The notes under the pieces: model-generated | What the model saw: the letters and a program-made list of their open reading frames with translations, nothing else | Told to the model about the DNA's origin: nothing | Databases searched by the model: none | Program-made: the position numbers and the translations under genes | Shown here: positions 1-64,000 of the stretch, one piece after another | How positions within the stretch are numbered: the stretch's first letter is position 1 | How the letters are laid out: every line of letters starts with the position of its first letter | Source of the DNA: Cyanidioschyzon merolae | Lineage: Eukaryota | NCBI GenBank assembly: GCA_000091205.1 | Contig: AP006488.2 | Length of the DNA: 64,000 nucleotides | Direction: 5' to 3' (one strand)

Positions 1-27
1 CCCCATTCCCCCCATTCCCCCCATTCC
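1..27. repeat. Telomere-like C-rich short tandem repeat (CCCCATT / CCCCCCATT, 3 units) at the window edge
   Basis: The sequence 'ccccatt cccccc att cccccc att cc' is read directly at positions 1-27. The C-rich strand runs 5'->3' at a left end, which is the expected telomere orientation. Only about three units are present, and the following 3 kb is lower GC with no convincing genes. Confidence 0.3.
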
Positions 28-3000
28 AGTATTAATGTCTCTAGCGATTGGTCCGAGGGGAATCTTTTTCATCATATTTCTGTGTGTTGCCACCTGGATA
101 CTCCAGTACGCGCAGTATTATCGATGCATTTTAGCGTGACCGCCTCGTAGTTTCCTATTTTTTGGGCCCCGGCTGTCGCTCGTGGTCTGAATCGCCCGCG
201 AGCTTTCGTTGCTCTCGTTTGTGTCGTTCTTCACCATATTTTGTTCCCGTTTTCTTCTCTCAACATCTCACAGTACTTAAACGCTGCTTTCTCGGTGCCA
301 GGTTGTCTCCATTGTAACACAAATATCTTAACCGAACGAAATAAACGCTCACTTTATGTTAAGTTTGATATATTTCTGCTTATAGTCTTGTCGAATTGTG
401 TTCCCTTCGTACCTAATGAATGGCCTTACATTTGCACATGGCTTGGTATTGTTGAGCTTTCAATTATCTGCGACTTCAGACCAGCACAGTGGCTGTGTGC
501 GTTGGTTGCTCCGCTTTGTAACTCTACTATCCTCATCGTGTTTCTTCACACGATTTTGATCGTTGTTTGCAAGCCCTTCGTCCATACATTCATATCCACC
601 GGGTTTCAGAGCTCTCCGAATATCCACAGTAGTCATCATTGTTCGTATTTCGTTCTTGGTTATGAACTTGCTGTAAGTCTCCCTACTCAGCTGCAAGCTC
701 ATAGCTACATATCCTCTTTGGAACATATTCTCTGTTGCAACTCTATCTTTTCTCTTTCAGCGTTCCTAGCACTAGCCGTTACCTAGCTCGAATTTGCTAG
801 TGGCTACCTTCCAGGCGACTCTGGTGCGGTTTCTTCGTCGACAGCTTGTAGGTCCGGGACCTGTTGTTGCCTGCGTCTGGATCCGATTCATGGATGATCC
901 GAGAGCAATTTTGGAAAATAAAGACGACCCGAGCCCTAAAATCTCTGGCAGCCATACAGTGGCCGTGGGCATTTTATTTCTATTCAGAGCTGCATTTTCC
1001 GTTTCCGCGTACCGATCATTCTCTAGGAGGCGACCGATATCACTTTGCGCGGTCGGTCTGCAGTATGCAGCACACCGGTCTGTACGCCATTTCGCTCAGC
1101 AGCTGTGCGTCGCACGTCGACTGGGCTCGTTTCTGGAGTGAGCGTTTGATACAGGAAACGGACCCTACGTATCGATGCGCGTGCCGTGGTTGTTCAGACA
1201 AGGTACATGGATATAATTTGTTGCGTCCATTCAGTATTTGAATGTACGTCTAGCTTCGCGTCCTTACCACAAGCATCCACAGGCGCTAAGCGTACGTTAT
1301 ATCTGTTTCTCTACTGCCGACCCGTATTGAGCATTCCGACTTTGATACCGTTTTCAGTGAAGTTGAGAAGATCCAGTACAGCTGATTACCCTCCCCCGTG
1401 CCCATCAATACGGTCTAGCAATGCACCTCAGTGTATCGCTTTGGCAGTGCTTGCGGTACCAGGCATATTTTCATACAAGCTGAGATCCAACATTGTTTAC
1501 CATCCATATAGATTGTTTACAGGAATGAACACATTGTCGCAGGGCAGCATGCAGGGAACCACATGTGCACTAGAAACAGACCATGATCGAGCCCTCTTTT
1601 TCTGGTCTGTATTCTGATTCGTTGGATTCACGCACAACATTGTTCCCTATGCTCTTTCTTGTACGCGTACACTGAATTCACGCACCACTGTTCACTAATC
1701 TATCTAGTTATTGCCCCTACACATCTCTAGAGTAGCAATAGCAATGTTCTGCGCTACCGTTCCTGGAAGGCGGAATCAGCCACTGCGCCGCCTCGGCATC
1801 GAAGAGCAGCTGGCCCCGATATGACAATGAGCTTTTCGCCCATACAAGTCTGCTTGCGGCTGCTTCAGGGATGCTTGGTTGGAGGCAAATATCGCGAGCA
1901 CCCATACTCTGACCTTAGCGTCCTTGCTTCTTGTTTATTTTTCAAAGCTTGCTGCTTGGCGTCTCGCCTTCTTTCCTTATGACCCAGAGTTAACCGGATG
2001 CAGCTCCTGGCACATGCTGGCTGCTGCGTATCCACAAAGCACAGACTGGCTTCACCTGTAGCTCCCTCCGGACATGTAGCGGTTTATGCCGATAAACGCA
2101 CTAGAGCCAGAACTCGAACAACTCCAAACGCGGGTACCGCGGCAGACTCGGAGCTTGTCAGGACGAGACTGTAGCAAACTCCAAGGTACCAGTTGAATGT
2201 CGCGCGTCCACTTGAGCTTCATCTAGACTTACATCATGGACATTCTGACTAGCTCCACTATGTGGAGGATTCGCTCTGGGGTACGCCTGGTTGGTCCGAG
2301 TCGTGGCGACAGGCCCAATCAGGTCGATCTTGCCAAATGCCCCCGTTTTTGCTACCAATAAGCTGCCTTGTGCGATCAGCAGGACGAGCACGACTGAGCT
2401 CAAGAGCACGGGAGCTACCTTTACGTTAATTATTAAGTATATACATAGTGTGCATCTTTCAGGGCACCAGAACATAAATATAAATATCGTTTTACACAAA
2501 GTTTGGAGCAGTGTGCAAAGCCTCTGGCACAGTACACTCTGCCCTTATAACTATGGGGATCAGGCTGTGGTTACGTTTCTTCGAGTCCAGTCTACTGGCA
2601 GCCAGGGTCATTTTACTGCCTATATTTTTCCTGGAAGTCCTTCTCAACTGCAGTTCATCAACAGAATAACCGTGAGAAGTTTACTCTTTGGCCTTATACC
2701 TTTCCGTTTTCATGCTTTCCAATGCAGGAGCGCTAGGTTTGTACCACTATAACCGATTCTATTTCTCTGCAGCCATTCGCCACTCTTGATCGTATTGCAT
2801 TCAATACAGCTCTCCTTTCTTGAAATAAATCCCGTATGTTTTTCTTGTATCTTCCCAACTGTGGAATCCTTAGCGCTCGAACTGCACCGTTCCAAGAACT
2901 ACGCCCCAGTGCTAACGGCCGATATTCATATCTGAATGTTTGTTCGAGCGGAGCGCTCAACAACTCCCCAGCCACTATACTATTTCGAAGCATAGATGCA

Positions 3001-3336
3001 TGCAATGCTTGGCTCATTCTGTCTCATGTAACTGACAGCTGCTGCTTTTGCTCTCCGGAAGTATTGGCGCTACCGTAATTCATTGTACATAGAACTGTAT
3101 TCCGCGGCTTTCCACGATTGCACACACCAATACTTGTATGCAACTTTGCTCGTTCGTATAAGTTGCTATGGTTGTGTGCCTTATCAAAATGCCTGACAAT
3201 ATACTGCGGGATGCTTTTTCGCGATAGGGCGCGTTTTACTATCATTGCTTAAACATTATCCTATGGCAGAAAAAGCGGCACCCAGAGTGGTACCATCGGT
3301 ACTGTTCGCCCCTGTCCTGCAGAGCAGATTGCCAGA

Positions 3337-5520
3337 TCAGCAGGCAGCAGATATAACACTTACGCGAGCCTTCGTTAAAACACGTGCTGCACTCGTCCAA
3401 ATGTGATAGAGCCTTTCTGCATACGGCATGATACCCACAATACCCCCTGTGCCGAGCCCTGATGTCCATACCTTGCGCAGAGCATCGACCCGCGCAGGCC
3501 ACAACACTGCATGGGCCACGGCATGCGATGCGTACGTCCCGTAGCAGCTCACGAGAACACCGTCGACCGCAAGGCGCCCTGAGCGAGTCAACGGCGCATA
3601 GAGACCATTGTGCGTAACTAAAGTCTCGATTGCCACTACGGGGTCCGGCAGGTGCGCAGCAACGTCCAGCAGAGCGTCGCCAACGCGGATATCTTCCGCG
3701 AAAACTGCCACAACGGCGGTGGTACCCAACTCAAGGCTCCGACGTATGTGCTTCTGCTGCTGCTGCTTCTGTGAAATACACGAGAAAGCGGTCGTCATAC
3801 CGTAAAAGTCTCTAGAGTGTTCGATCATTCGATATACCAGATGCTGTCTCGTCAGACGCAGCTGCTTTCCGGAACGCGTCTTGATCGCAAGAATCTCTGC
3901 AGTAGCGCCGGCCTCGTTATGCAACCATCCTAGTACACTATCTTCGACCAGTTGCCCGCGCCCATTGACGCCCATTACGGCCATACCTGATCGAAGCTCG
4001 CTTATCTGCAGATGGTTGCCCAGACCATCGATGAGCACCGAGGCATCCGCGGGGAAGCAGACCGCAGAGCCTTCGCCTACAGCGGTCTGCGTCACATTTG
4101 TCGTTGCCGACGGTTCTGCAGTAACGGAGGGCGTCGGTGATGCCGTCGGAGTCGGTGTTGGTGTCGGCATAGGCGTCGGTGTTGCGATGTATAATGTGAA
4201 GAGATCGTTATAGCTACCGGAGCTGCCTTGACCTCCGAATAGAACCGGGTCGTTTTGATCGGTATCCCAAAGAACTGCACCGTATCGCGGAGGTGGAAGC
4301 GTTGTATTGCTTGTCTTGTTAAGCTCGCCGTAACTATATGCTCCATCCGTTGTATTGTCACCGTCTACCCAAGTCCATTCAAGACTCGTTATATTGAACG
4401 TCCACAGGTCGTTGCAGAAACCGGGTGAACTACCGCCGAAGAGATACAGGGTGTTCGTCGAGTCTGCAAATCCAGAAGAGCCAGCTCTGTACCCCGGAGT
4501 GTTGCTCGATGACGGCACTCCTTTCTCGCCGTATACTGCCCCATCCAAACCAACACTGTGATTTCCAGACATCCAAGTCCATTCTTTGGAGCTGATGTTG
4601 TACAGCCATAAATCATTGAGAAAGCCGCCATTTCCGTCAATCTGTCCATCACCGCCAAAGAGCCAAAAGTTCCCATCAAGGTCTCGCCACCATGTGGCTC
4701 CGAGACGTCCAGCGGGATAATTGCTCGGCGATGCCTGGCGAAACGTACCATAGCTTCCAGAGGGATTCTGCTGTTGAGTGCCACCTATCCAGCTCCATTC
4801 GTTGGTCACTGTGCTGTACTGCCACAAGTCACCGTAAAAAGGACCACTAGGATAAAATCCACCAAAGAGATAAAACTGGCCATCCAATCCAACCCAGGTC
4901 GCGGGTTGGAAACGAGCGCCAGGCGTGTTGCTTGAAGACGACTTCCCAAGAGGACCATATGTCGGGGGAACATTGGTCTTGCTGGATCCCTGCACCCAGG
5001 TCCACTCGCCCGACGATACATTATACATCCACATATCACTATAGCCCGAGTTCAAATTCCAGCCTCCATATAACCAAAGGTTTCCGTTGCTGTCACTCCA
5101 AGCAGCGGATTCCGTCCTCGAAGGCGGATAGTTGCTCTTGTTGGGAACTCCGAGGGAGCCGTATACCCCTCCAGAGTTGAGGGATGCAGAGCCTCCAACC
5201 CAGGTCCAAGAGAACGTGCTCAGATTGTAGTTCCAGAGATCACCGAAGACGTCTCTCAAGTCGCTGCCACCACCAAACAACCAGAGCACCCCGTCAGCGC
5301 CGGTCCAGAAGACCGCACCGTACCGCGCCGGAGGCACGTTGCTGGTGTTCCGCACACCCTGAACACCGTAGCTACCTGAACTGCCGGTAGAGTTACTGCC
5401 ACCGATCCAGGTCCATAAAAAAGTATCTTCGGAGGACAAAACTCCACGAACTGTGTGTGTGCCCGACACAACCAATACTATAACCAGGAGTCTCACAATA
5501 GAAAAATACCTTTTTCGCAT
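3337..5520 (-). CDS. Secreted Kelch-repeat (beta-propeller) protein with a Pro/Thr-rich linker and a C-terminal Hedgehog/intein-type Hint autoprocessing domain
   Basis: The 727-aa ORF is intact. Its N-terminus has a hydrophobic signal-peptide-like segment (MRKRYFSIVRLLVIVLVVSGTHTVRG). At least six repeats show the Kelch signature (LWLFGG ... NDLW/GDLW ... W.W). A PT linker (PTPMPTPTPTPTASPTPS) follows, then Hint motifs: 'G..AVCFPADASVLIDG' (Cys-1 block), 'TRQHLV' (TxxH) and 'LVTHNGLYAPLTRSGRLAVDGVLVSCYGTYASHAVAHAV' (C-terminal Hint block). Confidence 0.75.
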   Translation of the reverse strand: MRKRYFSIVRLLVIVLVVSGTHTVRGVLSSEDTFLWTWIGGSNSTGSSGSYGVQGVRNTSNVPPARYGAVFWTGADGVLWLFGGGSDLRDVFGDLWNYNLSTFSWTWVGGSASLNSGGVYGSLGVPNKSNYPPSRTESAAWSDSNGNLWLYGGWNLNSGYSDMWMYNVSSGEWTWVQGSSKTNVPPTYGPLGKSSSSNTPGARFQPATWVGLDGQFYLFGGFYPSGPFYGDLWQYSTVTNEWSWIGGTQQQNPSGSYGTFRQASPSNYPAGRLGATWWRDLDGNFWLFGGDGQIDGNGGFLNDLWLYNISSKEWTWMSGNHSVGLDGAVYGEKGVPSSSNTPGYRAGSSGFADSTNTLYLFGGSSPGFCNDLWTFNITSLEWTWVDGDNTTDGAYSYGELNKTSNTTLPPPRYGAVLWDTDQNDPVLFGGQGSSGSYNDLFTLYIATPTPMPTPTPTPTASPTPSVTAEPSATTNVTQTAVGEGSAVCFPADASVLIDGLGNHLQISELRSGMAVMGVNGRGQLVEDSVLGWLHNEAGATAEILAIKTRSGKQLRLTRQHLVYRMIEHSRDFYGMTTAFSCISQKQQQQKHIRRSLELGTTAVVAVFAEDIRVGDALLDVAAHLPDPVVAIETLVTHNGLYAPLTRSGRLAVDGVLVSCYGTYASHAVAHAVLWPARVDALRKVWTSGLGTGGIVGIMPYAERLYHIWTSAARVLTKARVSVISAAC

Positions 5521-6201
5521 ATAGGATACGAAAGGGGTTCTGCACCAGTCAAAAGTAAACGCCTCCCAGAGAAACGAGTTGCTTAGAATCTACAGGGATA
5601 GGAGAGCCTCCAGCTGCTGGTACTGTTGTCACTGCTGTCTCCGTCCGTACCACTACGAGCCTCCACGAAGTATTCTGAGGTAAGCAGCACGGGAGCGCGT
5701 CAAGCACCGCCGTCTGAGTGACGCAGATCTGCGCACGGCGCTCCCGCAACAGGACATTTCTATCATAAATGGACAAAGATATTTTGCAGCGTCTGCTACC
5801 GAGTTTCATGATGGCGCTCTCGTAATGGCAGCACAAGATAGTCGTCTACGCCGCAGTCGTATTTCAGATACCCATGCAGAGTCCAAACATCCAAAAAGGC
5901 TAATGGCGTGCCCGTCGCACATTCGGACCCGGCCTGATGTGCCCTAGTACGAAAAACTCCCTCTTTCTGCAGGCCATCTGCATATTTGTCGATGTCCAGT
6001 CTAGGGCTAAGTTTGGTGTCCAGATACCCTCAACATTGGATTGTGGGCCCCCAACCCGGACTGGAAGGTTGCGTGCATGCACGTGCGAACTATATTGTAC
6101 AACCACGTTCCTCATGGAATCAATATACCAATAACTGAAACATATTTTAGTTCTGTGTTCGCGCGCGGGGCCGTCCAGATAGCTGGCGTCAACGCAGTGG
6201 T

Positions 6202-7638
6202 TCATACTGAAGCACTTGCTGAGGCATGCGTCAAGGTCGACACCGATACCGACGCACTTGGAGACGCAGTTGCAGTCGCAATAACGGCACTCGGAGACCG
6301 TGTAGCACTAAACACCACACACTGCCTGTTGATGCACTCCTCGCCAGAGCGGCAGCAACGCACCTTGTTCACAAGGTTGTCCGAAGGCATCAGGTAGGTC
6401 CCGGACTGAACTGTAGGGTCCTTGCATACACAGAATGACGGCAACGGCACCTGTCGCTGCTGCTGCTGCTGCTGCTGTTGCACGGTATTGCTGTTGCTGA
6501 ACGGGTTTGACGTGCAGTTCTCCATCTCGGCGTTGCAGCGCTCCGGGCCGCACGGAATATACGTCGAGTTCGATACGTTGCCGGTCGTGCTGTTCAGCGA
6601 GTTCGAGACGTACCCATACGCCTGACAAACATACTCGGTAACCGGCTGGGAGCACTCGTTGCCGGGCCCCAGGCAGCAACCAGCCTCCAGACACTGCTGC
6701 GGCGGGTAGCTCGTGCGCTGCGTCCCGTGCTGCTCTCCGTAAAGGACCGTGTTCAGCAGACGCACAAACTGGTTATTGTTGATGTTATTGTTCAGCTGCT
6801 GGTTCTGATTCACCGCGTTCGTGCACGGCTGGCGCTCAAACTCGCCCACCGCGCACGTCTTCTCGGGCTGGAAGCAGTACGGGTTCGACGCAAAGTCGCT
6901 CTGCTGCTTGCCGTTCTGCACCCACTGGTTCTGCGCCTGCGAGTCGTAGCAGCAGCCCTGGGCATAGCACGTAAACTGGTTGATACCCGCGTTGCCGCAC
7001 GGCTGGCGCTGCGCTCCCGGTGACGGGCAGACGGGTACTGGTGCCTGCACCTCCTGCAGCGCTACAGAGGCCTGCGGTGCATGGTTGATGTCGTAGTAGC
7101 ACCAGGGTGCCAGGATGCCGTTCGCTGTGGGCTGCCAGCAGCATCCCGGTATCGCAGTGCACTCGTCGGGGTAGATGTAGCTCCAGCCGCAGGTGACGCG
7201 CTGCGTCACTTCAACAGCGCTGCACGCCGCTGAGACGCTCTTCAGGGTGCACGCGTTCGTCTGGGAGTTGAAGCAGCACCCGACTTGCTCGTAAGCGTCC
7301 TGGTTGATGCACTGTCCTGGAGATCCGCAGAGCTCATTGGAGCAGATGGGGGTAGGCGTCCGCGAAGTTTTTGGTGTTGGAGTAGGGAATGCTTTCCTCA
7401 ATGCAAACACATCATTGAGAAAGTCACTGCCGCTCGTGTTTATGTATCCAATTCCAACAAATACGATCGGATCAGTTCTACTAGTGTCCCAGAAAGCTGA
7501 TCCATAGCGAGTACTTGGTACACTATTCGGGCCTGACTCGCTCAATGCCCCATATACTGCTGGAGTATTCACTACCGAGCTTCCATTAATCCATACCCGT
7601 TGACCCAGTTTGATATCGAATACCCACAGATCGTTCAA
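6202..7638 (-). CDS. N-terminally truncated paralog of the Kelch protein carrying tandem trefoil (P-type)-like cysteine-rich domains and a polyQ tract; gene fragment or exon
   Basis: The 478-aa ORF has no ATG start; the first in-frame codon is TTG, preceded by a stop. Its N-terminus (NDLWVFD ... TPTPKTSRTPTP) parallels the last Kelch blade and PT linker of the 3337..5520 protein. It then carries trefoil-type motifs, for example 'CSAVEVTQRVTCGWSYIYPDECTAIPGCCWQPTANGILAPWCYYD' and 'CPSPGAQRQPCGNAGINQFTCYAQGCCYD...NPYCF'. A polyQ run (QQQQQQQQRQ) is present, encoded by (CTG)n on the plus strand. Confidence 0.45.
   Translation of the reverse strand: MNDLWVFDIKLGQRVWINGSSVVNTPAVYGALSESGPNSVPSTRYGSAFWDTSRTDPIVFVGIGYINTSGSDFLNDVFALRKAFPTPTPKTSRTPTPICSNELCGSPGQCINQDAYEQVGCCFNSQTNACTLKSVSAACSAVEVTQRVTCGWSYIYPDECTAIPGCCWQPTANGILAPWCYYDINHAPQASVALQEVQAPVPVCPSPGAQRQPCGNAGINQFTCYAQGCCYDSQAQNQWVQNGKQQSDFASNPYCFQPEKTCAVGEFERQPCTNAVNQNQQLNNNINNNQFVRLLNTVLYGEQHGTQRTSYPPQQCLEAGCCLGPGNECSQPVTEYVCQAYGYVSNSLNSTTGNVSNSTYIPCGPERCNAEMENCTSNPFSNSNTVQQQQQQQQRQVPLPSFCVCKDPTVQSGTYLMPSDNLVNKVRCCRSGEECINRQCVVFSATRSPSAVIATATASPSASVSVSTLTHASASASV
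6455..6478. repeat. (CTG/CAG)n microsatellite inside the coding region (polyQ)
   Basis: 'gctgctgctgctgctgctgttg' read directly in the sequence. Confidence 0.8.
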
Positions 7639-8281
7639 ACGACTGCAAGTGCGCTTCTATTGCCGTACCCCTCAAAGCAAAATGAGTTACAGATTACCCA
7701 AATAAACACGCTCTGCCCTCTTCAACGACCTCAGTTAGCATTCTCTGGCGCATTCGATGCGAAGTAGGTCATAGCTTTAGCTATATTAATCACTACTGCA
7801 GTACGCTTTATGACTTGCGAAGCAATTTTGGTTCTCCACATCAGGAGGAGTGCCCACCCATCCGTTCAATATCCGATCGTGACTGTGGGATGCCATCTCA
7901 TCGGTACGCTGTTGCTCCCACATGCGTCTTTGAAGCAGCGGTCTGCGCTTTGAAGGCGCATCTCATTTTCATCACTAACAAACCTTAGACAGGGGCCAAG
8001 ATAGTCGACTTGAGGCCTCGCCGCCGCAACGCCTGGTCGATCAGATCAAGACTCAGTTTCTATTGCTGATCTGCCGTGTCGATTTCGTACGTTAGTTCAA
8101 TAACCTGCGGTTTCGTGTTCTCTCGACCTTCCGTATATTAGCCACGCCACTGATAATACGAGCCCGAGTCAGAGAACTGCCCCTGGGTCGCCACTTCGGC
8201 TACGCGGCGGTCAACCTCATCATTCGGAACGTACTGCCTAGTGATGTACTTCTGAACAAGCGGGAAGAATACGTAGCGGAA

Positions 8282-9196
8282 TCAGCCACGCTTTTCGCGG
8301 AAGAGGTTGCTTTCGGCGACACATCCCGGGAAAATCGCCACAGAGGTCACCCCGTCGCGGCCGTATCGATCACTGAGCGCCTTCATTGTCAACAAGTTCT
8401 CGGCTTTGGCGTCTTTGAAAGCTTTTGTGGGCTCAAACGGGCCACTTTCTACCATGTCCGTCGTCTGCGGATCAAGCCCCGCGGCTAGGCCAGATATATC
8501 CCCGAGACGAGCCTGCGGGGGGATCTTTCCCGGCAGCGAATTCGGCGAGTGGGTCTGAGTCGTCAGAAACACAATGTGCCTGCGCGATATTTTCATCTTC
8601 GGCAACAGCTCCCGACAGAGAAGCAAATGGCTCAGATGGCAAACCTGCATAGTTTCCTCGATGCCGTCCACCCTGAAACGCGGTTTCTTGTCCCGCGGAT
8701 GCCATATTGTGGCATTGCAGATCAGGGTATCCAGGTGATCGACGCGCGCCACACTTGACAGCTCTCTTACAAACTTCAACACAGAGGCGAAATCAGCCAT
8801 ATCACAATGCAGCACTGTATAGGCGTCCTTTGGAAGGTTTACGCTATTCGCTGCGCGTTCCGCCAGGTCGACGTCACGACTTGCCATGACGATGTGCCCG
8901 TTGCCCTTGTTGATCAGAGCGCGAGCTGCATACAGACCGACCCCAGAGGACGCGCCAGTGATCACGGCGATCTGCGACTGTTTCGGGCCCATACGAAGAT
9001 GCAGCGCGTGGTGCCGGCGCGCTACAGGCGAGCGCTGCACCGCCAAGGGAAGCGGATGCTGACAGTGGTGACAATGTCCAGCTGCGAAGCACCCATCACG
9101 TGCGGTACGTAGCGGGAACGGTGCTCGAGTTGCAGCGCGCGCGCGAACAATGTGTCTTTCCTGGTACAACGGGACAAAAACGAAAAGAGCTTGCAT
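8282..9196 (-). CDS. Light-dependent protochlorophyllide oxidoreductase (POR)-like short-chain dehydrogenase whose catalytic Tyr is replaced by Phe
   Basis: The ORF encodes 304 aa. It has the SDR Rossmann motif 'ITGASSGVG'. Blocks align closely to LPOR: 'YTVLHCDMADFASV', 'LICNATIWHPRDKKPRFRVDGIEETMQVCHLSHLLL', and the POR-specific loop 'GKIPPQARLGDISGLAAGLDPQ...'. The tail 'LLTMKALSDRYGRDGVTSVAIFPGCVAESNLFREK' also matches. The YxxxK motif reads 'FKDAK' where POR has 'YKDSK'. A 68-aa N-terminal extension may be a targeting peptide, or the start is the internal 'MGPKQSQ'. Confidence 0.7.
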   Translation of the reverse strand: MQALFVFVPLYQERHIVRARAATRAPFPLRTARDGCFAAGHCHHCQHPLPLAVQRSPVARRHHALHLRMGPKQSQIAVITGASSGVGLYAARALINKGNGHIVMASRDVDLAERAANSVNLPKDAYTVLHCDMADFASVLKFVRELSSVARVDHLDTLICNATIWHPRDKKPRFRVDGIEETMQVCHLSHLLLCRELLPKMKISRRHIVFLTTQTHSPNSLPGKIPPQARLGDISGLAAGLDPQTTDMVESGPFEPTKAFKDAKAENLLTMKALSDRYGRDGVTSVAIFPGCVAESNLFREKRG

Positions 9197-9579
9197 TTTC
9201 TTGGATTAGATTTCCTCTGGTGCAAAGCTGCTGAACGCGCCACCAACTAGAGACGTTCGCTCAAGCATGCGTATCCAGTCAAAAACCTCTTTTGCGTAGC
9301 TGCAAGAGTGATCGCCCGTCAATGGTCCAGAGTCTGACCCATATCTCCCGTAGACTGCATAGCGTTGAGCACATCTAGCACAAGTGCTCAATGTCTTTCT
9401 GAGAAACTAGGCAAAACTCCTATGCTTCCCATCAACAACCTCATCAGCAGTTAGTGCCAAGGGTTCCGCAGTGCTGCGCTCAGATATCTAAACGACCGTT
9501 CACGAACGTCGACGTGGCTCTCCGACGAATACCGTAGAGGAGGTATAAGGGAATATCCTCCGGTGGTATGTTATTTTGG

Positions 9580-9685
9580 AAGCGTCTGCACGTCAGTTGG
9601 AGACGTCATGTTTAGGGCGGGTCACTCGCCACTACCGTGCACCGCGGGCAGCAGCGTTTTTCTTTTCAAAAGCATTTTTTGTCGG
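9580..9685 (+). mobile_element. Solo 3'-terminal fragment of the Fanzor/TnpB-like element family (conserved right-end module only)
   Basis: 'cgtctgcacgtcagttggagacgtcatgtttagggcgggtcactcgccactaccgtgcaccgcggg...gcgtttttcttttcaaaagc' matches the conserved 3' ends of the copies at 13140, 22060, 28270 and 32620. No upstream ORF is present. Confidence 0.5.
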
Positions 9686-10665
9686 CTGTGTCTCTTCCGG
9701 GCTCGATGTATGGGTTAGTCTCCTGAAACTAATCTTATAGAGTAGATCAGAATTCAGTATGCTTTTTTTGGCGGGTTCCTCGATCGTTCCAGGTGAGATG
9801 CGTTGGTCAAGCGCTGTGCTACGTATGAACGCTCTATGTATGCTATGCCTCTACCAAGATCACAGGATCCGGGAGAGTAGCGGGCACCATAACTTGGACA
9901 ACGACGATAGCATGGAAATGACTTGAACTGCCATCAGTTCCAGAACATGACGCAGGATAGAAGCACAATTCAGGTCAGTTCCTTATTCCAGCGTCCGTGC
10001 CGCATGCATAACAAGCACCGGGATTAAACGTATATCCGTGTTCAGCAATCCTACCGTGCCTTGTTTGTTTACGATCAATACAACTAACGAAACTCTTCAA
10101 GGCTAGAGTGATGCGTACCTTATCCACACAAGTGTAAGCCGCAGAGAACGCTACGCTTTTGATAGAAGCATCACGGGGTATCTCGCCAGGCCCCAACATC
10201 CCCTTGTACGTCAGGTCGGTACGGCGATGGGCGGTAGCGTCAGCACCACCGCCAGAGCCTATGCCAAGAGATCATTCTACGTGAGTTTCCAATCTACGAT
10301 ACTTTATTCCAGCTGCAGTGCGGTGCGAATACGCATATGCCAAGGCGGTGTCGGACACGTGTCCTTCATGGATCGGTGCAGCGTCTCGCGCGGTGCACGC
10401 ATCGCGCTCAGGGAGCACGCCTCGGAGATCAGGTAGTCAACTGACACGACGCGCATGCCGCCGTTGAAGGGAAACGCGATCCTAGTAACGAGCGTGTTGT
10501 TCTAACAGAAAAAGTTGGATTTCCGTTGGAGTCGAAGCAAAGTACAATTTTTCAGTTCATTTTTGTTTCAGCCCTCAAACAAGTCTAGTCAAGTGCTTTC
10601 TTGCAATACATAATAGAAGGGTTCGAAGCTGGTTCTTTTTCAAAAATACCTAAAAAAGAGGAGCT

Positions 10666-13166
10666 ATGAAAAAGCAAGTCCACGATCCTGAAGCGCCATT
10701 GTCGCCGGCTGCCAGAAAAACAAATACAGTGCCGAGTCCCGACGAAGAGCAAAAGAAAAAGAAGCAAAGGGGGAGGCCCTATGTCGATCGCGGCAAGAAA
10801 GACGACTGTACGACGAGATAGTGTTGAACGCCTGACTTCTTAAACATATCAAGGATCCCTACAGGGAAAAGTTGCGAGACGCTATCGAAAACCGTGTCGA
10901 CTCGTACTCCAAGAGTCTTTTCAAGGCTTCGTCAGGACTGATGCATTTGGCGAGGGAGATGTATCGCGACGTGACGGACATGGCAACCATCGAGATTCCG
11001 GACGAGTTCTTCGACAAGACCTTTATTCGTCACCTGATGCATGGTACAGCGGGAACGTGGAGGGAAAACGTGCTAGTGCATGTTCTCCACGAAAACTTCG
11101 CGGAATTCCGCTTCGAGGGTGCTCGGTACAGCGGTGACTCGCATATTTACACATACGGGGCAATGAAGTTCATCACGAACCTGAAGAACCATTTGACAGA
11201 GAACCTCGAATGTTTCATGATACGCACCGCGTTTGCACTCTACCCGGGCATCTCTCGCAAGGGGATATGGTCGATTATCAATGGCATCACGAACGATCGC
11301 AAGCATGAAGGTGAGGTCGAATTCGTCGGCAAGAAGACGTCAAAAGGGAGCACGAATGAAGCTTCTGCAACCCGTGCGGCTATACAAGAGCACCGTGCAG
11401 TCTTGGGGCTGGTGAATCCAACAGACAAGATATCAAAGTTGGAGAAAGATAAGGAAAGATACTATCGCCTCTTCCTGCGGCATTTTGTGTTTCTGGACCG
11501 AGAGCTCGAACGCAAAGTGGAGATGAAGCTGAGTGAAGAGACAAATGAAGAGTGGGAAAGACGGAAGGCTTTCCTAATGGGGAAGCGCTTCGACGTGGTT
11601 CCGTTGTGCAACATCAAGGCACATTTTGTGACTATCGACTCCGCGGTCCTTTACGGCATCATAAAGGAGATCAGTGCGGAGTTCAATATTCGTAGGGAGC
11701 ACTTCACCGGCGAAAACCAGGAGACGTACTGGAAGAAGATCTTCGGTTTCAAACGTCTCAAAACGAGCAAGCAAAAGGTATTCGCTGGGATGATTGAAAC
11801 CGATGGAGTAAACGTGTGTGTACACTATCGGCGGCTGAAGCAAGATCGTCCAGTCCCACTCCCCGCTGCGCCCTCGATGAAGCATGAAGATGAGAATGAG
11901 TCGGATCCTGCCACGCAGGAGGTAGAGGATACTGATCTTGTCGTTGGCGTGACGAACGATGAAGATGAGCAGGAGGCTGGTCCTGCGACGCAGGAGGTGG
12001 AGGATAACGAGCTTGCCGTTGACGCAGCGGAGCATGAAGAAAACCAAGAGGCGGGTCCTGCGACGCAGGCGGCGGAGGATAACGACTTTATCGTTGACGT
12101 GACGAAGGATGATCATGGGAAGGAAGCGGATCCTGTGATGCAGGAGGTGCATGATGACGCCTTTATGGTTGGCGCGGCGAAGCATGAAGAAAACAAGAAG
12201 GTGGGCCCTGCGACCCAGAAAGTGCAGGATAAGGACTTTGTCGTTGGCGCGGACCCTCGGAATACGAATATCATTACCATCGCAGCACCGAAGCGTGCGG
12301 AAGATGGTACTGATGGTAACTTACGTCAGAAAGACATGCGTCTTTTGAGGTTCACGAGAGAGAGATACTATCGAGAATCGGGAATCATGAATGCGAGGAA
12401 ACAATTCGAGACTTGGAAGTCAGGAATGAAAGATCACCTGGAAGCTTCGAGCTAGGTGACGAGCCGAGGAGCGCACTTTGAAGCTTTTCGGAAAGTCATG
12501 GAAGGTCGCATGACGCACTGGGATACGCTGTGGAAGGAGTATACCAAGCCCCGGTGGGCTCGTTTCCGAATGAATTTGTATTGTGGGAAGCAGCGGGCGG
12601 TGGCGAATTTTTTCAATCAGTTGAATGCCTTGATGGACGATAACAGTCAGAGGCTCGTAGTAGCGTATGGGGCAGGGCGCTGGAACACTCAAAAAGGAAC
12701 TTCGCCAGCTCCAACGACGAGGGTGTACAAGGAGTGCGCACGTCGTTTCGTTACAATACGGGTAGACGAGTTCCGAACGTCCTATACTCACCATGAGCTG
12801 GGTTGTACACTTCAGAGGGTGAAGATGGAAAAGTACCAGAAGAGCCCTGAGGAAATAGCAAAGTACGGACCGCTGACGGAAGAGCAAATGGAAAGGAGGG
12901 CGAAAGTTCGTGGACTACTCGCATTAGTAAGTACAACCAGTGATGGCAAGAAACGGATGGATTTCGTGAACCGAGAGTTTAATGCCGCAATCAATATAAG
13001 GAGATTGGCGGTGCTAGAGAAAAGACCTCCAGAGTGGACAAGAGAGAACTTTATTGGACAATCACTCAAAGTCGATTTATATGAGAAAGAATTGGAATCA
13101 GTAGTAGGTGACCGGTCCAAAAAGGCGGCGAGGCGTCTCCACGTCAGTTGGGGACGTTTTGTCTAG
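10666..13166 (+). pseudogene. TnpB/Fanzor-like nuclease ORF of copy 1, disrupted: frameshift and TGA near the N-terminus and an in-frame TAG at 12453..12455
   Basis: Two adjacent ORFs (10872..12455 and 12456..13166) lie in the same frame and are separated only by a TAG. The sibling copy has GAG at that position. The N-terminal exon-like ATG at 10666 is out of frame with the main ORF, and a TGA lies in the continuing frame. The RuvC-III 'NAAINI' motif is intact. Confidence 0.6.
11898..12257 (+). repeat. In-frame tandem array (5 x about 69-72 bp) duplicating the acidic '[14 protein letters not shown]' segment that ends in the RuvC-I motif
   Basis: The protein repeats are '[25 protein letters not shown]', '[25 protein letters not shown]', '[25 protein letters not shown]', '[26 protein letters not shown]' and '[19 protein letters not shown]'. 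Copies 3 and 5 carry a single unit. Confidence 0.7.
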
Positions 13167-14246
13167 GGCGCGGTTTTCCCGCCACTACTGTACACCGTTG
13201 GCGTCGTTCGACTTTCGAGCGGCGTTTGGTGTGGCCGTGCGCGGGAAGACGTCCATCATTCCATCTCCTTCCGAGTCTCAAAGCCCATGCTTCTTCTCGG
13301 ATATACTGGTCGTTTCGTATACTCTATCGAGTGACCGTGCATGCCTTGCCGCATCCGCTCCAGTAGTTTAAACGCTTGTGCGGGGTGTACAAAGTAGGTA
13401 TGGCGCACGATACAACGTACGCAACGACCAGCATATCAGAGAGGAATCACGAGGAATGCAACGATAAGGCAGGATGCATCACGATAGACGCTTTCCCGAA
13501 AGACAATATCCATCTACCCCGCAATCTGGGATCCATGGTCCATGGAAACGTGCTGCTACTGGAAAGAAAAACGAACGGGTGTGCGCGGCTGCCGTCTGTT
13601 CAACGTAGTTTCGTATTTCGTTCTTTTCTAGGTGGTGTAACGGAACTGTCTGCGGAAAATGACAGAGGAGTCCGCGGTGGAAGCTCGGCGTGTATCCTGC
13701 GAGGATTCCGAGCCCGAGGGATCGCCTTCGGCAGCCGCGCGGTCAGAGCAGGATACCGAGACGCCCGTCAGCACGAACGCCACAGGCACGCGACTCAACT
13801 GGAACACGCAGGCACCTGCAGTGACGAACGACGGCTGGCAAACAGCAGCGAGCGTATGCTCTAGTTCCGGTTCTGCGCTTGGTGAAGCGTTCACTCCAGA
13901 CGCTGCGCCTTCGCACGTAGGTACTGGAGCCGCAGCTCGTAGTGTTATGGCGACTGCCTCGGTTGAGAACAGTGTTCACTCCTTATCTGAGTCACCAATA
14001 AGCTGGAAAACACGCTTGAATGACCTTTAGGAGCGTCTCCTTCCCTGGATTCCCGAGCGAATGGCTTCCTTTTTCTACCGTCAGGCAACGCGCTGGCTGC
14101 CGACTCTCGTGCAGCGACTTCGATCAGCCTACGCCAAATCGCTTGAACCCATGGACGCTGTCGTTCATCTCTACAGGGGCATTGTTCCGACTTTTGATCA
14201 TCTTCCCGCAGAGGGCCGGGCGCCAACACAGATTCTCGCCGACCTG

Positions 14247-14477
14247 GATCGGGTGGAGCATATCTCGAGTCGATGCGCCCAGTGGTATCGCAAAGCCATT
14301 CTCTCAATCGGTACTGCGTCGGCACAGGCGGTACAGGCGACATTCTTGGCGCTCACGCAAGGCACCGCGCATGATGGTGTGTGGGGACCGACTAGAATCA
14401 CCGAGCTGAAGAATGGGTAACAGAATTCGAAGGCTGTTGGAGCGATGGACGGTTTCCCGATCGCTGACCTCAAGCGC
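14247..14477 (+). repeat. Dispersed direct repeat, copy a (231 bp); it forms the 3' end of a 119-aa ORF (14061..14420)
   Basis: Near-identical to 18724..18954 ('gggtggagcatatctcgagtcga...ccgagctgaagaatgggtaacagaattcgaaggctgttggagcgatggacggtttcccgatcgctgacctcaagcgc'). The shared peptide is 'RVEHISSR.AQWYRKAIL.IG.AS.QAVQATFLALT.GTAHD.VWG.TRITELKNG*'. Confidence 0.7.
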
Positions 14478-14884
14478 TCCAGTTTTGATTCCATGTCAAC
14501 GTATTCGGTCTGTCGACCAAGAAAACTAGGCGACGCTGTCCAGTTACATACATATAAATTCATTAATATCCATATAAATTCCATATCTCTGTTTGCAATC
14601 AGGGACGTCGAGACTTTCCGCTGCCATGTTCGGGAGAAATGTCCGCTTTCAGCAGCCGAGATAACGAGATCGCTAGATGATTTTTGCAACGTGGCCCTGT
14701 TCCCAACCGCAGGTTTTTTGAAGTCGGATCACTACTGGAGCGCCGCAGCCGCCGGCGTTGCAGAACACTGACGCGCGCTTCGTTGAATGCTCGTTGACCA
14801 CGTCCACTGATACACGAACCTGAATACAAGCTTCGATACGATACATACTGAGCGGCTTACGAGTCATAACTTCATACCTCCAAA

Positions 14885-15560
14885 ACATGTCTACAACCCC
14901 TACTCGTGACGATAAGGATATTGTGGGAAAACGCTACGGTCTAGCTTGCCTGTCCTATCGTAAGCTACCACCTGTCGAAGGCGAGTACCCTGAAGGTGCT
15001 GCGCGGCTGGTGCTCTGTTGCATCAAGATCACCACCAAGGGAGACTCGCGTGCGTTTACCAAGTACCCATACACGGTGGATAATGGGTGGGTATGTTGTT
15101 GTGATTGGTGCGCTGCTTAAGAAATTTAGGCGGGGAGAGCACTTATACAACTATAGAAAAATCAAGTGCGTTCGGGGCTCTAGTGCGTTTCCACTTCAGA
15201 GCTTCTTTCTTCGAACACCGGCGCTACTGCTGCCGACGAGCCGGACGTTTTCCTCTGGAACGCGAAGCTTGAGCGGACTCCTCGAGGACTGCAGTGTCGT
15301 GGACTGGAAGTGATGATGTGCTCGTGTAGGAGTGGTATCCAACGCAGCGAAGTTCTTCGTTCAGCCGCGTCGCTCTAGCCTCATGCTATGCGGTGCGATT
15401 GTGACACTGCTTGACTGTGCCCTGCCCCAAGCGCTGAAGATTGCGTTCCCGCTCTGCACAGTTGGGGGCAGGACACCTGCACGAACTTGTTCCGCCCTCA
15501 CCGAAGGTCGTTTGCGTACTGGAAATGGAAAGTGAAGGATAGCTAGTGTCTGTATGCGGC
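14885..15560 (+). repeat. Inverted repeat pair, copy 1 (about 670 bp), carrying a conserved 77-aa Cys-rich small ORF (14887..15120)
   Basis: ORFs 14887..15120, 14996..15313 and 15332..15535 each have near-identical counterparts on the opposite strand at 22619..22852, 22426..22659 and 22204..22407. Confidence 0.7.
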
Positions 15561-16552
15561 AGACTACGTGTGACAGTTAAGCTGCATTCAGGAGGCCAGG
15601 GAGAGCCGCAAACATAAAAAAGACACAATGAGAAACAGACTGAAACGATTTGTCCTAAAACAACTGTCCTAAACCTTCCACACAGATCCCACATAAGAAT
15701 TCCGTTTTTCGGGATACACATTAAATGTGCCAAACAAAGCGGAAGGTTTCGGGTAACGTGAGAAGGAGCCCCACGACCGGGTCTTTGACAAATACGAACG
15801 TAGGGGTGGAACCAGTAGCACCATATGATGGTGAGATATTTGAGCAGACACCTGTCTGTCTTGAATCAACTCTGCAGGCACTGGCGCGAACCCTGGATCT
15901 AACCTCGAACTCGAGCTCAGGTTTACCTCCTACTTTAGTTTTTTCTTCAACTTTGGGGAAGTCTCGGCGGAGGTTTTGGAAGACGGCAGGCAGGTTGTTC
16001 GCGGTCGAAGGTGGAATAAGCGACTTACCCGCCTACATGTTTGGGGAGCGGATCCGAAGCCGTTGAAAGGGTCGTTAGTAGACTATATCCCGAGTGGTCG
16101 AGGGTTGCATCACGCGCCACGCAGCGTAACGGCCGCTTTCGAATCGACCCCGCCAGCTCGACTCCTAACACTGCGCTACCACTGCGGCAAGCACTCAATG
16201 AACGACTGGAGTGTAGAAGGCACTGGTGGCATGTGCGCTCACACACTCCGTGGCGGGTGCGTCTAAATCGACGGCACAACTCTGGAGCACCGCAACGCTA
16301 TTCCTAATCAATGACGAGCTACCACTCGATAGGTTTCGCATCGTGGAACATTTGCGGGACAGCCGCGAGACTGGACGATGCAAGGCACTTCCGGGAGCGC
16401 TGAGACGCCCATAGCCTGGCGTTGCGGGAGACACTACGCTCAGAGAACACAAATGCCTATAATAGTCTGCACATCCCAGGCTACAACAACGTTTGAACCT
16501 ACATACGCAGGCCCTACGGACAAGTTAACTTATTTATTTATGCACAGGTGGA

Positions 16553-18473
16553 GTGGCGCTCACTGTGGATCGACGCCTCACTTGCGAAGCGCTCGGTAAC
16601 CCGTCACCATGGATGCTCTTAGTGCGTGTTACAATCGCAGGTGAAATCATAACTTCGCTTGTAGGCTCTATTCATATTCCACATGCTGCAGAGATGCGCC
16701 GGCAGGCGCTGAAACAGTTGGCCTCCAATATCCAGCGCTTGAGATGTAGCTCACGGGGTAGTGAACCGATGACCATTATGGGGGACTGTGACATGTCGGC
16801 GAACCAACTTGGGCAACACCTACAACGACTGGGATGCGCATTCCTATCGGTGTATCCGTGCAGACGGTCACTCTTGACGTGGCACCGCCTAAGCGGCCAA
16901 CGTTTGCTTCGCTCATCTATAGATCACATCCTAAGTGAGGGATGCGACCCAGCACTCCAGCATATCGCCGTTGACAGTCTTTGGGACGCCTCAGACCAGT
17001 AGCCTATTCACTGCACATGGCACTCGCGCCCGAGGGACAAAAGCTTTGAGACAGCAATGGTGGTAGCACAGACTGCACAACAGAGGTCACCAGCGGGTGC
17101 ATCCTTGATGGATAAGGCCTGAAACTAACCAAAAAGTCACGAGCCGCTTCCCGAAAGGAGAAATCCAGTAACCAGCACAATAACGAAAAAGTGATACCAA
17201 TAGCGGACTGTACATCAGCGAAAGAGATGCAGCGGGATATGAAGGAGGAGACACAGAAGCCTCATTCCCCGCGTAGCAGAAGATCAACCGGAGAAAGCGA
17301 CCCAGAACAGGGCTCAAAGAGGAAGACATGCAAGAACAAACGGACCAACAAAAGAAACGACTGACAAAAGGGCTTACAGCTCTGGCCCCCCCGCAAACGC
17401 ATCTCAACTCATCCCCCGAATGAGAACCCTAACGAGAACTCAGGAAAACAGCCAACATGCTCGGCCACCCGCTTGTGGCGCCACAGACGCGAATACCCGT
17501 GCGCGCAAACCCTTAGACTATTTGAGATGCGAGTTCGTCCATAGGAATCAGATGATTGCCAGAGAACTGGGACTGCTTGCACCAGAACGCAATAATAGCA
17601 ACCCGCAGTTCCCGAACCGACGTACCAGAGCACGGATACTTGAAGGCCACTAACTCGACAAGGTCGTCATTCGCACCGCCATACAAGCCAACGACGACGA
17701 CAACAGAGCAGCCGCAGCCCTATCGGTGCTAAAGGCGCAGCGTGCGGAAGCTCCCAAAAGAACGACGAACCTATGCAGAGAACACATACGAGCCGATAAA
17801 AACCCAGAAACGCTCCTCTAGCCAAGGCTACGTACGAGTGCGCCACCGAAGATGAACTTTGGCGCTAGATCCGAACGAGACTTGGCCCACCCAAACAATG
17901 TTTGGAGATCGCACCAATCTACCACAAGGGAGAGATGAGGACAGGGAGTGCTCCAGTGAACGATGCCTGGACAGATCGCTTCACAGACCTGTACGAAGAC
18001 GTAACGGGACAAGTTCGAGACCCAACCTTGTGGCGCCGAAACGCTGCCAAACTACTCCATCTGGACCCGTGACTCAACGTGCGCGTCCTGATTACCTGGC
18101 CTCAGCTCTGTGAGGCTCTGCAAAGAAGGCATATCCACCAAGTGCGCTGCATTGGAGCATTCCTCCCGCGGACCGGGTCAAAGTGGCGCTCCCGCAATAT
18201 GAGACACCAGGGACACCATCGATACCTTATGAATGTGAGACAATCTTAGCCAAACGCCTTCTGGAGATCATCCATCGCATGTTTGAAGAAGCGTACATCC
18301 CAGGTGTATGGGAGACTGCTGAGGTCGTACCCTTCCTCGAAAAGGATCCAGCAACAGATACGAACATCTACCGGGCTACGCGCATCATCCCGTCGACCAT
18401 TAAGCTCATGTGCGTCATACGCACGTACCGGATCCACGCGGGCCTCGAGGAGAGATGTTTCTTCGTCCCATAA
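16553..18473 (+). mobile_element. Degenerate non-LTR retrotransposon (LINE) remnant: AP-endonuclease C-terminal fragment and reverse-transcriptase fragment
   Basis: 16553..17002 contains 'IMGDCDMSANQ...LLTWHRLSGQRLLRSSIDHILSEG' (EEP/APE 'GDFN' and 'RIDhIL.S' motifs). 18183..18473 contains 'YIPGVWETAEVVPFLEKDPATDTNIYRATRIIPSTIKLM', which resembles the LINE RT domains 0/1 ('IP..W....LIPKkgdp.d..NyRPIsLl...K'). The intervening sequence is not open. Confidence 0.35.
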
Positions 18474-18723
18474 CAGGAAGGATTTCGGAGCCGTGAATCG
18501 GATGCGCACATGGGACCAGAGTTATGTTGACCTACCCACTGGAGGGTACCGGGCAGAGGCCAGCGCCTCGAATCGAAAACATACTCTACACAAGTTTGCG
18601 AAAGTCAGACTCGGGCTTTAGGATGTATCCCAGCAGCCACTGCTCTCCAAATCCTCGTATCGCGAACGCAAGCCAAAATATGCACACTGGCCGAGCGCCA
18701 ACCGCTTGCCAAACACGACCTTG

Positions 18724-18954
18724 CATCGGGTGGAGCATATCTCGAGTCGACGCGCCCAGTGGTATCGCAAAGCCATTCTCACAATCGGTAGTGCGTCGGT
18801 ACAGGCGGTACAGGCAACATTCTTGGCGCTCACGCCAGGCACCGCGCATGATGTTGTGTGGGGAACGACTAGAATCACCGAGCTGAAGAATGGGTAACAG
18901 AATTCGAAGGCTGTTGGAGCGATGGACGGTTTCCCGATCGCTGACCTCAAGCGC
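18724..18954 (+). repeat. Dispersed direct repeat, copy b (231 bp; 3' fragment of the 14061..14420 ORF)
   Basis: See 14247..14477. ORF 18706..18897 ends with the same 'ITELKNG*'. Confidence 0.7.
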
Positions 18955-19517
18955 GCAATTAGGAATCACCGATCAGGAGAAAATCTCTGTTAGGCAAACA
19001 GCAACATAGAGAAATTATTCTTAGACGCTGTTTGGGCACTCGACAGTATCCGGGCAGACCTAGCACCACAACTTCGGTCCTGCATCAACAAGCAGGCAGG
19101 AACTTCGCTCACTAGCGAGCGTTTCTAAATATCCATGGACGGGGCGCCGAGCATATCGATTAGCGCGAACATCACGCTCAAAAAGGCTCGTATTGATAAT
19201 CACGTTCATGACGCTGGCAGCAGGCACATTCACCCGGACAACGTATTCGCATACGAGCGCTCCACGTCAACGATTGCGCGCAAAACGAGGAGATGGTACC
19301 GCGAAAGCATCTCATAACTTTAAGTATGACGAACAACCACATAATGCACCACCGTGCGCGCATGAGCGCACCAGCACCCGAGCTGGATCCGAACGCCACC
19401 AGATTCTTGGCAGGTAAAGCCTGTCAATCTTACGATGGGCACGCCCAGTGCAGCGGTAAGTATCGGGGCGCTTGTGTTCTGGCCCTCGATAGCAGCTGGG
19501 AGCCGTTATCCGGCGGC

Positions 19518-20978
19518 TCAGGCACCGCATGTGTTCGTGATCTCCACGCGACCGTGAAAGCTTGAGCAGACTACGCGCGATTGATGCAAACTTGTCGCCG
19601 CAATTTCTGGCAACGCTTCAGGGTCCCCACGTGCGCCCGTCGCTGCAGTTATGGTCGCCAGCTCGGCGCCTGACTGCACAGTGCCCGGTAGATTTCTCTT
19701 CTGGCAAATTTGCTCACGCCATAACACCAGCATTCGTCGGATATCTTCCAGATCGCTCATGGTGGCGGAGGCGCGCTCGCCGCGAATGAAAGCACGAACA
19801 AGCTCGAGATGCTTGCGTTCGGAGGCCGCCTCCAGCTCGCCTCCTTCCGGTGTATCTTGAGGACATCGCTCAGGCATGCCTTCCATGATCCAGCGACGCA
19901 GCAGCATCAATTCATATCGATCCAGCCACTCTGCTAGTGATTTCTGCGATACGGATGTATCCGAAGCGGTTCCCCGGTCCGGCGACTGCGATACTATAAC
20001 CGGGATATGGCGCAGCTTCTCAAATTCGGACCATCGCTCATCGTAGACCGCGTTTGAGACAATGCTCTTGTCTTCCTTCAGGCTGGATATCATTTGCTCG
20101 TGATATTCCAGTCCGAGAAATTCATATTGCCAGACGAATTTAGCTCCATTACGCCCATTCCTGTCACAGATTTTCTTCGAATCTTGTGGAGCGATACAGA
20201 GAACCTCCGCAAGGCCAGCGATGCCTATTCGCGACCCCCGCTTGATCGGCGCGCGCCCACAAGCCTCGGCTGTTGTGCGGCCCGTGCATGCGAAGAATAA
20301 CTGCACCAGATACAGTGCAGCTATAAAACCTCCAACGAATAGGCAGTAGACACCAACAAGAAGCGCCAAAATAGCCGGAAAAGGGCGATGCACCAACGCT
20401 GCCCTGAAACCGCTGGTGCCGCTGCCGAGCTGTTCACTTTCGAAGCCAATCTCAAGGAAACAAACAACAACGCCATACACGAGCAGTAGCAGGATTGAGA
20501 TGAGATACCCCAGAAAGTAGGGGTGGTTGCGCGCCCCCACGCACTGGCCAAGCCAGACGCAGTGGTGGTCCAGGCGAACACAGCAGCGCTCGCATACATA
20601 GCAATGCTTGGTTCGTGGTGGCCGGAACACCCGGCAGTTTTCACAGTACTTCAGGGAGAACTCCTCTCCTGTCTTCCTGTCACGAACTCGAATGTTCATT
20701 GGAAGACCCGTGGAGGCCTCCCGGTACAGCAGCTCTTTTTCGTGTTCAGCGCTGTAAGGGACCCAGCCCGGGTCAGTAAAGGCGGCCACGAGGAAGCATG
20801 TCCACGCGCAAACAGCCAAAAAGATCCCTACGGCAAGCACAGACCAGCCGCGCGGCGCCTTGTCCGCACAAAAATATGGTGCTACACCAGCAAAGAAGAC
20901 GATCTGCGGTACCGCAGTGGCAAAAGCAGCGACTACAAACAGCCGTCGCTTCGAAGGCACGAGACTTGACAGAGGCAT
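19518..20978 (-). CDS. DHHC-type zinc-finger protein S-acyl (palmitoyl) transferase
   Basis: The 486-aa intact ORF contains 'CENCRVFRPPRTKHCYVCERCCVRLDHHCVWLGQCVGARNHPYF' (DHHC-CRD). Hydrophobic TM segments flank the domain on both sides. Confidence 0.75.
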   Translation of the reverse strand: MPLSSLVPSKRRLFVVAAFATAVPQIVFFAGVAPYFCADKAPRGWSVLAVGIFLAVCAWTCFLVAAFTDPGWVPYSAEHEKELLYREASTGLPMNIRVRDRKTGEEFSLKYCENCRVFRPPRTKHCYVCERCCVRLDHHCVWLGQCVGARNHPYFLGYLISILLLLVYGVVVCFLEIGFESEQLGSGTSGFRAALVHRPFPAILALLVGVYCLFVGGFIAALYLVQLFFACTGRTTAEACGRAPIKRGSRIGIAGLAEVLCIAPQDSKKICDRNGRNGAKFVWQYEFLGLEYHEQMISSLKEDKSIVSNAVYDERWSEFEKLRHIPVIVSQSPDRGTASDTSVSQKSLAEWLDRYELMLLRRWIMEGMPERCPQDTPEGGELEAASERKHLELVRAFIRGERASATMSDLEDIRRMLVLWREQICQKRNLPGTVQSGAELATITAATGARGDPEALPEIAATSLHQSRVVCSSFHGRVEITNTCGA

Positions 20979-21172
20979 CTCTCTAACAGAACTGGGAGCG
21001 TCTAGTCCACACGAGTGGAGAATTTAAACCTTTGAAGTAGTCTGCAGCGAACTACAGTACGACATTTGAAATAGATGAAGACTTGAGTGTGAGACGCCTG
21101 AAAGGCGAGCAGGGCAGAGCGCTCGCAGTCAAACAGAACGTTGAGATGCAAAGCGTGGTGCGCAGGTAAAGG

Positions 21173-22165
21173 TTGTCGTTGGCGCGGACCCGGAAACTCA
21201 AATATCGTTACCGTCGCAGTACCCAAGCGTGTGGCAGATGGTACTAACGGCACCTTACATCAGACAGACATGTGTCTTTTGAGGTTCTCGAGAGCAAGAT
21301 ACGATCGAGAATCCGGTATGATCAATGCAAGGAAGAAAATTGAGACATGGAATGCAGGAATGAAGGATCACCTGCAAGCTTTGAGCGAGGTGAGGAGCCG
21401 AGGAGCGGACTTTACAGATTTTCGGGAATTCATGGAAGTTCGCGTTGCTCATTGGGACGCGCTGTGGGAGGATTATACAAAGCCCAGGTGGGCTCGTTTG
21501 CGAATGAATCTGTACTGTGGGAAGCAGCGGGCGTTCGCCAACTTTTTCAATCAGGTGGGCGCCCTCAAGGAGATTGAAAGTCAGAGGCTCGTCGTAGCGT
21601 ACGGAGCAACGCGCTGGAAGACCCAAAAACGGGACTATGCCAGCTCCAACGACAAGAACGTACAAGGAGTGTGCACGGCGTTTCGCTGCGATACCTGCAG
21701 ATGAGTTTCGAACATCGTATACACACCACGAGCTGGGATTTACACTTCAGAGAGTCGAGATGGAAACGTGCCAACGAAGCCATGAGGAAATAGCAAACTA
21801 CGGACCGCTGATGGGAGAGCAAATGGATAAGAGAGCGAAAGTTCGTGGACTACTTGCGCTGGTGAGCGCAACCAAAGATGACAAGAAACGTATGGTATTA
21901 GTGAACCGAGACTTTAACGCCGCTACGAATGTAAAGAGATGTACGGTGACAGATAGAAGACCTCCAGAGTCGACAAGAGAGAACTTTGTTAGACAATCAC
22001 TCAAAGTGGAACTATATGAGAAACAGTTGGAAGCAGTTGTAGGTGACCGGTCCAAAAGGCTGGGAGGCGTCTGCACGTCAGCTGGGGATTTCTTGTCTAG
22101 GGCGGGCTTCTCGCCACTACTGTACACCGCTGGCGACAACGTTTTGCTTTTGAAAGGCGTTTTGT
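21173..22165 (+). mobile_element. Fanzor/TnpB-like element copy 2 (family A; 5'-truncated, begins at the RuvC-I 'VVGADP' segment; frameshifted)
   Basis: Homology begins at 'gttgtcgttggcgcggaccc'. ORFs 21141..21704 and 21637..22353 lie in different frames, with the same +1 insertion as copies 3 and 4. The 'VNRDFNAATNVKR' RuvC-III-like motif and the conserved 3' end are present. Confidence 0.7.
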
Positions 22166-22194
22166 TTCAGGGGTTTTTGCAGTATACAGACACT

Positions 22195-22860
22195 ATCTAT
22201 CCTTTACTTTCCATTTCCAGTACGCAAACGACCTTCGGTGAGGGCGAAACAAGTTCGTGCAGGTGTCCTGCCCCCAACTGTGCAGAGCGGGAACGCAATC
22301 TTCAGCGCTTGGCGCGGGGCACAGTCAAGCAGTGTCACAATCGCACCGCATAGCATGAGGCTAGAGCGACGCCGCTGAACGAAGAACTTCGCTGCGTTGG
22401 ATACCACTCCTATACGAGCACATCATCACTTCCAGTCCACGACACTGCAGTCCTCGAGGAGTCCGCTCAAGCTTCGCGTTCCAGAGGAAACCGTCCGGCT
22501 CGTCGGCAGCAGTAGCGCCGGTGTTCGAAGAAAGAAGCTCTGAAGTGGAAACGCACTAGAGCCCCGAACGCACTTGATTTTTCTATAGTTGTATAAGTGC
22601 TCTCCCCGCCCAAATTTCTTAAGCAGCGCAGCACTCACAACAACATATGCAGCCATCATCTAACGTGTACGGATACTTGATAAAGGCGCGTGGGTCACCT
22701 TTGGTCGTGATCTTGACACAACAGAGCGCCACTCGCCCAGCACCCTCAGGAAACTCACCCTCAACGGGTGGGAGTTCACGATAAGATAGGCAAGTTAGAC
22801 CAGTACGTTTTCCCACAATATCCTTATCGGTTGGCGTTTGCTTTTCGGGCATCTTTTAAA
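22195..22860 (-). repeat. Inverted repeat pair, copy 2 (reverse complement of 14885..15560), abutting the 3' end of element copy 2
   Basis: See 14885..15560. The 77-aa ORF 22619..22852 (-) reads 'MPEKQTPTDKDIVGKRTGLTCLSYRELPPVEGEFPEGAGRVALCCVKITTKGDPRAFIKYPYTLDDGCICCCECCAA', against 'MSTTPTRDDKDIVGKRYGLACLSYRKLPPVEGEYPEGAARLVLCCIKITTKGDSRAFTKYPYTVDNGWVCCCDWCAA' in copy 1. Confidence 0.7.
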
Positions 22861-25800
22861 AGTAGCAGATAATGATTCTGAGGCAAAGGTCGTGAAGTAG
22901 CGAGCGAAGCTTGTATTCAGGTTCTTGTATCAGTGAACCTCAACAACGAGTATTCAACGGGGCGCGCGTCAGCACTCAGCACCGTCGGCGACTGCCGCGT
23001 TCCACTGATGATGCGTCTTCAAAACACCGGCGAGAGCGTGTAGGCTGCCACGTTGCACACGCCGTAGCGCGCCTCTCGCCATGTCGTCATCTCGCCTGTT
23101 GCTGTAGGCGGACCCTGCGTCCCTAGCACGAAAGCGGAACGTCCCACCGTGATAGCCCACAAAGATCTAGTACTTTTTGGTATATTAATATATTAAATTG
23201 TACGTTATGAGTTCGCGCCTGTGGCGATCCCCGCAGCCTGTTCGCGAGGACTCTCAGTTGTAGGTACCCATGGCATCCTATCCTTATGTCAGATTAAAGT
23301 GGAGAACTCAGCTGCTCGCGCAGTTCCTGCCTTGAGATTTTTCCGCAATGGTTTTAGATCTCCAGTCTGTAGAAGCAAAGTGCAACAGTGCGGGCTCATG
23401 GAATGGGAAGCAGCTGCAGGAATCACGGACGCGCAACCGGAGTGGCTTTGTAGACCCTCTGCCGCTGGCATTCGTCACGTCACCGTCATTTGAATGATGC
23501 GCGGCACCCGCGAGCAAGGATTCATCACATAAAAGGCATCTTCTTCCACGACATGCGTACAAGCCTCTGCGCTTCTCATATTCCTTAGTGTGGCGTGCAC
23601 GAATCACTCGCATGCGCCAAGGTTCGATGCCTCTGTTTCAAGGCGACACTCGGGTGCAGCACTTCATGTCGTTGGATGGACGACGAAAAAAACCTGGGTT
23701 GAGGCCGTGACGACTCGTTCACAGACTCTCGCTGAAACGTCACGCAGCTTATCACTGCAAACAAGCAGTTTCGCTCGGGAAGCAATGCCACCTCTATGTG
23801 GGGCTATCGACGGAGCGGCACTCATTGGCAGTATGGTGCAGTTCCCGGAACATGCGCTCAGAGGCGCCCGTCTCTTTTCTGCGCATGGAAAGGGGTCCTC
23901 GACCCGGGCTTTACTCATCGCTGCGATGACTTTGAGTAGAGCGTGCGTCACTGCTTTGCGCGAAGTGAGCGAAGACAGATCGAGAGTTCACGACGTGCAC
24001 GCCGGACTGGGAGGTTCGTTGCGATACCTGTTCCTGTCTGGAGAGCATCGCCTTCGACGAGTCGTCTAGAGAAGGGAGCAGCATGCGCAGGCGTGTGTTG
24101 AGGGGAGCGCTCTCGCCGAGGCGATCGCCCAGCAGAAGCCCGTGAGCGTAGGTTACGGCAGCTGGTGCGAGAACGGAGCAGGGCACTGAGGTGAGGCTTC
24201 TGGACCCGCCACACACAGTTACGGAGCGTCGACGCGAGCGTTCACGTGTCAGCGACTAGCCGTCAGATGACGAAGTATGCTGGTGGCACGTGACCGCCAG
24301 ACCACAGCCAAGCGGCAACGCTGCGACGGGCGCACCGCAACAGAGTGGAAAGAAGGTGCACATGGCAAGCGAAGCGAAGATGGCAACTTTTGGCAGTGCA
24401 TGGAATGCCTAGACAAGAGTCGGCAGCTATGGAATCGGGGCCTGAACACCACCACCGCCAATATCGTGCGACTGCTATGAACAGCGCTGGAGAGAAAGGA
24501 GAGACCAGCGTCGTTTAAAGAAGCCGAAATATTAGTGCATACGTCTTTGTCCGTGGATCTGTTCAGTTCTATGTAACTCGAACGCACCTGTCAGTGGAAC
24601 AAAAACGTCCCACGACCATGTCGTATACATGAATATCTACCCGCAGACGCCTCCCTGCCATGCTGGACCGCGCCCTGCTGTCGGCTCCAGCTTCTTGTTG
24701 TATACGGAGACCCTGAGAGACTGCCCCGCAAGTCAGATCGCGTCAGTTCCTCGGGTAAAGTCTTTCGCTCTGCACATTATCTGATAATGATGGCGACGTT
24801 GAGGTCTCGGTCAACGAACTCGTTGCATTTATTGCCGATGGTGGAACCTCGCTTTGCGAAGACGCATCGAACTCGTGCTCTCTGTGCCACCAGAGTTTCG
24901 TAAACGTACCGTCGAGCAAACACCTTTTCCTGGCTATCTCTCATCGTCATCGTCTTCGTTGTCCTCATCTGTTGCTCCTCTTCGATTGGTGGTCAGCGGG
25001 AAGAGGATTTTTTCATTTTGTTTGTCGAACTCGGCAATGATGGTCCTCCGGTATCCTCGACTTTCACGTCCATACCATTGCATTCTATTTTTTTGAGAAC
25101 GAACGCACTTGGAACGCATCTGCTGTTAACCGCGAAAAACCACTTGAATACTATACGAGGCTATTGGAACACGAATGCATTGAAAGACTAGACCTTGCTG
25201 CCACTTCAACCCTAACACGTCTTGTCCGTTAGAGCGACACGTTCATGATCAGGATCGCGTTTCCCTTCAACGGCGAGATGTGCGTCGTGTCTTGTTCTTT
25301 TTCTGGTCTGAGAAAACCTATCCATCGACCGTGGATCACGGATTGCGGGATGGATATCGGCTTTCGGGAAAGCGCCCGTCATGGTGCACCCTGCCTCCAG
25401 GTTCCATTACTTAGACTCCCTTTCCGCTAGACTGGTCGATTTGTGCGTTCGTTCGTGCGCCGAGCCTGCAGTGAGCACCCGCCGCAGCGCTTGTACCGCT
25501 GGAGCGGATGCTGCACAGGGACAGAACAGCGTAGGCGTACCACCGAATGCGCTGCGACCAGGGCGACGCCCAGACGCTGCCTGAGCACCCTTAATGCCGG
25601 AATAAACCGCTTCGGGGATGAGTTGGTCAGATATCACTAAAGCACCTGCCATTGGGTGGGGGAAGCATGACGCAATTACCCAGAAGACTCGTCCGGCTCA
25701 CGGGGCCTTCCGCCTGGAGCGCAAACATTCTAACATGCGGAAAGCTTCTCCCCCTGTCAACGTTTAGCGTAGAGGGGGAATGAAATCGTTACATCGTTTG

Positions 25801-25929
25801 TCGTGAATCGTGAGTCTCTGTTCTTTGTTCTAAATAACGCTGTCGAGTTGTGCACCTCCATATTTGAAAGGCATGAAATACAATGCGCTTTTCACAGTGG
25901 AAGAGAAACGTAGTCCTGACCATTCGTTG

Positions 25930-28350
25930 ACGTGTTGTTCTACCGGAAAAAGTTGTATTCGCGTTGGAGTCGAAGCAAAGTACAATTTTTCAGTTCATTT
26001 GTGTTTCAGCCCTCAAACATGTCTAGTCGAGTGTTTTCTTGCAATATATAATAGAAGGATTCGAAGCTGGTTCTTTTTCAAAAAAAATAAAAAAAGGAAA
26101 GTCATAGGAAAGCAAGTCGGCGATCCTGGAGGCCCAGGATCGCCGGCTGCCAGAAAAACAAATACAGTGCCGAGTCCGGACGAACAGCAAAAGAAAAAGA
26201 AGCAAAATGTGAGGCCCTACGTCGAAGGCTGCAAGAACGACAACTGTACAACGAGATAGTGGTGAAAACCTCTCTTCTTGGACATATCAAGGATCCCTAT
26301 AGGGAAAAGTTGCGAGGCGCTATCGAAAACCGTGTCGACTCGTAACCCAAGAGTTTTGTCAAGGCGTCTTCCGGACTGATGCATTTGGCGAGGGAGATGT
26401 ACAAATACGTGACGCACATGGAAACGGTCGACATTCCGGACGAGTTCTTCGACAAGACGTCTTTTCGATACCTGATGCATGGTACAGCGGAAACGTGGAG
26501 GGAAAATGTGCTAGTGCATGCTCTTTACGAAAAATTCGTGGAATTCCGATTCGAGGGTGCTTGGTACAGGGGTGACTCGCATATTTACACATACGGGGCA
26601 ATGAAGTTCATCACGAACCTGAAGAACCATTTGACAGAGAACCTCGAATGTTTCATGATACGCACCGCGTTTGCACTCAACCCGGGCATCTCTCGCAAGG
26701 GGATATGGTCGATTATCAATGGCATCACGAAAGATCGCCAGCATGAAGATGACGTCGAATTTGTCGACAAGAAGACGTCAAAAGGGAGCACGAATGAGGC
26801 TTCTGTAACCCGTGCGGCTATACAAGAGCACCGTGCAGTCTTGAGGCTGGTGAATCCAACAGACAAGATATCAAAGTTGGAAAAAGATAAGGAAAGATAC
26901 TATCGCCTCTTCCTGCGGTATTTTGTGTTTCTGGACCGAGAGCTCGAACGCAAAGCGGAGATGAAGCTGAGTGAGGAAAAATGAAGAATGGGAAAGACGG
27001 AAGGCTTTCCTAATGGGGAAGCGCTTGGACGTGGTTCCGTTGTGCAACATCAAGTCACATTTTGTGACTATCGACTCCAGATCCCTCACGACATCACGAA
27101 GGAGATCAGTGCGGAGTTCAATATTAGTCGCGAGGACTTCACCGGCGAAAACCAGGAGACGTACTGGAAGAAAATCTTCGGTTTCAAACGTCTCAAAACG
27201 AGCAAGCAAAAGGTATTCGCTGGGATGATTGAAACCAATGGAGTAGCCGTGTGTGTACACTATCGGCGGTTGAAGAAAGATCGTCGAGTCCCACCCCCCG
27301 CTGCGCCCTCGACGAAGCATGAAGATGAGAATGAGTCGGATCCCGCCACGCAGGAGGTGGAGGATACTGATCTTGTCGTTGGCGCGGACCCCGGACACAT
27401 CATTATCATCAACATCGCAGCACGGAAGCGTGTGGCAGATGGTACTAACGGCACCTTACATCAGACAGACATATGTCTTTTGAGGTTCTCGAGAGCAAGA
27501 TACGATCGAGAATCCGGTATGATCAATGCAAGGAAGAAAATTGAGACATGGAATGCAGGAATGAAGGATCACCTGCAAGCTTTGAGCGAGGTGAGGAGCC
27601 GAAGAGCGGACTTTACAGCTTTTCGGAATTTCATGGAAGTTCGCGTTGCTCATTGGGACGCGCTGTGGGAGGATTATACAAAGCCCAGGTGGGCTCGTTT
27701 GCGAATGAATCTATACTGTGGGAAGCAGCGGGCGTTCGCCAACTTTTTCAATCAGGTGGGCGCCCTCAAGGAGATTGAAAGTCAGAGGCTCGTCATAGCG
27801 TACGGAGCAACGCGCTGGAAGACCCAAAAACGGGACTATGCCAGCTCCAACGACAAGAACGTACAAGGAGTGTGCACGGCGTTTCGCTGCGATACCTGCA
27901 GATGAGTTTCGAACATCGTATACACACCACGAGCTGGGATTTACACTTCAGAGAGTCGAGATGGAAACGTGCCAACGAAGCCATGAGGAAATAGCAAACT
28001 ACGGACCGCTGATGGGAGAGCAAATGGATAAGAGAGCGAAAGTTCGTGGACTACTTGCGCTGGTGAGCGCAACCAGTGATGGCAAGAAACGTATGGTATT
28101 AGTGAACCGAGACTTTAACGCCGCTACCAATGTAAAGAGATGGACGGTGACAGAAAGAAGACCTCCAGAGTCGACAAGAGAGAACTTTGTTAGACAATCA
28201 CTCAAAGTGGAACTATATGAGAAACAGTTGGAAGCAGTTGTAGGTGACCGGTCCGAAAAGGCTGGGAGGCGTCTGCACGTCAGGTGGAGACGTCGTGTCT
28301 AGGGCGTGTTTGCCACTACTGTACACCGCTGGCCGCAGCATTTTTCTTTT
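25930..28350 (+). mobile_element. Fanzor/TnpB-like element copy 3 (full-length mosaic: family-B-like 5' half plus family-A 3' half; multiple frameshifts)
   Basis: The 5' end is 'cgtgttgttctaccggaaaaagttg', followed by a TATA 'tatataatag' and then the MHLAREMY... N-terminal half, about 90% identical to copy 1. The RuvC half is near-identical to copies 2 and 4 ('[32 protein letters not shown]...'). ORFs 26379..26984, 26988..27905 and 27838..28302 lie in three frames. Confidence 0.7.
26045..26054 (+). promoter_or_regulatory. TATA-box-like sequence (TATATAATAG) upstream of the element-internal ATG
   Basis: Read directly in the sequence. The equivalent position in copy 1 reads 'cataatag', about 50 bp before 'atgaaaaag'. 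Confidence 0.3.
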
Positions 28351-29242
28351 GAATGGCGTTTATTTTTTAGGCGACGACCACAAGCCTGTTCCCTAGTCAT
28401 CGGTCGTACGCGCGACTCCTCGGAAGTTTGGCTATAATCAGCGCGCCCCTCTAGCAAAACAGTCGAGTCGGCACCAGATGCGCCCGAGAGGCCCCGCGCC
28501 GACCTTCAACCTATTCTCGCTAACCAAAAGTTGAATACCTGCTCTGCAGCTGTTCGATCAGCTACCTCGACAGAGTAGAGGTCGATAAGCGCTCTTTCAC
28601 GATGAACTACCAGGTCATGCGCAAGTCACGCACCCTACGCTTTCGTGCTATCCGCAAAACCTGCTATCTTCCAAGCGTAGCGGCTTGCGGACCATCAAGG
28701 CAACTATGCGCTGAAATTCCGCCTCTTGTACCGTTGAACAACTTCCCTGAATGCTTCGCGCCATCGAGAAGCATATTCATGTATCGTGCGCCTGCAAGAA
28801 GCGGTTCCAACACTTCATACCGACTCAGTGGGTCCTCGACCGCAATCAAGTTCAGATTTCCGGACACAGCGTCCGCCTACGCATGAAAAACGGCCTCCAA
28901 GTCTGTTGTCGCGTGCTGTTTTTGAGGCAATGAGGAACCGCGGATGCATTGCTCGTCCACTGAGCAGTCGCGTGCGCCAGTATCGAGGACGCGTGCCGTT
29001 CTCGCAGCAAAAGAACCAGTCTGTCGGAGCGTCTCCTACTATTCCACGATACTCCAGCGGAAAAAGAGCGACTCTTCGCCCCTGTCGACGAATTGGCGCC
29101 CCGGGCGACGCTTTACGCACTTCGAGCGCTCCATGAGAGCAACCGTGAATCCCAACTGTCCCAGTTTACGATCATCGCTGGCACGGTTCAAACCGCAGTG
29201 CCCCGCCAGTTAGCAAGTTATGTCGTGAGATATTCGGAGGAA

Positions 29243-31642
29243 CTAGCGCCCCGTGCTGTGCTGCTCCAGCAGTGCTCTGCGTGCATTCTCGAGGAGTATC
29301 TTCTGCTCAACGCTTGCGATCTGTTTCCGCGTACTGATCACAGCATCAGGGTTGACACTCACGCTGTCAATGCCACAGCGAACTAAAAACTCGGTTAAAT
29401 CCGGATATACTGAAGGAGCCTGCCCGCAGATACTCACAGTGATATTGGCACGGTGGGCTTCCTCGATGAGGATGCGCATCGCGGCCTTGACTGCCGGATC
29501 GCGCTCATCAAAGTATCCCAAAGTGGCAAGCTTCGGGGAATCTCGATCCGCGCCCAGCAACAGCTGCGTTAGGTCGTTGCTACCGATACTAAATCCATCA
29601 CAGAGCTGAGCAAAATCGCGCGCGAGCAGAACAACGCTGGGAACCTCCGCCATGAGCAGAACTTTGAAGTCGGAAGCGCGCTGCAGTCCTTCAGAGCGCA
29701 TCAAGTCAAGCGCACGCTGCACCTCCCAGGTCGTTCGTGCAAATGGTAACATGGCCCAGACATTTTTCAAACCCTGCTCATCCCGAACCTGCTTCATCGC
29801 TCGGCATTCGAGGCGAAACCCGGCCTCGTACTCAGCGCTGACATAGCGCGAGACGCCCCGCCAGCCGAGCATCGGATTAGATTCAAGGATCTCGTACCGT
29901 TCGCCGCCTTTCAGGGAGCGGTATTCGTTGGTCTTGAAATCACTAAATCGGACAATGACTGGCCTCGGATAGGCAGCTTGTGCGACCATGGAAATACCTT
30001 CCGCGAGCTTCTCCACGAGCATTTCTTCCTCCTTGTTCTCGATAATGTACATGGGATGGTGTCCAACCCAGCTGGCAAGGATGAACTCGACCCGCATGAG
30101 CCCAATGCCGTCAAATGGCAGGTGACGTAGATCCTGCATTTTCTCTGGTTCACCGAGGTTCATGTAGACGCGAGTAGCCGTGATCGGCAATACCATCGAC
30201 GCGACTGCGTCAGCGGATATCCCTGCCTTGGGCGGTGTGTCCTCCTCGGCTTTGTGTACTCCGCGCAGTATGACACCCAGCGTTCCGTCCACCGTCACGA
30301 TCTGGCCGCTTCGAAGAATCTCGGTTGCTTTGCCGGTGCCAACCACACATGGTAAGCCAAGTTCACGCGAGACAATCGCGGCATGCGCAGTCATTCCGCC
30401 ACTGTCGGTGACGATGGCCGCCGCCTTTCTCATCGCTGGCACCCAGTCCGGCGTTGTCATTGATGTGACAAGCACTTCACCTGGTTGGAACTCCGATATG
30501 TTCTGGACATCAAGAAGGACTCGCACTTTCCCGTGTGCGCGCCCTGGCGATGCTCCGAGGCCACGTACCAAAACCTCGCGACGCGAGGCTGCTTTCCTGT
30601 CTGACCAGACTGTTTCGGGACGCGCTTGAAGCACATAGAGCTGGTTCTTTTCCTCATCTATGGCCCATTCAATGTCCATTGGTATTCCGTAATGCTTTTC
30701 TATGGTGAGTGCAGTTCGTAGGAGCTCCTGTATCTGTGCATCGGTGAGACACGGAGCCTCCACCAGGTCCGCTGGTACGGGTACCTCACGGGTCAGCGTG
30801 TCAGCGGATGCTGCGTCGATGCCCTGGACGCCGTCAGCGACTGCGGCTCGCACCATCATCAGCGGCTTTGAGGCAGTGTGGCGCTCGAGCACACGCCCGC
30901 TTGCCTTTTCGACCACGAAACGATCCGGTCGAACCCTGCCCTGAACGACCATCTCGCCGAGTCCCCAGCAGCACTCAATAACGATCAGATCACGCTTGCC
31001 GGTAACCGGATCCAGGGTGAAACAAACCCCCGAGACACGGCTCTGAACCATTTGCATCACACCCACACTCAGGCGCATATCCAGGTGCGGGTAGCCTTTC
31101 TCCTCCCGATATGCAATGGCGCGAGGCGAGAACAACGAGCCGTAGCATTTCTTGATATACTGGAGGATCGCATCGATGCCGTGCACGCACAGATACGTCT
31201 CTTGCTGGCCAGCAAAACTTGCCTCTGCAGAGTCCTCCGCAGTTGCGCTGCTGCGAACTGCAACCAGTGGCTCTTGCGCCCCAAGGGTTTTCACCAAGTT
31301 GCGGTACGCACTTCGAATCATCTGCTCTACGGGCGGTGGGTATGCAGCATCCTCCAACAACGCCATTATTGCCTTTGAGGCTTCCTCCAGCGAGCTGGGC
31401 GACTCTAAGTTCAGACCTTGAAGAATGGACTGAATTTTCGTGTCCAGCTTATTGAATTCGATAAAGGACTCGTACGCGGCGACCGTCACAGCGAAGCCTC
31501 GCGGGACCAAGAGCCCGAGACTCAGCAGCTCACCCAGGCTGGCGTTCTTCCCCCCAACTAAGCCTCTGTCTGTATTCCTCAAATTCTGTAGCTCCACAAC
31601 GTACTTCCCAGCGTCGTTTTCCTCGCAGTTTGTGAGCACCAT
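29243..31642 (-). CDS. ppsA: Phosphoenolpyruvate synthase (pyruvate, water dikinase), bacterial PpsA-type
   Basis: The ORF is intact over about 799 aa from M at 31642. The 852-aa track ORF starts further upstream, inside element copy 4. Blocks align to PpsA: 'DRGLVGGKNASLGELL', 'VAVRSSATAEDSAEASFAGQQETYL', 'GLGEMVVQGRVRPDRFVVEK' and 'KHYGIPMDIEWAIDEEKNQLYVLQARPETVWS'. The phospho-His motif is 'GGMTAHAAIVSRELGLPCVVG'. The C-terminal PEP-utilising domain includes 'IGSNDLTQ'. Confidence 0.85.
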   Translation of the reverse strand: MVLTNCEENDAGKYVVELQNLRNTDRGLVGGKNASLGELLSLGLLVPRGFAVTVAAYESFIEFNKLDTKIQSILQGLNLESPSSLEEASKAIMALLEDAAYPPPVEQMIRSAYRNLVKTLGAQEPLVAVRSSATAEDSAEASFAGQQETYLCVHGIDAILQYIKKCYGSLFSPRAIAYREEKGYPHLDMRLSVGVMQMVQSRVSGVCFTLDPVTGKRDLIVIECCWGLGEMVVQGRVRPDRFVVEKASGRVLERHTASKPLMMVRAAVADGVQGIDAASADTLTREVPVPADLVEAPCLTDAQIQELLRTALTIEKHYGIPMDIEWAIDEEKNQLYVLQARPETVWSDRKAASRREVLVRGLGASPGRAHGKVRVLLDVQNISEFQPGEVLVTSMTTPDWVPAMRKAAAIVTDSGGMTAHAAIVSRELGLPCVVGTGKATEILRSGQIVTVDGTLGVILRGVHKAEEDTPPKAGISADAVASMVLPITATRVYMNLGEPEKMQDLRHLPFDGIGLMRVEFILASWVGHHPMYIIENKEEEMLVEKLAEGISMVAQAAYPRPVIVRFSDFKTNEYRSLKGGERYEILESNPMLGWRGVSRYVSAEYEAGFRLECRAMKQVRDEQGLKNVWAMLPFARTTWEVQRALDLMRSEGLQRASDFKVLLMAEVPSVVLLARDFAQLCDGFSIGSNDLTQLLLGADRDSPKLATLGYFDERDPAVKAAMRILIEEAHRANITVSICGQAPSVYPDLTEFLVRCGIDSVSVNPDAVISTRKQIASVEQKILLENARRALLEQHSTGR

Positions 31643-31726
31643 TAGGTTGGCCGAATTCCAGGTCGTTTGACAGACTCCAGAAACAGAAAGAATTGAGATT
31701 GTAATCTCCGGACGTGAACGTGCTGC

Positions 31727-32707
31727 TGGCGGCCGACCCCAGAAACACAATTTCATAACCATCGCAGCACGGAAGCGTGTGGCAGATGGTACTAACGGCA
31801 CCTTACATCAGACAGACATGTGTCTTTTGAGGTTCTCGAGAGCAAGATACGATCGAGAATCCGGTATGATCAATGCAAGGAAGAAAATTGAGACATGGAA
31901 TGCAGGAATGAAGGATCACCTGCAAGCTTTGAGCGAGGTGAGGAGCCGAGGAGCGGACTTTACAGCTTTTCGGGAATTCATGGAAGTTCGCGTTGCTCAT
32001 TGGGACGCGCTGTGGGAGGATTATACAAAGCCCAGGTGGGCTCGTTTGCGAATGAATCTGTACTGTGGGAAGCAGCGGGCGTTCGCCAACTTTTTCAATC
32101 AGGTGGGCGCCCTCAAGGAGATTGAAAGTCAGAGGCTCGTCGTAGCGTACGGAGCAACGCGCTGGAAGACCCAAAAACGGGACTATGCCAGCTCCAACGA
32201 CAAGAACGTACAAGGAGTGTGCACGGCGTTTCGCTGCGATACCTGCAGATGAGTTTCGAACATCGTATACACACCACGAGCTGGGATTTACACTTCAGAG
32301 AGTCGAGATGGAAACGTGCCAACGAAGCCATGAGGAAATAGCAAACTACGGACCGCTGATGGGAGAGCAAATGGATAAGAGAGCGAAAGTTCGTGGACTA
32401 CTTGCGCTGGTGAGCGCAACCAGTGATGGCAAGAAACGTATGGTATTAGGGAACCGAGACTTTAACGCCGCTACCAATGTAAAGAGATGTACGGTGACAG
32501 AAAGAAGACCTCCAGAGTCGACAAGAGAGAACTTTGTTAGACAATCACTCAAAGTGGAACTATATGAGAAACAGTTGGAAGCAGTTGTAGGTGACCGGTC
32601 CGAAAAGGCTGGGAGGCGTCTGCACGTCAGGTGGAGACGTCGTGTCTAGGGCGTGTTTGCCACTACTGTACACCGCTGGCCGCAGCATTTTTCTTTTGAG
32701 TGGCGCT
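31727..32707 (+). mobile_element. Fanzor/TnpB-like element copy 4 (family A; 5'-truncated at the same point as copy 2; same frameshift)
   Basis: Homology starts at 'gctggcggccgacccc...catcgcagcacggaagcgtgtggcagatgg'. ORFs 31779..32252 and 32185..32649 are more than 98% identical to the copy 2 and copy 3 peptides. The conserved 3' end is '...gtctagggcgtgtttgccactactgtacaccgctggccgcagcatttttcttttgag'. Confidence 0.7.
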
Positions 32708-32954
32708 CGTTATTGGTTTGCGGTGCAGGCTCACTCCTCAGTGCAATCTCTAATCCGTTGGCACTTATCTGCCGCAGACTCGAGTGGACACGCTGAGAAC
32801 TGGTGTTGAAAAAGGCCGAAGCTGAGAGCCGGCTCCCAAGCTGCTCGCACTCGACAGCGTTTCTCGTTTGCACTTTGGCTACGGCCAGCGCTGTTCTCGG
32901 CTGATGCGTTCCTCCACAGGGTGTCGCACGGAGTTTTCATAACCGCCTCCCTTC

Positions 32955-34745
32955 ATGGCTGCGAACACGGAAGGTGACGAAGTTTCGCTGCCAGTGGCGA
33001 AAACGCTTCGCAGTATACTGGAGCTGACGGACCCCAGAGAGGCTGCAGATGCCTTCGCCGCTTTCATCGGCCTGCACACCCAGCGTATGGAAGACACATA
33101 TGGGCCACAGAACAATTGGGGAAAGCTCAAGGATGAACTGTATAAATGGCAACTTAGCCTCGCGGAGGTATTGGTAGCCACCCTCCAGCAGCGAATCTTT
33201 GAAACGTATCCACCGCATGGCTCGGGGGCAACCCACGGCCTTCGGATACCTCGTCGAAATGCATGGCTGCTTTTGTCGCAACTCGTATACTACGTCTCAA
33301 AGCGAGGTCTGTTGAGACCCCATGCTCGTAGCGTTCTCAGCGCTGTTCGCTACGAGCTCTGGAAGGAAATGGGATGGGTCTACTTTGCGGAACTGGCGTA
33401 CTTTCTTGTTCGTTGGCGGCAGCAGTTCGTTGGGCTGCTCACCACCAGAATGAGTTCGACTGCTTCTGGTTGTGATCGCCGCACCAGCTACCCCACCGCT
33501 CGTGATTACGAGGCCTCTCATGTGATCGTAGCGGTACTGCCGCAGGTGCTGCGCTACGTTCCCGCACAGACGTGGTCCGCTCTCGGCGCAAGAGCGCCGT
33601 ACACTGGGACACAGTCGGGACAAATTGATCTTCAACAGAATGCAGTTCCGGCAACGCGAGAGGCGCTGCTCAGTTGTTTCGTTGCGCATACGGCTTGGCG
33701 ACATCCGGAACGCCTCGTAGAAGCCACGCTTGTTCCGAATCAATGGAGAGATATGGTAACGCATGCTTGGCTCGATGAAATTCTCCTTCGGGAGCAAGCT
33801 ATTTTGCGGCCGTGGATGATGCCTGCAATCACGGCCATGGAAGACGATAAGACTGCCCTTGAGGACGCTGTTCTACGCGAAACGAATCGAGAGCAGTTTG
33901 AGGTGGACGCTTTGCGGGCGCTGGCCAGCTTACGTATCTGCCGTGAGTTGTTTGTGCCAGGACCTTTGCATTGCCCTCCGCTAGATATGACGTTGGCGCC
34001 CAGGGTCACCTCGGAGACAGGATCTGGCCTCCGAGAGCTGCGTGTATGGAAAGCGATCTTCCTCGAGAGGGCCTCATCGCTCGATGAGGAACGGGTTCCA
34101 CGCTGTCTTCGAGTCGACGGAGGAGCCGCAGCTCGCCTCGTTGATGTCATTCATGGAGCATCTCTTTCGCCCCTGGAGGCAGACACCATCCTGGACCGCC
34201 TCATCGACGCTGATGAAACCCTGATTCACCGGCTTCACTTGAGTCCGGAGGATCTTCTGCGCTTCCACGAGAATCACAGCGTTCGGCATACAGCCCGGAT
34301 CTTGCAACACCTGGTTGATACGTGCACCAACCGCTTGCCAGAATATATGGACGCATTCACGTTGCTTCCGGTAACGATTTCGAATCTGTCTCTTGTTCAC
34401 GCAGTAGATCGGGAACTCTTCTTTCGGCTGTACACAAGCCGAGTTTGTGCTCAAGGACGCACACTGGTCTCGTGGAATGACACGGCTTCGGAGCGCGTCG
34501 CTGAGCTCTTCGCGACCTTTGTTCTACGCATGCTCGATGAACGTCCCACCTGGATAACGAATGAGATCTCCGTAGAACTTGAAGCCTGGGCACTTTGTGC
34601 ATCCAGGGTGATGCGCCCTGTGGAACTTTATCGTTGCCTTCGGCGACGACGTTTAAGTCCCAGTGCACGCCCACAAACAAGCACGGCGGTAGCAGCGTCT
34701 GGCGAGTACATCTCGTTCCAGTTGCTATCGTCGGATGCACAGTAG
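32955..34745 (+). CDS. Hypothetical protein (596 aa), no recognisable domain
   Basis: A long intact ORF (ATG start) with balanced, non-repetitive composition. No motif was recognised by eye. Confidence 0.5.
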   Translation: MAANTEGDEVSLPVAKTLRSILELTDPREAADAFAAFIGLHTQRMEDTYGPQNNWGKLKDELYKWQLSLAEVLVATLQQRIFETYPPHGSGATHGLRIPRRNAWLLLSQLVYYVSKRGLLRPHARSVLSAVRYELWKEMGWVYFAELAYFLVRWRQQFVGLLTTRMSSTASGCDRRTSYPTARDYEASHVIVAVLPQVLRYVPAQTWSALGARAPYTGTQSGQIDLQQNAVPATREALLSCFVAHTAWRHPERLVEATLVPNQWRDMVTHAWLDEILLREQAILRPWMMPAITAMEDDKTALEDAVLRETNREQFEVDALRALASLRICRELFVPGPLHCPPLDMTLAPRVTSETGSGLRELRVWKAIFLERASSLDEERVPRCLRVDGGAAARLVDVIHGASLSPLEADTILDRLIDADETLIHRLHLSPEDLLRFHENHSVRHTARILQHLVDTCTNRLPEYMDAFTLLPVTISNLSLVHAVDRELFFRLYTSRVCAQGRTLVSWNDTASERVAELFATFVLRMLDERPTWITNEISVELEAWALCASRVMRPVELYRCLRRRRLSPSARPQTSTAVAASGEYISFQLLSSDAQ

Positions 34746-35607
34746 GAATGTGTCAGCGTGTTTGCTGCGGATCCCGGTGGGATCTGTCACGTACTCGCTA
34801 TCGTCAAGTTGCGAAGCATCCGCACATACTACTGCTATGCGCTCTGCCGTTCTGGCACCTTAACATACGCCGTTCATGCATGCGAATTGCATGCAGTCTG
34901 TCTTTTATCCAGAAGAGATCTCATCGCCATCACTGTTGCGACTCTACGGTCTTGCTGCTGAACCAAAGGCCGGCGACCTGGTATTTGCTCCAGTGCGCTC
35001 TGTGCCGTTCTCTGTCGACGAAGACAGACGCATCCATGGAGCTCGCTGTCAATTGATGCCTTCACACGAAGCTGCCTTTTGGAAGCGATGGTATGGACGA
35101 AGAGCGCTACGAGGCATCGGGATCTTGAGGAATGCACGCTCAGCGCGATTCTTGCTGAAATCCTTGCTGTTTGCGCGGAGTCTTGGTATTTGGGGCTTCT
35201 GGTGGATAGGGTTTCGCCTTTCGAGTCATTCCCCGAGGCCTGATGCTATATTCTTTCCGTGTTCTGCCATGGAAACACAAGCTCATTCTTCGTGCTATAG
35301 CAGCGATCCATATGTCTTTTGAGGGAGCCTCTTGGGCGACCGCCAAGGGAGTCGGTCGTCATACAGCACCGAGCTGAGCAAGCAGCAAGGTATTGGATGC
35401 GAGCACGAATCCACACGGCAAATAGGGAACAACGATGTGAAATTGTTCATAAAGCAGCCAAAGTGCTTCATGGTATGAATCGCTTCGGGCTAGCATAGTT
35501 AACTCAGGATGACTTCCAATACCTGCATATGCACCAGGATCGATGTAAAATGGCGTGCCTCGTGCACCTAAGGGGGAGCGCATATGTCTTTTAGTGATGT
35601 TCTTTGA

Positions 35608-35805
35608 CAATACGGACACTACCAGGTGTGTCGGGGTTCGTGTCCCATACTCATTCTCTGCGACAAGACGAACACTACCAGGTGTCTCGGGGTTCGTGTC
35701 CCATACTCATTTTCTGCGACAAGACGAACACTACCAAGCGTCTCAAGGTTCGTGTCCCATACTCGTTGTCTAGAACAATACGGACACTACCAAACGCCTC
35801 AGGGC
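35608..35805. repeat. Minisatellite, about 55-bp unit x about 3.5 ('acactaccaggtgtStcggggttcgtgtcccatactcattYtctgcgacaagacga')
   Basis: Tandem units read directly in the sequence. The units diverge progressively toward the 3' end. Confidence 0.75.
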
Positions 35806-36422
35806 AAATGCGCGGCGGCGCCTGCTGTACCCCAATCTATATGTGTTGTGGCTCGCACGTCACCGTGGACCGGAACATACCTGTCACTCACAGGAACGGG
35901 CGACGCATTGGTGCAGGTTTGGACCAGTGGACAGACACGATTATCTGCCAGATCGTGCAGACCCTGGTCCCTTAGCAGCCTTCTCTGGCAGTCAGAGCTC
36001 GCTACACTTGCGGAAACTGCTGGCCCGTTTCCGGCGATAGCAACGTCCGGACTGCGCGGTGTGCGAGCCCAAGGCCGTGAGCTGAACCTGTGCGGCTCGC
36101 TATACGCTGCGTGTACTGGAAACTCGCTCGACGCGTGTTTTCTTTGAGTCATAGCTCGGAATCGTGTTCTCTGCCTTGAACGAGCACAGGGACTAAAAGC
36201 CGATTCGGCAGCCTACAAGGCAGGATCGTCGCAGGTTTGTTCTGGGGTGCCACCGAGTGCTGGACGGCGATCTACGCACAGCGCAGTCCGCAGTGGTTAT
36301 ACGGCATAGTCGCTCTCTGTCGGTGGCCTAGAGAGACACGCATAACCAGGAAAAACCAGCGAACAGCACGTCTGCTCTCTACCGCACAGCGCAGCCCGCA
36401 GTTGTGGTAGTGGCGACGCGGC

Positions 36423-37097
36423 ATGGGGGCGTGTTTCGGAAAGCCTTCCGAAGCTGGAACCAGCGCTCGAGACGCCAGCTCAACTCGTCGACGCGGAAGC
36501 AGAGGTGATGGTGGTGGTGGTGGTGGCGGTGGCGGCGGCGGAAGGACGAACGCGCATCGCCCCGGCCAACGCATAGAGCTGCTTCTCTTGGGCTTGGATG
36601 GGGCTGGTGCAACCACCATTCTGTATCGCCTCAAGCTACAAAAGTTCATCATTACCGTTCCGACTTTGGGATCTGTAGAGGAAACCATTCGTTGGGGCTC
36701 TGAGGAAATTCTCTTCCATGACCTTGGCGGCACAGATAAACTGCGCCCGCTCTGGCCCATGTATCAGGATGGCATTCAGGGAGTCATCTACGTGGTGGAC
36801 GCTGCCGATCGCCGCCTTGTGGACGCCAACCGTCGTGAGCTGCGACGGTTCTATCGTGCTGCCGTGAAGCTCCACGACGCACCCTTGCTCATCTTTGCCA
36901 CGAAGCAGGACCTGTCTGACGCGATGACGAGTGAGGAGCTGCAGCGAGAGCTTGGACTCGAAGAAATCCCGTGCCGATGTTATCATGTCGCTGGCTGCTC
37001 GGCGGTTACAGGGGAGGGTATTCACGAAGGCATCGACTGGATCGTCGGAGAAATCCGGCGCGGAGGTTCACGGGCGGCGAGCACGTTGCGGAAATGA
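36423..37097 (+). CDS. ARF/ARL-family small GTPase-like protein with substitutions at the key nucleotide-binding residues and a poly-Gly insert
   Basis: The protein has 'MGACFGK' (N-myristoylation-type Gly2). 'LLLGLDGAGATTILYRLKL' aligns to ARF1 'MVGLDAAGKTTILYKLKL' with the P-loop Lys changed to Ala. 'DLGGTDKLRPLW' aligns to 'DVGGQDKIRPLW' (Gln to Thr). 'FATKQDL' aligns to 'ANKQDL' (Asn to Thr). 'CSAVTGEG' is the SAx motif. The tract GGGGGGGGGGGG is encoded by (GGT/GGC)n. Confidence 0.7.
   Translation: MGACFGKPSEAGTSARDASSTRRRGSRGDGGGGGGGGGGGRTNAHRPGQRIELLLLGLDGAGATTILYRLKLQKFIITVPTLGSVEETIRWGSEEILFHDLGGTDKLRPLWPMYQDGIQGVIYVVDAADRRLVDANRRELRRFYRAAVKLHDAPLLIFATKQDLSDAMTSEELQRELGLEEIPCRCYHVAGCSAVTGEGIHEGIDWIVGEIRRGGSRAASTLRK
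36504..36542. repeat. (GGT/GGC)n trinucleotide repeat encoding a poly-Gly tract
   Basis: 'ggtgatggtggtggtggtggtggcggtggcggcggcgg'. Confidence 0.8.
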
Positions 37098-37927
37098 ACG
37101 GCCTGAGCAGGCAGTCCGAGTAGAGCATTTTTATTTCGTGGCGCTCTGGAAGGGAACCGGTGCGATCGCGACAGGGATTTCGGGTCCACGGCGGCCTAGA
37201 AAATCATAGAGCAGAATACGTCAACGTAAATAGGCATGCTAGACAACACGAAAGTAGGCCAAGCACATTCCTATGTGAATCAGGCCTGCATGCGGACACT
37301 ATTTTCGGGCTATGAACGGCATGAAGCCAGGGTAGGTGACAGCCCGGCACGAAACTGCTGAGCACGGTAGATATTGCGGGCACGTCGGCACCGGAGCGAC
37401 ACCATCGCTGCAGCGCTGCGGATCGAAACATCTTCGATGACCGCACTGGTATGATGGTTACGCTCTAGGAAGCGTTTCGGGTATGGAGCGGATGCTCAGG
37501 CCACGAAATCAGGAGCGTTATCGCACCAAGCGCCGGCCGGTGGACGCACCGCCCAGCTTCAGTGAGCACCTTGAGAGCGACCATCGCCGAGACACCACAA
37601 AACCCTTCGATCTCCGTGCGGCAATAGCGGTTGCAAAGGCTTCTGCAGCGCCACAGCAAGCGTCTGGGGCAGGTCAGATAACGGTCTATCTAACGAATTT
37701 GCGGACCACGCAGATTCTATTTACCGCAGTAATACTGGACTGGAGCATCTGGAATACGGACGCGTCTTCACGAAGACGCCAGTCCCTTCCAAAGTTACTG
37801 GACGCTTTTCAGCACTTGCGCGTACCTGGTTCGACTCCCAAGCGCCAAATGAGGAGATAAGTGTACGTGCAGCATCGTCTGACGGAAGCGCGCGATTCTT
37901 TGTACCGCGCGGGAGACTCCGGAAGTC

Positions 37928-38051
37928 AGATGAGCACCCGCAGCAACTATCCGTTTTGTCGCTATCCAGCGCTCGCGGGTGACTGGCGACTCTAGATGAG
38001 CACCCGAAGCGACGCTGTCCGTTTTGTCACTATCCAGCGCTCGCGGGTGAC
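37928..38051. repeat. Tandem duplication (2 x about 60 bp) 'agatgagcacccgMagcRac..tgtccgttttgtcRctatccagcgctcgcgggtgac'
   Basis: Read directly in the sequence. Confidence 0.7.
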
Positions 38052-38160
38052 AGACGCCCGACCATCGGCATCTCGCGACGTGTGTTGCGCGATGGCGGGC
38101 GAACGGCGCAGAAATCACTCTTGAAAGTCCTCGAGTTGGTGGTCTATTCACACTCTGGGG

Positions 38161-39027
38161 ATGGTTTGCAAACGCTCGCCCAAACGAGCCGTATCTTCGG
38201 GTTTCATAGGAATCTCTCTATCTGTATCGCGTATTCAGTCTGTAGTACGCCAAACTTTACAGAGAACTTCGTGGCTGCCTAAAGCGACGAACAACAGGTT
38301 CGCTCGCGACGATGGGGCAACAACGGTGCAACGGCGCTGGCGGCGACGGGGACCGCGTCCGCATCAGCCGCAGTCCCCCTGCGCCTTGATTACGAGCAGC
38401 TTCAGCGTGGTAGGTGTTTCCCAGGCGGCAGCGGGCCAGCACTTGGCCTATGCCTTCGGGGTGAGTCTGCCGCCGACAATGTTGGCCTGGTTCGGAAGCA
38501 CTGGCACGAGCATGACGACGGAGTTTGACGGCGCGAACTCGCTAACGCCGGTCGTGTGGGTACTAGGTGCGGTCGCTGGCCTTGTGGTATCCCACTTGGC
38601 GCAGCAGTCTCCAGCAGCAGTCCGGAAAGCGTGGCTCCGGTTCATTCGAGGTGCGGACGCTCGAGAGGCGAACCCAACTTGTCCAGCGTGCGAGGGCGAG
38701 GGCTCCATCGACTGTCTCTGCCAACGCTGGCGGGTGCCTGACGCCAGCAGCGACAGTTCAGAAAGCAGAAGCGAGCCAAAGGGGCCCCTTCAAAAGGCTT
38801 CGCGGGGTTGGAACCTCTTCTCAAAGAGCAGGACAAGGGTCGCGTTGACAAAGAGCACCTGCTCTCGCTGCCACGGAACAGGACGTGAGCCATGTCCCCG
38901 CTGTGGCGGTGGGGGCATGCTCGTGCACAGCGACGAGGCGTCGCTCCGAGGCGACACCGTGCCCGTGCACCTCGAGGATGGATATGACTGGGAGCGAGCT
39001 GCACGGCTGAAGCGAGACTCGAGATGA
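38161..39027 (+). CDS. DnaJ-type zinc-finger (CxxCxGxG) domain protein with a long N-terminal extension (possible organellar targeting)
   Basis: The ORF encodes 288 aa from an ATG. Its C-terminal half contains 'CPACEGEGSIDC' and 'CSRCHGTGREPCPRCGGGG' (CxxCxGxG repeats). The N-terminus is rich in Ser, Arg and Ala. Confidence 0.5.
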   Translation: MVCKRSPKRAVSSGFIGISLSVSRIQSVVRQTLQRTSWLPKATNNRFARDDGATTVQRRWRRRGPRPHQPQSPCALITSSFSVVGVSQAAAGQHLAYAFGVSLPPTMLAWFGSTGTSMTTEFDGANSLTPVVWVLGAVAGLVVSHLAQQSPAAVRKAWLRFIRGADAREANPTCPACEGEGSIDCLCQRWRVPDASSDSSESRSEPKGPLQKASRGWNLFSKSRTRVALTKSTCSRCHGTGREPCPRCGGGGMLVHSDEASLRGDTVPVHLEDGYDWERAARLKRDSR

Positions 39028-39559
39028 ATTCGCGTCCGAGCGACACGGAAGGTTTTCCCGTGCGCAAGTGTTTTCAACCATGTATATTTTTGACAATAAC
39101 CGGATACGTCTGTTAAAGGCGGCAAGCCAGATGCATGTTCCGCTTGGTTTGGTGCAGGTTCTACGCTCAGTGCATATAAACATGTCTATACACCAATGTA
39201 ACAGGTCATCCTACTTGGGTGTACAAACTAAACTTTGGGCCTCTTCCACCTACCATCAACACTAGTATTTGCGGGCTTTTTCTGCAACTGATTTCTTTTC
39301 CTTTTTCCAACCTCCGGCTTTAAATGCGCTGGTGTCTCTTGTCCCTGTCGCTCCGTTGTCAGCAGTCGAAATACGCTGATGGCAGCGTTCCGGTCCCGAT
39401 TTTGAAGCTTCCGGCTGTTTCCTTTGAATTCCATCTACATGCACAAGTTGCGATATAAGCATCGCTTGCCCTTTTCATCTTATTCGTTATCAGTCTCGGT
39501 GCGCCGTTCTCACTGTGATACCTGATTGTGGGCAGCTGTTCCCGTATGTCTCTACCAGA

Positions 39560-39950
39560 CCTGCTCCTTCGCGTGCCGCCACCTGGCGCCTGAATGCTTG
39601 CTTCAGCGCTCCGTACGTGCCCATGATTGGTACAATAGACTCCAGTCGATGCCGTTCTCAGTTTCCGGGCCCAGTGCCGTACACTGCGATCACAGGTGTG
39701 TTCTTGGTGATCCGCTTTGCGAGTACGCGGTCTGTCGCACACACAAGCGCACGATGTCCCATTCGGCAGATGATTTGTGGAACGCAAGGTTGTCCACGTT
39801 GGAACAAACACATAAAAGACAATCCATGCTGGAGATGCAATCGAGAAATTTCGATCCGTCTACGCTCCATTCGGGCAATGCGGTGACGCAGGCTCCGGTG
39901 GAAGCGAGCGCCGCGATGCCTGGACTCGGGATCCAAGAAACTTTTCCATG
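39560..39950 (+). repeat. Dispersed repeat, copy 1 (inverted partner at 50455..50900), with coding-like conservation
   Basis: ORF 39526..39969 ('...VHCDHRCVLGDPLCEYAVCRTHKRTMSHSADDLW...LEMQSRNFDPSTLHS...EASAAMPG') is about 50% identical to ORF 50455..50892 (-) ('...VHDDHGPLLNDPLGEYSVCCVRKRPLSYSRKDLC...LEIMSRSVDPSTLSS...EAIAAMTR'). Confidence 0.5.
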
Positions 39951-41300
39951 CAAACTCTCGCCGCCGTGAATGCGAATCAAGAACTGCGGTACTCGATCGA
40001 AAGCCCGGCTCCTTCGGGAGTGTGTCGCCATCTAGAGATGATACCGCATGCACTACGGTTCCCAGTCCGCGACAGCTGCATCCTGTCTCGCTGCAGTTGC
40101 CGTATCGTACATCGACGCGCATCCGCCTGTGAGCAATTACAGCGACATAAACCGGGCCACTTGCCATGGAAAGCCACTAAAGACGAGAGGCTGGAGGTTC
40201 CCATTCCGGAACACCCGAACATGGCGGCGGAAAACGGCCGCGGTCGCAGCGCTATTCTTAGCAGCATGACGTATCGATCGAGCGGGAATCTCCGTCTACG
40301 GCACTTCCAGTGACCAGCTGTGCACCAATCTAGACTCATCAAAAAGTATGCAGCTGTCTTTTAGCTTAATTGTTTGGGTCTTTACCAACAATACGATAGA
40401 TACGGAGCGACAACGGAACAAATCTCGTCGGCAGAATCAAGCGCGCTGAATGCGATCGAAACCAGCCGCAAAGTCGTGCCGCTCTCATCCACACGTCTCA
40501 TAGATCACACACGAAAGAAAAATGCTCGCCACCTAGACGGTTCTTAGAGAGCCCCCGGGGAAATGTAGCGAACGCCACTGGGAGCCCGCTCGACCGAAGC
40601 TCTCCCGCGGTGCTCTCTTGTGTACAAAAGGGGCACCAACGAGCATGCGGCATGCTGGTGGCCTGCAACGCGTGTCGCAAGTAGACTTTGTCTTGAGTCA
40701 ATGTGCGATTCGCTCTACCGCGGGTAGCTTCCTTCAAATCACATACTATATTTCGGATAGCGTTGTTCGTAACGACTGCGCGTTCCGTACAGCATCTGTG
40801 CAGATGCACATGCTTCGTGTACTGTTGGTCCACTCACGTGCGCATTCAAGGATCATAGATTGGACAGGCACCACGAACCGTAACAGTGACTTGGCAGGCA
40901 TCGGGCGCGGTCCTGGTGAAAGTGGGCTCATCGGCTCTAGACGATGCTTCGATGCGATGCCCAGCAACGCCCGCAGGCTCACGACATAAACGACGCTCGT
41001 GCGTTCCATGCGTGCCGCGTACTAGCCTAGCGGTAGCGGGATTCTGCGCGCTCGCTCTAAGCTTTGATGCTTGCCCCATGCATTATCGTCTGTCTAGCGT
41101 TCGCCATTTTCTCCACGTGTGCAGCGAAAACTGCCGCAAAGACTGCTCTTGGAATCATGGTACAGTGCGCACGGAGTCTCACGAGCAACCGCGACTGAAA
41201 GCAGCACGCGGTTCGACCAGCCTAGAGAGAACCTTGCGTTGCCGCTCATCAAACTTCCAGTGACATTTGAGCGGTTCTCAAAGAGCCGTGCGTTAGGATT

Positions 41301-41642
41301 TCAAGCGTGGGCGATACCGGACTCGTCGAGAAGCGGCAGCAGGCGGCCTGTTCGGTGCAGCTCCTGGACAGCATCGTTGCCTCCGAGGTGGCGTCCCCGC
41401 ACCCAGACACTCGGAACCGTTCGTTGCCCGGTCATTTCGTACAATATCCGCTGCATAGCTGAACCCAGGGGTAATATGTCCAGTTCCAGCGCTCTATAGC
41501 GGATCCCAAGACGCTCAAAGAGGCGCTTCACCGCTGCACAAAAGCCACAGTAGGTTTTACTAAAGATGACAACAACATCTCGCTCCGCCAACGCGCCTTT
41601 CACTTGTTCCTCAGCCTGAACATCGACACTGGAACGACCCAT
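41301..41642 (-). CDS. Glutaredoxin (CGFC active site)
   Basis: 'VVIFSKTYCGFCAAVKRLFERLGI...LGSAMQ...TGQRTVPSVWVRGRHLGGNDAV' matches the glutaredoxin fold motifs (CxxC, TVP, GG.DD-like). The start is probably the second Met (MGRSSVD). Confidence 0.7.
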   Translation of the reverse strand: MGRSSVDVQAEEQVKGALAERDVVVIFSKTYCGFCAAVKRLFERLGIRYRALELDILPLGSAMQRILYEMTGQRTVPSVWVRGRHLGGNDAVQELHRTGRLLPLLDESGIAHA

Positions 41643-41996
41643 GAGCACAACTCGAAATACCAGCGCCGCAGAACACGTCTCGAAACACAGTGCCTACGAC
41701 GACATCAGGCGAGACGTCGCGCCAGGCCTTCCTCAGGACGTACGGAGGGTACGCTAATCTGCGATGAACATGCGGCAGATGGAGTAGTTGCCATTAAATG
41801 TACAATACGGACTCCAGTGACGCATATCCTTCGTGGGTGGATGCGCGCACCTGTTTGCAGGAGGCATCGTCTCCCGTATGTGCGCAACCCCGAGAAGCGC
41901 CGCCTTCGACCAGCTGTTGTTCAGGTTCGGGATATACCACGAGACGGCTCACAGCGTTGCAGCACCTGAACGCATGTTCCGCTTTCCAGTCCGCGT

Positions 41997-42749
41997 ATGT
42001 GGGTATCGGGCATTGCGTTGTGCACGGTAGGCAATATGAGTCGCGGCTCGTTCAACTGTCAGCGGGTTGGGGTCCTGCTCAGCGCTGGCAGTTTCTCGCC
42101 CCCGACACTGATGCACCTGCTCTCTCTCGAGCAAGCTCGCGAGTACGTTGAAAATACTTTGCATCATCCAGTTTGGAAAGGGTTTCTCTCACCAGTGCAC
42201 GACGCTTATCAGAAACCTGGTCTGGTGGCGGCGAAACACCGGCTACAGATGTGTGCGCTCGCTGTGAAAGACTCGGACTGGGTCCAAGTCGATGCCTGGG
42301 AAGCCCAGCAACCCTGCTACTCTCCGACGTTTCAGGTTGTGCAGAGCCTGCGAGAACGTTTGGAGGCCCAGCGACGCCTGCCTGACCCTGGTCCGAGTGT
42401 TTTCCTTGTTTGTGGTGCTGATCTCGTTGCCTCGATGAACAATCCCAGTATCTGGCCTGTTGAGCACTTGCAGAAACTATTCGCGCTCTGTGAGGTGGTG
42501 GCGCTTCCACGCCCTGCTCTCGATGCAACTGACGAAGAAGCACTAGAACGGGTCCTAAGACAATATCCTGCTGCAATCCATTACTGGAAAGACGCACCCG
42601 TCCAGTGCAATATCTCATCGACGCTGGTACGCGAACGCGTCGCACATGGGCGCTCGATACGCTACCTCACGCCCCGTGCCGTGGAGAACTACATCTGGGA
42701 GCACGGATTATATAGACAAACAAACCCTAGTATTGAATCCGCCCAATAA
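41997..42749 (+). CDS. Nicotinamide/nicotinate mononucleotide adenylyltransferase (NMNAT)
   Basis: 'LLSAGSFSPPTLMHL' is the (H/T)xGH-type motif. 'ISSTLVRERVAHGRSIRYLTPRAVENYIWEHGLY' is the ISSTxxR / SIRYL C-terminal motif. The ORF encodes 250 aa, and the start is possibly the internal 'MSRGS' at 42036. Confidence 0.75.
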   Translation: MWVSGIALCTVGNMSRGSFNCQRVGVLLSAGSFSPPTLMHLLSLEQAREYVENTLHHPVWKGFLSPVHDAYQKPGLVAAKHRLQMCALAVKDSDWVQVDAWEAQQPCYSPTFQVVQSLRERLEAQRRLPDPGPSVFLVCGADLVASMNNPSIWPVEHLQKLFALCEVVALPRPALDATDEEALERVLRQYPAAIHYWKDAPVQCNISSTLVRERVAHGRSIRYLTPRAVENYIWEHGLYRQTNPSIESAQ

Positions 42750-42769
42750 CCTCGGAGACACGCACATTG

Positions 42770-43563
42770 CTACCAGAGGAAAGACGCAATCTCGAAATCA
42801 CTGGCGGAGCAGCCTGCGCACCTGTGTCGAGAAGCCAGCTCCATGCAGGACAAACGTAACAAGCGCATTACCGTATGGGACTGTTTGCAGCATCGTCGGA
42901 CGTGTCCCTGGAGCACTGTAGGAACTGGAATCCGTGTACGCAGAAATATTGAACGATGGAAAGTCGTGATTTTCGAACATTTGCCCCGGAAAGTTGTTCT
43001 CGGTGTGTGAATGGATGTGGCGCTTGAGCCTTTCGTGATCGCGGGCCATACTGTGCCAAAAACTTGCTCCAGGCGAGGTTCTAATGCCGCCTTGCCTGGC
43101 CATTGGTATTGTTCCATCGGGAGTTTTCCACACTTCTTCACAATGCCCGTGCTGAATCCTAAAGGATTTCTTTGAGGAATCGCTCGACACGAGGACGTTG
43201 GACCCACCGGAAGCGCCAGGCATTTCCAGATGTTGATCGCTTCGTTCAAGCCTCGGTGTGCATAGTGCCTACGCGTATTGTTGCACGTGAAATCACCCCA
43301 TACCGAAAAGCAAGCATGTGGCCTTCGATTGCCTCGCCACCCGACGATCGCCCAACTTACAGTACACAATCACGTGCATGCTTCTCCGTTTCACTCGCAT
43401 CATTTACGGACCGATATCGATGTGGTCCTGTACTCGTGATACGTATACGTTGTTCCGAACTCACGGATGGAAATCGTACCGGATCGATTCCTGCACTCGT
43501 TACAGGCGCGACTCGAAGGAGCAAGAATGCGGCCCCTGAACTGAGCAGAATGTACAGCGCCAT
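42770..43563 (-). other. Fragmented ORFs (three frames) with a signal-peptide start and metallophosphoesterase-like histidine motifs; a possible pseudogene or intron-containing gene
   Basis: 43357..43563 (-) reads 'MALYILLSSGAAFLLLRVAPVTSAG...'. 42798..43223 (-) reads '...FWHSMARDHERLKRHIHSHTENNF...FVLHGAGFS'. 42770..43369 (-) reads '...VWGDFTCNNTRRHYAHRG...'. There is no continuous frame. Confidence 0.2.
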
Positions 43564-46237
43564 TGAGTATCACGAAACGACGCGACCTGTCGGTCAGTTC
43601 CTTTATGTTTTGCAGAAGTTTGCAAATGCATATCCATTGCCTCCGCACAGCAGCAACCGTTGGCGAAGCCAGCGCGGTGGCAGGTACTCCTGCCTAGAAT
43701 CGCATGCATGAAATGTTCGAACGCTAACGTGCGCTCTGAATGGTGTATCCGAACCACCCCCGGTGCTCGATACGGTTGCCAGAACCTCGAAACGGCTCCT
43801 GGTGCCGTCAATCAACTTGTTGGTATGACTATTGGCGTCCATAAAACCCGATTCTCGACGCCACCTAGCCCTAGAAAATATGAACAGATCGACCAGCATA
43901 ACATTCCGATTTTTGACTCCGTCCTTTTCACTTAGACGTCTGGCGACGGTGTTCGTAGTTCCTCAACCCGGGATCGACATCAAGGACCAAGTCTTGTTCT
44001 TCTTGTGCATTGAGCAATTTAAAGAACGTCGTGCTGTTAGACTCAGGACTAGGCCTCACGAAGCGCATGCAGACCGATATTCCGGCCGTTTCTATGATCC
44101 CTGTACACTTCTGTCCATTTCCCCGTGCAGACGAGAAGCCTGGAACGACCTCCGCCAGTGCTCTTCGTGAAGGTGTTCGATTCGCTCGCACATGCTCGCA
44201 GAGACCAGCCGTTCCCCATTATGGAGGCTATTCAATACAGAAGAATATTGTCTAGGGTGATGTCAAGGCGCTTGATGTGACACTCGGGGATCGCATCGAC
44301 CAGAAGCTTGAGGAGGCAAGGACGCCCGACTAGAGGAGCGAGCCTGCTATGCTCTGGAGCGCTCTATTCAGGAGCACTTGGTCCCGCACGATGGGCAGAA
44401 GAAAGGCATCCCGTTTCATTCGTTCTTTGGATACGACGTGCGTCGGTGCGGGGCAGAGAGCGACATGAAGCGCATAAACGAACCGAACCAAAGCTCGCAC
44501 TCGTTGCGACTCGGCTGCCGAAGGCGCCACAATATCAATCTTTTCCGTAACCGCCGGCTCGTCATTTGCCTTTGCCAACATCCCAAGAATACCTTCCGTA
44601 GGTAACATTTTTTGTATTCCAGTCATCTGAAGCCACAGTGGCTGCAATGCCTACGGTGTGCGCATCATGAGTCGCTCGCGATTGATCCGCATCTGGTTTA
44701 CAATACTGGCTTGATATTTTATGACATCCGCGCTGTAGACTTTTTTGAACGTCTGAGATGGCTCGGCAACGTCTCAAGGTACTCTGGGAAGCGTGTGTGT
44801 GCAAATCGCCGATCCCATGATCACGCTGTGTGTCACGTTCTATACAGAGCCTCAGCTATGGGGTCGCACGAAGGTTTGATCGAAATTTTCCGGGAAAATG
44901 AGTACGGCCAGCAGGCCGCTGCTTCCGAAGCTCTCACAAACTGTTGAACGATTAGGTACGTCGAGACGCGGGATGCCCAGCTTGCCGTGTGCGAACAGGG
45001 AGCTGCACGACCCTTACTGCAGTCCTTATACTAACTTTAGGAAGATTATTTCCGTCGACGTGGTTGAATAGAGAGGATTTGAAAATGGTTCAGGACTGAT
45101 GTTCCGCTCGGATCGTTTGCTTTCTGTTTTTCGTGGACCTCTGTTCCAATGGATCTTTCTCTTTTTTGGCCTGGGGTGAGTTGGCCTCCAACTCGACCAG
45201 GTGATCTTGGGCAGGGATATATTCGCTATGCACCATATCTCTAGTTTACGTTGGATTCAGACGCACTGGCTGCGCGCTGGGACTGAAACTTGCATTTCCT
45301 TCAAACGCATCTGCTATTCTCGCAGTGCTTTTTGGTTAGCTTCTTCGTCGCGAGCACACCAACGAACCGAAGCGCACCTTTGCGCTCCCTTCCGCGCTCG
45401 AGCAGCGGCGCGAAGCAGCAGTTCAGTGCTCGTGAACCTCGATTATGATTCATTGAAGACCGGTGACACGGATTCGAGTGGCCCCTCGGTTAGTATATCA
45501 GCCTGAGAATGACGTTCACGAATGATGCAGACGCCTTCGACCCGACTGATCCAGGGATATGAGCTGCCGCGAAGCGCAACACAACGCCAATCCCAGCTGG
45601 ATACCCCCAGACTTGTTTATCGCGATGAAGAGCGACACTTTCTAACAGCAGGCCAGAATCATCTGCGAAGGAGCAGCCACGAAGCGTGCTCCCACGAAGG
45701 ATGCGTTCTTGAAAGATCCTATCCGTTTGGTGATTTGTCGGCGATCACGTGACTGAATCGTAGCTCAGGCTGATGTTGTTCGAATGCTCGCTTGTGTCTT
45801 CTTTGGGAACAATGGTAGTAGTTCCAGTAGAAAATATGGAGCAAAAATTGATTGACAAGAAGACAGTGGTGTAGATACATTCAAAAAAGCTCAGGTTTGA
45901 GCGTATGCCATGCAGGGTACGGACCAAAAGACGGAGCAAAACATACGCACCTGCACACCGTGAATCATTGTCTTGTCGTACTTCACGAGCTAGCTGTTCT
46001 ACCAGAGAATCTGCACGTGACCCGCGTCCAGTCTAAAGGACGCATTCCTTTTGTTGAATACATATGAACCAGGCAAACAAAAACAAAAACGGCAGGCTGG
46101 TACATGTATTCCAGCATTCGCTCCTCTGAATATCGCGACCGGCGCTGGTGACATGATCACCTTCGCTCAACCGTGGGGCCTATATAGGAGGGCGCTTCTC
46201 GAATGCGGTTTATGGAGGAAACTGCATAGAGATAGAC

Positions 46238-46332
46238 GCATACACGCAAACACGCAAACACGCAAACACGCACACACGCACGCACACACGCAAACACGCA
46301 CACACGCATACACGCACACACGCACACGCATG
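46238..46332. repeat. Compound microsatellite (CACGCAAA / CACGCACA)n
   Basis: 'acgcatacacgcaaacacgcaaacacgcaaacacgcacacacgcacgcacacacgcaaacacgcacacacgcatacacgcacacacgcacacgca'. Confidence 0.85.
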
Positions 46333-46530
46333 CAAGTCCGCCTGCTGTGCGGCTGCCAACATCATGCGTCTCCGCCGACGCCTCACTTTGCCGCTGGAAA
46401 ACGCGCTCTGCCAGGACGTTCTTCGTCGGGCAGCACTTGAACGCTTTCGCAGGAGCATGCGCCCGCGCATCCTCGTATTTGCGGTCGCCACAATGCCGAA
46501 AAAACGGCGGTCATTGCATCTAAACCAGTT

Positions 46531-48258
46531 TCAGTCCCAGACCTCTACCATGTATCGGCCTTGCATGGCCATGAGACTGAGCATTTGCTCAGCCTCTGAG
46601 GCGCTGAGACCAGCGCGGCTGCAGAGCACCGCTTCCAGGATCGCTCGACGCACTTCAGCTGGCATGCTTGTGCTCGAGCTGCCTGCCACCATGATATGGA
46701 CTCGCTGCGAGCGATCCGTACCCTTGAAACAGGTCTCGTAAATCAAGTCTGCATCTTGCCGAATACGATCCTGTACATAGCATTTGGGGCGACCGTCTCG
46801 CGGTCGAGAGTACGCGGGTAGTCGCTGTACCACGGACGACGGCCAATTCTCCCGGAATAAATCATCCGCGGTATCGTTCCGACAGCCGTACACAAGGATC
46901 TTGTTCGACGGCAGCCGTGTTGTCGAAATCGTTGCCAGGTGCGATGTCATGCAACGGAAGACGCCAATACCGGTACCAACTGCCACCATGAGCATCGGAC
47001 ACTCCGGATCTGCGGGTAGTCGAAGCGTTCCCGGTTGAATCCAAAGACATACCGAGTCGCCGCTCTGCAGATTACGCAGGCAACCACTCATTGTTCCGAT
47101 CCGGAGACGTCGCAGAGGTGTTGCGTAGCGCACCAGGCGGACGCATATCTCTACAAGTGCATTGTCTTCAGGCGAGGCTGCTTTTGCTGCATCGCGCATG
47201 TCGGTGGCAATCGAGTAGCCACGCGGTTGCATTCTCGGCATGACCTCGAGAGCATGTGCGAGGCTCGGGAAACGTGCAGATGGGAAATCGCGCAGCACAA
47301 GCAGCACCGTTCGCTGTTCATGGAGGATATAGCTGGCGTACGCGGCGGCACTGTCCGCGATTTCCAACAGACGACGCTGCTCGTGAGCCTCCGTCGCGAA
47401 GCAGGCAAGTTGACGTAGAAATCGACGTCGGGGAATTCCGTTCAAGTCGAAGAGGCGTTGCACCAGCGATCGCGCCCTGACTCGCTCTCCAGTCAGATTT
47501 TCTATCCAGAACACTTCATTCGGATCCCATGATGGGAATAACTGAAAGAAAGCATCCACAGCGCTGGGCCGATTCTGAGGAACAAGGTACGCAACGTCTC
47601 CAGGCATGAAAATGGGCCCCGCTGACCCCGAGCGACCCACGAGGAAACGAAAGAGCACCACGTGCTTTTCATCAGGATAAGTATCATCGAGGGCCAGTTC
47701 CCGTGCGTCCAGAAAGACTGCTTCCCGGTTCACAGGCCGGAGATGCCAACGAGACGGTGCTATTCGTTGCTGCCTCTGCTGCTGACGGCGTCGATAGGCC
47801 TCCATGCGCTGGGCGCCCAGGAGACTCGTCAACCACTCGTTAAAGGCATCTTCCCAGAGCGCACCATCGCCCAGACCAATGGGTTGGATGCGGGTGGCAC
47901 CCAGCTGGGCGAGCCGCACATCGAGGCGTCGTGCTACCGCGTTGAACTTGGGATAGCTACGATCACCAAGTCCGAACACTGCGTATCGCACGGCTCGCAG
48001 CCAGTTGGCGGGGAGACGCCGCTTTCGCAGAAAACGCCAGAACGCTGCAAAGTTATCCGGCGGCTCTCCGTCTCCATAGGTGGAGACAACGAACAGGACA
48101 ACAGACTCGAACGGAAGATTCTCCGGATCATAGAACTGAGCGCTTCGGCAGTCAGCACCAGGACCTATAGCTTCTGCGAGCGTAGCTGCGGCGTCTGCAG
48201 CGTTACCCGACTGTGAGCCGTAGACGACCAGTGCGTGCTCCAGGAATTCATCGTCCAT
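46531..48258 (-). CDS. NADPH-dependent diflavin oxidoreductase (NDOR1/Tah18-like; flavodoxin plus FAD/NADPH domains)
   Basis: The 575-aa intact ORF has an N-terminal flavodoxin signature 'LVVYGSQSGNAADAA...VVSTYGDGEPPDN...VFGLGDRSYPKFN'. The FAD/NADPH domain shows 'RGYSIATD', 'MVAVGTGIGVFR' and 'YVQDRI'. Confidence 0.8.
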   Translation of the reverse strand: MDDEFLEHALVVYGSQSGNAADAAATLAEAIGPGADCRSAQFYDPENLPFESVVLFVVSTYGDGEPPDNFAAFWRFLRKRRLPANWLRAVRYAVFGLGDRSYPKFNAVARRLDVRLAQLGATRIQPIGLGDGALWEDAFNEWLTSLLGAQRMEAYRRRQQQRQQRIAPSRWHLRPVNREAVFLDARELALDDTYPDEKHVVLFRFLVGRSGSAGPIFMPGDVAYLVPQNRPSAVDAFFQLFPSWDPNEVFWIENLTGERVRARSLVQRLFDLNGIPRRRFLRQLACFATEAHEQRRLLEIADSAAAYASYILHEQRTVLLVLRDFPSARFPSLAHALEVMPRMQPRGYSIATDMRDAAKAASPEDNALVEICVRLVRYATPLRRLRIGTMSGCLRNLQSGDSVCLWIQPGTLRLPADPECPMLMVAVGTGIGVFRCMTSHLATISTTRLPSNKILVYGCRNDTADDLFRENWPSSVVQRLPAYSRPRDGRPKCYVQDRIRQDADLIYETCFKGTDRSQRVHIMVAGSSSTSMPAEVRRAILEAVLCSRAGLSASEAEQMLSLMAMQGRYMVEVWD

Positions 48259-48544
48259 CGCTTGGCAGTAGCCTTAACGACGCAAGCCGCTCGTGCAGTC
48301 CACGAGAGCGTCGTTGCGAGCGCTGTCAAGCAGCTCTGTGGTGCCAGTGCCGCCTGCCAAACGGCCAAGCCGCAAGCAGGTTCACAGGCAGGGCGTGCCT
48401 CCTCAGAAGCGGCGGCCAGTCAAGAATAATGGATGAAGGCTTCGATCCAGCTCCACGAAACTTGTGTTGGGACTTGCACTATGCCTAGCCAATAGGCATG
48501 CAGTGCGATAAAAAACCTTGGTCGTCACAGATCCTGTCTACGTA

Positions 48545-48573
48545 CAGCACAAGCACAAGCACAAGCACAAGCT
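48545..48573. repeat. (ACAAGC)n hexanucleotide microsatellite
   Basis: 'acagcacaagcacaagcacaagcacaagc'. Confidence 0.8.
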
Positions 48574-48888
48574 TCACCAAAAGCCAGCTAGCTTAGTTAG
48601 CTAGTCAAACAGGCTGGGTGCGCTACGCGTGATCCGCATACTGGGACAGTCAACGGCGAGCGTTGCGAACGCTTTCTTCTCGAGTGATCGTGATAGGTCA
48701 GAGCTCGTGCTCTATCGCGCAGTGCAGCACTCAACGACGCTCTCTTACTATACTCCACTCAAGCAATCCACTTACGCAACGAAGCCGGACGGAGTACCGC
48801 TTCGCCTATAAGCAACTTATTGCTACACTAACCGGGGCTGGCGGAGGACTTTTTTTGACCGCAGCTTTCGTGGACACTGCAGCACTAT

Positions 48889-49857
48889 GTGCGAAAGTCT
48901 CGTTGGATGCTGAAACGCAACGGTCAGAGCCGCGTTTCGGCAACGACGGAGCCACCGGCGACGACAAACTCGGTCGTGGACGTTGAGGCAGGGCGGGACT
49001 CGCCACCGAACGTGTGCCTGCAGCCTGCACTTGAACACTGGGGCGACCACGCGTACGCCGAACACAATGCACTGTCTGAGAGAGGCCGTGCTGAGCGGGA
49101 AACTTCTGACGCTGGAGCGGTAGCGCTCAGTGACTGCACCAGAGGGTCCAGGCAGAGCGCAGGTGCGACTGATGCACCAGCAGCGTGTGCAGGAACAGCA
49201 AGTACCCACGAGACAAGTTGCGCTTTATCTAACGCTGACCGGCCCGAAGGTCAACGAACCGACAAGCAAACCTCGCATACTATGCGCGTCCAGGCGAGTG
49301 CGAGCTGGACACACGCTGTAGACGAGAACCCGCAGCGATCAAAGGACTCGTGTGAGCGACAGCAGCCCGCTTCGGATGGACGCAAAGCCTCTCCGCCGAA
49401 CTCGGGACCTGCACTGGGGTCAACGAGCCCACAGACGGATCATAGCAAGCCCGGGGGTACAGGAGCTGCACAAACGCCAGCACCGAATCAGAATCCTGTT
49501 GATAGCTTTCGCTGGCAACAACTTCTCCAGTATCATGCGTCGCGTAACGTAGGATCCAGAGCGCGAGATCTTTTAGCCCTGGAGAGGACTTTTCTTTCCA
49601 TGATTCGGACGAGCCTCTCATCCGTGGCGCTCGGGGTTGCCATTGCGAAACTCATTGGAACCCGCCTAGCGGATGCTACCGGCACGGTGTTCATTAGCCT
49701 CGGGCTCCTGACGCTGATAATTGGACTCTGGCGGTATTACACTCAAATTTTGGCCATTGAGCGGGGCCAGTTCGCAGCCGACACCGTATTTCCTTGGATT
49801 GTGGTGGTTCTGCTGCTCACGTCCGGTGTGGTGTCGCTGGTGCTTATCTTCAAGTGA
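48889..49857 (+). CDS. Membrane protein with a C-terminal DUF202 (YidH-like) domain; the N-terminal region is low complexity and the start is uncertain
   Basis: The C-terminus reads 'ARDLLALERTFLSMIRTSLSSVALGVAIAKLIG...ISLGLLTLIIGLWRYY...VVVLLLTSGVVSLVLIF' (ERT.L.W.RT pattern plus 3 TM segments). The first codon of the ORF is GTG; the first ATG is at 48907. Confidence 0.5.
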   Translation: MRKSRWMLKRNGQSRVSATTEPPATTNSVVDVEAGRDSPPNVCLQPALEHWGDHAYAEHNALSERGRAERETSDAGAVALSDCTRGSRQSAGATDAPAACAGTASTHETSCALSNADRPEGQRTDKQTSHTMRVQASASWTHAVDENPQRSKDSCERQQPASDGRKASPPNSGPALGSTSPQTDHSKPGGTGAAQTPAPNQNPVDSFRWQQLLQYHASRNVGSRARDLLALERTFLSMIRTSLSSVALGVAIAKLIGTRLADATGTVFISLGLLTLIIGLWRYYTQILAIERGQFAADTVFPWIVVVLLLTSGVVSLVLIFK

Positions 49858-50454
49858 GGCATCGGCGGAAGCGTGACACCCGAGACTAGATTGACATTGC
49901 CTCGAATATTCTACTCGTCTAAAGAGTCTTGACGTAACCAGCGCATGCCGTCGTCTGGCTCGGAATCGAAGGCGTCTGGCGTCGCCTGAGCCTGCGCTCC
50001 GGAGCTCTACACCGGTGTCCAATGGGACTGAGGCATGGAACTCCAGACGCTGTTCCTGTCTTGCGAGTTTCCGCAGCGAATTTTCGAGGCACAGCCACGA
50101 AAATGAGATGTACCAGAGTCAGAGCTCATGGAAACATATGTAGTTTTACGATTCTCGGTCGTGATTGTGGAGTAGGTTCTCTCACGCCCTCTGACACTGG
50201 ACCTTGGCTCGTCATCCGGGACCAAGATGATTCGCGACGTCCTCGAAAAATTGTTTAGAGAACAACCGATGCCATAATCTAGTTCATGTGGACAAGAATC
50301 CAGGCGTCTCGTTTTCGAATTGTTCTCTGTTTCTAGGCACTTCTTGGGTGCAGGAGTCTGCGCATTTGGATGGACGAGGAAGAGGAAAACTCAACGCCTT
50401 GCCCTGATAAGTTGTCCAGAAGCTCATGCAGAAACTTTGCTGAACGTATCACAT

Positions 50455-50900
50455 TCATCCGTGGATTTCGTTCGACAGACAAATCGTCCTCTGTTTGTAG
50501 CCGCCGTCGAAAAGCGATTCGGTACCAGCATCATGCATCGCACGGGATATGCTCTGGAAGGTTCGCAGCTCTTTCTCTTTGCATGGACATGGGTTTTGGA
50601 CTCGGACTCGGACTCGAGTCATCGCAGCGATCGCTTCCAATAGAATGTGCGCCAATGCTTTGCATGATGAGAGTGTAGACGGATCGACGCTTCTCGACAT
50701 GATTTCCAGGCTGGATTTTTCGTGCGGTATCTCCATCATCGTGAACACCATCGCTTGGCACAAATCCTTTCTTGAATAGGATAGGGGGCGCTTGCGCACA
50801 CAGCAAACAGAGTACTCTCCGAGTGGGTCATTTAGAAGAGGTCCATGATCATCGTGTACGTTACCGGGCGCGGAAAAGAATGAGTGCGCCAACGGGGCGC
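50455..50900 (-). repeat. Dispersed repeat, copy 2 (inverted partner of 39560..39950)
   Basis: See 39560..39950. Confidence 0.5.
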
Positions 50901-52286
50901 CTCTGTACCCATCAAGGACATGTAGCCGGTGGTGAAGCAGATGTTCACGGGCGACAAGGCAACGCTCGGTGAACGAGGTACCCTAGGCACACGAGACCAG
51001 CGGACTGCAGTCAAAATACCGCTGCTGCAAAAGGTACACGGACGGTATTTATAGATATAGAAGACGAAAGTGGCAAGCAACGCTTCGATTCCAAATCCCG
51101 CATGTCCATTACAAGAAAAGGAACAGACGGAAGTTGCGAAATCGAGACTTGAAAGTTGCCGTCCACGACCTTCGACATCTGACTTCAGAGCTGGGGGCAC
51201 AGGAGCGGCTGACGCATTGAAAGCCGGAGATGAGGGAGCGGAAACCGTAATAGCGATGTGAGCATTCCGCACGGGCTGCCGATGATGTACATGAGAAGAG
51301 ACCCAATCTTTACTTATTCCGCCCGTGGTAGCTGCGTGGATTCCTTGCATTCTACTCTGGTGCGAGCCAAAATGATGGACATTCAGAAACATGACCGCAA
51401 CCGATGCGTCATTTTGGTAGAGTATGAAAACGAACATTTCGTGCTGCGATCATCTTTGGAACCTGACCATGTCCAAAATTTCCGTCTTCGTTCAACGAAA
51501 ACAGGTCTGCTGTATCTTGTTACAGGCACGGTGCCCAGAAACGGACGCGTGCTGCACTGCAACCCGCAGTCGTCAACGAAGCGCTTGTCGTACCAAATGC
51601 GAGTGTGCTCACGAACAGACAGCCGGCGTTGTCTACTGATGCACACTGCGCAGTTCCACATCTTCGATGACGACTGACGATGAAAAGCCGCGGCTATATG
51701 GCACATAGACGAATGCGCTTCGGCGTTTCTCATCACAGAATACCGAACGAGATCCGAGTTTCGTTTTCCGTCCACGTTCATCTATGTGCGCCATCTCCCG
51801 GACAGCCTGAGCAACGAGCGTTCAGCCGCAAAAGTCGTCGTTCGGTGCTCTGTTTTTTTAACCAGTATAGCGGAAGAGGCAGCGTCCATCAGGAACACGA
51901 ACTGTTCGCAAGCGAGTGCGAGCCGACGCTGATCCCTCGCCGCTCTTGTGCCGACCCAAAAATCCTTCGGTTCATGCGCGTCATCGCCGTTGACTGCGTC
52001 GACTCCCAGCGAAATGCTCTCAACTCGCACCATAACGGAGCTGAGGTTTCGAATTTGCATACGGACCGTAGCCTGGAAACCAAATACCCTATTCCGAATG
52101 AATCAGTATCGCGAAGTTTGCCTTTCAAGTCGCTGATGTCTCGAATACGTTCAGGGCCGGCCGCCCAGTCATCCTGATCCAGCCTGGTTGGATCAGCATC
52201 AAGACGTTGCCGTTGCCAGACTTGCTCTAGCAGCATCGGCTCCCAGAAGGCCATTGGTACCTTCACTCGATGGATTGGCTCCAGCA

Positions 52287-53390
52287 TTATGCCGCAGAAG
52301 ACGGAGGTTTCGCTACCGGCGACGATGCGGGCTGAGGTGCAGTCACGGAGACTGCTTGCAAACAGCTGAGAATCTTCTCGGGATTCGAGAGCTCTTTCTC
52401 TGTTTGCAGACACGGCATGGAGACGTCATCAAGAGCGTACGGACCGACGCGAAGTCGAACCAGACTTGTCATGTGCGCGTGCGTGCCGAGAGCTTTCCCC
52501 AGGTCGTCAATGTAGGTGCGGATATAGGTTCCCCCCGAGCAGTCCACGAACAAGGTGCCTGTGCCCTGTCTCGCGTCGAATGCCTCGCAGCGTGCTTCGA
52601 AGACGTAGACCGTTCGAGAAGGCAATTCACCGATCGCATCGGCTTTACCGGCCCGAGCGAGGTCATACAGCCGTTCACCTTGCACGCGAACTGCGGAAAA
52701 GGCTGGTACTCGCTGCACGATTGCACCGTGGAATGCCTCCGACTGCAGGAGGCGATTCAGCGCCTCAACGTCATATTCACGGAGATGCTCAAAACTCGAG
52801 CGCGCTATCACTTCACCAGTGCAATCTTGAGTATCCGTCGCTGAGCCGAGTTTGAACGTTGCCCGGTACTGCTTGCGTCCGCGTTGGAACTCCCAAAGCT
52901 GCCGCGTGTACTGCGCGCCTACCGCTAGAACGAGTACACCACTCGCGAGCGGGTCCAGCGTTCCACCGTGTCCGACGCGAAGTCGAAAACGACGTGAGCG
53001 CCGACCTGCACCAGACCCAGATGACGACTTGCCGACACCCGCAGGAGGACTAGCAGCGGTGGGCGCCTCGTGTTGTCGTAGGTACTTTTCCAGGGTTGCG
53101 CGTACCTTGTTCACGACGTCGAACGACGTCCAGTTCTGAGGTTTATTGACGATCAAGATGCCACTGGGTTCTTTCGGCGAACGAGCTGCGCAGCGCAGGT
53201 CACTAACAGCACGAGAGCGCTTCCGGGAGCCAGGCATGGACCCAAGCGCTGGCCCAAGTGCAAAACCAGAAACACCGCTGCCACCGACGGCGGAGGCAGC
53301 AAAAGCAGTCGTCGAAACAGCAGCAGCAGCGCCAGGAGCAGTGGTTCGCAGGGGACGCACCAGGCTCAGAAACGCCAACTGAGTTCTCAT
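52287..53390 (-). CDS. truB: tRNA pseudouridine(55) synthase TruB/Pus4-like with an N-terminal extension (possible organellar targeting)
   Basis: 'GILIVNKPQNWTSFDVVNKVR', 'RVGHGGTLDPLASGVLVLAVGAQYT' (catalytic Asp in the GH.GTLDP block), and 'YRATFKLGSATDTQDCTGEV'. Confidence 0.75.
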   Translation of the reverse strand: MRTQLAFLSLVRPLRTTAPGAAAAVSTTAFAASAVGGSGVSGFALGPALGSMPGSRKRSRAVSDLRCAARSPKEPSGILIVNKPQNWTSFDVVNKVRATLEKYLRQHEAPTAASPPAGVGKSSSGSGAGRRSRRFRLRVGHGGTLDPLASGVLVLAVGAQYTRQLWEFQRGRKQYRATFKLGSATDTQDCTGEVIARSSFEHLREYDVEALNRLLQSEAFHGAIVQRVPAFSAVRVQGERLYDLARAGKADAIGELPSRTVYVFEARCEAFDARQGTGTLFVDCSGGTYIRTYIDDLGKALGTHAHMTSLVRLRVGPYALDDVSMPCLQTEKELSNPEKILSCLQAVSVTAPQPASSPVAKPPSSAA

Positions 53391-54269
53391 AGAAAGTACA
53401 AAGAGTTGATTGGTAACTGCTATGCCGCTCCAAACTCACTCAGGTGCGTTATGGGGTACACTACGTAAACGAGTCGGTATGCGAGCGAACAACAGCGCGA
53501 GCGACTCAGTTTTCTCGATGCCAAAACGTTTAGATTGACCAAAGATCCCAGATTGCGGGATGCGTATTGATGATCGAAAAAGCGTCCACCATGCTGCAGC
53601 ACCCTACCTCCAAGTTCTATTTTTCGCACTTCCTTTCAGATATACTGGTTATTTCTTAGGTTCTGATTTGCACCTAACATGCCATGAGCACCCGTCCTGG
53701 CGCATATACCGCTGGTGCAGATGCATCACGGAGACGGAAAAGCTTTTCCAGCACCACCACTGAGGGCGTCGAATCGAGGAACGCTTCACCTGGTACGGAT
53801 TCGCAGTACATAGTCATGCTGAAGGCCTGCGAGCAGCGCAGACAGACCTACAGCCTGCGGCAGCGAGAAGCGGCATGCCAGGTGTCCACCGCGAACAGGG
53901 CGACGCTCAGAGGCGTCATACCCGCTGCGAGCTCCTGAATGAACTGCGTTGCGGACAAACTGCTCACATCTCACTACAGCATCCGTCAATTGCGGGGGCG
54001 GGAGGCGGGTATGCAGCGCTAGCCCGGGAGACTCGTTCAGCTCGCGGGACCTTCCGCTAGTACAGTGAACTTTTGACAATATGGAAACTTGTTCCCCATG
54101 TAACGTTTCTTGTGGTGGTGAAAAGAGATTCTAGTCTCGTTGCTATCTAGTGGTTAGTTTCTGTTCTTCTCTCTATAGAGCGGTCCGTACGTGCTCTCCG
54201 ATATCAGGAAGGTACGAAACGCGACGCGCATCTCGCCGTTACACATCAACGCTATCCTGATGATTAGCG

Positions 54270-56740
54270 TGTTTCTCTATCGTACAAGATGTGTTTCGGT
54301 TGAAGCCATAGCAAATTATCGTCTTTCGATTCAGCTGTGCTCCAGCCCTAGCATTAGCGTTTTCAAGTGCTTTTTCGTGGTTTATAGCAGAAGCGTTCGT
54401 AGCGGGTTCGTTTTCAAAAATAAAAAAAGAAAAGCCATGGGGAAGGAAATGGAGGATCCGGTAGGCTCGGCGCCGCCGATCGCCGAAAACAAAAACTAAA
54501 AACACTGCCAAGCCCAGAGGATCAAGACAAGGCGAATATGAAGAAATGGGAGGCTCGACCTCAAAAGCGACACAAAAGGCGACAGTACGACGAGAATGTA
54601 GTGAAAGCATTTCTTCTACTCAAGACCAAGAATCCCTACAAGCAGGAGTTGCGAAAGGCCATCAGAAACCGTGTCGCGTCGTACTCCATCAGTATCATTA
54701 AGGCTTCTTCAGGACTGATGCATAAGGTGAGCGAGACGTATCGCGACATCACGGACAGCAGAACAGTCGAGGTTCCGGGAGAATTCTTCAGCGAGGCCTT
54801 CATCAAGCACCTGCTACGTGGCACAGGGGAAACTTCGAGGAGAAATGAGCGAGTGTATGCCCTCCAGGAAAATTATATCGTCTAACGCTTGAACGGTACG
54901 ATATAAAGGTGAGCTCGAATTTTTACATCTACGGGGCGGTGAAGTACACCACGAATCTGAAGAAACATTTGAGCATGAACCTAAAACGCTTCACGAAACG
55001 CTGCATCATATTTAAATCTACGGGGCGATGAAGTACACCACGAATATGAGGAACCATTTGACCATGAACCTCAAACGCATCATGAAACGCTCCATCTTTG
55101 CGCTGTACCCGGACCTCTCACACAAAGGGAAATGGGCCACCATGAGTAGCATCACGAACGATCGACAGCATGAACAGGAGATCGAATTCGCCGGTGAGGA
55201 GGCATCGCCCAGTACCATGAATGAAGCTCCTGTGGTCCGTGCGGCTGTCCAAGAGCACCGCGGAGGTCTGGGGCTGGCCAATCCAGAAGAAAAGGTATCA
55301 GAGATGGAAAAAGATGCTATCCCCTGAACCTGCGGTATTTCGTGTTTTTGGAACGAAGAACTCGAACGCAAGGCGCATATGGATCTGGGCATGGAGGTAT
55401 GTTGAGAGTCTTTGAAACGGATGGCTGGGCTTCTGGAGAAGCGCTTCAACGTCGTTCCGTTATGAAAGATCATGTCGTACTGTGTCACAATCGATTCCAG
55501 AGTCCTTCATGGCATCATGAGGAAGATTTGTTCGTAGTTCGATTCAGGCAGGGAGAGGTTCACCGGCGAAACCGGGAGACTTGTCGGAAGAATATCTTTG
55601 ATTTCAAATGTCTTAAAAGGAGCACAAAAAATGTATTCAGGGGTACGATTGGGAGCGATGGACTACCCATACGTTTGCACTATCGGCGCTTGATGGCGGA
55701 TCGTACGACGCAGGAGGTGCAGAAGAACGACTTTGTCGTTGACGTGGATTCTGCGAAATCGAATGTCAAGACCACCGCAGCACCCAAGTGTGCGCAAGAT
55801 GGTATCGACGGCAACTTATGCCAGAAAGGCATGTGTCTTATAACGTTCGCGAGAGCGAGACACTAACGAGAATCAGGAATCATGAACATGAGGAAAAAAA
55901 GTGAGACTTCGAATACAGATGTGAAGAAGCACCTGGAAGTGATCAGCCAGGCCACTTGCCATGGAGCGGACTTGCAAGCCTCTGTAGCGTTCATGAAAAT
56001 TCGAGCTGCTCATAACGAGTTGCTGTGGGAAAAGTACTCAATGACCCGGCGAGTTCGCCAGCGTCTCAACCTGCACTACGGAAAGCAGCACGCACTTGCC
56101 AATTTCCTCCATGAGGTGAGCGCCCTCACGGAGTACATGAGTCTAAGCCTCCTAGCAGCATACGTAGCATGGCGCTTGGCCTTCCAAAAAAGGGATCATA
56201 CGCTCTCCATCGACGAGAGCGTACCAGGCGTGCGCACAGCGCGTTGTCACAATACCGATGGATGAGTTCCGAACGTCATGAATACAGCATGAGCTGGGAA
56301 GTACACTTCAGAGGGTCAAGACGGAATAGTGCCAGCGGAGCCCTGAGGATATTGAAAAAGCATGGAGCGCCGACAGAACAGGAAATGGCACGGAGGGCAA
56401 AAGTTCGAGGAATCCTTGCATTAGTGAGTGCAAGCGACAGCAAGAAACTGATGGAGTTTGCGAACCGGGACTTTAACGCCGCTATCAATATCAGACGATG
56501 TGCCGTGCCTGAGACGAGCGCCGAAGAGCTGAGACGATCCAACTTCATGGGCAGCCCCTCAAGGCGGATTTGTCGAAGAAGAAGTCGAAACCGATAGTAG
56601 GTGGCCGGTCGCAATAAGCCGGGAGGCGTCTGCACGTGGGCGGCCAGACATATGGTCTATGGCGAGCGGAGCCTAGCGCGCTGCTCGCCACCACCGTACA
56701 CCGCGTGCAAACCTGCGCCGCTCGCAAGGCGTTCGTTGTT
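54270..56740 (+). mobile_element. Fanzor/TnpB-like element copy 5 (divergent family C; several frameshifts and stops)
   Basis: The 5' end 'agcgtgtttctcta...' and the N-terminal region 'MKKWEARPQKRHKRRQYDENVVKAFLLLKTKNPYKQELRKAIRNRVASYS...SSGLMH' are colinear with copies 1 and 3. The segment 'FVVDVDSAKSN' occupies the RuvC-I-like position. 'FANRDFNAAINIRRCA' is RuvC-III. The related 3' end is '...cgtctgcacgtggg...gccaccaccgtacaccgcg'. Confidence 0.55.
54927..55100 (+). repeat. Internal tandem duplication (2 x about 88 bp) within element copy 5
   Basis: 'atctacggggcggtgaagtacaccacgaatctgaagaaacatttgagcatgaacctaaaacgcttcacgaaacgc...' is repeated immediately as 'atctacggggcgatgaagtacaccacgaatatgaggaaccatttgaccatgaacctcaaacgcatcatgaaacgc...'. 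Confidence 0.5.
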
Positions 56741-57568
56741 GACGGCCGTGGTCGAATCCGCAGAGGCATGCAACACCCCTCGATGATATGTCATCTGCAG
56801 GAGCAGCATCGTCGTACACAGTCGCATCGACGATAAATGAATCACCTGTTTGTCGGGAATGATGCGCTCTGAGGCGTTCATTTCCCTGACGCGTACCGAG
56901 CGCACCTGTTTCCCTTTGCGATACCGGACCAGGTTCAGTTCAAGCGAAAGCGACCCTGTACAGAGTACCGTTTGATCCCTCGGAAACTGGCCGCGTTTGC
57001 GCTCTCGGAAGAGACAGGTTCGATGATTCGTTTCTGTATCGTCTAGAAAAATCGATCCCGAGACCTGCGAATCACACCCAAGACCCTACTGAGTCCTGAA
57101 ATCGACGACGAAACGTACAGGAACACCGGTAGTGAGCGGCATCCGCTGGCGTCTGGTCAATTCTGGAAGCATACCAGGGAGCGCCTGTGCTAGCATCCAT
57201 ACATGCCCATATTGGATCCGATGCGCTAGCGTCACAATACGCGTCGTTTCCGATTCGGAGTTCCAGCTTTGAACATCGTGGATCACACTCGCGCTTCGGT
57301 GGTTTCCAGGGTTCTCGCCTGAAACGGCGCCGATGCAGCCGCACCGATGTCTTTCGATGCTCCTTCGAACAAGAATCATTTTTGAATATAATACTGGTGC
57401 TGTTTTTGTGTTGCTTATCGTGACCAAATCATCTGAGTGACATGCTCTGCCATGCGCGCTGCGCGCGCATCGAAATCGTCGATTATTCAATGCTGCATCA
57501 CGAACGCAGACCCGGCGCCATGTGTCGTAAGGAGGCGTCGCTGATCCACAAGCGCTGCACCTGGCGTA

Positions 57569-58444
57569 CTATCGAGCGCCCGCGTTTCCTGAGCCGAGTC
57601 TGAAGCCCTTCAATCGACGCCAATCACGTCGATTCATCTCGCTCAAGATCTCTCGCATCAGTTTATAAAACCTGGAATCGTGCTCTGCGTGCTCATTGTG
57701 CGCAAGCTCGTGTGCCAGTACTTCCCGAATAGCGTCATATCGGCGAAATCCGGCCAAATCATCGGTTCGCAATCGCAGATAAATCGCAGCACCGCGACCT
57801 TGATTCAGTCCAAGGACGCAAACCGGATCGACGCCGACTCGACCGTCAGGAGCCATTTCACAGAGTGCACCCACTCGCCAGTGCCATTTCTGCATAACGT
57901 AATTAACACCGGGATCTCTAGCCAGCTGTTCTAACAAAGAATGGGCCTGATGAGCATCGGCAAAGTTCCCGAGCACCCGAAGCTCGGAGAAGCCCCAACG
58001 CGAGCAGCTCCCAACCGGTGCGCGCGGATACAGCTCGCCATCGAACGGCCGAGCCGGACGCCGTCCAGGCCCGTCAAAATCCGCCGGCCGCACAAGCGGG
58101 TCTGGTCGAGCGAGTTGAACGCGCTCCAGTGCAAACGAAGCCGTGCCGATGACGCGAAGCGGTTGCTGCTTCTGAACAGCCGCGAGGAGCGCGTCCCCAG
58201 TGCGAAGAACACGTCCTTGTGCGATCAGTTTCACAGTTTCTCTGGCAAAGTTCCAAGCTGAAGCCACCTGCTCCCGCAACTCCTCGTAAAGAGCCTCTGG
58301 ATCGGCCGCAGACACCCGCAACACGCGGTCGTTCACCCGCACCTCCAGCGACGACGCAGCGTCTGTGCAGGGTGCCCTCAGCTCTGGACTGTCCCCGGAA
58401 GCTCCGGCACCATTCGTCCCTATCTGTGCCACAGCAGAGGTCAT
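57569..58444 (-). CDS. WLM (Wss1-like) zinc metalloprotease with an N-terminal ubiquitin-like region
   Basis: The WLM core includes 'LGLNQGRGAAIYLRLRTDDLAGFRRYDAIREVLAHELAHNEHAEHDSRFYKLMREI', which contains the HExxH motif 'HELAH'. The N-terminal 'LRVSAADPEALYEELREQVASAWNFARETVKLIAQGRVL' region is ubiquitin-like. Confidence 0.65.
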   Translation of the reverse strand: MTSAVAQIGTNGAGASGDSPELRAPCTDAASSLEVRVNDRVLRVSAADPEALYEELREQVASAWNFARETVKLIAQGRVLRTGDALLAAVQKQQPLRVIGTASFALERVQLARPDPLVRPADFDGPGRRPARPFDGELYPRAPVGSCSRWGFSELRVLGNFADAHQAHSLLEQLARDPGVNYVMQKWHWRVGALCEMAPDGRVGVDPVCVLGLNQGRGAAIYLRLRTDDLAGFRRYDAIREVLAHELAHNEHAEHDSRFYKLMREILSEMNRRDWRRLKGFRLGSGNAGAR

Positions 58445-58713
58445 TCTAAGTCCCGCAGATCACTGGTTGCAATCTGAAGGGAACCTCGGGTCTAAAACAG
58501 CGATTTTAGCGCTCGTATCAGAATATTCCTACCTCGCACGTGAACGTACAAGCTATGCGGTACGCGTGTGGTACTGCTGAAACTGCAGTGAGCGTAGACA
58601 CGTATCGTTGGAATGAGCGCGCTGCAATCGGAACATGCAGCATGCCCGCACCGCTCGTGCGCGCTTTCGATCATCACGTCCCATCGATGGAAGCTGCGCT
58701 CGGTTTCCGCAGA

Positions 58714-58742
58714 TGCGTGCGTGCGTGCGTGCGTGCGTGCGG
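58714..58742. repeat. (GCGT)n tetranucleotide repeat
   Basis: 'gcgtgcgtgcgtgcgtgcgtgcgtgcgg'. Confidence 0.8.
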
Positions 58743-58744
58743 CA

Positions 58745-58873
58745 GCGACACTGTGACGCCCTGGACCGTACAAAGCGTCTTAGATTCGTATCATCAGAAT
58801 TTTACCGGCAGCGACATCCTGAAGCCCTTGACCGTGCAAAGACCCTTAGATTCGAATCATCAGAATTTTATCC
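58745..58873. repeat. Tandem duplication (2 x about 63 bp) '...cccttgaccgtgcaaagacccttagattcgaatcatcagaatttta'
   Basis: Read directly in the sequence. Confidence 0.6.
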
Positions 58874-58887
58874 CGACCTGAAATCAT

Positions 58888-59559
58888 CTATTCAGAGGCT
58901 GCATTCGTGCCGTTGTCGCCGTTTTCTGGAGAACGTTGCGACTCGGGCGGCTTGCGACGCCGTCCAAATACCTTACCCATGATATCTGCGTCTTCATCAA
59001 CGTAGCCCTCGTCAACGTAGGGCAAACGGAGGTCAAAGCGTTCTCCATAATCGAAGCGCGGTATACCGAAGGACGGCCAGGGCAGTATAATGCCCCGTTT
59101 TGGTTCTTCGCCGTACCCGACCTCTTTCCAGGTCCCAGCAGTACGCTCCTTCTCTCGTTGCCGCTCCCAGGCTATTAGCGGGTCCTCGCCCGGTTTTGGT
59201 TTCTCTTTGGCGTTGAGCTGCTCCTGCACAGCTTGACGCCGCTCTGCAACGCCTTCGAGGTGCCGCCCAGCTCGGCGCGCTTCCAGCTTCTCCCGCATAA
59301 TTCTCTGTTGCTCTGCAATTTCACGCTCCCTTTGACTTTCAAGTTGTTTGTTCTGTGCGCGGTCATTCTCTCCGTCGCCGAAGAGTGGTTTGAACGCGTC
59401 AAACAAACCGGCGATAACAGCTCGGGATGTTGCCCGCGTTCGAGGTGCACGTCGCCAGTGACGTCCTGGGGCAAGGCACGCTCCTCGAGCCTGCCAACGA
59501 CAGTCCAACGCGCTCCGTACCACAGGCAAACGACTTGCTGCGAACGCGTTTACGGTCAT
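58888..59559 (-). CDS. Hypothetical protein (223 aa) with a basic N-terminal presequence and a charged coiled-coil-like middle region
   Basis: Intact ORF. The N-terminus 'MTVNAFAASRLPVVRSALDCRWQARG...' is rich in Arg, Ser and Ala. The middle is dominated by E/R/K/Q heptad-like runs. Confidence 0.45.
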   Translation of the reverse strand: MTVNAFAASRLPVVRSALDCRWQARGACLAPGRHWRRAPRTRATSRAVIAGLFDAFKPLFGDGENDRAQNKQLESQREREIAEQQRIMREKLEARRAGRHLEGVAERRQAVQEQLNAKEKPKPGEDPLIAWERQREKERTAGTWKEVGYGEEPKRGIILPWPSFGIPRFDYGERFDLRLPYVDEGYVDEDADIMGKVFGRRRKPPESQRSPENGDNGTNAASE

Positions 59560-60465
59560 GAAGCAGTTGCAAGAGCGCTCTGTGCGCGCTTACCCCCAGC
59601 ACTACATGTGCCTTTCTGCTACGGATGGGGCGCAAACGTGCATTCCGCAACAGGCGCAAGCCTACCATCCATTGCGGATGCGCGCATCAGGGGCGTGCGC
59701 AGCCCGCGCACTGGCGGTGCCTGCCAGCTCGGACGGCAGCATCCTCCGCGATGTACCCACAGTGGCTTCGTACGGAACAGATCCTCCACGTTACCTCCGG
59801 CGTATAAACTGAGGTTAGGGGCTATTCCTACCGCCACCAACGTAATGCGTATACAGACAGAAGATGCAAAATCAGTACATAACTTTACCACCAATACTCT
59901 TCGATTGCGGGCAACAGAGTCGCATGAATGGAAGACACCATTCTATTTAAAGCCACAGCAAAGAGAGATGTAAAGGAAGCAGTCACGGAACAAGCCCCGA
60001 GTGGCTGATGTTGATGAGCGTGTGCATCGCTGCGTCGAACACACGTGTGTATGCGCCTGTGGCGACGACACGTATCTGTCCAATTTGTGCAGATATGGAT
60101 CTATTGTGTACCATTCGGATACACGTCGCTATGTTCAAAAAGAGCCATATATACACTTTTTTCCCTAAAATAGCCGAAGTCGCCTCAGAACGATCGTGCG
60201 CCCGCTGGGCTTGTCCCGGGTGCCGACTCGGGAAGCAGCTTCGTGCACAGGCAAACATCGAAAAGCACGTGCTGCTGCTTCTGTACGGCTCCAGGCATAC
60301 GCTACACGCTTTTCTGCTCATAGACAGCGGAAGCGACAAGTTCGGTTACTGCCTTGAAGACTTAGACGCTTTAGAGAGACCATCATATCGATTGTTTCAG
60401 TTTTCTGACCTCCTCGTAACCACCACGCTCGCATCTCTGTTGCAACGGCACGCGCAGCAGCTCTC

Positions 60466-61446
60466 ATGGCAGCCAAAGCTGAACCCGGGCATCCAGAGAG
60501 TGGAAAGCTGCATCAAAGGTGGCGCAAAGCCAAGGAAGCCGGTAATCTGAGCACGTTTGCATCACCTGCAGAGCTGCGAGCACTCGTCCAAGCGAAACTG
60601 ACACCCGAGGAGCAAGTGCGTTTCGGGATGCAGTGTGCAGGGCTGGCAGCCAAGGCACTTGAGGTACTCGACAAGTCGCTTACATCTTTAGAGCAAGACA
60701 TTGAAAACGAGTCCTGTGACTGGGAAATAGAATCGGACGCTGCCATGGACCGTGTTGCCAGGCGATTCCTTGCCGATCTCGAACAGCTAAAGCAAACTGG
60801 CAGCGCGCGTCGACTCACCCAACTCAGTATTTGGCGTCGCATCAGTCGCTATGTCGTCCTGGCGGAAAGGCGAGCAGCGGAAGCGTCGCGCCAACGCGAG
60901 CATGAACTGCAGGCTGAAGGCAGTCCTTTTGTGAGGCAAGTCGCGAAGATCGCGGACCAGGCATCCAAGACTCCGGGATACCGCCAGGTCGTTGCCTGGG
61001 AGCATCTGGAAGAGCTTGCAGACGCGGCAACTGCAGATGGTGCATTCGGTTCGCAGTCGCGGTCGATGTCACGTATCTTACGTCGCCCAGAAAGTCGGTT
61101 TCGACTCTTGCTCACGAAACTAGAGCTTGGCGAGGAGCTCTGCACACCCGAGGAGCGGCGTTTGATGCTAGCATTGGATACCTCTGATGCGAGACTTGAA
61201 CCCGAACGCATGCGCTCGAGGAAGAGGGCACCTGGTGGAGCGCAGGATGGCGCCTCTGCAAAGCGCGACCACGGGAGGTCTGCATCCGTTTCGTCGTCGT
61301 CGTCGTCATCGTCGTCGTCGTTAGATCCAGAGCACGAGGACGACGTGCACCCAGCGGCCAAGAACGCGTCTTCCGTGAGAAAGAAAAGACGACATCACCG
61401 GCGACGATCATCCAATAAAAACGAAACACTGGAGAATCCTCAGTGA
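60466..61446 (+). CDS. Hypothetical protein (326 aa), partly low complexity (poly-Ser, basic C-terminal tail)
   Basis: The ORF is intact from an ATG. It contains SSSSSSSSSSS, encoded by (GTC/GTCGTC)n, and ends in 'KKRRHHRRRSSNKNE'. Confidence 0.45.
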   Translation: MAAKAEPGHPESGKLHQRWRKAKEAGNLSTFASPAELRALVQAKLTPEEQVRFGMQCAGLAAKALEVLDKSLTSLEQDIENESCDWEIESDAAMDRVARRFLADLEQLKQTGSARRLTQLSIWRRISRYVVLAERRAAEASRQREHELQAEGSPFVRQVAKIADQASKTPGYRQVVAWEHLEELADAATADGAFGSQSRSMSRILRRPESRFRLLLTKLELGEELCTPEERRLMLALDTSDARLEPERMRSRKRAPGGAQDGASAKRDHGRSASVSSSSSSSSSSLDPEHEDDVHPAAKNASSVRKKRRHHRRRSSNKNETLENPQ

Positions 61447-62440
61447 GCTAGCATTTGAGCGAGATTGCCGCTGAATCATCGCCGTGCCCTGGCCCTGTGG
61501 ATATCGCATGATGCCTCGTTTACAGCGGTTCAGTCATGATACTGGGTGGTGATTATCGCCGCCGGAATACCTCAGGACTAGACCGCGGATCGTTGGAGGC
61601 TACGCTCGCGTCCATCGCGTGTACCATGCGCTGCAAAAGTGGTGCTTGTCTGCAGCTCCACAAAGAGCACATGATCGCGTGCTGTGCTGCGAGCACCACG
61701 GCGCCGGCCTCTGTCGGCAAACGCGCTCAAAGGCGTACTCGCGACAAGCATGAATTCAGCAGGAATATTGGCGCTGGTTGAGGCACTACGACTGACTATC
61801 GAGAGACCAATCTCAGCAACCGCAGCATGCGTCGATCACTGGGGCGCAGCTTAAACTCCAGCATCGATGCGGCCGCGTCAGAGCCAGACCTGCAGACTAG
61901 TGGACAGAGCGCAGCATGCCTCATTCTGGATTTCGCAGAAGTACCCGCCAGAGACGCTTCTCATGGTAGCCAGTGGCGGATCGCGTCTATTTCGGTACCG
62001 GGAATTCGGACGGATTCCGCGTCCAGTCGACCGGGGACGGTTCACGCTCTCCACTCGGACGTCAACGCGTTTCAGTTTGGTGATGAAGGTGCTGCATTCA
62101 TCGACCGACCAGTCTGCATGACGATTCGACGAACATCGGGCGGAACCTTTGATGCATACCTCTGGAGCATGATTCGCAGAGGTGTACTTTTTTGCAGGTC
62201 GTCGAGGTGGAGCGTGTGGCGAGAGCCACATATTTGAGCGACCTCGCACCGGGCGTGATCCAAGACACCATTCGGCTGATGCTCAAGCGTGCCTCGCGTA
62301 CCCGACATGTCGTTGCTCACCTTCGTGATGCTGGTGTGCTTCTATGGGTAGCGTACTTGCGCTCGTTTGCGAAGCGTAGCGGACCTTGAGGACAAATGGC
62401 ACGCTCCAGCAGCCATGCGCTTGCATAGGTCATGCATTCA

Positions 62441-63994
62441 TCATGTGATGCTTTCCAAAGCAGCACCTAGGGCGTGGTCATCAAACACGTCGTGGAAATC
62501 CCAGAACTGCACATTCCAGCGGGGGTGGTAGCGCCGACACCAGCGCTCAAAACCCTGGATATATGCGGGTCGCAGGTGCGCATCCAAAGAGTTCCGAAAC
62601 GCCACCATGGACTCCTCGATGATCGAGGGATCCATGAGAATGCTCCCCGACAACGGATCCAGCATCACCTTGACCGGAACATGCTCATAACCCCAGAAAG
62701 GCAGTTTCGTCCCGATATCGCCGACCGCTGCCCATCGGAATGAAAACGGCACATGTCGCTGGAACGCTGCAGCGAAAGCGCGATTCCCGACTCGAGGCGA
62801 CCCAAAAGTCACACACATTACCAGATCCGATGACAGACGCAACGACTGTGAATTCTCAAAACACGTCATATCGAGGGCAGCGATGCTTGCCAGGGCCCCG
62901 CCGAGAGAGTGACCTCAAAAGATCACCGGTTTGTGGTTGCAAGATGCACTATCCAAGGAGTTCATCGCACTACACGGTTGCGCTTCGCTCGCATCTGCTG
63001 CTGCTGCTGCTGCTGCTGTAGCAGTTTCGCTTCGACACCGCGCTGCGGTCTCTGTACCCGCTAAGCTCAGCTGCTGTTGCTGCTGCCCGTGTTCACAACC
63101 GCCACGAATATCCGCACTGGACACCTCGGGAAAGCGGTTCGATGGTTGCACGCGCCTATCCAGGCTGGTAGCGACACCACAAGTGGTATCGCCGCAGGTG
63201 CTGCTCAAGGGCGCGCAAGCCGCATCCACTGCGGTTGGTGCAGTGCTCGAGGGCTCTGCAACAAGCGGTTTCAGCGTCTCCATTAACTCTTCATGCACGG
63301 ATAAATAGGCGTGCAAAAATCCACCGTGCACCATTGTAGGCACTCGTCGCCCTATGAGATACGAAAAATCCTCACCAGCCTGAGCGCGAAAATCACCAAA
63401 GCGCAGGGAACGGATCCCGCGTACGCTCAGCATATACTGCCACCATCGTCGATGTGCAAAACGGCCTCCAGGATCTAAACCGAGTTCCTGTGACAGGGCA
63501 TCATCAAGACCGCGCTCTATATGCGAATCGTCCTTGGCAAAGGCCTCCACTGATGCCTGGTGCTTCCTAGTCGAATCTATTTCGCGCTTGCTGTGTGTTG
63601 CGGGCGGTATTTGCGAACAAGTCGCAGCCGAGGTGCCGCTACGCCCGGCAGCCAAGGCAGTGGTGCTTACAGCATTCGTCGTACGAGGCATTCGAGTTGT
63701 ACCGTCGACCGTCGCTTTCGCCGGTGACTCCCGCAACGACCCGCGTTGACCGTGTTTGCTGCAGGCGCTCAAGCGCCACGTATCCTGTATTTGCGGACAT
63801 TCACGTGCATGCAGGTGCTCCTTGAGAGGAACCCGTCGGACATTCATATCTGTGCGTAAATTTCTGGTGCTTTTGGTACCGCGAAAGCTCACCACAATCC
63901 TATCCGCCAAGTCAATGACGAGCACATGTACATCTGTAACGGCGCTGGAGATATGCCGCACGACTCGTGCTTGCAGGGGGTCCATTTCGCCCAC
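62441..63994 (-). pseudogene. Class-3 (fungal-type) lipase family gene with an in-frame TGA inside the nucleophile elbow; its 5' end runs off the window
   Basis: Upstream of the stop the protein reads 'IVVSFRGTKSTRNLRTDM' and 'VHGGFLHAYL', ending 'CNHKPVIF' followed by TGA at 62912..62914. The same frame continues 'GHSLGGALASIAALD-MTCFENSQ...VTFGSPRVGNRAFAAAF'. The GHSLGG nucleophile elbow sits immediately after the stop. The first codon at 63994 is GTG and the frame is open to the window end. Confidence 0.6.
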
Positions 63995-64000
63995 ACCATA

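Follow-up and report, generated by a model that had tools for sequence, protein, structure and literature searches.

The repeats in the left subtelomere of chromosome 6 of Cyanidioschyzon merolae 10D are almost certainly decayed copies of CMe-1A, a known mobile element that encodes a Fanzor1 nuclease. A 2013 publication already covered the element with its consensus, copy number and Fanzor1 protein, including the lack of terminal inverted repeats (TIRs) and target-site duplications (TSDs), which makes our finding a rediscovery. We describe here the copies and their decay, a conserved module at their 3′ ends and the relationship of the encoded protein to active Fanzors.

CMe-1A copies at the left end of chromosome 6

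The window, that is, the whole stretch of 64,000 nucleotides analysed here, corresponds to the left end of chromosome 6 in C. merolae 10D and comprises the first 64 kb adjoining the telomere. It opens with a short array of AATGGGGGG, which we take to be the C. merolae telomere unit, and the products of nine of its host ORFs are identical to chromosome 6 proteins of this strain in the range BAM79404–BAM79417 (CMF genes; 536,163-bp chromosome). Transposable elements of C. merolae are known to cluster in subtelomeres (bioRxiv 10.1101/2022.10.24.513474). Three comparisons (blastn of copy A against the window, self-comparison of the window and mapping to the published CMe-1A consensus) agreed on five plus-strand copies and a solo 3′ end, so that the five repeats and the solo end of the original prediction are real. 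Its limits were close to those listed below, except that copy B starts at 25309, not 25930, and copy C at 53516, not 54270.

1–27, no strand assigned: telomere repeat (CCCCCCATT)n, read directly from the sequence, which assigns all of the window to the left subtelomere of chromosome 6
9578–9683, plus strand: solo 3′ module of CMe-1A (consensus 3073–3168), consisting only of H1–H2, the 17-mer and hairpin H3
10427–13235, plus strand: copy A, 5′-truncated (consensus 671–3169)
11879–12246, plus strand: 75-bp minisatellite within copy A, 4.9 units, extending the protein by about 100 acidic residues immediately before RuvC-I
13113–13235, plus strand: 3′ module of copy A, overlapping the last codons and the stop codon (13164–13166)
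13242–13551, no strand assigned: pieces of the 5′ region of CMe-1A (TE-N2_CMe-like; consensus about 11–205) downstream of copy A, one direct and one inverted
21173–22171, plus strand: copy t21, 3′ 1 kb only (consensus 2182–3169), starting at the edge of a minisatellite unit
24636–25295, minus strand: inverted relic with an internal deletion, head-to-head with copy B (consensus 683–937 plus a C-terminal fragment)
25309–28371 (end approximate), plus strand: copy B, full-length (consensus 4–3169, without 241–365)
31727–32717, plus strand: copy t31, 3′ 1 kb only (consensus 2189–3169)
About 43127–44926, minus strand: strongly degraded relic belonging to a second Fanzor1-like family, which is more distant (tblastn, E down to 8e-20)
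53516–56730 (end approximate), plus strand: copy C, full-length, from consensus position 1, the oldest copy

The two minus-strand relics, at 24636–25295 and at about 43127–44926, had previously been overlooked. The C-terminal fragment of the former is 38% identical to CMe-1 residues 640–724, and the latter, interrupted by many stops, shows 22–43% amino acid identity to members of the clade described below.

Using the CMe-1A consensus and the CMe-1 protein sequence from the supplement of PMC3627910, we found that the 3169-bp consensus maps on every window copy with 77–88% nucleotide identity: 84–87% for A, 81–84% for B (84% over most of its length), 77–80% for C, 88% for both t21 and t31, and 84% for the solo end. 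At the protein level, the window copies are 42–83% identical to the 734-residue CMe-1, and the reconstructed protein of copy A is 76–83% identical to it (blastp). [quoted passage not shown] In agreement with this description, no direct repeat of at least 8 nt was seen across the junctions of the window copies, and neither self-comparison nor consensus mapping of these copies revealed a terminal inverted match. The window copies and CMe-1A thus share the family, the host, the single exon and the lack of TIRs and TSDs, and nothing essential differs between them. CMe-1A is an element of about 3.2 kb with one exon, whose sole gene encodes the Fanzor1 protein CMe-1.

Decay and duplication of the copies

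All window copies are pseudogenes. Copy A carries a 1-bp deletion at about 10766, a TGA at 10833 and a TAG at 12453, and its RuvC-III aspartate is changed to glutamate (REFNAAINI). Copy B has a TAA at 26343–26345 and four frameshifts, namely 1-bp deletions at about 26208 and 27082, a 2-bp deletion at about 26977 and a 1-bp insertion at about 27831. In copy C, the reading frame is interrupted by 8 stops and more than 10 frameshifting indels, and an 89-bp tandem duplication lies at 54922–55096; t21 and t31 contain 3 frameshifting indels each. The original prediction had described every copy as disrupted, and rightly so; among the individual lesions it named, the TAG at 12453, the TGA and frameshift near 10800 and the TAA of copy B (given as 26344) stand, but its 1-bp deletion near 26985 is in fact the 2-bp deletion at about 26977. 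Within the window, where all copies of CMe-1A are dead, we saw no intact one; intact copies are reported elsewhere in the C. merolae genome (PMC3627910).

Some of the lesions are shared. A 1-bp insertion at consensus position 2640 is common to at least three of the copies, namely t21, t31 and the 3′ half of B, and copies A and B share another frameshift, indicating that these sequences were duplicated after inactivation. We infer that such duplication would have proceeded either through mobilisation in trans or at the 75-bp minisatellite, by subtelomeric recombination or by gene conversion. The minisatellite is variable: it forms a 300-bp in-frame expansion in copy A, and its unit number differs in the relatives P0001, P0006 and P0010 too.

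To the reading that segmental duplication or gene conversion within the subtelomere, and not transposition, gave rise to the local copies (t21, t31 and the 3′ half of B), we give slightly less than an even chance. The three sequences lie within 11.5 kb, are mutually 95–98% identical (98% between B and t31, 95% between B and t21) and all carry the insertion at position 2640. In addition, the starts of t21 and t31 lie no more than 7 bp apart, at the minisatellite edge, and copy B is a chimera that switches there from an A-like 5′ half (91% identical to A) to a t31-like 3′ half (98% identical to t31, compared with 81% identity between A and B in this half). On the other hand, t21 and t31 have no flanking homology, the duplicated unit being the element fragment itself, as expected from a mobilised truncated copy, and at the 3′ side they stop where the family itself ends. 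Copy C is 66–72% identical to the other copies in nucleotide sequence; the recomputed copy-to-copy identities roughly agree with the tiers of about 98%, 75% and 50% amino acid identity that had been proposed earlier.

A conserved 3′ module and the mode of movement

The copies end in a conserved, hairpin-rich module of about 105–125 nt. In copy A, the module consists of H1 (GGCGTCT...GGGACGT), H2 (GGCG..CGCC), a conserved 17-mer, GCCACTACTGTACACCG, and the terminal hairpin H3, which folds at −26.3 kcal/mol (z = −2.5). The 17-nt 3′ signature occurs 6 times in the window, compared with 0.15 occurrences expected by chance. H3 ends 0–12 nt from the 3′ boundary; the published CMe-1A consensus ends ...GAAAGGCG, whereas conservation and the H3 stem extend about 10–14 nt beyond this point. 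Within the module, 90% of cells pair, compared with 37–57% in slid controls, and H3 is more stable in the sense than in the antisense orientation (−18.6 versus −12.5 kcal/mol; Wilcoxon 2.5e-7). Covariation in the module was not significant, as the 3 pairs changed on both sides were matched by 181 of 500 shuffles, in a comparison where many sequences are orthologous loci and not independent copies. An Rfam search of the module gave no match. The solo end begins directly after TTTT, and its arrangement is also kept in collinear, orthologous metagenome loci with 80–99% identity. Its conserved, hairpin-rich sequence makes the module a candidate guide-RNA (omega/fRNA) scaffold or right end of the element, and the T/C-rich 5′ flank may serve as a target motif (TAM).

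Several features bear on how the element moved. CMe-1A could be a non-autonomous Helitron2-type element, that is, a rolling-circle, one-ended element mobilised in trans by a Rep/Hel protein, although we consider this unlikely. It would account for the 5′-truncated copies with intact 3′ ends (t21, t31, the solo end and many metagenome loci), for the hairpin H3 in a subterminal position at the very 3′ end and for our not finding TIRs or TSDs. A T/C-rich run lies directly 5′ of nine distinct full-length copies, and the TTTT preceding the solo end recalls the CRe and Helitron-1N elements, which insert after TTTT (PMC3627910). Automated annotation, moreover, assigned 24% of C. merolae transposable elements to helitrons (bioRxiv 10.1101/2022.10.24.513474). 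However, no Rep/Hel gene is known, and no Rep/Hel domain was present among the 10 large window ORFs scanned. The sole 5′/3′ asymmetric inverted match in the consensus is 9 nt long (GACAAAACG / CGTTTTGTC) and is lost in copy C and L034, leaving the family without the 5′ hairpin and asymmetric terminal repeats of Helitron2. H3 contains many G-U pairs, which suit an RNA hairpin better than a DNA one. Moreover, t21 and t31 could be products of local duplication and not independent truncations, and Bao & Jurka, who themselves defined Helitron2, left CMe-1A unclassified (PMC3627910).

A close parallel for such an element is provided by CRe-1, CRe-2 and CRe-3 (CrFNuc) of Chlamydomonas reinhardtii, non-autonomous Helitron2 elements. 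Like CMe-1A, they are multi-copy elements with an algal Fanzor1 as the only gene, frequent 5′ truncation with intact 3′ ends, a 3′ hairpin and a T-rich upstream junction, and they have a conserved 3′ non-coding RNA region (PMC10530073), to which the CMe-1A 3′ module would correspond. The ends of the CRe elements match a known autonomous Helitron and often show variable TSDs, neither of which is known for CMe-1A, and the CRe proteins keep CxxC...CxxC and are encoded by 5–10 exons, whereas CMe-1 is finger-less and encoded by a single exon.

The encoded protein belongs with Fanzor1

Fanzor1 proteins are the eukaryotic branch of the TnpB/Cas12 superfamily, single-RuvC endonucleases of REC-WED-RuvC-NUC architecture with an RNase H-like RuvC fold; the RNA that guides their TAM-dependent cleavage of DNA is transcribed from the 3′ end of the element itself. 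The original prediction had assigned the window protein to TnpB/Fanzor, and this assignment can now be narrowed to Fanzor1. A profile of the family used in hmmsearch against PDB sequences placed it with PpFz1 (4.5e-12) and SpuFz1 (1.8e-11), with a weak match to GtFz1; with one sequence as the query, the E value was only 2.3. Pfam-A and NCBIfam scans of the protein gave no significant match (PF07282, E 0.23), and its sole precomputed domain label is a weak PF26935 (DUF8286). Structure prediction pointed the same way in that the seven top Foldseek PDB matches were all Fanzor1 chains (E 7e-9 to 6e-6), with Cas12 proteins ranking next, but the model is of low confidence (pLDDT 59, pTM 0.38) and the TM-scores are about 0.3.

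The family is collinear with SpuFz1 and PpFz1 (PDB 8GKH, 9CEU–9CF3), active fungal Fanzor1 proteins of solved structure that are also its best structural matches, from the REC domain to the C-terminus, although sequence identity between CMe-1 and these proteins is only about 13%. They share the DPG of RuvC-I, the alternative glutamate in D-E-[FY]-[RK]-T-S, a (V/C)-(H/R)-G-L-L motif and the N-R-D of RuvC-III. They differ in that SpuFz1 and PpFz1 keep a CCCC zinc finger (CPRC...C..NPNC), where CMe-1 has H, L, L and T/S, and in that the SpuFz1 element (2.1 kb) has 30–33-bp inverted repeats and TA duplications, neither of which is present in CMe-1A. With the prokaryotic prototype, ISDra2 TnpB (IS200/IS605), the family shares a single split RuvC domain and, by expectation, the use of a guide RNA that overlaps the gene's 3′ end and the element's right end. 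ISDra2 TnpB is distinguished by a canonical RuvC-II glutamate, a D-hydrophobic-G motif in RuvC-I, a zinc finger, a length of about 400 residues and a partner TnpA transposase. We also considered a canonical TnpB (IS200/IS605, IS607) and rejected it, as the family has DPG and the alternative glutamate instead of D-hydrophobic-G and the canonical RuvC-II glutamate.

The motifs quoted in the original prediction were located in the window copies: VVGADPG in B, DEFRTSY in A, B, t21 and t31 (decayed in C), REFNAAINI in A, RDFNAATNV in B, t21 and t31, RDFNAAINI in C, and, at the canonical RuvC-II site, LVVAYGAGRW in A and LLAAYVAWRL in C. RuvC-I reads GADPG in the consensus, B and relatives and GADPR in copy A, and a DPG-like motif is present in 135 of 145 newly retrieved clade representatives; D-P-G in RuvC-I is a Fanzor signature (Yoon et al. 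2023; PMC10711439). The RuvC-II glutamate, not evident in the original prediction, is instead rearranged. The canonical site is occupied by VVAYGAG, and 33 residues downstream lies the invariant glutamate of DEFRTS, which aligns with E541 in the DEYKTS of SpuFz1. The RDFNAA of RuvC-III, found in the consensus, B, C, t21 and t31, aligns with SpuFz1 D606, so that the D, E and D of the family align with SpuFz1 D383, E541 and D606, which bind Mg2+ in the cryo-EM structure (PMC10432273). In all Fanzors and a subset of TnpB proteins, the canonical RuvC-II glutamate is replaced with Gly or Pro and compensated by a glutamate downstream (PMC10530073, PMC10711439); the ‘missing’ glutamate was explained in 2023. 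By alignment, the family consensus keeps the Fanzor catalytic set, namely D in the DPG motif (RuvC-I), the rearranged E in DEFRTS, and D in NRDFNAA (RuvC-III).

The C4 zinc finger (OrfB_Zn_ribbon) between RuvC-II and RuvC-III is, by contrast, truly absent, as had been noted from the lack of CxxC...CxxC: the ligand positions of CMe-1 are H, L, L and T/S. Bao & Jurka included the C4 finger in their defining Fanzor motif and called it strictly conserved in Fanzors, although CMe-1 itself lacks it (PMC3627910); Yoon et al. ascribe it to ‘many’, not all (PMC10711439). As the original authors filed the finger-less CMe-1 as Fanzor1, we treat the finger as frequent, not obligatory. Its loss is not peculiar to the window copies but common to a large clade of 4669 cluster representatives, in which CxxC at the first site survives in only 9 of 115 representatives. 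VCa-1 and VCa-2 (Volvox), Tetrabaena TSOC_005131 and TSOC_011071 and the members of PF26935 (DUF8286) belong to the same finger-degenerate Fanzor1 clade, with 29–38% identity to the window protein across more than 90% of the latter. The pattern shared with these members is DEFRT[ST]-x-[IV]-HH-x-DD...VRGLLWC-x-ST...FVNRD-x-N-[AG]-A. The VCa, Tetrabaena and PF26935 members come from green-algal or metagenomic hosts, and most keep the third cysteine (LLWC), which is lost in CMe-1.

The dN/dS values of all copies against the consensus were 0.38–0.50, indicating that the protein was under purifying selection and functional while the family diversified. This argues that it was probably not ancestrally dead. 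The alternative of a nuclease that is non-canonical or was inactive from the start, without RuvC-II glutamate and zinc finger, is very improbable: it can draw on the lack of a glutamate at the canonical position, on the loss of finger ligands in CMe-1 and mostly also across the clade, and on our finding no biochemical test of finger-less clade members in the literature, but it is countered by an invariant glutamate at the rearranged position that all active Fanzors use, by the conservation of D, E and D across aligned members and by the record of past selection.

Implications for the spread of CMe-1A

We return to CMe-1A as a Fanzor1 element whose protein was once maintained. C. merolae has highly efficient homologous recombination, and CMe-1A might in principle spread by the Fanzor alone, through RNA-guided cleavage of the target followed by copying by homologous recombination and with no transposase; we regard this as most doubtful. 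A transposase, TIR or TSD is lacking, the 3′ module abuts the flank, and coding capacity was long kept in a ‘non-autonomous’ family, as argued in PMC3627910 and as reflected in the dN/dS of 0.4–0.5. TnpB-type homing, however, restores the element at the donor site with a guide from the flank and leaves new insertion sites unexplained, and dead copies with shared frameshifts still multiplied. The wider proposal, in which CMe-1A belongs to a huge uncharacterised clade of finger-less Fanzor1 proteins (DUF8286) with D-E-D kept under selection, may spread via its nuclease and host homologous recombination alone, and uses the 3′ module, whose solo unit is conserved across related strains, as a guide-RNA gene, is as a whole improbable.

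The degeneration of the finger is clade-wide, the clade is huge and its Pfam label is merely a DUF, which may be of interest to specialists. The conserved 3′ module provides a concrete guide-RNA candidate. CMe-1A itself, a ‘non-autonomous’ Fanzor element, is long-lived, was clearly under purifying selection in the past and has no known transposase, and its host is genetically tractable and intron-poor; C. merolae would therefore be a reasonable system for asking what a Fanzor does for its transposon.

Repeats in the window correspond to a published Fanzor1 element

The dispersed repeats in the window are copies of CMe-1A, and their finding is a rediscovery of an element already in the literature. 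CMe-1A, the only Fanzor1 family of C. merolae in the survey of Bao & Jurka (2013; PMC3627910), was described as a ~3-kb element without terminal inverted repeats, its class given as unknown and its target site duplications (TSDs) as undetermined, with ~150 copies each ~80% identical to the consensus and with intact copies still in the genome. The first 635 bp (5′) are common to CMe-1A and TE-N2_CMe, and the supplementary sequences comprise a 3169-bp consensus and the single-exon, 734-aa protein CMe-1 (PMC3627910).

The original prediction had placed five dispersed copies and a solo end in this region. A blastn search with copy A, a full self-comparison and a repeat search all agreed with this, giving five plus-strand copies and a solo 3′ end, whose limits were corrected by mapping to the consensus. 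The 17-nt 3′ signature GCCACYACYGTRCACYG occurs six times in the window, always on the + strand, against 0.15 occurrences expected.

CMe-1A copies in the window (limits are the extents aligned to the published consensus)
9578-9673, +, solo end: consensus 3073-3168, 84% identity
10427-13203, +, copy A: consensus 671-3145, 84-87% identity
21173-22159, +, copy t21: consensus 2182-3169, 88% identity
25309-28358, +, copy B: consensus 4-3169 without 241-365, 81-84% identity
31727-32705, +, copy t31: consensus 2189-3169, 88% identity
53516-56637, +, copy C: consensus 1-3088, 77-80% identity

Copies B and C are full length, with true starts 620-750 bp upstream of those first proposed, and the element ends read CGATGACAAAACG... 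and ...GAAAGGCGTTTG. By tblastn, copy A shares 72-83% amino acid identity with CMe-1, copy B 66-86% and copy C 42-62%, and every protein motif that had been quoted was reproduced by six-frame translation. The minus strand carries an inverted, internally deleted CMe-1A-like relic (24636-25295) that faces copy B head-to-head, a similar pair in this arrangement being present at metagenome locus L121. It also carries a heavily decayed relic with many stops (43127-44926) of a second, distant Fanzor1-like family, which shares 22-43% amino acid identity with members of the clade described below. The initial observation is confirmed, with its boundaries corrected and two relics added.

The window is the left subtelomere of chromosome 6

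Nine ATG-to-stop ORFs in the window, CMF014C, CMF016C and CMF026C among them, are identical to annotated C. merolae 10D proteins (BAM79404 to BAM79417, from one 536,163-bp record), and the window begins with CCCCATTCCCCCCATTCCCCCCATTCC, the complement of AATGGGGGG, the C. merolae telomere repeat unit; the repeat (CCCCCCATT)n occupies positions 1-27, the very start of the window. These exact protein matches and the telomere repeat identify the window as the terminal 64 kb at the left, subtelomeric end of chromosome 6. With ~150 copies in the ~16.5-Mb C. merolae genome, a 64-kb stretch would be expected to carry ~0.6 CMe-1A; five copies and additional fragments are present in the window. Such an excess agrees with published work in which C. 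merolae transposable elements were concentrated in H3K27me3-marked subtelomeres (bioRxiv 10.1101/2022.10.24.513474).

All six CMe-1A 3′ modules (9578-56730) lie on the + strand with their 3′ ends facing away from the telomere, and the − strand holds only old relics, a bias noted post hoc (p ~0.03). The host genes are long ORFs without introns and include those for PPDK, a DHHC palmitoyltransferase, TruB and a Kelch-Hint protein. The last (3340-5520, −; annotated as 'similar to hedgehog protein') fuses Kelch repeats to a Hint (hedgehog-type autoprocessing) module and has a paralogue on another chromosome (BAM81404). Two repeat pairs are not CMe-1A: a 1-kb inverted pair of 83% identity (14546-15561 and 23205-22178) and a 240-bp pair of 96% identity (14240-14477 and 18716-18954). 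Tandem repeats lie at 35606-35792 (56-bp unit, x3.3), 46236-46327 ((ACGCACAC)n) and 58740-58870 (66-bp unit, x2).

The protein is a Fanzor with the rearranged RuvC-II glutamate

The encoded protein is a Fanzor, as had been proposed from its motifs. Neither Pfam-A nor NCBIfam gave a significant match to the reconstructed protein, the ORF halves or relatives (best PF07282, E 0.23), and the precomputed label for the family is a weak PF26935/DUF8286 only. A single-sequence phmmer search of the PDB ranked SpuFz1, the Spizellomyces Fanzor1 of solved structure, first, but with an E-value of 2.3. A database search gave 59 relatives, mostly from hot-spring metagenomes (54-81% identity), with distant ones in the green algae Tetrabaena and Haematococcus. 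Once a profile of seven diverse members replaced the single sequence, the HMM search matched the Parasitella and Spizellomyces Fanzor1 proteins at 4.5e-12 and 1.8e-11, respectively, the alignments being collinear through iDPgr/iDPnk, vDEFRTS/lDEYKTS, vRGLL/vHGLL and NRDlNaA/NRDMLST. The relative P0001 (752 aa) was modelled with AlphaFold2 at low confidence (pLDDT 59, pTM 0.38); the best seven Foldseek matches of this low-confidence model in the PDB were all Fanzor1 chains (SpuFz, PpFz and GtFz; E 7e-9 to 6e-6), with Cas12 proteins ranking next.

The apparent lack of the RuvC-II glutamate had been read as the mark of a non-canonical or dead nuclease, a reading that is wrong for the family. Counting positions along the HMMER alignments pairs the D of DPG with SpuFz1 D383, the E of DEFRTS with E541 and the D of NRD with D606; these three SpuFz1 residues coordinate two Mg2+ ions in its cryo-EM structure (PMC10432273). 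In all Fanzors and a subset of TnpB proteins, the canonical RuvC-II Glu is replaced by Gly or Pro and a conserved downstream Glu is used instead (Jiang et al., PMC10530073); this alternative Glu was needed for cleavage in ApmFNuc, the sole Fanzor mutated in that study (PMC10530073), and together with DPG it forms the Fanzor signature of Yoon et al. (PMC10711439). The CMe-1A family has VVAYGAG followed by DEFRTS 33 residues on, which is exactly the published Fanzor arrangement. The catalytic motifs are damaged in individual copies; copy A has DPR and REFNAA.

Degeneration of the zinc finger extends over a large clade

In CMe-1 the four ligand positions read H, L, L and T/S, against C-P-R-C ... 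C-T-N-P-N-C in SpuFz1. The canonical CxxC...CxxC finger is indeed absent, as originally predicted, but its absence is no sign of decay, since it is clade-wide. An exhaustive profile search, based on an alignment of the window ORFs and their database matches, retrieved 4669 cluster representatives (50% identity) at E <1e-3, 573 of them at <1e-30, mostly full-length proteins of ~600 aa. Among the 115 parsable top matches, the first-site CxxC is kept in nine and the third Cys in 85, whereas a Cys within the five residues after it (the fourth-ligand region) is lacking in 91. The finger is also missing from the Volvox Fanzor1 elements VCa-1 and VCa-2, as in CMe-1, whereas all five Chlamydomonas CRe proteins keep it. 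The scarcity of CxxC and the finger-less Volvox proteins show that the degeneration is a property of a large clade with D-E-D conserved, rather than decay in the window. This DUF8286 clade of 4669 representatives is demonstrably Fanzor1-related, and its Pfam DUF label could be resolved.

Copies multiplied after they had been disabled

The coding region is interrupted in copies A, B and C as follows.

Lesions and other changes in CMe-1A copies of the window
Copy A, +: 1-bp deletion ~10766, TGA 10833, TAG 12453
Copy A, +: 75-bp minisatellite expanded in frame by 300 bp
Copy B, +: 1-bp deletions ~26208 and ~27082; TAA 26343; 2-bp deletion ~26977; 1-bp insertion ~27831
Copy C, +: eight stops, >10 frameshifts

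The disruptions named from the sequence alone were recovered (TAG at 12453, a TGA and a frameshift near 10800, a TAA at 26344), the TAA lying at 26343; a 1-bp deletion reported near 26985 in copy B is real, but removes 2 bp at ~26977. The ORF of copy C also contains an 89-bp tandem duplication (54922-55096).

Several lesions are shared: B, t21 and t31 have the same 1-bp insertion (consensus 2640), and 3-bp plus 1-bp deletions near consensus 961-1013 are common to A and B. Copy B is chimeric, its 5′ half being 91% identical to A and its 3′ half 81% identical to A but 98% to t31. The switch point in B and the 5′ ends of t21 (consensus 2182) and t31 (2189) coincide with the edge of the minisatellite unit. 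This minisatellite (75-bp unit, encoding an acidic stretch of 25 aa; 11879-12246 in copy A) lies directly upstream of RuvC-I; the consensus and B have one unit, A ~5, and the metagenome relatives P0001, P0006 and P0010 have 3-6. The shared lesions, the chimera and the breakpoints at the minisatellite show that the copies multiplied after inactivation, by mobilisation in trans or else by subtelomeric recombination. Nei-Gojobori dN/dS against the consensus was 0.38-0.50 for every copy; thus, most divergence accumulated in lineages still encoding the protein, in agreement with the unusually long-lasting coding capacity described by Bao & Jurka (PMC3627910).

Contigs from hot-spring metagenomes are collinear with the locus of copy A and the solo end (8656-10599), which takes in part of an adjacent gene for a short-chain dehydrogenase (98.7% identity at L085; 80-84% at L003, L065, L081 and L108). 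These orthologous loci mark both copy A and the solo end as old, the insertion having preceded the split of related Cyanidioschyzon lineages. A composite element (solo end, ~750 bp, full copy), considered for its recurrence in metagenomes, was rejected, the pattern reflecting whole-locus orthology among related strains or species.

The 3′ module is a candidate guide RNA scaffold

Both the window and verified metagenome loci contributed to an alignment of 42 distinct 3′ ends, made after chance matches of the metagenome pattern scan (gut and soil contigs, for example) had been removed by blastn against copy B. The conserved module starts at GGAGGCGTCT, within the last codons, and consists of helices H1 (GGCGTCT / AGACGTC) and H2 (GGCG / CGCC), the invariant 17-mer and the terminal hairpin H3 (12-19 bp, many G-U pairs), after which homology stops, ~10-14 nt past the published consensus end. 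The solo end is exactly this module and nothing else.

RNAalifold on a MAFFT alignment of 36 3′ ends recovered no more than 4 pairs, as the hairpin register differs between two indel variants. When helices were specified by hand in 17 sequences, pairing was possible in 90% of cells, compared with 37-57% for slid partners; covariation in these helices was not significant, three pairs having changed on both sides, a number equalled by 181 of 500 shuffles. By a Wilcoxon test (2.5e-7, the sequences not being independent), H3 is more stable in the sense than in the antisense orientation (-18.6 versus -12.5 kcal/mol; mean z -1.7), and within the window copy A alone has a strong H3. A scan of the window at Rfam gathering thresholds gave no match. 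The module fits a candidate omega/fRNA scaffold, as expected of a Fanzor.

Termini and mobility of CMe-1A

No TSDs of at least 8 nt were found at the copy junctions. A T/C-rich run directly precedes CGATG, the first bases, at nine distinct junctions of full-length copies, and TTTT precedes the solo end. Runs such as TTTTCT, TTTTTT, TCTCTTT and TCCCCC were seen at 53486-53515, 25279-25308 and 13552-13581 in the window and at metagenome loci L034, L043, L047, L055, L081 and L121. The run could reflect a target or TAM preference, or be an unrecognised part of the element.

CMe-1A resembles the Fanzor elements of Chlamydomonas, which are one-ended Helitron2 elements, in its 5′-truncated copies, 3′ hairpin and T-rich junction, and by this analogy might spread in a one-ended, Helitron2-like manner. 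The T/C-rich 5′ junctions, the TTTT before the solo end, the truncated copies and the hairpin all speak for such spread; however, the T-rich run could equally be a TAM, asymmetric inverted repeats are not conserved in CMe-1A, and no Rep/Hel partner is known for it. A 9-nt asymmetric inverted match with a Helitron2-like look, GACAAAACG at the 5′ end and CGTTTTGTC upstream of H2, is not conserved among copies and was set aside as probably due to chance.

What these findings still offer is the finger-less clade, together with CMe-1A as a system for testing the role of a Fanzor in a transposase-less element.

What the first reader, a model, noticed from the sequence alone, without database searches (positions are those of the whole stretch)
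21173..32707. Mosaic element structure: a roughly 1-kb 3' (RuvC-half plus right end) module propagates alone, truncated at the same point, and carries a shared frameshift
Copies 2 and 4 both begin exactly at the 'VVGADP' RuvC-I segment, but with unrelated 5' flanks ('...gcgcaggtaaag|gttgtcgttggcgcggaccc' against '...gaacgtgctgctgg|cggccgacccc'). Copies 2, 3 and 4 all share the same 1-bp insertion ('aaaaacgggactatgccagc' against copy 1 'aaaaaggaacttcgccagc'), which splits the ORF into 'CTAFRCDTCR*' and 'MPAPTTRTYKECARRF...'. In copy 3 the 5' half is about 90% identical to copy 1, while its 3' half is only about 70% identical to copy 1 and about 98% identical to copies 2 and 4. The 3' module therefore appears to be a separately evolving unit that multiplied after it was already coding-defective. 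It may be a non-autonomous derivative or a preferred recombination or truncation point, possibly at the tandem-repeat region.
Basis: seen in the sequence. Interest (0 to 1): 0.55.

Follow-up and report, generated by a model that had tools for sequence, protein, structure and literature searches.

The report
Recombining dead Fanzor transposon copies
A cluster of broken copies of a known red-algal Fanzor (RNA-guided nuclease) transposon looks mosaic because neighbouring copies keep exchanging sequence by recombination and gene conversion; nothing shows that their 3' half is a new mobile element.

Summary
Copies 2 and 4 are 3'-only, about 1 kb long, and start within about 15 nt of the RuvC-I 'VVGADP' codons with unrelated flanks. 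Copies 2, 3 and 4 share a 1-nt insertion. Copy 3 switches from 91% to 81% identity to copy 1 (not about 70%) right after a 75-bp tandem-repeat unit.

The elements are Fanzor1 genes: the fold matches SpuFz, PpFz and GtFz at E about 1e-16. They belong to the CMe-1A type that Bao & Jurka (2013) described in Cyanidioschyzon merolae. All copies in the window are pseudogenes, copy 1 included.

Ectopic recombination and gene conversion among linked copies explain the mosaic and the shared frameshift better than independent propagation of a 3' module.
- Differences among copies 2, 3 and 4 are extremely patchy.
- A natural haplotype (L083) carries a single hybrid copy-2/copy-3 module and differs from the window by two nested inversions.
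- In another strain (L084) the orthologous module is only about 91% identical while its flank is 99.6% identical.
- This module type was found nowhere outside this cluster.

Structural breakpoints do cluster within about 130 bp of the tandem repeat, so the 'preferred truncation point' idea is supported. How the truncated copies first arose is unresolved. This is an ordinary process in a known family, and interest is modest.

The parts
9578..9683 (+). Solo 100-bp copy of the element's 3' non-coding tail (equivalent to c3 28265-28364), about 720 bp upstream of copy 1.
   Evidence: (D12). The same arrangement is seen in L031 (orthologue, 99.8%) and L044 (82%).
10405..13230 (+). Copy 1: full-length core Fanzor1 element and a pseudogene. 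It has stops at 10833-10835 and 12453-12455, RuvC-III D replaced by E, and five 75-bp tandem units at 11876-12250.
   Evidence: The orthologue L031 is 98% identical.
13347..13551 (-). Inverted copy of the 'A-block', the 5' leader repeat also found at 25313-25546 and 53523-53743. It is possibly related to TE-N2_CMe.
   Evidence: The comparison with TE-N2_CMe rests on PMC3627910 and is an inference.
14546..15561 (.). Left arm of a 1-kb inverted repeat (IR). It recombines with IR' (22178-23205) in natural haplotypes.
   Evidence: (I1).
21160..22171 (+). Copy 2: 3'-only module (RuvC half plus tail). It has a 1-nt deletion at its start and the shared 1-nt insertion at 21630. About 22 private differences are confined to its last 300 bp. 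It lies 190 bp upstream of the divergently oriented DHHC gene.
22178..23205 (.). IR', the right arm of the inverted repeat. It directly abuts the 3' end of copy 2.
25313..27372 (+). Copy 3, 5' part. It comprises the leader (A-block 25313-25546, leader to about 25840), the core 5' half (91% identical to copy 1, with patches of 97-100%) and a single 75-bp unit at 27311-27385. Stops are at 26343 and 26982.
27373..28371 (+). Copy 3, 3' module. It is 81% identical to copy 1 and 98.2% identical to copy 4. The shared 1-nt insertion is at 27831.
   Evidence: The orthologues L086-L089 are 98.7-99.3% identical.
31722..32705 (+). Copy 4: 3'-only module, about 80 bp upstream of the divergently oriented PpsA start codon. 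The shared insertion is at 32178. Its first roughly 50 bp are strongly diverged.
   Evidence: The junction is also present in L086.
53523..56700 (+). Copy 5: old, degenerate full-length copy, about 70% identical to the others. It has several frameshifts, including an independent extra A at the same A-run, and an internal 89-bp duplication at 54919-55096.
43184..43887 (-). Distant Fanzor RuvC-half remnant, 29-40% amino-acid identity to P0001.

Best explanation
The window comes from a Cyanidioschyzon-like red alga. It holds a cluster of dead copies of a CMe-1A-type Fanzor1 element. The element is a roughly 2.8-3.1-kb unit that encodes only a TnpB-like RuvC nuclease. It has a 75-bp variable-number tandem repeat (VNTR) between the N-terminal half and the RuvC half, a conserved 3' non-coding tail, and a hairpin near each end.

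The mosaic pattern is produced by homologous (ectopic) recombination and gene conversion between linked paralogous copies, not by separate transposition of the 3' half.

(1) Shown: copies 2 and 4 are old 5'-truncated copies. Their edges (first roughly 50 bp, and for copy 2 the last 300 bp) remain diverged.

(2) Shown: the interiors of copies 2, 3 and 4 have been homogenised to at most 1% divergence. The frameshift sits in this tract. Inferred: it was carried along by conversion, or was inherited before later conversions.

(3) Shown: crossovers inside the module and inside a second inverted repeat have produced alternative chromosome arrangements in natural populations. An orthologous module in another strain has been overwritten.

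(4) Inferred: the 5' half of copy 3 was separately converted with copy 1, and that tract ended at the VNTR. A conversion tract cannot extend past the point where the truncated partners (c2, c4) lose homology. This would explain why the identity switch in copy 3 coincides with their truncation point.

(5) Shown as clustering, mechanism inferred: the VNTR/RuvC-I zone is prone to breakage, slippage and illegitimate joining. That would account for the truncations themselves.
For: Identity of the element.
- An AF2 model of homologue P0053 matches the Fanzor1 structures SpuFz, PpFz and GtFz at E = 8e-17 to 3e-15. A profile hits GtFz1.
- The RuvC motifs GADP, DEFRTS and NRDFNAA are visible in the translations.
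- The best named hit for the host gene PpsA is Cyanidium caldarium.
- CMe-1A in C. merolae has about 150 copies, about 80% identity to its consensus, a length of about 3 kb, and no TIRs or TSDs (PMC3627910).

Patchiness among c2, c3 and c4.
- In the central 650 bp, c2 and c4 differ at 1 site and c3 has 6 singletons.
- In the last 295 bp, c3 is nearly identical to c4, while c2 has about 22 private differences (Fisher p = 7e-11).
- The first roughly 50 bp are diverged in all three.

Population evidence.
- L083 is from the same species (98% identity). Between PpsA and DHHC it has one module whose 5' part and flank are copy-2-like and whose 3' part and flank are copy-3-like. The crossover lies between 27795 and 28076.
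- L083 also carries a hybrid IR/IR'. Together these equal two nested inversions relative to the window.
- L086-L089 confirm that the window arrangement also exists in nature.
- In L084 the module is 86-96% identical to c3, while the adjacent unique flank is 99.6% identical. Its tail is copy-2-like to within about 10 nt of the end of homology.

Family-wide evidence.
- Eleven near-identical tracts (98% or more over at least 300 bp) sit inside otherwise diverged pairs among 36 dereplicated elements.
- 5' and 3' halves are discordant in several pairs.
- The c2-4 module type has no relative closer than 15% among the 97 3' halves compared (window plus 85 fetched loci). Protein fragments of it occur only at the c3 locus and in L083.
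- dN/dS of 0.23-0.36 between 3' halves shows they diverged as coding genes before the recent frameshift.
Against: - The origin of the truncated copies is not explained by conversion alone. Two neighbouring 3'-only copies starting within about 15 nt of each other still need a hot spot or a common origin.
- The census is biased against frameshifted copies. The 80 loci were ranked by single-segment tblastn score, and L083 itself was not returned. Metagenome contigs break inside these repeats. Further copies of the c2-4 type elsewhere in the genome therefore cannot be excluded.
- An unbiased breakpoint scan did not single out the VNTR. It was dominated by rate heterogeneity and poor alignment in the 5' region.
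- Endpoints of conversion tracts are scattered, with only a modest excess near the VNTR.
- The direction and order of the events (which arrangement is ancestral) are not determined.
Confidence: 0.7

Rival explanations
1. The roughly 1-kb 3' module (RuvC half, tail and right end) is a non-autonomous mobile unit. It is mobilised in trans from an internal start near VVGADP, and it multiplied after acquiring the frameshift.
For: - Two 3'-only copies with unrelated flanks start within about 15 nt of each other.
- 3'-only copies starting in the same 130-bp zone exist in related genomes: L016, L042, L047, L066, L070, L081, L049 and L051.
- The module retains the conserved tail and the subterminal hairpin expected of a right end.
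Against: - This module type was found only in this one cluster.
- Identity is patchy, not uniform, and the very 5' ends are the most diverged part.
- No TSD was found, and the junction has no similarity to the element's left end.
- The start points of 3'-only copies differ: 27300, 27309, 27349, about 27360, about 27375, 27427 and 27430.
- Some 3'-only copies are internal deletions that keep the 5' leader (L049/L051) or part of the N-terminal half (L073, L076, L077).
Confidence: 0.1
2. Local, non-transpositional duplication. A single, already frameshifted module was copied two or three times within this 11-kb region, for example by unequal or template-switch repair. The edges were later overwritten by conversion from other family members.
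For: - All three copies are in the same orientation within 11.5 kb.
- The central 650 bp are at most 1% diverged and carry one shared derived insertion.
- The region is demonstrably rearrangement-prone.
Against: - No flanking sequence is co-duplicated.
- It needs extra conversion events at both edges of each copy to produce the diverged first 50 bp and copy 2's tail.
- The copy-2-type tail is closer to the family consensus (it has the complete hairpin). That fits retention of an older state better than import.
Confidence: 0.15
3. Abortive, one-sided copying during repair of double-strand breaks made by an active Fanzor/omega-RNA (homing). Synthesis would start at the right end and stall or switch template at the tandem repeat, which would give 5'-truncated copies.
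For: - TnpB-family nucleases promote transposon retention by DSB-stimulated homologous recombination. This is stated in the abstracts of 10.1101/2023.11.20.567912 and PMC10705468.
- All truncated copies keep the 3' tail.
- Breakpoints cluster at the repeat.
Against: - No guide/target relationship was examined or found.
- No omega-RNA is demonstrated. Rfam gave no match and the covariation signal is weak.
- Every copy in the window is dead.
- The head-to-head pairs have arms that are 26% diverged, so they are not fresh fold-back products.
Confidence: 0.05

Closest known systems
CMe-1A Fanzor1 element of Cyanidioschyzon merolae (Bao & Jurka 2013, PMC3627910)
   Same: - The host is a cyanidiophycean red alga.
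- The unit is about 3 kb and encodes only a Fanzor1 protein.
- There are many copies about 80% identical to each other (mean pairwise divergence 16-17%).
- No TIRs or TSDs were detectable.
- The 5' leader also occurs on its own. Here this is the A-block/leader at 25313 to about 25840, with solo copies at 13347-13551 and elsewhere. In the paper, the 5' 635 bp equal TE-N2_CMe.
   Different: The Repbase consensus was not available, so direct sequence identity to CMe-1A was not tested. The window is probably not C. merolae 10D itself, because no NCBI protein matched PpsA closely. The paper does not describe the in-frame 75-bp VNTR, the shuffling of 5' and 3' halves, the truncated 3' copies or the inversion polymorphism.
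Fanzor1 RNA-guided nucleases with solved structures (SpuFz1 8GKH/9CEU, PpFz 9CF0, GtFz1 9CER)
   Same: The whole-protein fold matches (Foldseek E = 8e-17 to 1e-14, TM 0.45-0.64). RuvC-I D, RuvC-II E and RuvC-III D are in the expected order.
   Different: - Sequence identity is only 12-16%.
- Pfam recognises only DUF8286.
- A canonical C4 zinc ribbon is not evident in the sequence.
- No omega-RNA is demonstrated.
- The copies in the window are all inactivated.
Concerted evolution and ectopic recombination among dispersed repeats (gene conversion between transposon copies; inversions between inverted repeats)
   Same: - Conversion tracts are bounded by the limits of homology.
- Interiors are homogenised and edges are diverged.
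- Reciprocal crossover products are seen as alternative haplotypes.
- A disabling mutation has spread among paralogues.
   Different: Nothing in principle differs. The local twist is that the partners are halves of an RNA-guided nuclease gene, separated by an in-frame VNTR.
Non-autonomous Helitron2 Fanzor1 elements (CRe-1/2/3) and TnpB-only IS200/IS605 derivatives
   Same: - They encode a Fanzor/TnpB protein only, with no transposase.
- Hairpin-forming sequences lie near both ends. Near the core's left end the sequence is GCGCTC-GGT-GAGCGC. Near the right end it is CGTCGTTCGA-CTT-TCGAACGGCG.
- There are no TIRs.
   Different: No Rep/helicase or TnpA partner was identified. Neither 5'-TC/CTRR-3' termini nor variable TSDs were seen. 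The classification stays unknown, as in the 2013 paper.
LINE-like 5'-truncated 'dead on arrival' copies
   Same: The copies keep the 3' end and lack the 5' end.
   Different: There is no reverse transcriptase, no poly(A) tail and no TSD. Truncation points are clustered rather than random.

Membership tests
Fanzor1 (eukaryotic TnpB-like RuvC nuclease) | Split RuvC catalytic triad in the order D ... E ... D, with the flanking motifs (DPG; DE[FY]xTS; RDxNAAxNI). | tested here: met
   VVGADPG, DEFRTSYTHHE and NRDFNAAINI are present in the homologues and in copies 2-4. Copy 1 has NREFNAA (D replaced by E).
Fanzor1 (eukaryotic TnpB-like RuvC nuclease) | Overall fold like solved Fanzor1 structures. 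| tested here: met
   AF2 model of P0053: pLDDT 74, pTM 0.63. The Foldseek top hits are SpuFz, PpFz and GtFz at E = 8e-17 to 1e-14, followed by Cas12f at 1e-4.
Fanzor1 (eukaryotic TnpB-like RuvC nuclease) | C4 zinc ribbon between RuvC-II and RuvC-III (motif of Bao & Jurka). | tested here: inconclusive
   There is no OrfB_Zn_ribbon Pfam hit. Only H-H-C-C residues are visible in THHELGC...C, and the c2-4 type has F in place of the first C.
Fanzor1 (eukaryotic TnpB-like RuvC nuclease) | Cognate omega-RNA encoded at the transposon end. | tested here: inconclusive
   The roughly 130-nt tail is strongly conserved across 49 distinct loci. Rfam gave no match. RNAalifold found only a 6-bp hairpin with 2 covarying pairs. 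No expression data are available.
CMe-1A family (Repbase; C. merolae) | About 3 kb, Fanzor1-only, about 80% identity among many copies, no TIR/TSD, a 5' leader shared with a separate short TE, and a cyanidiophycean host. | tested here: met
   - c3 spans 3,059 bp.
- Mean pairwise divergence is 0.16-0.17.
- 272 related stretches were found in a few hot-spring-type metagenomes.
- The leader occurs on its own.
- The paper is cited.
CMe-1A family (Repbase; C. merolae) | Nucleotide similarity to the CMe-1A consensus sequence. | not testable with these tools
   The Repbase consensus is not held in any accessible collection.
   The three copies all lie within 11.5 kb. The module type is absent from the other fetched loci and from protein fragments elsewhere. 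Identity is patchy and the 5' ends are diverged. Caveat: the census is biased and incomplete.
   No direct repeats flank c2 or c4. The best left-end against body alignment scores no better than shuffles and does not fall at the junction.
LINE-like 5' truncation | Reverse-transcription origin: poly(A) or 3' repeat tail, TSD, and random truncation points. | tested here: not met
   The tails end in a hairpin followed by GGCGTTT, with no A-run. Breakpoints cluster within 130 bp.
Helitron2 / HUH-type element | Hairpins at both ends, plus a Rep/Hel or Y1 partner and characteristic termini. | tested here: inconclusive
   Hairpin-forming sequences lie near both ends of the core. No partner gene or TC/CTRR termini were seen. 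A trans-acting partner was not searched for.

The most novel reading that the evidence does not exclude
The 3' module (RuvC half, conserved tail and right-end hairpin) is created repeatedly by a directed process. Either it is mobilised from an internal start, or it results from one-sided, Fanzor/omega-RNA-triggered break repair that copies inward from the right end and aborts at the in-frame tandem repeat. On this reading the tandem repeat acts as a built-in module boundary, along which N-terminal (guide/target-binding) and RuvC halves of Fanzor genes are reshuffled.
Probability: 0.1. Interest if true: 0.65.

Novelty: new member of a known kind. Interest (0 to 1): 0.3.

Why it matters
If the main reading is right, this is a clean natural example of concerted evolution among dead copies of a eukaryotic RNA-guided nuclease gene.
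- A disabling frameshift and whole half-genes move between paralogues by conversion.
- The repeats drive inversion polymorphism around two host genes, DHHC and an archaeal-type PEP synthase.

It is useful as a caution. Copy identity and shared defects in Fanzor/TnpB families cannot be read as transposition history. It also shows that N-terminal and RuvC halves of Fanzor1 genes can be recombined in nature. It does not open a long-standing question.

Tried and rejected
- Pfam and PDB sequence searches of the window proteins found nothing. Identification needed a profile and a fold search.
- Exact look-ups of window ORFs in the assembly index failed.
- Internal pseudo-left-end hypothesis. The local alignment of the core's left end against the body scored 20, against a shuffle mean of 19.2, and did not fall at the junction. 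Rejected.
- Programmed frameshifting at the insertion site was considered because c5 also has one extra nt there. It was rejected. About 90 other family members lack the extra base, the context is not a known slippery site (my reading), and every copy has further stops.
- Rfam gave no match to the 3' module. RNAalifold and per-sequence folding gave only weak, mostly invariant helices. An omega-RNA is therefore not claimed.
- The max-chi-square breakpoint scan over all pairs was dominated by one element with a non-homologous 5' end (L063) and by rate heterogeneity in the 5' 700 bp. It is not usable as a hot-spot test.
- The switch-point analysis of discordant pairs is circular, because the pairs were chosen by half-against-half discordance. 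It is reported only as illustration.
- A more distant species (L085, 74% identical in PpsA) has no Fanzor sequence at the c4 site or the PpsA-DHHC site. Its intergenic DNA is too diverged to define empty-site boundaries.
- The segmental-duplication-with-flanks reading was rejected from self-BLAST.
Full report
WHAT IS THERE

The window is intron-poor eukaryotic DNA of about 53% GC. Its host genes include:
- a DHHC palmitoyltransferase at 19518-20978(-);
- a PEP synthase at 29243 to about 31642(-);
- a protochlorophyllide-reductase-like SDR at 8282-9196(-).

The closest named relative of the PEP synthase is Cyanidium caldarium (66%), followed by archaeal enzymes. Metagenome contigs 98-99% identical to the window exist. 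The host is therefore a cyanidiophycean red alga.

Self-BLAST shows five + strand copies of one element:
- c1: 10405-13230.
- c2: about 21160-22171.
- c3: 25313-28371.
- c4: about 31722-32705.
- c5: 53523-56700.
There is also a solo 100-bp tail at 9578-9683 and a distant remnant at 43184-43887(-).

WHAT THE ELEMENT IS

The conceptual protein has 64 relatives. Nearly all come from JGI metagenomes, and Pfam annotates them only as DUF8286. A profile of the family weakly hits Guillardia theta Fanzor1 (E = 0.028). An AlphaFold model of homologue P0053 (pLDDT 74) matches the solved Fanzor1 structures SpuFz, PpFz and GtFz at E = 8e-17 to 1e-14, well ahead of Cas12f. The RuvC motifs GADPG, DEFRTS and NRDFNAA are present.

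Bao & Jurka (2013, PMC3627910) described such an element in Cyanidioschyzon merolae as CMe-1A. It has about 150 copies, each about 80% identical to the consensus. It is about 3 kb long with no TIRs or TSDs, and its 5' 635 bp also exist as a separate element, TE-N2_CMe. The copies here fit that description:
- c3 spans 3,059 bp.
- Family members differ by 16-17% on average.
- A 5' leader (A-block) occurs on its own.
- Hairpin-forming sequences lie near the core's left end (GCGCTC-GGT-GAGCGC) and right end (CGTCGTTCGA-CTT-TCGAACGGCG).
- An in-frame 75-bp tandem repeat (VNTR) separates the N-terminal half from the RuvC half. It has 1 to 7 units in different copies.

CHECKING THE OBSERVATION

All three points hold, with corrections.

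First, c2 and c4 are 3'-only. c2 becomes homologous at TTGTCGTTGGCGCGGA, possibly 12 nt earlier. c4 becomes homologous at about CTGGCGGCCGACCCC. Both points lie in the codons for VVGADP and within about 15 nt of each other. The flanks are unrelated on both sides.

Second, the 1-nt insertion (c2 21630, c3 27831, c4 32178) is shared and splits the ORF. Among 97 aligned 3' halves it occurs only in these copies and their orthologues. c5 has an independent extra A at the same A-run.

Third, c3 is 91.3% identical to c1 up to the end of its single repeat unit and 81.1% identical after it. c3-c4 is 98.2% and c2-c3 is 95.4%.

Copy 1 is not intact. It has stops at 10833 and 12453 and a RuvC-III D-to-E change. 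c3 has two more stops and a local frameshift. Every copy in the window is a pseudogene.

WHY I DO NOT READ THIS AS A SEPARATELY PROPAGATING MODULE

(a) The differences among c2, c3 and c4 are not spread evenly.
- The first roughly 50 bp are strongly diverged in all three.
- In the central 650 bp, c2 and c4 differ at one site and c3 has six singletons.
- In the last 295 bp, c3 and c4 are almost identical while c2 has about 22 private differences (p = 7e-11).
Fresh copies of one defective master would be uniformly similar, including at their 5' ends. Conversion tracts between old copies leave exactly this pattern of homogenised interiors and diverged edges.

(b) Natural haplotypes show the exchange directly. 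Contig L083 (98% identical to the window) has PpsA and DHHC only 2.1 kb apart with a single module between them. The 5' flank and 5' part of that module are copy-2-like, and its 3' part and 3' flank are copy-3-like. The crossover lies between 27795 and 28076. The same contig has a hybrid of the 1-kb inverted repeats IR (14546-15561) and IR' (22178-23205), and continues into 23206-23713. Relative to the window this equals two nested inversions, one through IR x IR' and one through module x module. Contigs L086-L089 show that the window arrangement also exists in nature.

(c) In contig L084 the module next to PpsA is only 86-96% identical to c3. The unique DNA immediately beside it is 99.6% identical. 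The tail of that module is copy-2-like to within about 10 nt of the end of homology. The orthologous module has therefore been overwritten since these strains diverged.

(d) The c2-4 sequence type has no relative closer than 15% among the other loci. Protein fragments of that type occur only at the c3 locus and in L083.

(e) c2 and c4 have no target-site duplication, and the junction does not resemble the element's left end.

The halves do have separate histories, and not only here.
- The 3' half of c1 is 98% identical to that of L041, while their 5' halves differ by 17%.
- The two tandem copies in L026 are identical over their 5' kilobase and 21% different in the 3' half.
- L013/L012, L061/L028 and L041/L003 behave similarly.
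- A search for near-identical tracts inside otherwise diverged pairs found eleven among 36 dereplicated elements. Their endpoints are scattered along the element, with only a modest excess near the VNTR.
- A max-chi-square scan was not informative.

Structural breakpoints cluster much more tightly. The ends of 3'-only or internally deleted copies fall at these c3-equivalent positions:
- 27300 and 27309: the head-to-head pairs of L016, L042, L047, L066, L070 and L081. Their junction is a small palindrome at the start of a repeat unit, and their arms are 26% diverged.
- 27315: deletion derivatives L073, L076 and L077.
- about 27360: c2.
- about 27375: c4.
- 27427: L070 and L081.
- 27430: L049 and L051, which keep the 5' leader.
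- 28265: the one outlier, the solo tail.
So 'a preferred recombination or truncation point at the tandem-repeat region' is supported for structural events. The number of independent events is small, perhaps five to seven.

MECHANISM, WITH WHAT IS SHOWN AND WHAT IS INFERRED

Shown:
- crossover and non-reciprocal conversion between these copies;
- homogenised interiors and diverged edges;
- the frameshift lying in the homogenised tract;
- divergence of the 3' halves under coding constraint (dN/dS 0.23-0.36), so the c2-4 type descends from a once-functional lineage.

Inferred:
- c2 and c4 are old truncated copies.
- The frameshift spread, or was maintained, by conversion.
- The 5' half of c3 was converted with c1 over a tract that ended at the VNTR. 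Within that half, identity itself varies from 80-90% to 97-100%.
- The identity switch in c3 coincides with the truncation point of c2 and c4 because conversion cannot run past the end of homology with truncated partners.

Unresolved: how the truncations arose. Slippage or breakage at the repeat, illegitimate joining, and truncated insertion all remain possible.

CAVEATS

- The metagenome census kept the 80 best single-segment tblastn matches. This disfavours frameshifted copies, and L083 was not among them.
- Contigs tend to end inside these repeats.
- I could not see the rest of this genome.
- Additional copies of the c2-4 type elsewhere therefore cannot be excluded. I give the independent-propagation reading about 10%.
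- No omega-RNA was demonstrated. The tail is strongly conserved, but Rfam gave no match and covariation is weak.

VERDICT

This is a real and correctly observed pattern in a known Fanzor1 transposon family. It is best explained by ordinary ectopic recombination and gene conversion among clustered dead copies, with a breakage-prone tandem repeat as the module boundary. It is modestly interesting as a documented case, with natural inversion haplotypes, of half-gene shuffling in a eukaryotic RNA-guided nuclease family. It is not a new kind of element.

Noticed in passing
window 14546-15561 and 22178-23205; L083 10191-11726: A 1-kb inverted repeat pair (83-89% identical) recombines in nature. Contig L083 carries a hybrid arm that joins 15562 to 23206. 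Together with a module x module crossover, this gives a two-inversion polymorphism around the DHHC gene.
   Followed up: yes
window 29243-31801 (-): The PEP synthase is archaeal-like. After the two closest metagenome hits (99% and 81%) and Cyanidium caldarium (66%), the next hits are Thermoprotei and Marsarchaeota at about 63%, which suggests old horizontal transfer into Cyanidiophyceae. The ORF's first roughly 53 codons are antisense copy 4, so gene callers produce an N-terminally extended 849-aa protein (P0065).
   Followed up: partly
window 56170-56180 (copy 5): Copy 5 has an independent 1-nt insertion (an extra A) at exactly the A-run where copies 2-4 have their extra C. About 90 other family members have neither.
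   Followed up: partly
window 9578-9683; L031 923-1025; L044 1234-1339: A solo 100-bp copy of the element's tail sits about 720-750 bp upstream of a full-length core at three loci. It starts at the same internal position in each (c3-equivalent about 28265). It may be the remnant of an upstream tandem copy.
   Followed up: partly
window 13347-13551 (-), 25313-25546 (+), 53523-53743 (+); 25090-25291 (-): The leader 'A-block' and a 'B-block' (the core's first 200 bp) occur as separate pieces, sometimes inverted. At least four alternative upstream leader modules precede the core in different loci. The A-block is possibly the TE-N2_CMe of Bao & Jurka.
   Followed up: partly
L016 2435-4489; L042, L047, L066, L070, L081: Two diverged 3' modules (74% identical) are joined head to head. 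Both begin at the first base of a repeat unit, around a small palindrome (GGCTTCGCC-CCTG-GCGAAGG). On one side L016 is syntenic with window 60258-62675, but the window has no such pair there.
   Followed up: partly
window 11876-12250 and family-wide: The 75-bp (25-aa, acidic) in-frame repeat between the N-terminal half and RuvC-I varies from 1 to 7 units among copies. Many metagenome contigs end inside it.
   Followed up: partly
window 43184-43887 (-); L010/L022 3-659; L040/L050/L057 about 11540-12295: RuvC-half remnants of a second, distant Fanzor family are present, with 27-40% amino-acid identity.
   Followed up: no
window 14240-14477 and 18716-18954; 35585-35804; 58740-58870: There are other repeats: a 239-bp dispersed duplicate (96% identical), a 56-bp tandem array and a 66-bp tandem pair. 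None is related to the Fanzor copies.
   Followed up: no
L026 927-3117 and 4490-6959: Two full-length elements lie in tandem on one contig. Their 5' kilobase is 100% identical and their 3' halves differ by 21%. This is the mirror image of the copy 1/copy 3 pattern.
   Followed up: partly

Follow-up and report, generated by a model that had tools for sequence, protein, structure and literature searches.

An archaeal-type PEP synthase gene of Cyanidioschyzon merolae and the decayed Fanzor1 copies that flank it

On chromosome 6 of Cyanidioschyzon merolae 10D, an intact gene for PEP synthase (PEPS) lies between two copies of a repeated element, which raises the question of whether the elements brought the gene to this location or reached it later. 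A reading made from the letters of the DNA (to be referred to as the sequence-only reading) took the gene to be bacterial in type, and horizontally acquired or mobilized by the elements in an arrangement like that of a composite transposon. The window analyzed here is the whole stretch of 64,000 nucleotides that contains this locus. We consider it likely, with a probability of roughly 0.85, that the gene was acquired from archaea in ancient times and has been inherited vertically since, and that dead pieces of Fanzor1 elements later came to lie beside it and were not its carriers. The gene and its surroundings are organized as follows.

29243–31642, minus strand: coding sequence of PEP synthase (pyruvate, water dikinase), an intact open reading frame of 799 amino acids.
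31643–31715, minus strand: spacer of unique DNA, 74–85 bp by sequence, between the PEPS ATG and element copy 4.
28366–29242, no strand assigned: unique DNA of the PEPS 3′ flank, from the end of element copy 3 to the PEPS stop codon, with no other match in the window.
32955–34745, plus strand: CMF014C, a hypothetical protein of 596 amino acids with a weak CNOT11 match, transcribed divergently from PEPS.
19518–20978, minus strand: DHHC gene, with element copy 2 located 195 bp upstream of its ATG.

The 799-residue product is identical to the annotated C. merolae 10D protein XP_005535692.1 (CMF012C), which is named phosphoenolpyruvate synthase and has day/night (diel) variation in its expression in the text and supplement of an earlier study (PMC6606799). 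Three Pfam domains, PPDK_N (1.6e-111), mobile (4.7e-29), and PEP-utilizers_C (7.1e-70), are found in this order and span residues 28–779, that is, the full length of the protein. Against NF005057, the NCBIfam equivalog model for PEP synthase, the protein scores 1004 bits (cut-off 598), and against TIGR01418 it scores 964 bits (cut-off 740), whereas the PPDK model TIGR01828 gives only 164 bits (cut-off 843). Judged by these profiles, CMF012C is a true member of the PpsA family and PPDK is ruled out. The sequence-only reading had made the same choice, and the intact ppsA-type frame that it described is confirmed by the domains. The catalytic histidine motif of the mobile domain is kept (TAHAAIVSRE), with GGMTAHAAIVSRELG in alignment with its counterparts in archaea and E. 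coli. In comparison with prokaryotic PpsA (EC 2.7.9.2; NF005057 and TIGR01418; crenarchaeal and Marsarchaeota enzymes), CMF012C has the same architecture and phospho-histidine motif and exceeds the cut-off by a wide margin, but it is located in a eukaryotic nuclear chromosome, between DHHC and ARF genes, and has the codon usage of the host.

The predicted reaction of the enzyme is the conversion of pyruvate, ATP and H2O to PEP, AMP and Pi. In the overall reading given above, CMF012C would be a working PEP synthase; its expression is documented at the level of mRNA. With a dN/dS of 0.16–0.18 against strains that are about 98% identical, the gene appears to be under purifying selection. The enzyme is probably cytosolic, because a conserved N-terminal extension is absent. 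A longer reading frame of 852/849 residues, which extends into copy 4 and could hold a transit peptide, was rejected, as its extension of 50 residues varies between strains (many residues in the extension, compared to 5 of the 799 in the enzyme). This in-frame extension is not conserved between strains and is therefore taken to be non-coding. In addition, the Cyanidium and archaeal proteins begin, in the alignment, where CMF012C has its annotated Met.

The nearest relatives of CMF012C outside the algae are archaeal (Marsarchaeota and Thermoprotei MAGs), with 63–66% identity, while the best bacterial homologs have 51–54% and E. coli PpsA has 44%. Among the best 120 homologs, Cyanidium caldarium (66%) is the sole named eukaryote; it is followed by archaea at 57–65%, the top bacterium is at 52%, and no cyanobacterium is found. 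Nearly all of the best GTDB loci (79 of 80) are archaeal. In a tree built by neighbor-joining only, with four bacterial sequences and 200 bootstraps, CMF012C forms a clade with the proteins of C. caldarium and of L003, a metagenome contig from another cyanidiophycean (200/200), and this algal clade is joined to a Marsarchaeota/Thermoprotei clade (200/200). With Galdieria PEPS/PPDK left out of this tree, there is only a one-sided limit on how old the transfer may be. The GC3 of the gene is 0.63, within the host range of 0.52–0.70, and of the genes compared, PEPS is the closest in codon usage to the pooled host genes.

These observations support the acquisition of CMF012C from archaea long ago. 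The transfer appears ancient because the algal clade includes C. caldarium and the codon usage is host-like. The donor to an ancestor of the Cyanidium/Cyanidioschyzon lineage would have been a thermoacidophilic archaeon with kinship to Marsarchaeota or Thermoprotei, and after this acquisition PEPS would have been passed on vertically and become fully ameliorated to the composition of the host. The eukaryotic flanking genes, the synteny in L003, and the exact match to the 10D chromosome record indicate nuclear integration rather than contamination.

A recent transfer from a bacterium, in which case PEPS would be young and still foreign in composition, is suggested by the intronless coding sequence of a PpsA-type protein that aligns over its full length with E. 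coli PpsA. Nearly all C. merolae genes are known to be intronless, and the absence of introns in PEPS is therefore uninformative. Moreover, the identity of at most 54% to any bacterium is well below that to the archaea, the gene is shared with C. caldarium and L003 in a clade found in all 200 replicates, and its codon usage is indistinguishable from that of host genes, which makes a recent bacterial source hardly credible. The phylogeny and the GC3 and codon-usage comparisons, both of which had been suggested with the sequence-only reading, bear out neither a bacterial donor nor a foreign composition. The description of the gene as bacterial in type holds for the PpsA family but is imprecise as to its nearest relatives, and the claim of horizontal acquisition stands for a prokaryote-derived gene in a eukaryote, with an archaeal donor and an old transfer. 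At the other extreme, PEPS could be an ancestral eukaryotic or plastid-derived gene that was kept in Cyanidiophyceae only, which would agree with its age, its amelioration, and its synteny in the lineage. The algal clade, however, is nested in the archaeal radiation, beside hot-spring Marsarchaeota and Thermoprotei, and no other named eukaryote and no cyanobacterium is present among the best 120 matches. We regard vertical inheritance from such an ancestor as very improbable.

An ancient archaeal transfer would give PEPS the properties of the known horizontally transferred genes of Cyanidiophyceae (Rossoni et al. 2019, PMC6629376; Cho et al. 2023, PMC9812998). Like them, it appears to be derived from an extremophile prokaryote, is metabolic, is nested in prokaryotes and monophyletic in cyanidiophyceans, and lies close to the end of a chromosome, in a region rich in TEs. 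PEP synthase is unmentioned in the main texts of these two papers, and no description of PEPS as a Cyanidiales transfer was found in the main texts of the searchable literature; the case may or may not already be in the supplementary lists of the two papers. It would add one well-supported example to the extremophile-derived genes of this group, a PEP synthase of central carbon metabolism with a donor similar to Marsarchaeota or Thermoprotei.

The repeats on both sides of PEPS belong to Fanzor1, a eukaryotic TnpB-like RNA-guided nuclease and not a transposase. The open reading frames of the element have no significant match in Pfam or NCBIfam, and the identification needed a profile search against PDB sequences. 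The profile of the family (A1) finds the Fanzor1 proteins of Parasitella (9cf0, E=2.7e-16) and Guillardia (9cer, 0.013) and SpuFz1 (8gkh, 1.9e-15), and so the Fanzor/TnpB-like character that had been proposed for the repeats is borne out by solved Fanzor1 structures. The split RuvC triad (D...E...D) is represented by GADPG, VDEFRTS, and NRDFNAA, which align to the SpuFz1 motifs; they are in different frames in copy 3, and the last of them reads NREFNAA in copy 1. Unlike in canonical Fanzor1, inspection of the region between RuvC-II and RuvC-III (SYTHHELGCTLQRV...RGLLALVSTTSDGKK) reveals no cysteine pairs of a CxxC...CxxC zinc finger. There is a faint match to Cas12f1-like_TNB (E=0.2). The 3′ tail of the element is strongly conserved among 36 non-redundant copies, with a terminal palindrome in the consensus. 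For this tail, where a Fanzor1 guide RNA (omega/fRNA) would be expected, RNAalifold gave essentially nothing and no consensus structure was supported. Neither Rfam nor a tRNA scan had any match in the window.

The Fanzor1 family of C. merolae has been described as CMe-1A, with about 150 copies that are about 80% identical to the consensus, without TIRs and without clear TSDs (Bao & Jurka 2013, PMC3627910). The copies in the window are from the same species and have a Fanzor1 open reading frame, and they are assigned to CMe-1A by this published description. There are five copies and one 100-bp remnant in the window.

9578–9680, plus strand: isolated remnant of 100 bp from the 3′ end of CMe-1A (blastn).
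10493–13202, plus strand: copy 1, CMe-1A; its frame is interrupted by a TAG at 12453, RuvC-III has E in place of D, and a 75-bp tandem repeat occupies 11881–12255.
21173–22171, plus strand: copy 2, a 5′-truncated piece of CMe-1A whose 5′ boundary is that of copy 4.
25931–28365, plus strand: copy 3, a near full-length, mosaic CMe-1A pseudogene of about 2.4 kb (blastn and alignment).
31716–32705, plus strand: copy 4, a 5′-truncated CMe-1A fragment and pseudogene, with the RuvC region and 3′ tail only.
53891–56637, plus strand: copy 5, an old and divergent CMe-1A, 66–72% identical to copy 3.

None of the window copies has an intact Fanzor open reading frame, and all of them are pseudogenes. The start of copy 4 by alignment is at about 31716–31727, and the copy corresponds to the 3′-terminal 0.98 kb of the element, from the RuvC-I motif. 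Positions 27380–28358 in copy 3 and 31727–32705 in copy 4 share 98.2% identity over 980 nt, both on the plus strand. The sequence-only reading was correct about the near identity and the direct orientation of the two flanking copies, but they are not equivalent, as the mosaic copy 3 is set against a fragment of about 1 kb from the 3′ end. Three-frame translation of copy 3 reveals a 2-nt deletion at about 26979, a 1-nt deletion at about 27079, and a +1 frameshift at about 27832, the last of which is common to copies 2, 3, and 4. In copies 2 and 4, the N-terminal 60% is missing.

Copies 2–4 are 95–98% identical to each other and about 82% identical to copy 1, and an analysis of shared sites groups copy 3 with copy 4, and these two with copy 2. 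The 5′ half of copy 3 (25931–27372) is similar to copy 1 (91%), whereas its 3′ half (27373–28365) is 81% identical to copy 1 and 95–98% identical to copies 2 and 4. The single frameshift common to copies 2–4 points to local duplication or gene conversion. The three copies would have come from one already-frameshifted copy through duplication, gene conversion, or ectopic recombination over a span of about 11 kb, and not by autonomous transposition. The switch in copy 3 is positioned exactly at the end of the truncated fragments, and would be the footprint of such a local exchange. We infer the order and mechanism of these duplications from the alignments. As compared to CMe-1A in general, the window copies are all defective, and three (the mosaic and the two 1-kb 3′ fragments, which are truncated at the same point) make up a local cluster that is young (95–98%). 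The idea that the 1-kb fragments represent a truncated subfamily of high copy number was considered and rejected, since among 68 metagenome copies the boundary at 27373 is seen at the PEPS locus only. The other recurrent boundaries in the metagenome copies are at 25931, 25552-9, 27308, 27591, 27932, and 28265. The window documents local decay and recombination of a Fanzor1 family in a very compact eukaryotic genome; neither this decay nor the transfer of PEPS alters current understanding.

The order of events at the locus is indicated by L003. Its PEPS has 80% amino acid identity to CMF012C, the gene order CMF016–ARF–CMF014–PEPS–DHHC is kept, with the CMF014C ortholog adjoining PEPS, and no Fanzor sequence is found in it by tblastn. 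The elements appear to have arrived after PEPS, because L003 keeps the gene in the same slot without them. Loss of the elements in L003 may be an alternative, but mobilization is rejected even in that case, because PEPS is in the same slot. The intergenic regions are too diverged for the insertion points to be located by alignment to L003. Pieces of CMe-1A would have entered a TE-rich region near the chromosome end in which PEPS was already present.

If copies 3 and 4 were the ends of a composite transposon, they would form a unit that brought PEPS or can move it, and the 98% identical direct repeats on both sides of a gene of foreign origin have this appearance. PEPS is in the same slot in L003 without elements, however. 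Moreover, copy 4 is 5′-truncated, both flanking pieces are pseudogenes, and an RNA-guided nuclease is not a transposase. CMe-1A has neither TIRs nor defined TSDs (PMC3627910), and at the PEPS locus no TIR or TSD was seen and the inner end of copy 4 is truncated. In addition, such bracketing is not special to PEPS, as copies 1 and 2 lie in the same way on the two sides of the DHHC gene. As in composite transposons of the Tn5/Tn10 type, a cargo gene lies between two copies of a mobile element, but here there is no transposase, no intact inner end, and no TSD, and the cargo predates the copies. We find it very unlikely that PEPS was ever carried in this way. The sequence-only reading had itself named, among the findings that would speak against it, the same locus occupied in relatives without flanking elements, and this is what L003 shows; together with the broken copies, it refutes the proposed mobilization. 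What had seemed a bacterial gene captured by a transposon is better read as a gene of archaeal origin, old and domesticated, that has dead Fanzor1 copies as neighbors.

In the strain contigs, the unique DNA at 28366–29242 is colinear with L001, L002, and L142. The junctions at the element copies in L001 and L142 differ from those in the window, with a copy 2/copy 3 hybrid in L001 and a copy 1/copy 3 hybrid in L142. Such hybrids may reflect true recombination or chimeric assembly, the latter because both junctions fall inside repeats. The strain contigs were dropped on this account as a test of whether the 6.2 kb that separate copy 2 from copy 3 are polymorphic.

At most, the elements would have provided 1-kb direct repeats that can recombine and DNA in the bidirectional promoter region of PEPS and CMF014C. 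The separation of copy 4 from the PEPS ATG (31642), put at about 85 bp in the sequence-only reading, is 74–85 bp, and this spacer must hold the 5′ UTR and at least part of the promoter of PEPS. Copy 4 fills 980 of the 1312 bp between the two divergent expressed genes, its 3′ end is 250 bp from the CMF014C ATG, and all C. merolae-like metagenome contigs that extend that far contain it. Copy 2 is similarly placed upstream of the DHHC gene, and in both copies the truncated end faces the adjacent gene (DHHC or PEPS). This placement would be consistent with capture of a promoter or 5′ UTR, by which PEPS, and possibly CMF014C as well, would have its promoter or transcription start in copy 4. We consider such a capture unlikely. 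A core promoter within the short spacer is plausible in the compact C. merolae genome, the PEPS orthologs of L003 and Cyanidium are kept without the fragment, the in-frame extension into the element evolves neutrally, and insertion into open promoter DNA is a simpler account of the position. It is more doubtful still that the 1-kb fragments have been kept for a promoter or 5′ UTR role or, separately, that copies 3 and 4, as direct repeats (1 kb, 98%), could by recombination turn PEPS into a cassette open to excision or amplification in natural populations.

Elsewhere in the window, the feature previously described as a LINE is a stretch at about 18.2–18.5 kb that is RT-like by eye, with no Pfam match. 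The boundaries of the 100-bp remnant at 9578–9680 recur in the metagenome loci L087, L107, and L116.

Self-comparison of the window finds five copies of one element, all on the plus strand, and a 100-bp remnant. Copies 3 and 4 flank the PEP synthase gene (PEPS, CMF012C).

9578-9680: remnant, 100 bp of the element 3′ end
10493-13202, plus strand: copy 1, almost full-length, broken
21173-22171, plus strand: copy 2, 3′ 1 kb only
25931-28365, plus strand: copy 3, almost full-length, mosaic
29243-31642, minus strand: PEPS, intact ORF of 799 aa
about 31716-32705, plus strand: copy 4, 3′ 0.98 kb only
53891-56637, plus strand: copy 5, divergent, old

The PPDK_N, mobile phospho-histidine and PEP-utilizers_C domains of Pfam span the whole length of PEPS. 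The protein scores 1004 and 964 bits against the two PEP synthase equivalogs of NCBIfam (cut-offs 598 and 740), and 164 bits against the PPDK model (cut-off 843), in agreement with its assignment from the sequence alone as an intact PEP synthase rather than a PPDK. It matches exactly XP_005535692.1 / BAM79406.1, 'phosphoenolpyruvate synthase [Cyanidioschyzon merolae strain 10D]', placed on a 536,163-bp chromosome record. The neighboring ORFs are the annotated CMF014C, an Arf/Sar1 GTPase (ARF) and CMF016C, and PEPS is about the twelfth gene of chromosome 6, counted from one end. 'CMF012C phosphoenolpyruvate synthase' is listed in a transcriptome table with diel variation, and qRT-PCR rhythms are given for it in the same paper (PMC6606799). 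Therefore, both the annotation and the expression of the gene were already on record.

The closest homologs of PEPS outside the algae are archaeal. Among the best 120, Cyanidium caldarium is the only named eukaryote (66% identity), and two metagenome proteins (99% and 81% identical) are from C. merolae-like algae. All the others at 57-65% identity belong to archaea (Thermoprotei MAGs, Marsarchaeota, Nitrososphaeria, and Methanomethylicaceae), while the top bacterium in this set has 52% identity and E. coli PpsA has 44%. In a scan with one genome per prokaryotic species, 79 of the best 80 loci are archaeal. In a neighbor-joining tree (72 sequences, 200 bootstraps, E. coli PpsA as the root), the four sequences from algae are monophyletic (200/200) and group with a Marsarchaeota/Thermoprotei-MAG clade (200/200), nested within the archaeal enzymes. 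The horizontal origin proposed in the sequence-only reading is supported by this phylogeny, but the donor domain is archaeal, and a bacterial origin is rejected.

PEPS has a GC3 of 0.63, and its codon usage is indistinguishable from that of the host, as represented by 16 host ORFs of the window. A recent transfer is rejected, as the gene is common to Cyanidium and Cyanidioschyzon and has the codon usage of the host. Compared to strains that are ~98% identical, PEPS differs at 14-15 of 2400 nucleotides, with a dN/dS of 0.16-0.18. The homolog ranking, the tree, the host-like codon usage and the dN/dS ratio point to an ancient acquisition from archaea, common to at least the Cyanidium and Cyanidioschyzon lineages, and to a gene under constraint. 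This archaeal ancestry adds modestly to what is known of prokaryote-derived genes in Cyanidiophyceae.

The element ORFs have no significant match in Pfam or NCBIfam. Hot-spring metagenomes contain many homologs of the repaired copy 1 translation, and more distant homologs occur in the green algae Tetrabaena and Haematococcus. A family profile built from these homologs, when searched against the PDB, matches three solved Fanzor1 proteins and no other entry: those of Parasitella (E=2.7e-16), Spizellomyces (SpuFz1, E=1.9e-15), and Guillardia (E=0.013). The RuvC D/E/D positions are matched in the alignment by the element motifs GADPG, DEFRTS, and NRDFNAA. The 'Fanzor/TnpB-like' label of the repeats is therefore correct, and the family, like PEPS, is already known, since it was described as CMe-1A by Bao & Jurka in 2013 (PMC3627910). 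In C. merolae it has ~150 copies, each ~80% identical to a ~3-kb consensus, without TIRs, with TSDs that are not defined, and with the Fanzor1 ORF intact in some of them (PMC3627910). Ahead of the main Fanzor ORF and out of frame with it (10667-10820 and 26100-26259), a short ORF rich in lysine (…EEQKKKKQRGRPY…) looks like a nuclear localization signal. In copies 1, 3, and 5, a stop and a frame change separate the two ORFs, and may reflect either a small intron or a frameshift that is ancestral.

The coordinates and direct orientation of the two copies flanking PEPS are as first described, but they are not two near-identical elements. Copy 4 is a 5′-truncated fragment with RuvC-I as its first motif, and copy 3 has lost 2 nt at one point and 1 nt at another and contains a +1 frameshift. 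In copy 1, an in-frame TAG is present, and D is replaced by E in RuvC-III. One +1 frameshift, as judged against intact homologs, is common to copies 2, 3, and 4, which are 95-98% identical to each other compared to only ~82% with copy 1, and the derived sites that they have in common resolve them as ((c3,c4),c2). The 5′ 1.45 kb of copy 3 is 91% identical to copy 1 and the 3′ 1 kb is 81% identical, and this switch in affinity coincides exactly with the start point of copies 2 and 4. The sequence pattern agrees with local duplication accompanied by gene conversion or by crossover between copies that lie close together. Independent transposition of copies 2-4 does not fit the common frameshift, the identity pattern, or the mosaic copy 3.

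At 11881-12255, in the Fanzor1 linker directly ahead of RuvC-I, copy 1 has about five tandem repeats of a 75-bp unit that encodes a 25-aa acidic repeat. This site is the exact truncation point of copies 2 and 4 and the switch point of copy 3, and the unit number varies in the metagenome homologs P0121 and P0122. It looks like a recombination-prone spot of the element. Older degenerate CMe-1A pieces lie inverted at 24643-25530, directly upstream of copy 3 (the element 5′ end in reverse at 25090-25290 and the 3′ end in reverse at 24643-24889), which places copy 3 in a nest of earlier insertions.

The sequence-only reading took the bracketing as a composite-transposon-like arrangement that may have mobilized PEPS. 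In L003, a metagenome contig of 42 kb that belongs to a more distantly related cyanidiophycean, the orthologs of CMF016, ARF, CMF014, PEPS, and the DHHC gene have the same order and orientation as in the window (PEPS 80%, ARF 78%, DHHC 56%, and CMF014C 49% identity), and no Fanzor sequence was found in it by tblastn across its 18 kb. A 205-bp stretch from the PEPS-DHHC interval of C. merolae is retained in place as well. Mobilization by the elements is thus settled against, as the locus in L003 is occupied without flanking elements, the observation named beforehand as refuting it. In Cyanidium caldarium, PEPS has different neighbors, and no Fanzor was found near it. Moreover, bracketing is not specific to PEPS, because the DHHC gene likewise has copy 1 on one side and copy 2 on the other, in the same orientation, with the end of copy 2 located 195 bp from the DHHC ATG. 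Most of the earlier observations stand, together with the horizontal origin and the Fanzor identity, but the donor domain, the age, and the mobilization do not.

The divergent gap between PEPS and CMF014C is 1312 bp, of which copy 4 occupies 980 bp. It ends 250 bp from the CMF014C ATG and begins 74-85 bp from that of PEPS, in line with the ~85 bp originally noted. This position in most of the intergenic space is compatible with a contribution of copy 4 to regulation (promoter capture), but it is equally expected from insertion into open promoter DNA. An in-frame extension of PEPS into copy 4 is called by metagenome gene finders, giving 849 aa. It is rejected as coding, since it changes at many residues between strains compared to 5 of 799 in the enzyme, and the annotated Met aligns with archaeal and Cyanidium N-termini.

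Four contigs of C. merolae-like strains (L001, L002, L142, and L186) each carry copy 4 on the upstream side of PEPS and a fragment of the element on the downstream side. In L001, a copy 2/copy 3 hybrid fragment is joined straight to the DHHC side, with 6.2 kb gone, and in L142 copy 1 contributes its flank and 5′ half, which continue into the 3′ half of copy 3. The two junctions fall in the repeats, and may be real recombinant arrangements in natural populations or metagenome assembly chimeras. The contigs switch between paralogous copies (copy 2 to 3, copy 1 to 3) and between two inverted-repeat arms, at 3583-4580 and 10191-11726 of L001 and 1-1610 of L142.

In a metagenome scan using a 17-mer from the 3′ tail, 68 of the 80 returned loci hold the element. 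The copies have a common 3′ end, ...GCCACTACTGTACACCG-TGGCG-CGTTCGACTTTCGAACGGCGTT. About half of them retain an intact terminal palindrome, which has degenerated in copies 2-4. Several 5′ boundaries recur among metagenome copies, echoing the variable-5′/constant-3′ pattern of other Fanzor1 families (Bao & Jurka). RNAalifold supports no consensus structure for the 3′ tail. Solo pieces (9578-9680, and in the metagenome loci L087, L107, and L116) correspond to the final 100 bp of the 3′ end (28265-28365 in copy 3). They have identical boundaries at several loci that are unrelated to each other, and may represent either a miniature form of the element or the product of a recurrent deletion.

The window also contains a 701-nt inverted repeat (14861-15561 and 22178-22878) with one 77-aa ORF per arm:

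14887-15120, plus strand: 77-aa ORF
22619-22852, minus strand: 77-aa ORF

The ORFs end in a cysteine cluster (…CCCDWCAA and …CCCECCAA). They have no Pfam match, and neither exact sequence was found in the protein collection. A 205-bp part of the ORF is 74-75% conserved in L003, in the interval that separates PEPS from the gene for the DHHC palmitoyltransferase. The ORF may be a small gene that has escaped annotation and was duplicated in C. merolae. The 'LINE' reported earlier is unconfirmed: by eye, a short stretch at 18240-18500 (plus strand) is similar to non-LTR RT motifs (…YRATRIIPS…QEGFRSRES), with no Pfam match. A direct repeat pair is located near it (14245-14477 and 18722-18954, 233 bp, 96% identical). 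A 727-aa protein at 3337-5520 (minus strand) has Kelch repeats and a C-terminal Hint (hedgehog/intein-type) module.

Follow-up and report, generated by a model that had tools for sequence, protein, structure and literature searches.

Within a 64,000-nucleotide stretch of Cyanidioschyzon merolae DNA (the window), one reading frame encodes a small GTPase of the ARF family in which the P-loop Lys, the catalytic Gln of switch II and the Asn of the NKxD box are all replaced. The question raised by this locus is whether such a protein is a dying gene copy, a membrane anchor that has stopped binding nucleotide, a GTPase that still cycles with help from a partner, or an adaptor that still holds GTP. 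An earlier note on this DNA had proposed either a pseudo-GTPase with a nucleotide-independent role or a recently decaying duplicate.

Identity of the locus and state of its G boxes

The 224-aa reading frame exists exactly as the earlier note had described it (Table 1), and the strings quoted there (MGACFGK, ILYRLKL, DLGGTDKLRPLW and DWIVGE) are all present. The product is 100% identical to C. merolae 10D XP_005535694.1 by exact-sequence look-up, and to CmeArlRhodo in the supplement of PMC8358228. As the look-up shows C. merolae nuclear DNA, bacterial or phage readings of the window were set aside. Its assignment to the ARF/ARL family was borne out by a Pfam scan (PF00025 Arf, E=7.9e-46; score 156 bits, cutoff 22.3; profile positions 12 to 172 out of 174). 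The closest solved relatives are ARF6 and ARF1 (E~1e-41, 42-45% identity), and the best PDB matches are all ARF/ARL. ArlRhodo was described as a red-alga-specific ARF-family paralog, CmeArlRhodo included, by Vargová et al. 2021 (Genome Biol Evol 13:evab157, PMC8358228), whose supplement gives seven ARF-family genes in total for C. merolae. The locus is already catalogued: gene and family are known and are not a discovery in themselves. In the literature that was searched, the family name was used only by these authors, the main text of their paper is silent on the missing P-loop Lys and Gln, and nothing specific to the ArlRhodo protein was found in the literature on C. merolae Arf biology.

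Table 1. Features of the ArlRhodo locus, in positions of the window.
Feature	Coordinates	Strand	Basis and remarks
Complete single-exon CDS, C. merolae ArlRhodo (XP_005535694.1 / BAM79408.1)	36423..37097	+	224 codons and stop; ORF list, Pfam Arf, exact-sequence look-up
Acylation motif MGACFGKPS: Gly2 predicted N-myristoylated, Cys4 predicted S-palmitoylated	36423..36449	+	Conservation and published predictors
Disordered Gly/Ser/Arg-rich linker, residues 10-44, in place of the amphipathic N-terminal helix of canonical ARFs	36450..36554	+	AF2, pN/pS
GGT/GGC trinucleotide repeat encoding G-D-G11 (poly-Gly)	36504..36542	+	TRF period 3/6/9, codons read
Arf-type G domain, residues 45-213	36555..37061	+	Pfam residues 48-209, AF2, Foldseek, pN/pS
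G1/P-loop GLDGAGATT	36591..36617	+	Ala63 codon 36609-36611 replaces the invariant Lys; Thr64 and Thr65 kept
Switch I ITVPTLGSVEET	36651..36686	+	Mg-binding Thr81 (ARF1 T48) kept; PTLG is the family signature; ARF1 F51/N52 replaced by Ser/Val
G3/switch II DLGGT	36720..36734	+	Thr104 codon 36732-36734 replaces the catalytic Gln; Asp and Gly-Gly kept
G4 ATKQD	36897..36911	+	Thr160 codon 36900-36902 replaces the Asn; Lys161 and Asp163 kept
G5 CSA (C192-S193-A194), kept	36996..37004	+	Invariant in four close orthologs; aligns with ARF1 C159-A160

An antisense ORF on the minus strand (36272-36760) was rejected; it is the poly-Pro mirror of the Gly repeat, overlaps the conserved CDS and has no gene support.

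Alignment with ARF6 and ARF1-numbered alignments confirmed the three substitutions. The P-loop reads GLDGAGATT where ARF6 has GLDAAGKTT (Lys to Ala at A63), switch II reads DLGGT for DVGGQ (Gln to Thr at T104) and G4 reads ATKQD for ANKQD (Asn to Thr at T160); the canonical GxxxxGK[ST], DxxGQ and NKxD are all absent. The earlier note had counted the guanine-specificity residue among the three losses. Three residues are indeed substituted, but in NKxD it is the Asp that sets guanine specificity, with the Asn in support, and this Asp is retained as Asp163.

Ten variants from the same species cluster, environmental or reference, carry A63, T104 and T160. A sequencing or assembly error as the source of the odd residues, which the earlier note had kept in view, has next to no chance of being right: the same residues recur in nine independent environmental variants besides the GenBank reference protein, and again in independent assemblies of other species. 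Nor are the substitutions chance noise, since the P-loop Lys is near-constant in the ARF family. Among 269 ARF-family sequences collected, it was found in 264 of 272 P-loop-like motif matches, and the eight exceptions include six ArlRhodo-type sequences and one spurious N-terminal match.

Selection and distribution across red algae

A recently decaying duplicate, or a pseudogene left open by chance, would accord with the disappearance of three canonical motif residues and the insertion of a low-complexity repeat. This reading is refuted by the selection and distribution data, and we give it practically no credence. Orthologs from Cyanidiococcus, Cyanidium and metagenomes have the same Lys-to-Ala and Gln-to-Thr changes. 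The gene order PPDK ... Arf, a CxxC protein of 277-288 aa, glutaredoxin and cytidylyltransferase is common to the window, Cyanidiococcus and two metagenome contigs, which places the gene in synteny with intact orthologs in three other Cyanidiophyceae lineages. In the ortholog comparisons, synonymous sites are saturated (pS 0.67-0.81 against pN 0.06-0.25, NG86), and for the G domain, with pN of 0.07 beside saturated pS of 0.67-0.76, the pN/pS ratio is 0.10-0.11 against Cyanidiococcus and the metagenome ortholog L005. This is the purifying selection for which the earlier note had suggested looking. The duplication is not a recent one, as CmeArf1, the closest paralog in this genome, shares only 41% identity with the protein. 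Furthermore, the same substitutions are found across Rhodophyta: Lys to Ala, Ser or Thr together with Gln to Leu, Val or Thr occurs in Galdieria, Porphyridium, Chondrus, Gracilaria/Gracilariopsis and many transcriptome and metagenome sequences. As the Lys and Gln losses are common to Galdieria, Porphyridium, Chondrus and dozens of further red-algal sequences, they are ancient. ArlRhodo is kept by selection across red algae and is not a decaying copy.

The Asn has another history. The earlier note had looked to orthologs with the canonical Lys, Gln and Asn as evidence against its reading; in close orthologs a canonical residue was found for the Asn only (ANKQD in Cyanidium), never for the Lys or the Gln. 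The NKxD Asn is kept in the Cyanidium, Galdieria, Porphyridium and Chondrus orthologs, and its change to Thr is seen only in the Cyanidioschyzon/Cyanidiococcus lineage. Further traits set this lineage apart from most ArlRhodo proteins: the Gln position holds Thr where they have Leu, the disordered linker is longer and contains a poly-Gly microsatellite, and ARF1 F51, N52 and W66 are changed.

Membership in ArlRhodo had been assigned to CmeArlRhodo by Vargová et al. from similarity alone (PMC8358228). Reciprocal BLAST was rejected as a membership test, being too weak to separate ArlRhodo from Arf1 for the divergent Cyanidioschyzon lineage: against the Galdieria set, GsuArlRhodo scored 142 bits and GsuArf1a 137, a marginal gap of 5 bits. 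In an NJ tree, the four close orthologs came together at 100% bootstrap and all 11 ArlRhodo proteins at a moderate 73%, while a grouping with Arf1 received 0%. In addition, membership is supported by derived signatures, GLDG[AS]G[AST]TT and PTLG, common to the C. merolae protein and to ArlRhodo, which also share the MG..C N-terminus and the restriction to Rhodophyta. When a profile made from the four close orthologs was run against 1.84 billion representatives, only the Cyanidiococcus cluster rose above the canonical-ARF plateau, followed by fused or double ARF gene models, and no new relatives were obtained. The family was recovered only by a profile that also took in other ArlRhodo proteins; its named matches (Porphyridium, Gracilaria, Gracilariopsis, Erythrolobus and Galdieria-like) are consistent with a restriction to Rhodophyta. 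The reading frame is a functional gene, present once in C. merolae and orthologous to ArlRhodo; we regard its identity and orthology as shown, and a clade with all other ArlRhodo, apart from the ancestral ARF paralogs, as probable.

Family-wide counts were made on 57 ArlRhodo-type proteins without the P-loop Lys. The Lys position holds Ala, Thr or Ser in 54 of them. In 56, another residue stands in place of the catalytic Gln, mostly Leu (47), and Thr at this position marks the Cyanidioschyzon/Cyanidiococcus/Cyanidium group. By analogy, the Leu can be regarded as the natural equivalent of the laboratory "Q71L" lock. Around these positions the pocket is almost constant (ARF1 numbering): T31, T48, D67, G70, K127 and D129 are 100% conserved, G24, G29 and T32 98%, N126 is kept in 51 members (89%), and Leu occupies position 49 in 56 of the 57. 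Since nucleotide and Mg contacts other than the Lys, the Gln and N126 are conserved at 98-100%, against a median of 60% over the G domain, the pattern argues that the nucleotide pocket of ArlRhodo is still in use. Conserved "ligand" residues could also serve fold stability or partner binding instead. As to a compensating basic residue in cis, no Lys or Arg position specific to the Lys-less members was found; R75 and R99 are conserved in ordinary ARFs as well.

N-terminal anchor, linker and predicted fold

The anchor MGACFGKPS is identical at 9 of 9 residues in Cyanidiococcus and in L005, despite the saturated synonymous sites; the Cyanidium ortholog begins MGACC, and MG with a Cys within the first eight residues is found in 45 of 69 family members. 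The PROSITE N-myristoylation pattern is G-{EDRKHPFYW}-x(2)-[STAGCN]-{P}, and we take the Gly2 of MGACFGK, as read off the sequence, to fit it. Published predictors also called CmeArlRhodo myristoylated, with a palmitoylated C4 (Vargová et al., PMC8358228). Together, motif and conservation point to a dual acylation of ArlRhodo, in which Gly2 would be N-myristoylated and Cys4 S-palmitoylated.

Behind the anchor, residues 2-40 have AF2 pLDDT below 50 and a Gly/Ser/Arg-rich sequence of low complexity, with no helix predicted; the amphipathic N-terminal helix that couples GTP binding to membrane insertion is absent from the AF2 model. The linker has a pN/pS of ~0.7, with only 7-10 of 26-31 residues identical to the orthologs, and it is nearly missing in Cyanidium. 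The earlier note had described a 12-Gly insertion. The trinucleotide repeat is there, with 11 consecutive Gly (residues 30-40); including G28, which precedes D29, gives 12 Gly in 13 residues. The run is 4, 8, 10 or 11 Gly long in environmental variants from the same 90% cluster. The tract is a GGY microsatellite of variable length, and the linker around it is disordered and evolves almost neutrally.

The G domain was modelled by AF2 with pLDDT mostly above 90. Its best Foldseek matches are the GTP forms of ARF1, ARF6 and ARL1 (rmsd 1.3-1.7 Å, TM 0.91-0.95), among them "ARF1 delta17-Q71L, GTP form", and GDP forms fit worse (4.1-4.4 Å). The model is nearer to this engineered ARF1 than to the wild type. 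A GTP-like AF2 conformation may merely reflect training bias and the absent helix. The protein shares with ARF1/ARF6 (e.g. 4kax, 1o3y, 9qpq) the fold, the Gly2 myristoylation motif, T31, T48, D67, G70, K127, D129 and the effector-pocket residues W78/Y81. It differs from them by the missing amphipathic helix and an additional predicted palmitoyl-Cys, and from ARF1 by K30 to A, Q71 to T, N126 to T, F51 to S, N52 to V and W66 to H.

Readings of the function and their meaning

The explanation that we favour, with about an even chance of being correct, is that the functional ArlRhodo protein is a constitutively membrane-tethered, hydrolysis-dead Arf-like adaptor that binds guanine nucleotide weakly. 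An N-myristoylated Gly2 and an S-palmitoylated Cys4, set on a flexible linker of ~40 residues, would hold it at the membrane, and it would dispense with the GTP-controlled amphipathic helix of ordinary ARFs. Canonical GTP hydrolysis would be blocked by the Thr in place of the catalytic Gln, and from the motif changes its loss is likely. As the P-loop Lys is missing, phosphate binding would be weak and exchange fast, with the remaining nucleotide and Mg ligands preserved. Guanine nucleotide, mainly GTP at cellular concentrations, would be loaded without a GEF, and the protein would stay in a permanent "active-like" conformation, offering its invariant switch I/interswitch/switch II face to a putative effector. 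We expect such GEF-free loading and such a locked state since the Gln and the Lys are lost and the other ligands are preserved. Control would be exerted by acylation and de-acylation and by the protein level instead of a GEF/GAP cycle; the Asn-to-Thr change in NKxD would be a later, lineage-specific weakening, and the poly-Gly a neutral microsatellite within the linker. From these features we infer the acylation, the nucleotide loading, the lack of cycling and the adaptor role.

The missing Gln and the conserved pocket are consistent with a class II pseudoGTPase (GTP bound, catalytically inactive), in the classification of pseudoenzymes defined in PMC12722892. Rnd1-3 and RhoH, which belong to class II (PMC12722892), and RhoU/RhoV/RhoB (PMC13236570) have likewise lost a catalytic residue and are controlled by lipidation or expression instead of a GEF/GAP cycle, as proposed here for ArlRhodo; they differ from it in being Rho-family proteins with an intact P-loop Lys. 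RhoU/V and RhoB are precedents for palmitoylated, constitutively active atypical GTPases (PMC13236570).

A different reading is a class I pseudoGTPase, which would bind no nucleotide and act purely as a lipid-anchored protein-interaction module. Its model is ArlEM of the Eumicrosporea (BMC Biol 2026, PMC13393502), a conserved putative ARF-family pseudoGTPase retained despite genome reduction; it shows that acylated ARF-family pseudoGTPases exist, and like ArlRhodo it is lineage-specific, its P-loop is disrupted and its N-terminus is predicted to be acylated. The reading is favoured by the absence of the P-loop Lys from all close orthologs and, in the Cyanidioschyzon lineage, by the additional loss of the NKxD Asn and the altered switch-I/interswitch residues (ARF1 F51, N52, W66). 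However, ArlEM has mostly degenerate G boxes, with deletions in some members, and AF3 did not place GTP in it (PMC13393502), whereas ArlRhodo keeps all G boxes save two or three single residues; the origins are independent and the eukaryotes unrelated. In addition, T31/T32, T48, D67, G70, K127, D129 and the SA motif are invariant family-wide, far above background conservation, and the confinement of the Lys replacements to small residues (54/57) resembles a constrained pocket rather than drift. We consider class I possible and somewhat unlikely. Of the pseudo-GTPase with a nucleotide-independent role put forward in the earlier note, the loss of hydrolysis probably stands, and the nucleotide independence fits poorly with a pocket that is apparently used.

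The protein might also still be a cycling GTPase, its missing catalytic and phosphate-binding groups being supplied in trans by a partner or a GAP, possibly as a Lys/Arg finger or a bound cation. In Rap, a Thr (T61) occupies the catalytic Gln position and RapGAP supplies an Asn; Thr104 mirrors this arrangement, and the strict conservation of the remaining pocket would be compatible with partner-dependent catalysis. Against this, 47 of the 57 Lys-less members have Leu at the Gln position, the classic hydrolysis block that locks ARF1/ARF6 in the GTP form, and the helix that would link a cycle to membrane binding is absent from the AF2 model. Cycling with such help appears improbable.

Tight nucleotide binding almost always requires the P-loop Lys, so that a function free of nucleotide keeps some likelihood, above all in the Cyanidioschyzon lineage. 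In the IRGM "GMS" immunity-related GTPases, a vertebrate-specific group with regulatory roles within the large, dynamin-like IRG family, the P-loop is GX4GMS instead of GX4GKS. IRGM and ArlRhodo both have a conserved natural replacement of this Lys in an otherwise intact G domain, by Met in the former and by Ala, Ser or Thr in the latter.

What is added here is that the odd residues are no peculiarity of C. merolae but a state conserved in most of a red-algal ARF family. Genes of this alga can be targeted by homologous recombination and, with seven ARF-family genes, the function and biochemistry of ArlRhodo could be settled with modest effort. If ArlRhodo still binds GTP, it would challenge the indispensability of the P-loop Lys in small GTPases and would be a natural Arf in which dual acylation has replaced the membrane switch. 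In its boldest form, which we put forward tentatively and judge unlikely, the proposal is that in a pan-rhodophyte ARF lineage the guanine-nucleotide pocket already worked without P-loop Lys and catalytic Gln before the red algae radiated and still does, the phosphate being held independently of the Lys, and that membrane attachment has moved from the GTP switch to a myristoyl/palmitoyl anchor. If this were true, the phosphates would be held through GTP loading of low affinity and without a GEF, through a bound cation or through a Lys/Arg finger of a partner, and ArlRhodo would represent a natural "delta17-Q71L-like" Arf, a mechanistic class new among small GTPases.

Identity and motif residues of the ARF-like protein

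An exact-sequence look-up identified the ORF product as BAM79408.1 / XP_005535694.1 of C. merolae strain 10D, named "small GTP-binding protein of Sar1/Arf family" in GenBank. Vargová et al. 2021 (Genome Biol Evol 13:evab157; PMC8358228) list the identical sequence under the name "CmeArlRhodo" (Supplementary dataset 1), so that both the gene and its family are already known. ArlRhodo was defined there as a red-alga-specific ARF-family paralog which originated before the rhodophyte radiation and whose affinity to any ancestral ARF paralog was not resolved by its authors; its hallmark is a pair of predicted lipidation sites, myristoylation on an N-terminal Gly and palmitoylation on a Cys close by (PMC8358228). 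C. merolae possesses only seven ARF-family genes, Arf1, ArlRhodo, Arl1, Arl2, Arfrp1, Sar1 and SRβ (PMC8358228). Within the literature library searched, the name ArlRhodo was used by no other paper.

The ARF-family assignment made in the earlier note was correct: Pfam Arf (PF00025) matched residues 48-209 (E=7.9e-46), and ARF6 and ARF1 were the nearest solved structures (E ~1e-41, 42-45% identity). Motif residues were read from the HMMER alignment against ARF6 and from an ARF1-numbered MAFFT alignment, which confirmed the three substitutions already noticed: ARF1 K30 is replaced by Ala63 in G1 (GLDGAGATT), Q71 by Thr104 in G3 (DLGGT) and N126 by Thr160 in G4 (ATKQD). The P-loop Thr-Thr, switch-I Thr81, Asp100, Gly103, Lys161, Asp163 and the CSA G5 motif are retained. 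The Asn of NKxD is indeed replaced, but the guanine-specificity residue of this motif is the Asp, which is present. In the ARF1-numbered alignment, the P-loop Lys was kept in all six other C. merolae ARF-family proteins. CmeArfrp1, taken from the supplement of PMC8358228 and encoded outside the window, aligns INRLH..Q at the NKxD position of other ARF-family proteins, and may be a second C. merolae member with a degenerate G4 motif.

Features in and around the ArlRhodo locus (window positions)
Feature	Position	Strand	Remarks
Pyruvate phosphate dikinase (PPDK)	29243-31801	-	PPDK_N E=1.8e-111
56-bp tandem repeat	35606-35792		3.3 copies, 88% matches; ~630 bp 5' of the ArlRhodo ATG
Antisense ORF	36272-36760	-	162 aa, over the 5' half of ArlRhodo
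20-nt direct repeat, CGCACAGCGCAG[T/C]CCGCAGT	36275-36294 and 36383-36402		108 bp apart, directly 5' of ATG 36423
ArlRhodo ORF	36423-37097	+	ATG start, 224 residues
GGT/GGC repeat coding Gly tract	36504-36542		GGY microsatellite in disordered linker
CxxC protein	38161-39027	+	288-aa ORF; three CxxCxGxG motifs, DnaJ-type zinc-finger-like
Cytidylyltransferase-like protein	41997-42749	+	flanking gene

Conservation of the locus and of the family

Orthologs of ArlRhodo were found in Cyanidiococcus yangmingshanensis (75% identity), Cyanidium caldarium (67%), a metagenomic relative (contig L005) and several environmental C. merolae-like variants. On L005, the true ortholog ORF (5890-6552) opens with MGACFGKPS, 111 nt upstream of the JGI gene model; this model (P0003, 183 aa) begins at an internal Met, and the acylation motif is consequently missing from the annotation. 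The order Arf, CxxC protein (277-288 aa), glutaredoxin and cytidylyltransferase-like gene is common to the window, Cyanidiococcus and metagenome contigs, and the CxxC ORF, the downstream neighbour of ArlRhodo, had no Pfam match at E<=0.001. PPDK lies upstream of ArlRhodo in both the window and Cyanidiococcus, and its presence near the Cyanidiococcus ortholog together with the cytidylyltransferase-like gene indicates local synteny; the latter gene is near the Cyanidium ortholog too.

Among the orthologs, synonymous sites were saturated (pS 0.69-0.81) against a pN of 0.06-0.25 (Nei-Gojobori). When computed per region versus Cyanidiococcus and L005, pN/pS was ~0.10 in the G domain (residues 45-213) and ~0.7 in the linker (residues 10-44), and the acyl anchor (residues 1-9) was identical at 9/9 positions. 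The gene is maintained by selection, with anchor and G domain constrained but the linker not. Together with the conserved neighbourhood, these values refute the proposal of a decaying duplicate. Sequencing error was likewise ruled out as the source of the substitutions, as all three are carried by ten variants of the 90% cluster. In all close orthologs, without exception, the canonical Lys is replaced by Ala and the canonical Gln by Thr. The Cyanidium ortholog keeps the canonical ANKQD, which makes the Asn-to-Thr change a younger one, limited to the Cyanidioschyzon/Cyanidiococcus lineage.

The four close orthologs were united by 100% neighbour-joining bootstrap and all ArlRhodo by 73%, and the close orthologs never grouped with Arf1. 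Since BLAST barely separated GsuArlRhodo of Galdieria (142 bits) from GsuArf1a (137 bits), membership of the divergent lineage rests on the tree, the GLDG[AS]G[AST]TT and PTLG signatures and the acylation motif.

Motif states of published ArlRhodo proteins
Protein	G1	G3	G4
Galdieria ArlRhodo	GLDGSGATT	DIGGL	ANKQD
Porphyridium ArlRhodo1	GLDGSGSTT	DLGGV	VNKND
Chondrus ArlRhodo 1	GLDGSGTTT	DVGGL	ANKQD
Chondrus ArlRhodo 2	GLDGAGATT	DIGGL	ANKQD
Porphyridium ArlRhodo2a-c	Lys kept	DVGGS	ANKQD

Seeding a profile search with the published sequences recovered ~65 more cluster representatives. All derive from red-algal genomic, transcriptomic or metagenomic data, Porphyridium, Gracilaria, Gracilariopsis and Erythrolobus among them. 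Residues were counted on a non-redundant alignment of 57 members without the Lys and thirteen with it. In the Lys-less members, the Lys position holds A 28, T 16, S 10, G 1, R 1 and Q 1, and the Gln position L 47, T 4, V 3, M 1, S 1 and Q 1. T31, T48, D67, G69/G70, K127 and D129 are 100% conserved, G24, G29 and T32 reach 98% and N126 89%, against a G-domain median most-common-residue frequency of 0.60. Ser occupies the Gln position in 13/13 Lys-keeping members. Loss of both the P-loop Lys and the catalytic Gln is family-wide, with the remaining pocket residues under constraint. Judged from 269 ARF-family proteins, the Lys is essentially invariant outside ArlRhodo (264/272 P-loop-like motif matches, six of the eight exceptions being ArlRhodo-type). 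P0260 (329 aa), which carries an EF-hand-like extension at its N-terminus, has an otherwise canonical Arf domain with GLDAAGTTT (Lys to Thr) and normal DVGGQ and NKQD; it is an unrelated case of P-loop Lys loss in the ARF family.

The poly-Gly tract and upstream repeats

The insertion described as 12 Gly is encoded by a trinucleotide repeat, as had been stated, but the run comprises 11 consecutive Gly, or 12/13 when G28 before D29 is included. Its length is 4, 8, 10 or 11 among closely related environmental variants; unrelated Gly/Ser-rich sequence takes its place in Cyanidiococcus and L005, and the tract is absent from Cyanidium. Replication slippage, in a spacer that need not have a precise length, is the best explanation. 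The antisense ORF showed no sign of being a gene, its poly-Pro run being simply the Gly repeat read on the opposite strand. Further upstream, the 56-bp repeat lies in otherwise non-coding sequence and is the source of repeated peptide strings in several spurious ORFs. The 20-nt direct repeat may act as an element of the promoter or of the 5'-UTR.

Predicted structure and possible mode of action

The AlphaFold2 model of the C. merolae protein, built from a 50-sequence alignment, had a mean pLDDT of 81, with the G domain mostly >90 and residues 2-40 disordered (<50); no N-terminal amphipathic helix was predicted in it. GTP-bound ARF1, ARF6 and ARL1 complexes ranked top in Foldseek against the PDB (rmsd 1.3-1.7 Å, TM 0.91-0.95), "ARF1 delta17-Q71L, GTP form" being among the best matches; GDP-bound ARF1 structures gave 4.1-4.4 Å. 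This GTP-like fold is consistent with a protein devoid of the helix that stabilises the GDP conformation, but it carries little weight because AlphaFold2 may default to a GTP-like state.

The earlier suggestion of a pseudo-GTPase with a nucleotide-independent role holds in part: loss of hydrolysis is very probable, but the conservation pattern gives no support to nucleotide independence. Myristate and palmitate would tether ArlRhodo permanently to the membrane through the flexible linker, and canonical GTP hydrolysis would be impossible; the Leu found at the Gln position in most relatives is, according to PDB structure titles, the residue that locks ARF1/ARF6 in the GTP form in experiments. 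Guanine nucleotide would be bound at reduced affinity with fast exchange, and the protein would therefore be GTP-loaded without a GEF. Since G4 is functional in the TKxD form in dynamin and SRP-type GTPases, the Asn-to-Thr change need not abolish guanine binding. The invariant surface formed by switch I, interswitch and switch II would be offered to a putative effector, and control would come from reversible palmitoylation or from protein abundance, a mode of regulation proposed for atypical Rho GTPases that are palmitoylated (PMC13236570).

We give this membrane-tethered, non-hydrolysing, weakly guanine-nucleotide-binding protein with an effector-facing switch surface about an even chance of being correct as a whole. 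Its main rival, a class I pseudoGTPase that binds no nucleotide, similar to ArlEM of microsporidia (PMC13393502), appears rather doubtful; most G boxes are degraded in ArlEM but not in ArlRhodo. By analogy, a partner could instead complete the active site, for which Rap/RapGAP is a precedent; we regard this minor alternative as improbable.

Neither the P-loop nor catalytic residues nor degenerate motifs are discussed in the main text of PMC8358228. The remaining interest of ArlRhodo lies in the ancient, family-wide loss of the P-loop Lys from an otherwise intact pocket, which is an experimentally tractable question.

Follow-up and report, generated by a model that had tools for sequence, protein, structure and literature searches.

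At its right-hand end, the window analyzed here, a stretch of 64,000 nucleotides of Cyanidioschyzon merolae DNA, contains a class-3 lipase reading frame that is open save for one TGA, located directly before the codons of the nucleophile elbow. The locus raises the question of whether this TGA is an error in the sequence, a codon that is recoded or read through, or a stop that has silenced the gene. Our results indicate that it is very probably an ordinary premature stop that arose from a Cys codon (TGC to TGA), that is, a null allele segregating in a decaying gene for a membrane class-3 lipase. The frame is on the minus strand and runs from 64000 down to 62441, with the 5' end of the gene beyond the window edge; a plus-strand reading of the interval was rejected because it contains many stops. 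The earlier note on this DNA had described a frame of more than 500 codons with a single internal TGA at the nucleophile elbow of a class-3 lipase, and this was borne out, as 519 codons were read with one stop directly before GHSLGG. The possible explanations that it listed were only partly supported. The strand was unstated, and its coordinate for the stop (62912-62914) was shifted by 3 nt and is the next codon, GGT (Gly), the true stop being at 62915-62917. The parts of the locus are as follows.

62441-64000, minus strand: 3' 519 codons of a class-3 lipase gene, open save for one premature TGA (translation, Pfam Lipase_3, tblastn, and the syntenic ortholog at L002).

62915-62917, minus strand: premature stop TGA, formerly Cys TGC, seen as 'tca' on the plus strand; directly 5' of the nucleophile elbow.

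62441-62869, minus strand: ATG-started ORF of 142 codons left after the stop, without the Ser nucleophile; taken by gene callers as a separate small protein.

62438-62443, minus strand: natural terminator TGA TGA, two stops in tandem, preceded by a C-terminus (...ALESIT) that is conserved in the orthologs.

61447-62437, minus strand: 3' UTR and intergenic region; no SECIS-like element detected, folding unremarkable.

The ORF at 62915-63994 ends with the premature TGA included. Translation across the stop gives ...SASCNHKPVIF-stop-GHSLGGALASIAALD...ALESIT-stop, and a shorter extract of the same frame is ...NHKPVIF-stop-GHSLGGALASIAAL... ESIT-stop. The gene has a full length of approximately 1022 codons, and a composite reference (q498-1022) aligns in one frame in tblastn, by which the reading frame was traced; a MAFFT whole-gene DNA alignment of all loci was unusable, the upstream sequences being unrelated. 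Past the stop, the remaining 157 codons closely match those of the intact orthologs (dN = 0.087 vs L002, with dS saturated and omega well below 0.1 between species), so the open continuation is not due to chance. An intron skipping the stop was also considered and rejected, since the flanking residues align gap-free to the orthologs (KPVIF-C-GHSLGG). The post-stop ORF corresponds to cluster members P0054 and P0066 (142 aa) and to 125-aa calls. ORFs are sparse on both strands of the window, and tRNA and Rfam scans of all 64 kb gave no match.

The identity of the gene as a lipase is supported by a Pfam PF01764 (Lipase_3) match that spans the stop (80.6 bits against a cut-off of 22, E = 1.4e-22) and by matches to lipases in the PDB at E = 1e-11. 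The two motifs mapped are the GHSLGG elbow and GDIGTKLP, the latter aligned to D-I-V-P-x-x-P of solved class-3 lipases. Three elements of the domain bear on the effect of the stop and on the history of the gene.

62897-62914, minus strand: nucleophile elbow GHSLGG, with the Ser codon at 62906-62908; downstream of the stop and aligned to solved class-3 lipases.

62717-62719, minus strand: putative catalytic Asp in GDIGTKLP; downstream of the stop and aligned to 'rDIvphvP' of lipase 6a0w.

62995-63018, minus strand: (CAG)8 microsatellite, read as poly-Ala; polymorphic in length, and the left junction boundary in class B and C contigs.

No uninterrupted ORF contains the whole alpha/beta-hydrolase core, as the TGA parts the N-terminal half from the Ser and the Asp. 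Translation most likely stops after ...KPVIF, which would leave a product without the Ser nucleophile, the Asp, and the C-terminal 157 residues, and such a product would be catalytically dead. A G/V polymorphism at codon 68 adjoins the putative catalytic Asp. The poly-Ala (GCA)n tract at window 62995-63086 varies from 6 to approximately 12 Ala among haplotypes, and a poly-Gln (CAG)n tract is found inside the same lipase insert.

In the related proteins P0068, P0061, and P0168, six to nine Kyte-Doolittle peaks occur at residues ~70-390, and Lipase_3 is C-terminal. The predicted architecture is thus DAGL-like, with a multi-pass membrane N-terminus followed by Lipase_3 with an insert, the likeness being one of architecture only. 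The sn-1 diacylglycerol lipases (DAGL) likewise begin with a multi-pass membrane domain and carry large inserts in the lipase domain that comes after it, but they have 4 TM helices, whereas the algal lipase has at least six hydrophobic segments. With the fungal-type class-3 lipases of Rhizomucor and Rhizopus (PF01764), the algal protein shares the Lipase_3 domain, GHSLGG, and the D-I-x-x-x-P acid motif. It differs from known class-3 lipases and DAGL in having a catalytic domain interrupted by long, low-complexity inserts of poly-Q and poly-A, in belonging to a family encountered only in red algae, and in that the ORF in the window is broken. The named lipase homologs are those of the red algae Gracilaria, Agarophyton, and Rhodosorus, at approximately 40% identity, and a homology search with the full ortholog gave matches in three cyanidiophyte clusters only.

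Intact orthologs of the gene were found in two sister species, and both read KPVIFCGHSLG at the site. The 964-aa ortholog P0068/P0002 (locus L002, whose synteny with the window extends beyond 15 kb) has TGT, and the 963-aa ortholog P0168 (locus L019) has TGC. These codons indicate that Cys is ancestral and that the stop is one step from TGC, in agreement with the single-step Cys ancestor that had been listed as plausible from the window sequence. In Gracilaria, Agarophyton, and other red-algal homologs, the residue is Thr, so the site does not hold a conserved functional Cys.

Gene order between window 48000-64000 and L002:10000-22685 of the sister cyanidiophyte is conserved, with the lipase, DUF6823, WLM, TruB, DUF202, and diflavin reductase genes in the same order at 69-79% nucleotide identity. 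A metagenome protein matches the neighboring diflavin reductase at 100% identity, and the proteins of Cyanidiococcus yangmingshanensis and Cyanidium caldarium match it at 73% and 55%. Together with the red-algal homologs of the lipase, these identities place the source among the cyanidiophycean red algae. The window also contains five copies of a dispersed repeat of approximately 1 kb (12175-13202, 21173-22171, 27373-28371, 31727-32705, and 55697-56637; 68-98% identity), which was also found at L003:3588-4392 and L012:2431-3232. The copies in L003 and L012 are placed at the equivalent of window 60258, approximately 2.2 kb from the lipase stop. The repeat ORFs contain '...VDEFRTSYTHH...' and '...NREFNAAINIRR...', motifs that resemble, by eye, the RuvC motifs of TnpB/Fanzor-type nucleases; searches of the repeat ORF against Pfam, NCBIfam, and PDB sequences gave no match.

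Sixteen related contigs were recovered, L003 to L013 from one metagenome scan and L001 and L015 to L018 from exact-protein look-ups, and 15 of them were scored at the site, L012 being left out as it begins past it. The TGA was present in 10 contigs from several samples (L001, L005, L006, L007, L008, L010, L011, L013, L015, and L016), as in the window, and TGC in the other five (L003, L004, L009, L017, and L018). Consistent with this, the 90% cluster of the window protein (70 members) contains calls that end in ...KPVIF, calls that continue with Cys, and many post-stop calls of 125 or 142 aa. The TGA allele is therefore common in wild populations of this hot-spring-type red alga, beside the ancestral Cys allele, and the strain polymorphism put forward as one possibility in the earlier note is supported by the coexistence of the two alleles among related contigs.

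A sequencing or assembly error, or a consensus artifact at the site base, was plausible beforehand, and the window may stem from a mixed-strain assembly. However, the identical TGA recurs in 10 independently assembled contigs that differ elsewhere from the window and from one another (for example, the window and L001 are separated by 20 substitutions and one codon indel in 1174 nt), which excludes a sequencing error for practical purposes; we leave this explanation next to no probability. The same distribution contradicts the idea of a very recent nonsense mutation, as TGA is the majority allele. The four-gamete condition is violated by the site paired with 62886 and by the site paired with 62815, indicating recombination or gene conversion. 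In addition, a codon at a distance of 60 nt has three variants, and the TGA occurs with each of them. An allele present on so many recombinant backgrounds is not a very recent private mutation, and the pattern is best explained if the TGA allele is, as it would appear from these sequences, fairly old. Two oddities were seen among the recovered sequences. In the short contig L018 (1-140), a fragment with the TGA allele adjoins a rearranged copy with the Cys allele, and protein P0060 repeats, at its end, the 'PTMVHGGFLHAYLSV' region in a shifted frame; the two are chimeras made in assembly at the repeat, or else real rearrangements.

Further lesions were found in several copies carrying the TGA. 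Three of the five full-length TGA copies, L001, L010, and L013 from three metagenomes, have two extra nucleotides (GA) at codon ~174, within the conserved membrane domain, and the other two, L015 and L016, lack them; codon 174 is outside the window, whose copy starts at approximately codon 498, and the TGC copies do not reach it. In addition, a further stop (TTG to TAG; ENSQS-stop-RLSS) is present in L007 and L011, and L008 has lost 2 nt downstream of the site. The downstream frame is open in the window, L005, L006, and L015. In L015 and the window copy, the TGA is the sole lesion over the regions covered, and L015 is the only complete gene of this kind. Two features of a null allele are thus seen, namely a lesion that disables the gene relative to orthologs that are intact with Cys (P0068, P0168) and independent extra lesions in related copies (L001/L010/L013, L007/L011, and L008).

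The 3' ~590 nt of the gene are present alone in six to seven contigs, and similarity starts exactly at the (CAG)8 microsatellite (63018). Upstream of this fragment there is a DOP1-like gene in L005, L006, and L009, and a Cnd1-like gene on the opposite strand in L007, L008, L011, and L017. Together with the full gene, the 3' portion therefore has three upstream contexts, with at least 1.8 kb of downstream flank, and each fragment junction recurs at ~99% identity in at least three independent assemblies. Contigs L009, L010, and L011, from one metagenome, all break at the identical base, as is expected of a repeat with three entrances. Another reading, in which the class B and C junctions would be deletion alleles of one locus, was rejected, since the neighboring genes are absent from L002 and the window; the fragments are therefore in other genomic contexts, as paralogous copies or in rearranged strains. 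The three contexts at one microsatellite suggest segmental duplication or recurrent rearrangement. The 3' fragments, which are unable to encode a lipase, carry both TGA and TGC.

The within-population data point to relaxed constraint on the gene, with some signal in the other direction. The piN/piS ratio was 0.34, and approximately 0.5 without the window copy, and the MK-type table (Pn13/Ps12 vs Dn20/Ds51) gave an odds ratio of 2.8 (p = 0.049), an excess of amino-acid polymorphism. Among the five TGA copies, the N-terminal 497 codons showed 10N:6S. The private changes of L015 are all non-synonymous and include GHSLGGA to V and WAAVGD to WATVGD, while the window copy has private changes of 5N:3S upstream of the stop and 0N:4S downstream. 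The pN/pS ratio is below 1 overall and about 0.3 after the stop. The downstream frame is not evolving fully neutrally, a signal that carries little weight at 1-2% divergence. Recombination or gene conversion, as supported by the four-gamete violations, could have put an old stop on a recently constrained background. The convergent ORF at window 60466-61446 (plus strand, 326 aa) was considered as a neutral or functional control for pN/pS and rejected, since it evolves fast itself and shows indels and a stop in other contigs. It is ~93.5% identical in L003 and L012, with indels of 26, 9, and 3 columns, a TAT/TAG stop polymorphism, and 23N:15S against these contigs, as would fit either rapid evolution of a gene or a second case of decay.

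The downstream signal is what might be expected if termination were leaky, or read-through programmed, so that a near-cognate tRNA (Cys, Trp, or Arg) yielded some active lipase and the allele were hypomorphic: pN/pS past the stop is ~0.3 rather than ~1, the window lineage has only synonymous private changes there, and the allele is common, apparently old, and on many backgrounds. However, the sequence around the stop has neither a leaky context nor a stimulatory 3' structure. The context is UUU UGA G, and the 103 nt past the stop fold less stably than shuffles (z = +2.04). In eukaryotes, a purine at +4 and the lack of A at -1 and -2 favor efficient termination, and UUU UGA G is not known to be leaky. 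In addition, the same codon, in tandem, terminates the gene, and the further lesions seen in TGA copies speak against a function under protection. We regard leaky termination as improbable.

Decoding of the UGA as selenocysteine (Sec) deserves attention on account of what is reported for this alga. C. merolae has SBP2, EFsec, SecS, SPS2, and tRNA-Sec, yet no selenoprotein was found in it, and lineage-specific clients with unusual SECIS elements were suggested (Lobanov 2007, PMC2375036). The lipase could then be the missing selenoprotein of Cyanidioschyzon-like algae, a client for this machinery, with an unusual SECIS and with the TGC alleles as Sec-to-Cys variants. As in eukaryotic selenoprotein genes, the in-frame UGA is exactly opposite the Cys of homologs, here close alleles and two sister species, which is the classic selenoprotein signature, and the frame is conserved past the stop, staying open in the window and three contigs. 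The differences from such genes are that a SECIS was not detected, that the site is neither a redox site nor conserved, and that UGA copies carry other disabling lesions. The search for a SECIS-like element in the 3' UTR, proposed in the earlier note, gave none: in the interval 60400-63000, even a permissive limit of E ≤ 10 gave no match to any Rfam family, SECIS models included. Folding over the initial 400 nt of the 3' UTR (62040-62443) was like that of shuffles (z = -0.68), and polymorphism density in the 3' UTR is similar to that in the coding region. A scan of 128 kb with a SECIS-like pattern gave 0 matches and is uninformative, as the pattern was too strict and had no positive control. 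Sec would occupy not a conserved catalytic or redox Cys but the non-catalytic x of x-G-H-S-x-G, where other red-algal homologs have Thr. The frameshifts and extra stops in TGA copies, and the same TGA/TGC polymorphism in fragments incapable of making a lipase, also argue against Sec. Moreover, PSTK was reported to be missing from C. merolae (PMC6627142), and in 2020 still no selenoprotein had been detected in it (PMC7539508). Sec insertion at this site is thus very unlikely. Taken more broadly, the proposal that a full-length lipase is made, with the UGA either decoded as Sec by means of a non-canonical SECIS or efficiently read through by a near-cognate tRNA, has only a slim chance of being right. 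The stop-codon recoding that had been considered earlier is accordingly disfavored, as no SECIS was found, no structure is seen 3' of the stop, and secondary lesions occur in some copies.

Genome-wide reassignment of TGA to sense (Cys or Trp) would also fit the Cys/TGA correspondence at this one site. Against it, TGA terminates 10 of the 16 window ORFs of at least 250 aa, indicating a standard code, and also ends this gene at a C-terminus conserved in three species; no other in-frame TGA was noticed among the long ORFs. The earlier judgment that sense use of TGA throughout the genome is unlikely therefore holds, and reassignment, the explanation with the smallest probability, is refuted for practical purposes.

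Taken together, the data favor the ordinary premature stop. In this explanation, a single change from TGC (Cys) to TGA would have occurred in a large gene for a polytopic-membrane class-3 lipase, and recombination or gene conversion would then have shuffled the TGA among backgrounds and partial gene copies. The gene is apparently dispensable and undergoing pseudogenization in this lineage, while it is intact in two sister species. The case is similar to segregating nonsense alleles and unitary pseudogenes in that a single-step stop is seen against intact orthologs, the ancestral allele coexists with it, further frameshifts and stops have built up, and constraint seems to be relaxed. It differs from the usual segregating nonsense alleles in that the TGA is also on partial 3' duplicates, apparently through gene conversion or recombination, and from the usual studies of such alleles in that the data are metagenomic contigs rather than phased genomes.

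The phenomenon is already known in kind, and its novelty is low. If Sec decoding or read-through were true, the lipase would be the first client of the orphan Cyanidioschyzon-type Sec machinery and a natural Sec/Cys polymorphism at a non-redox site; population and comparative data instead make the tempting TGA/Cys pair an ordinary null allele, which clears a possible false lead. For annotators, it is relevant that metagenome annotations split the gene into two or three 'hypothetical proteins'. In addition, the locus illustrates the spread of a nonsense allele to partial duplicates as well as the gene itself, for which gene conversion is the probable means. A minor point of interest is that a gene is being lost here from a streamlined alga of extreme habitats.
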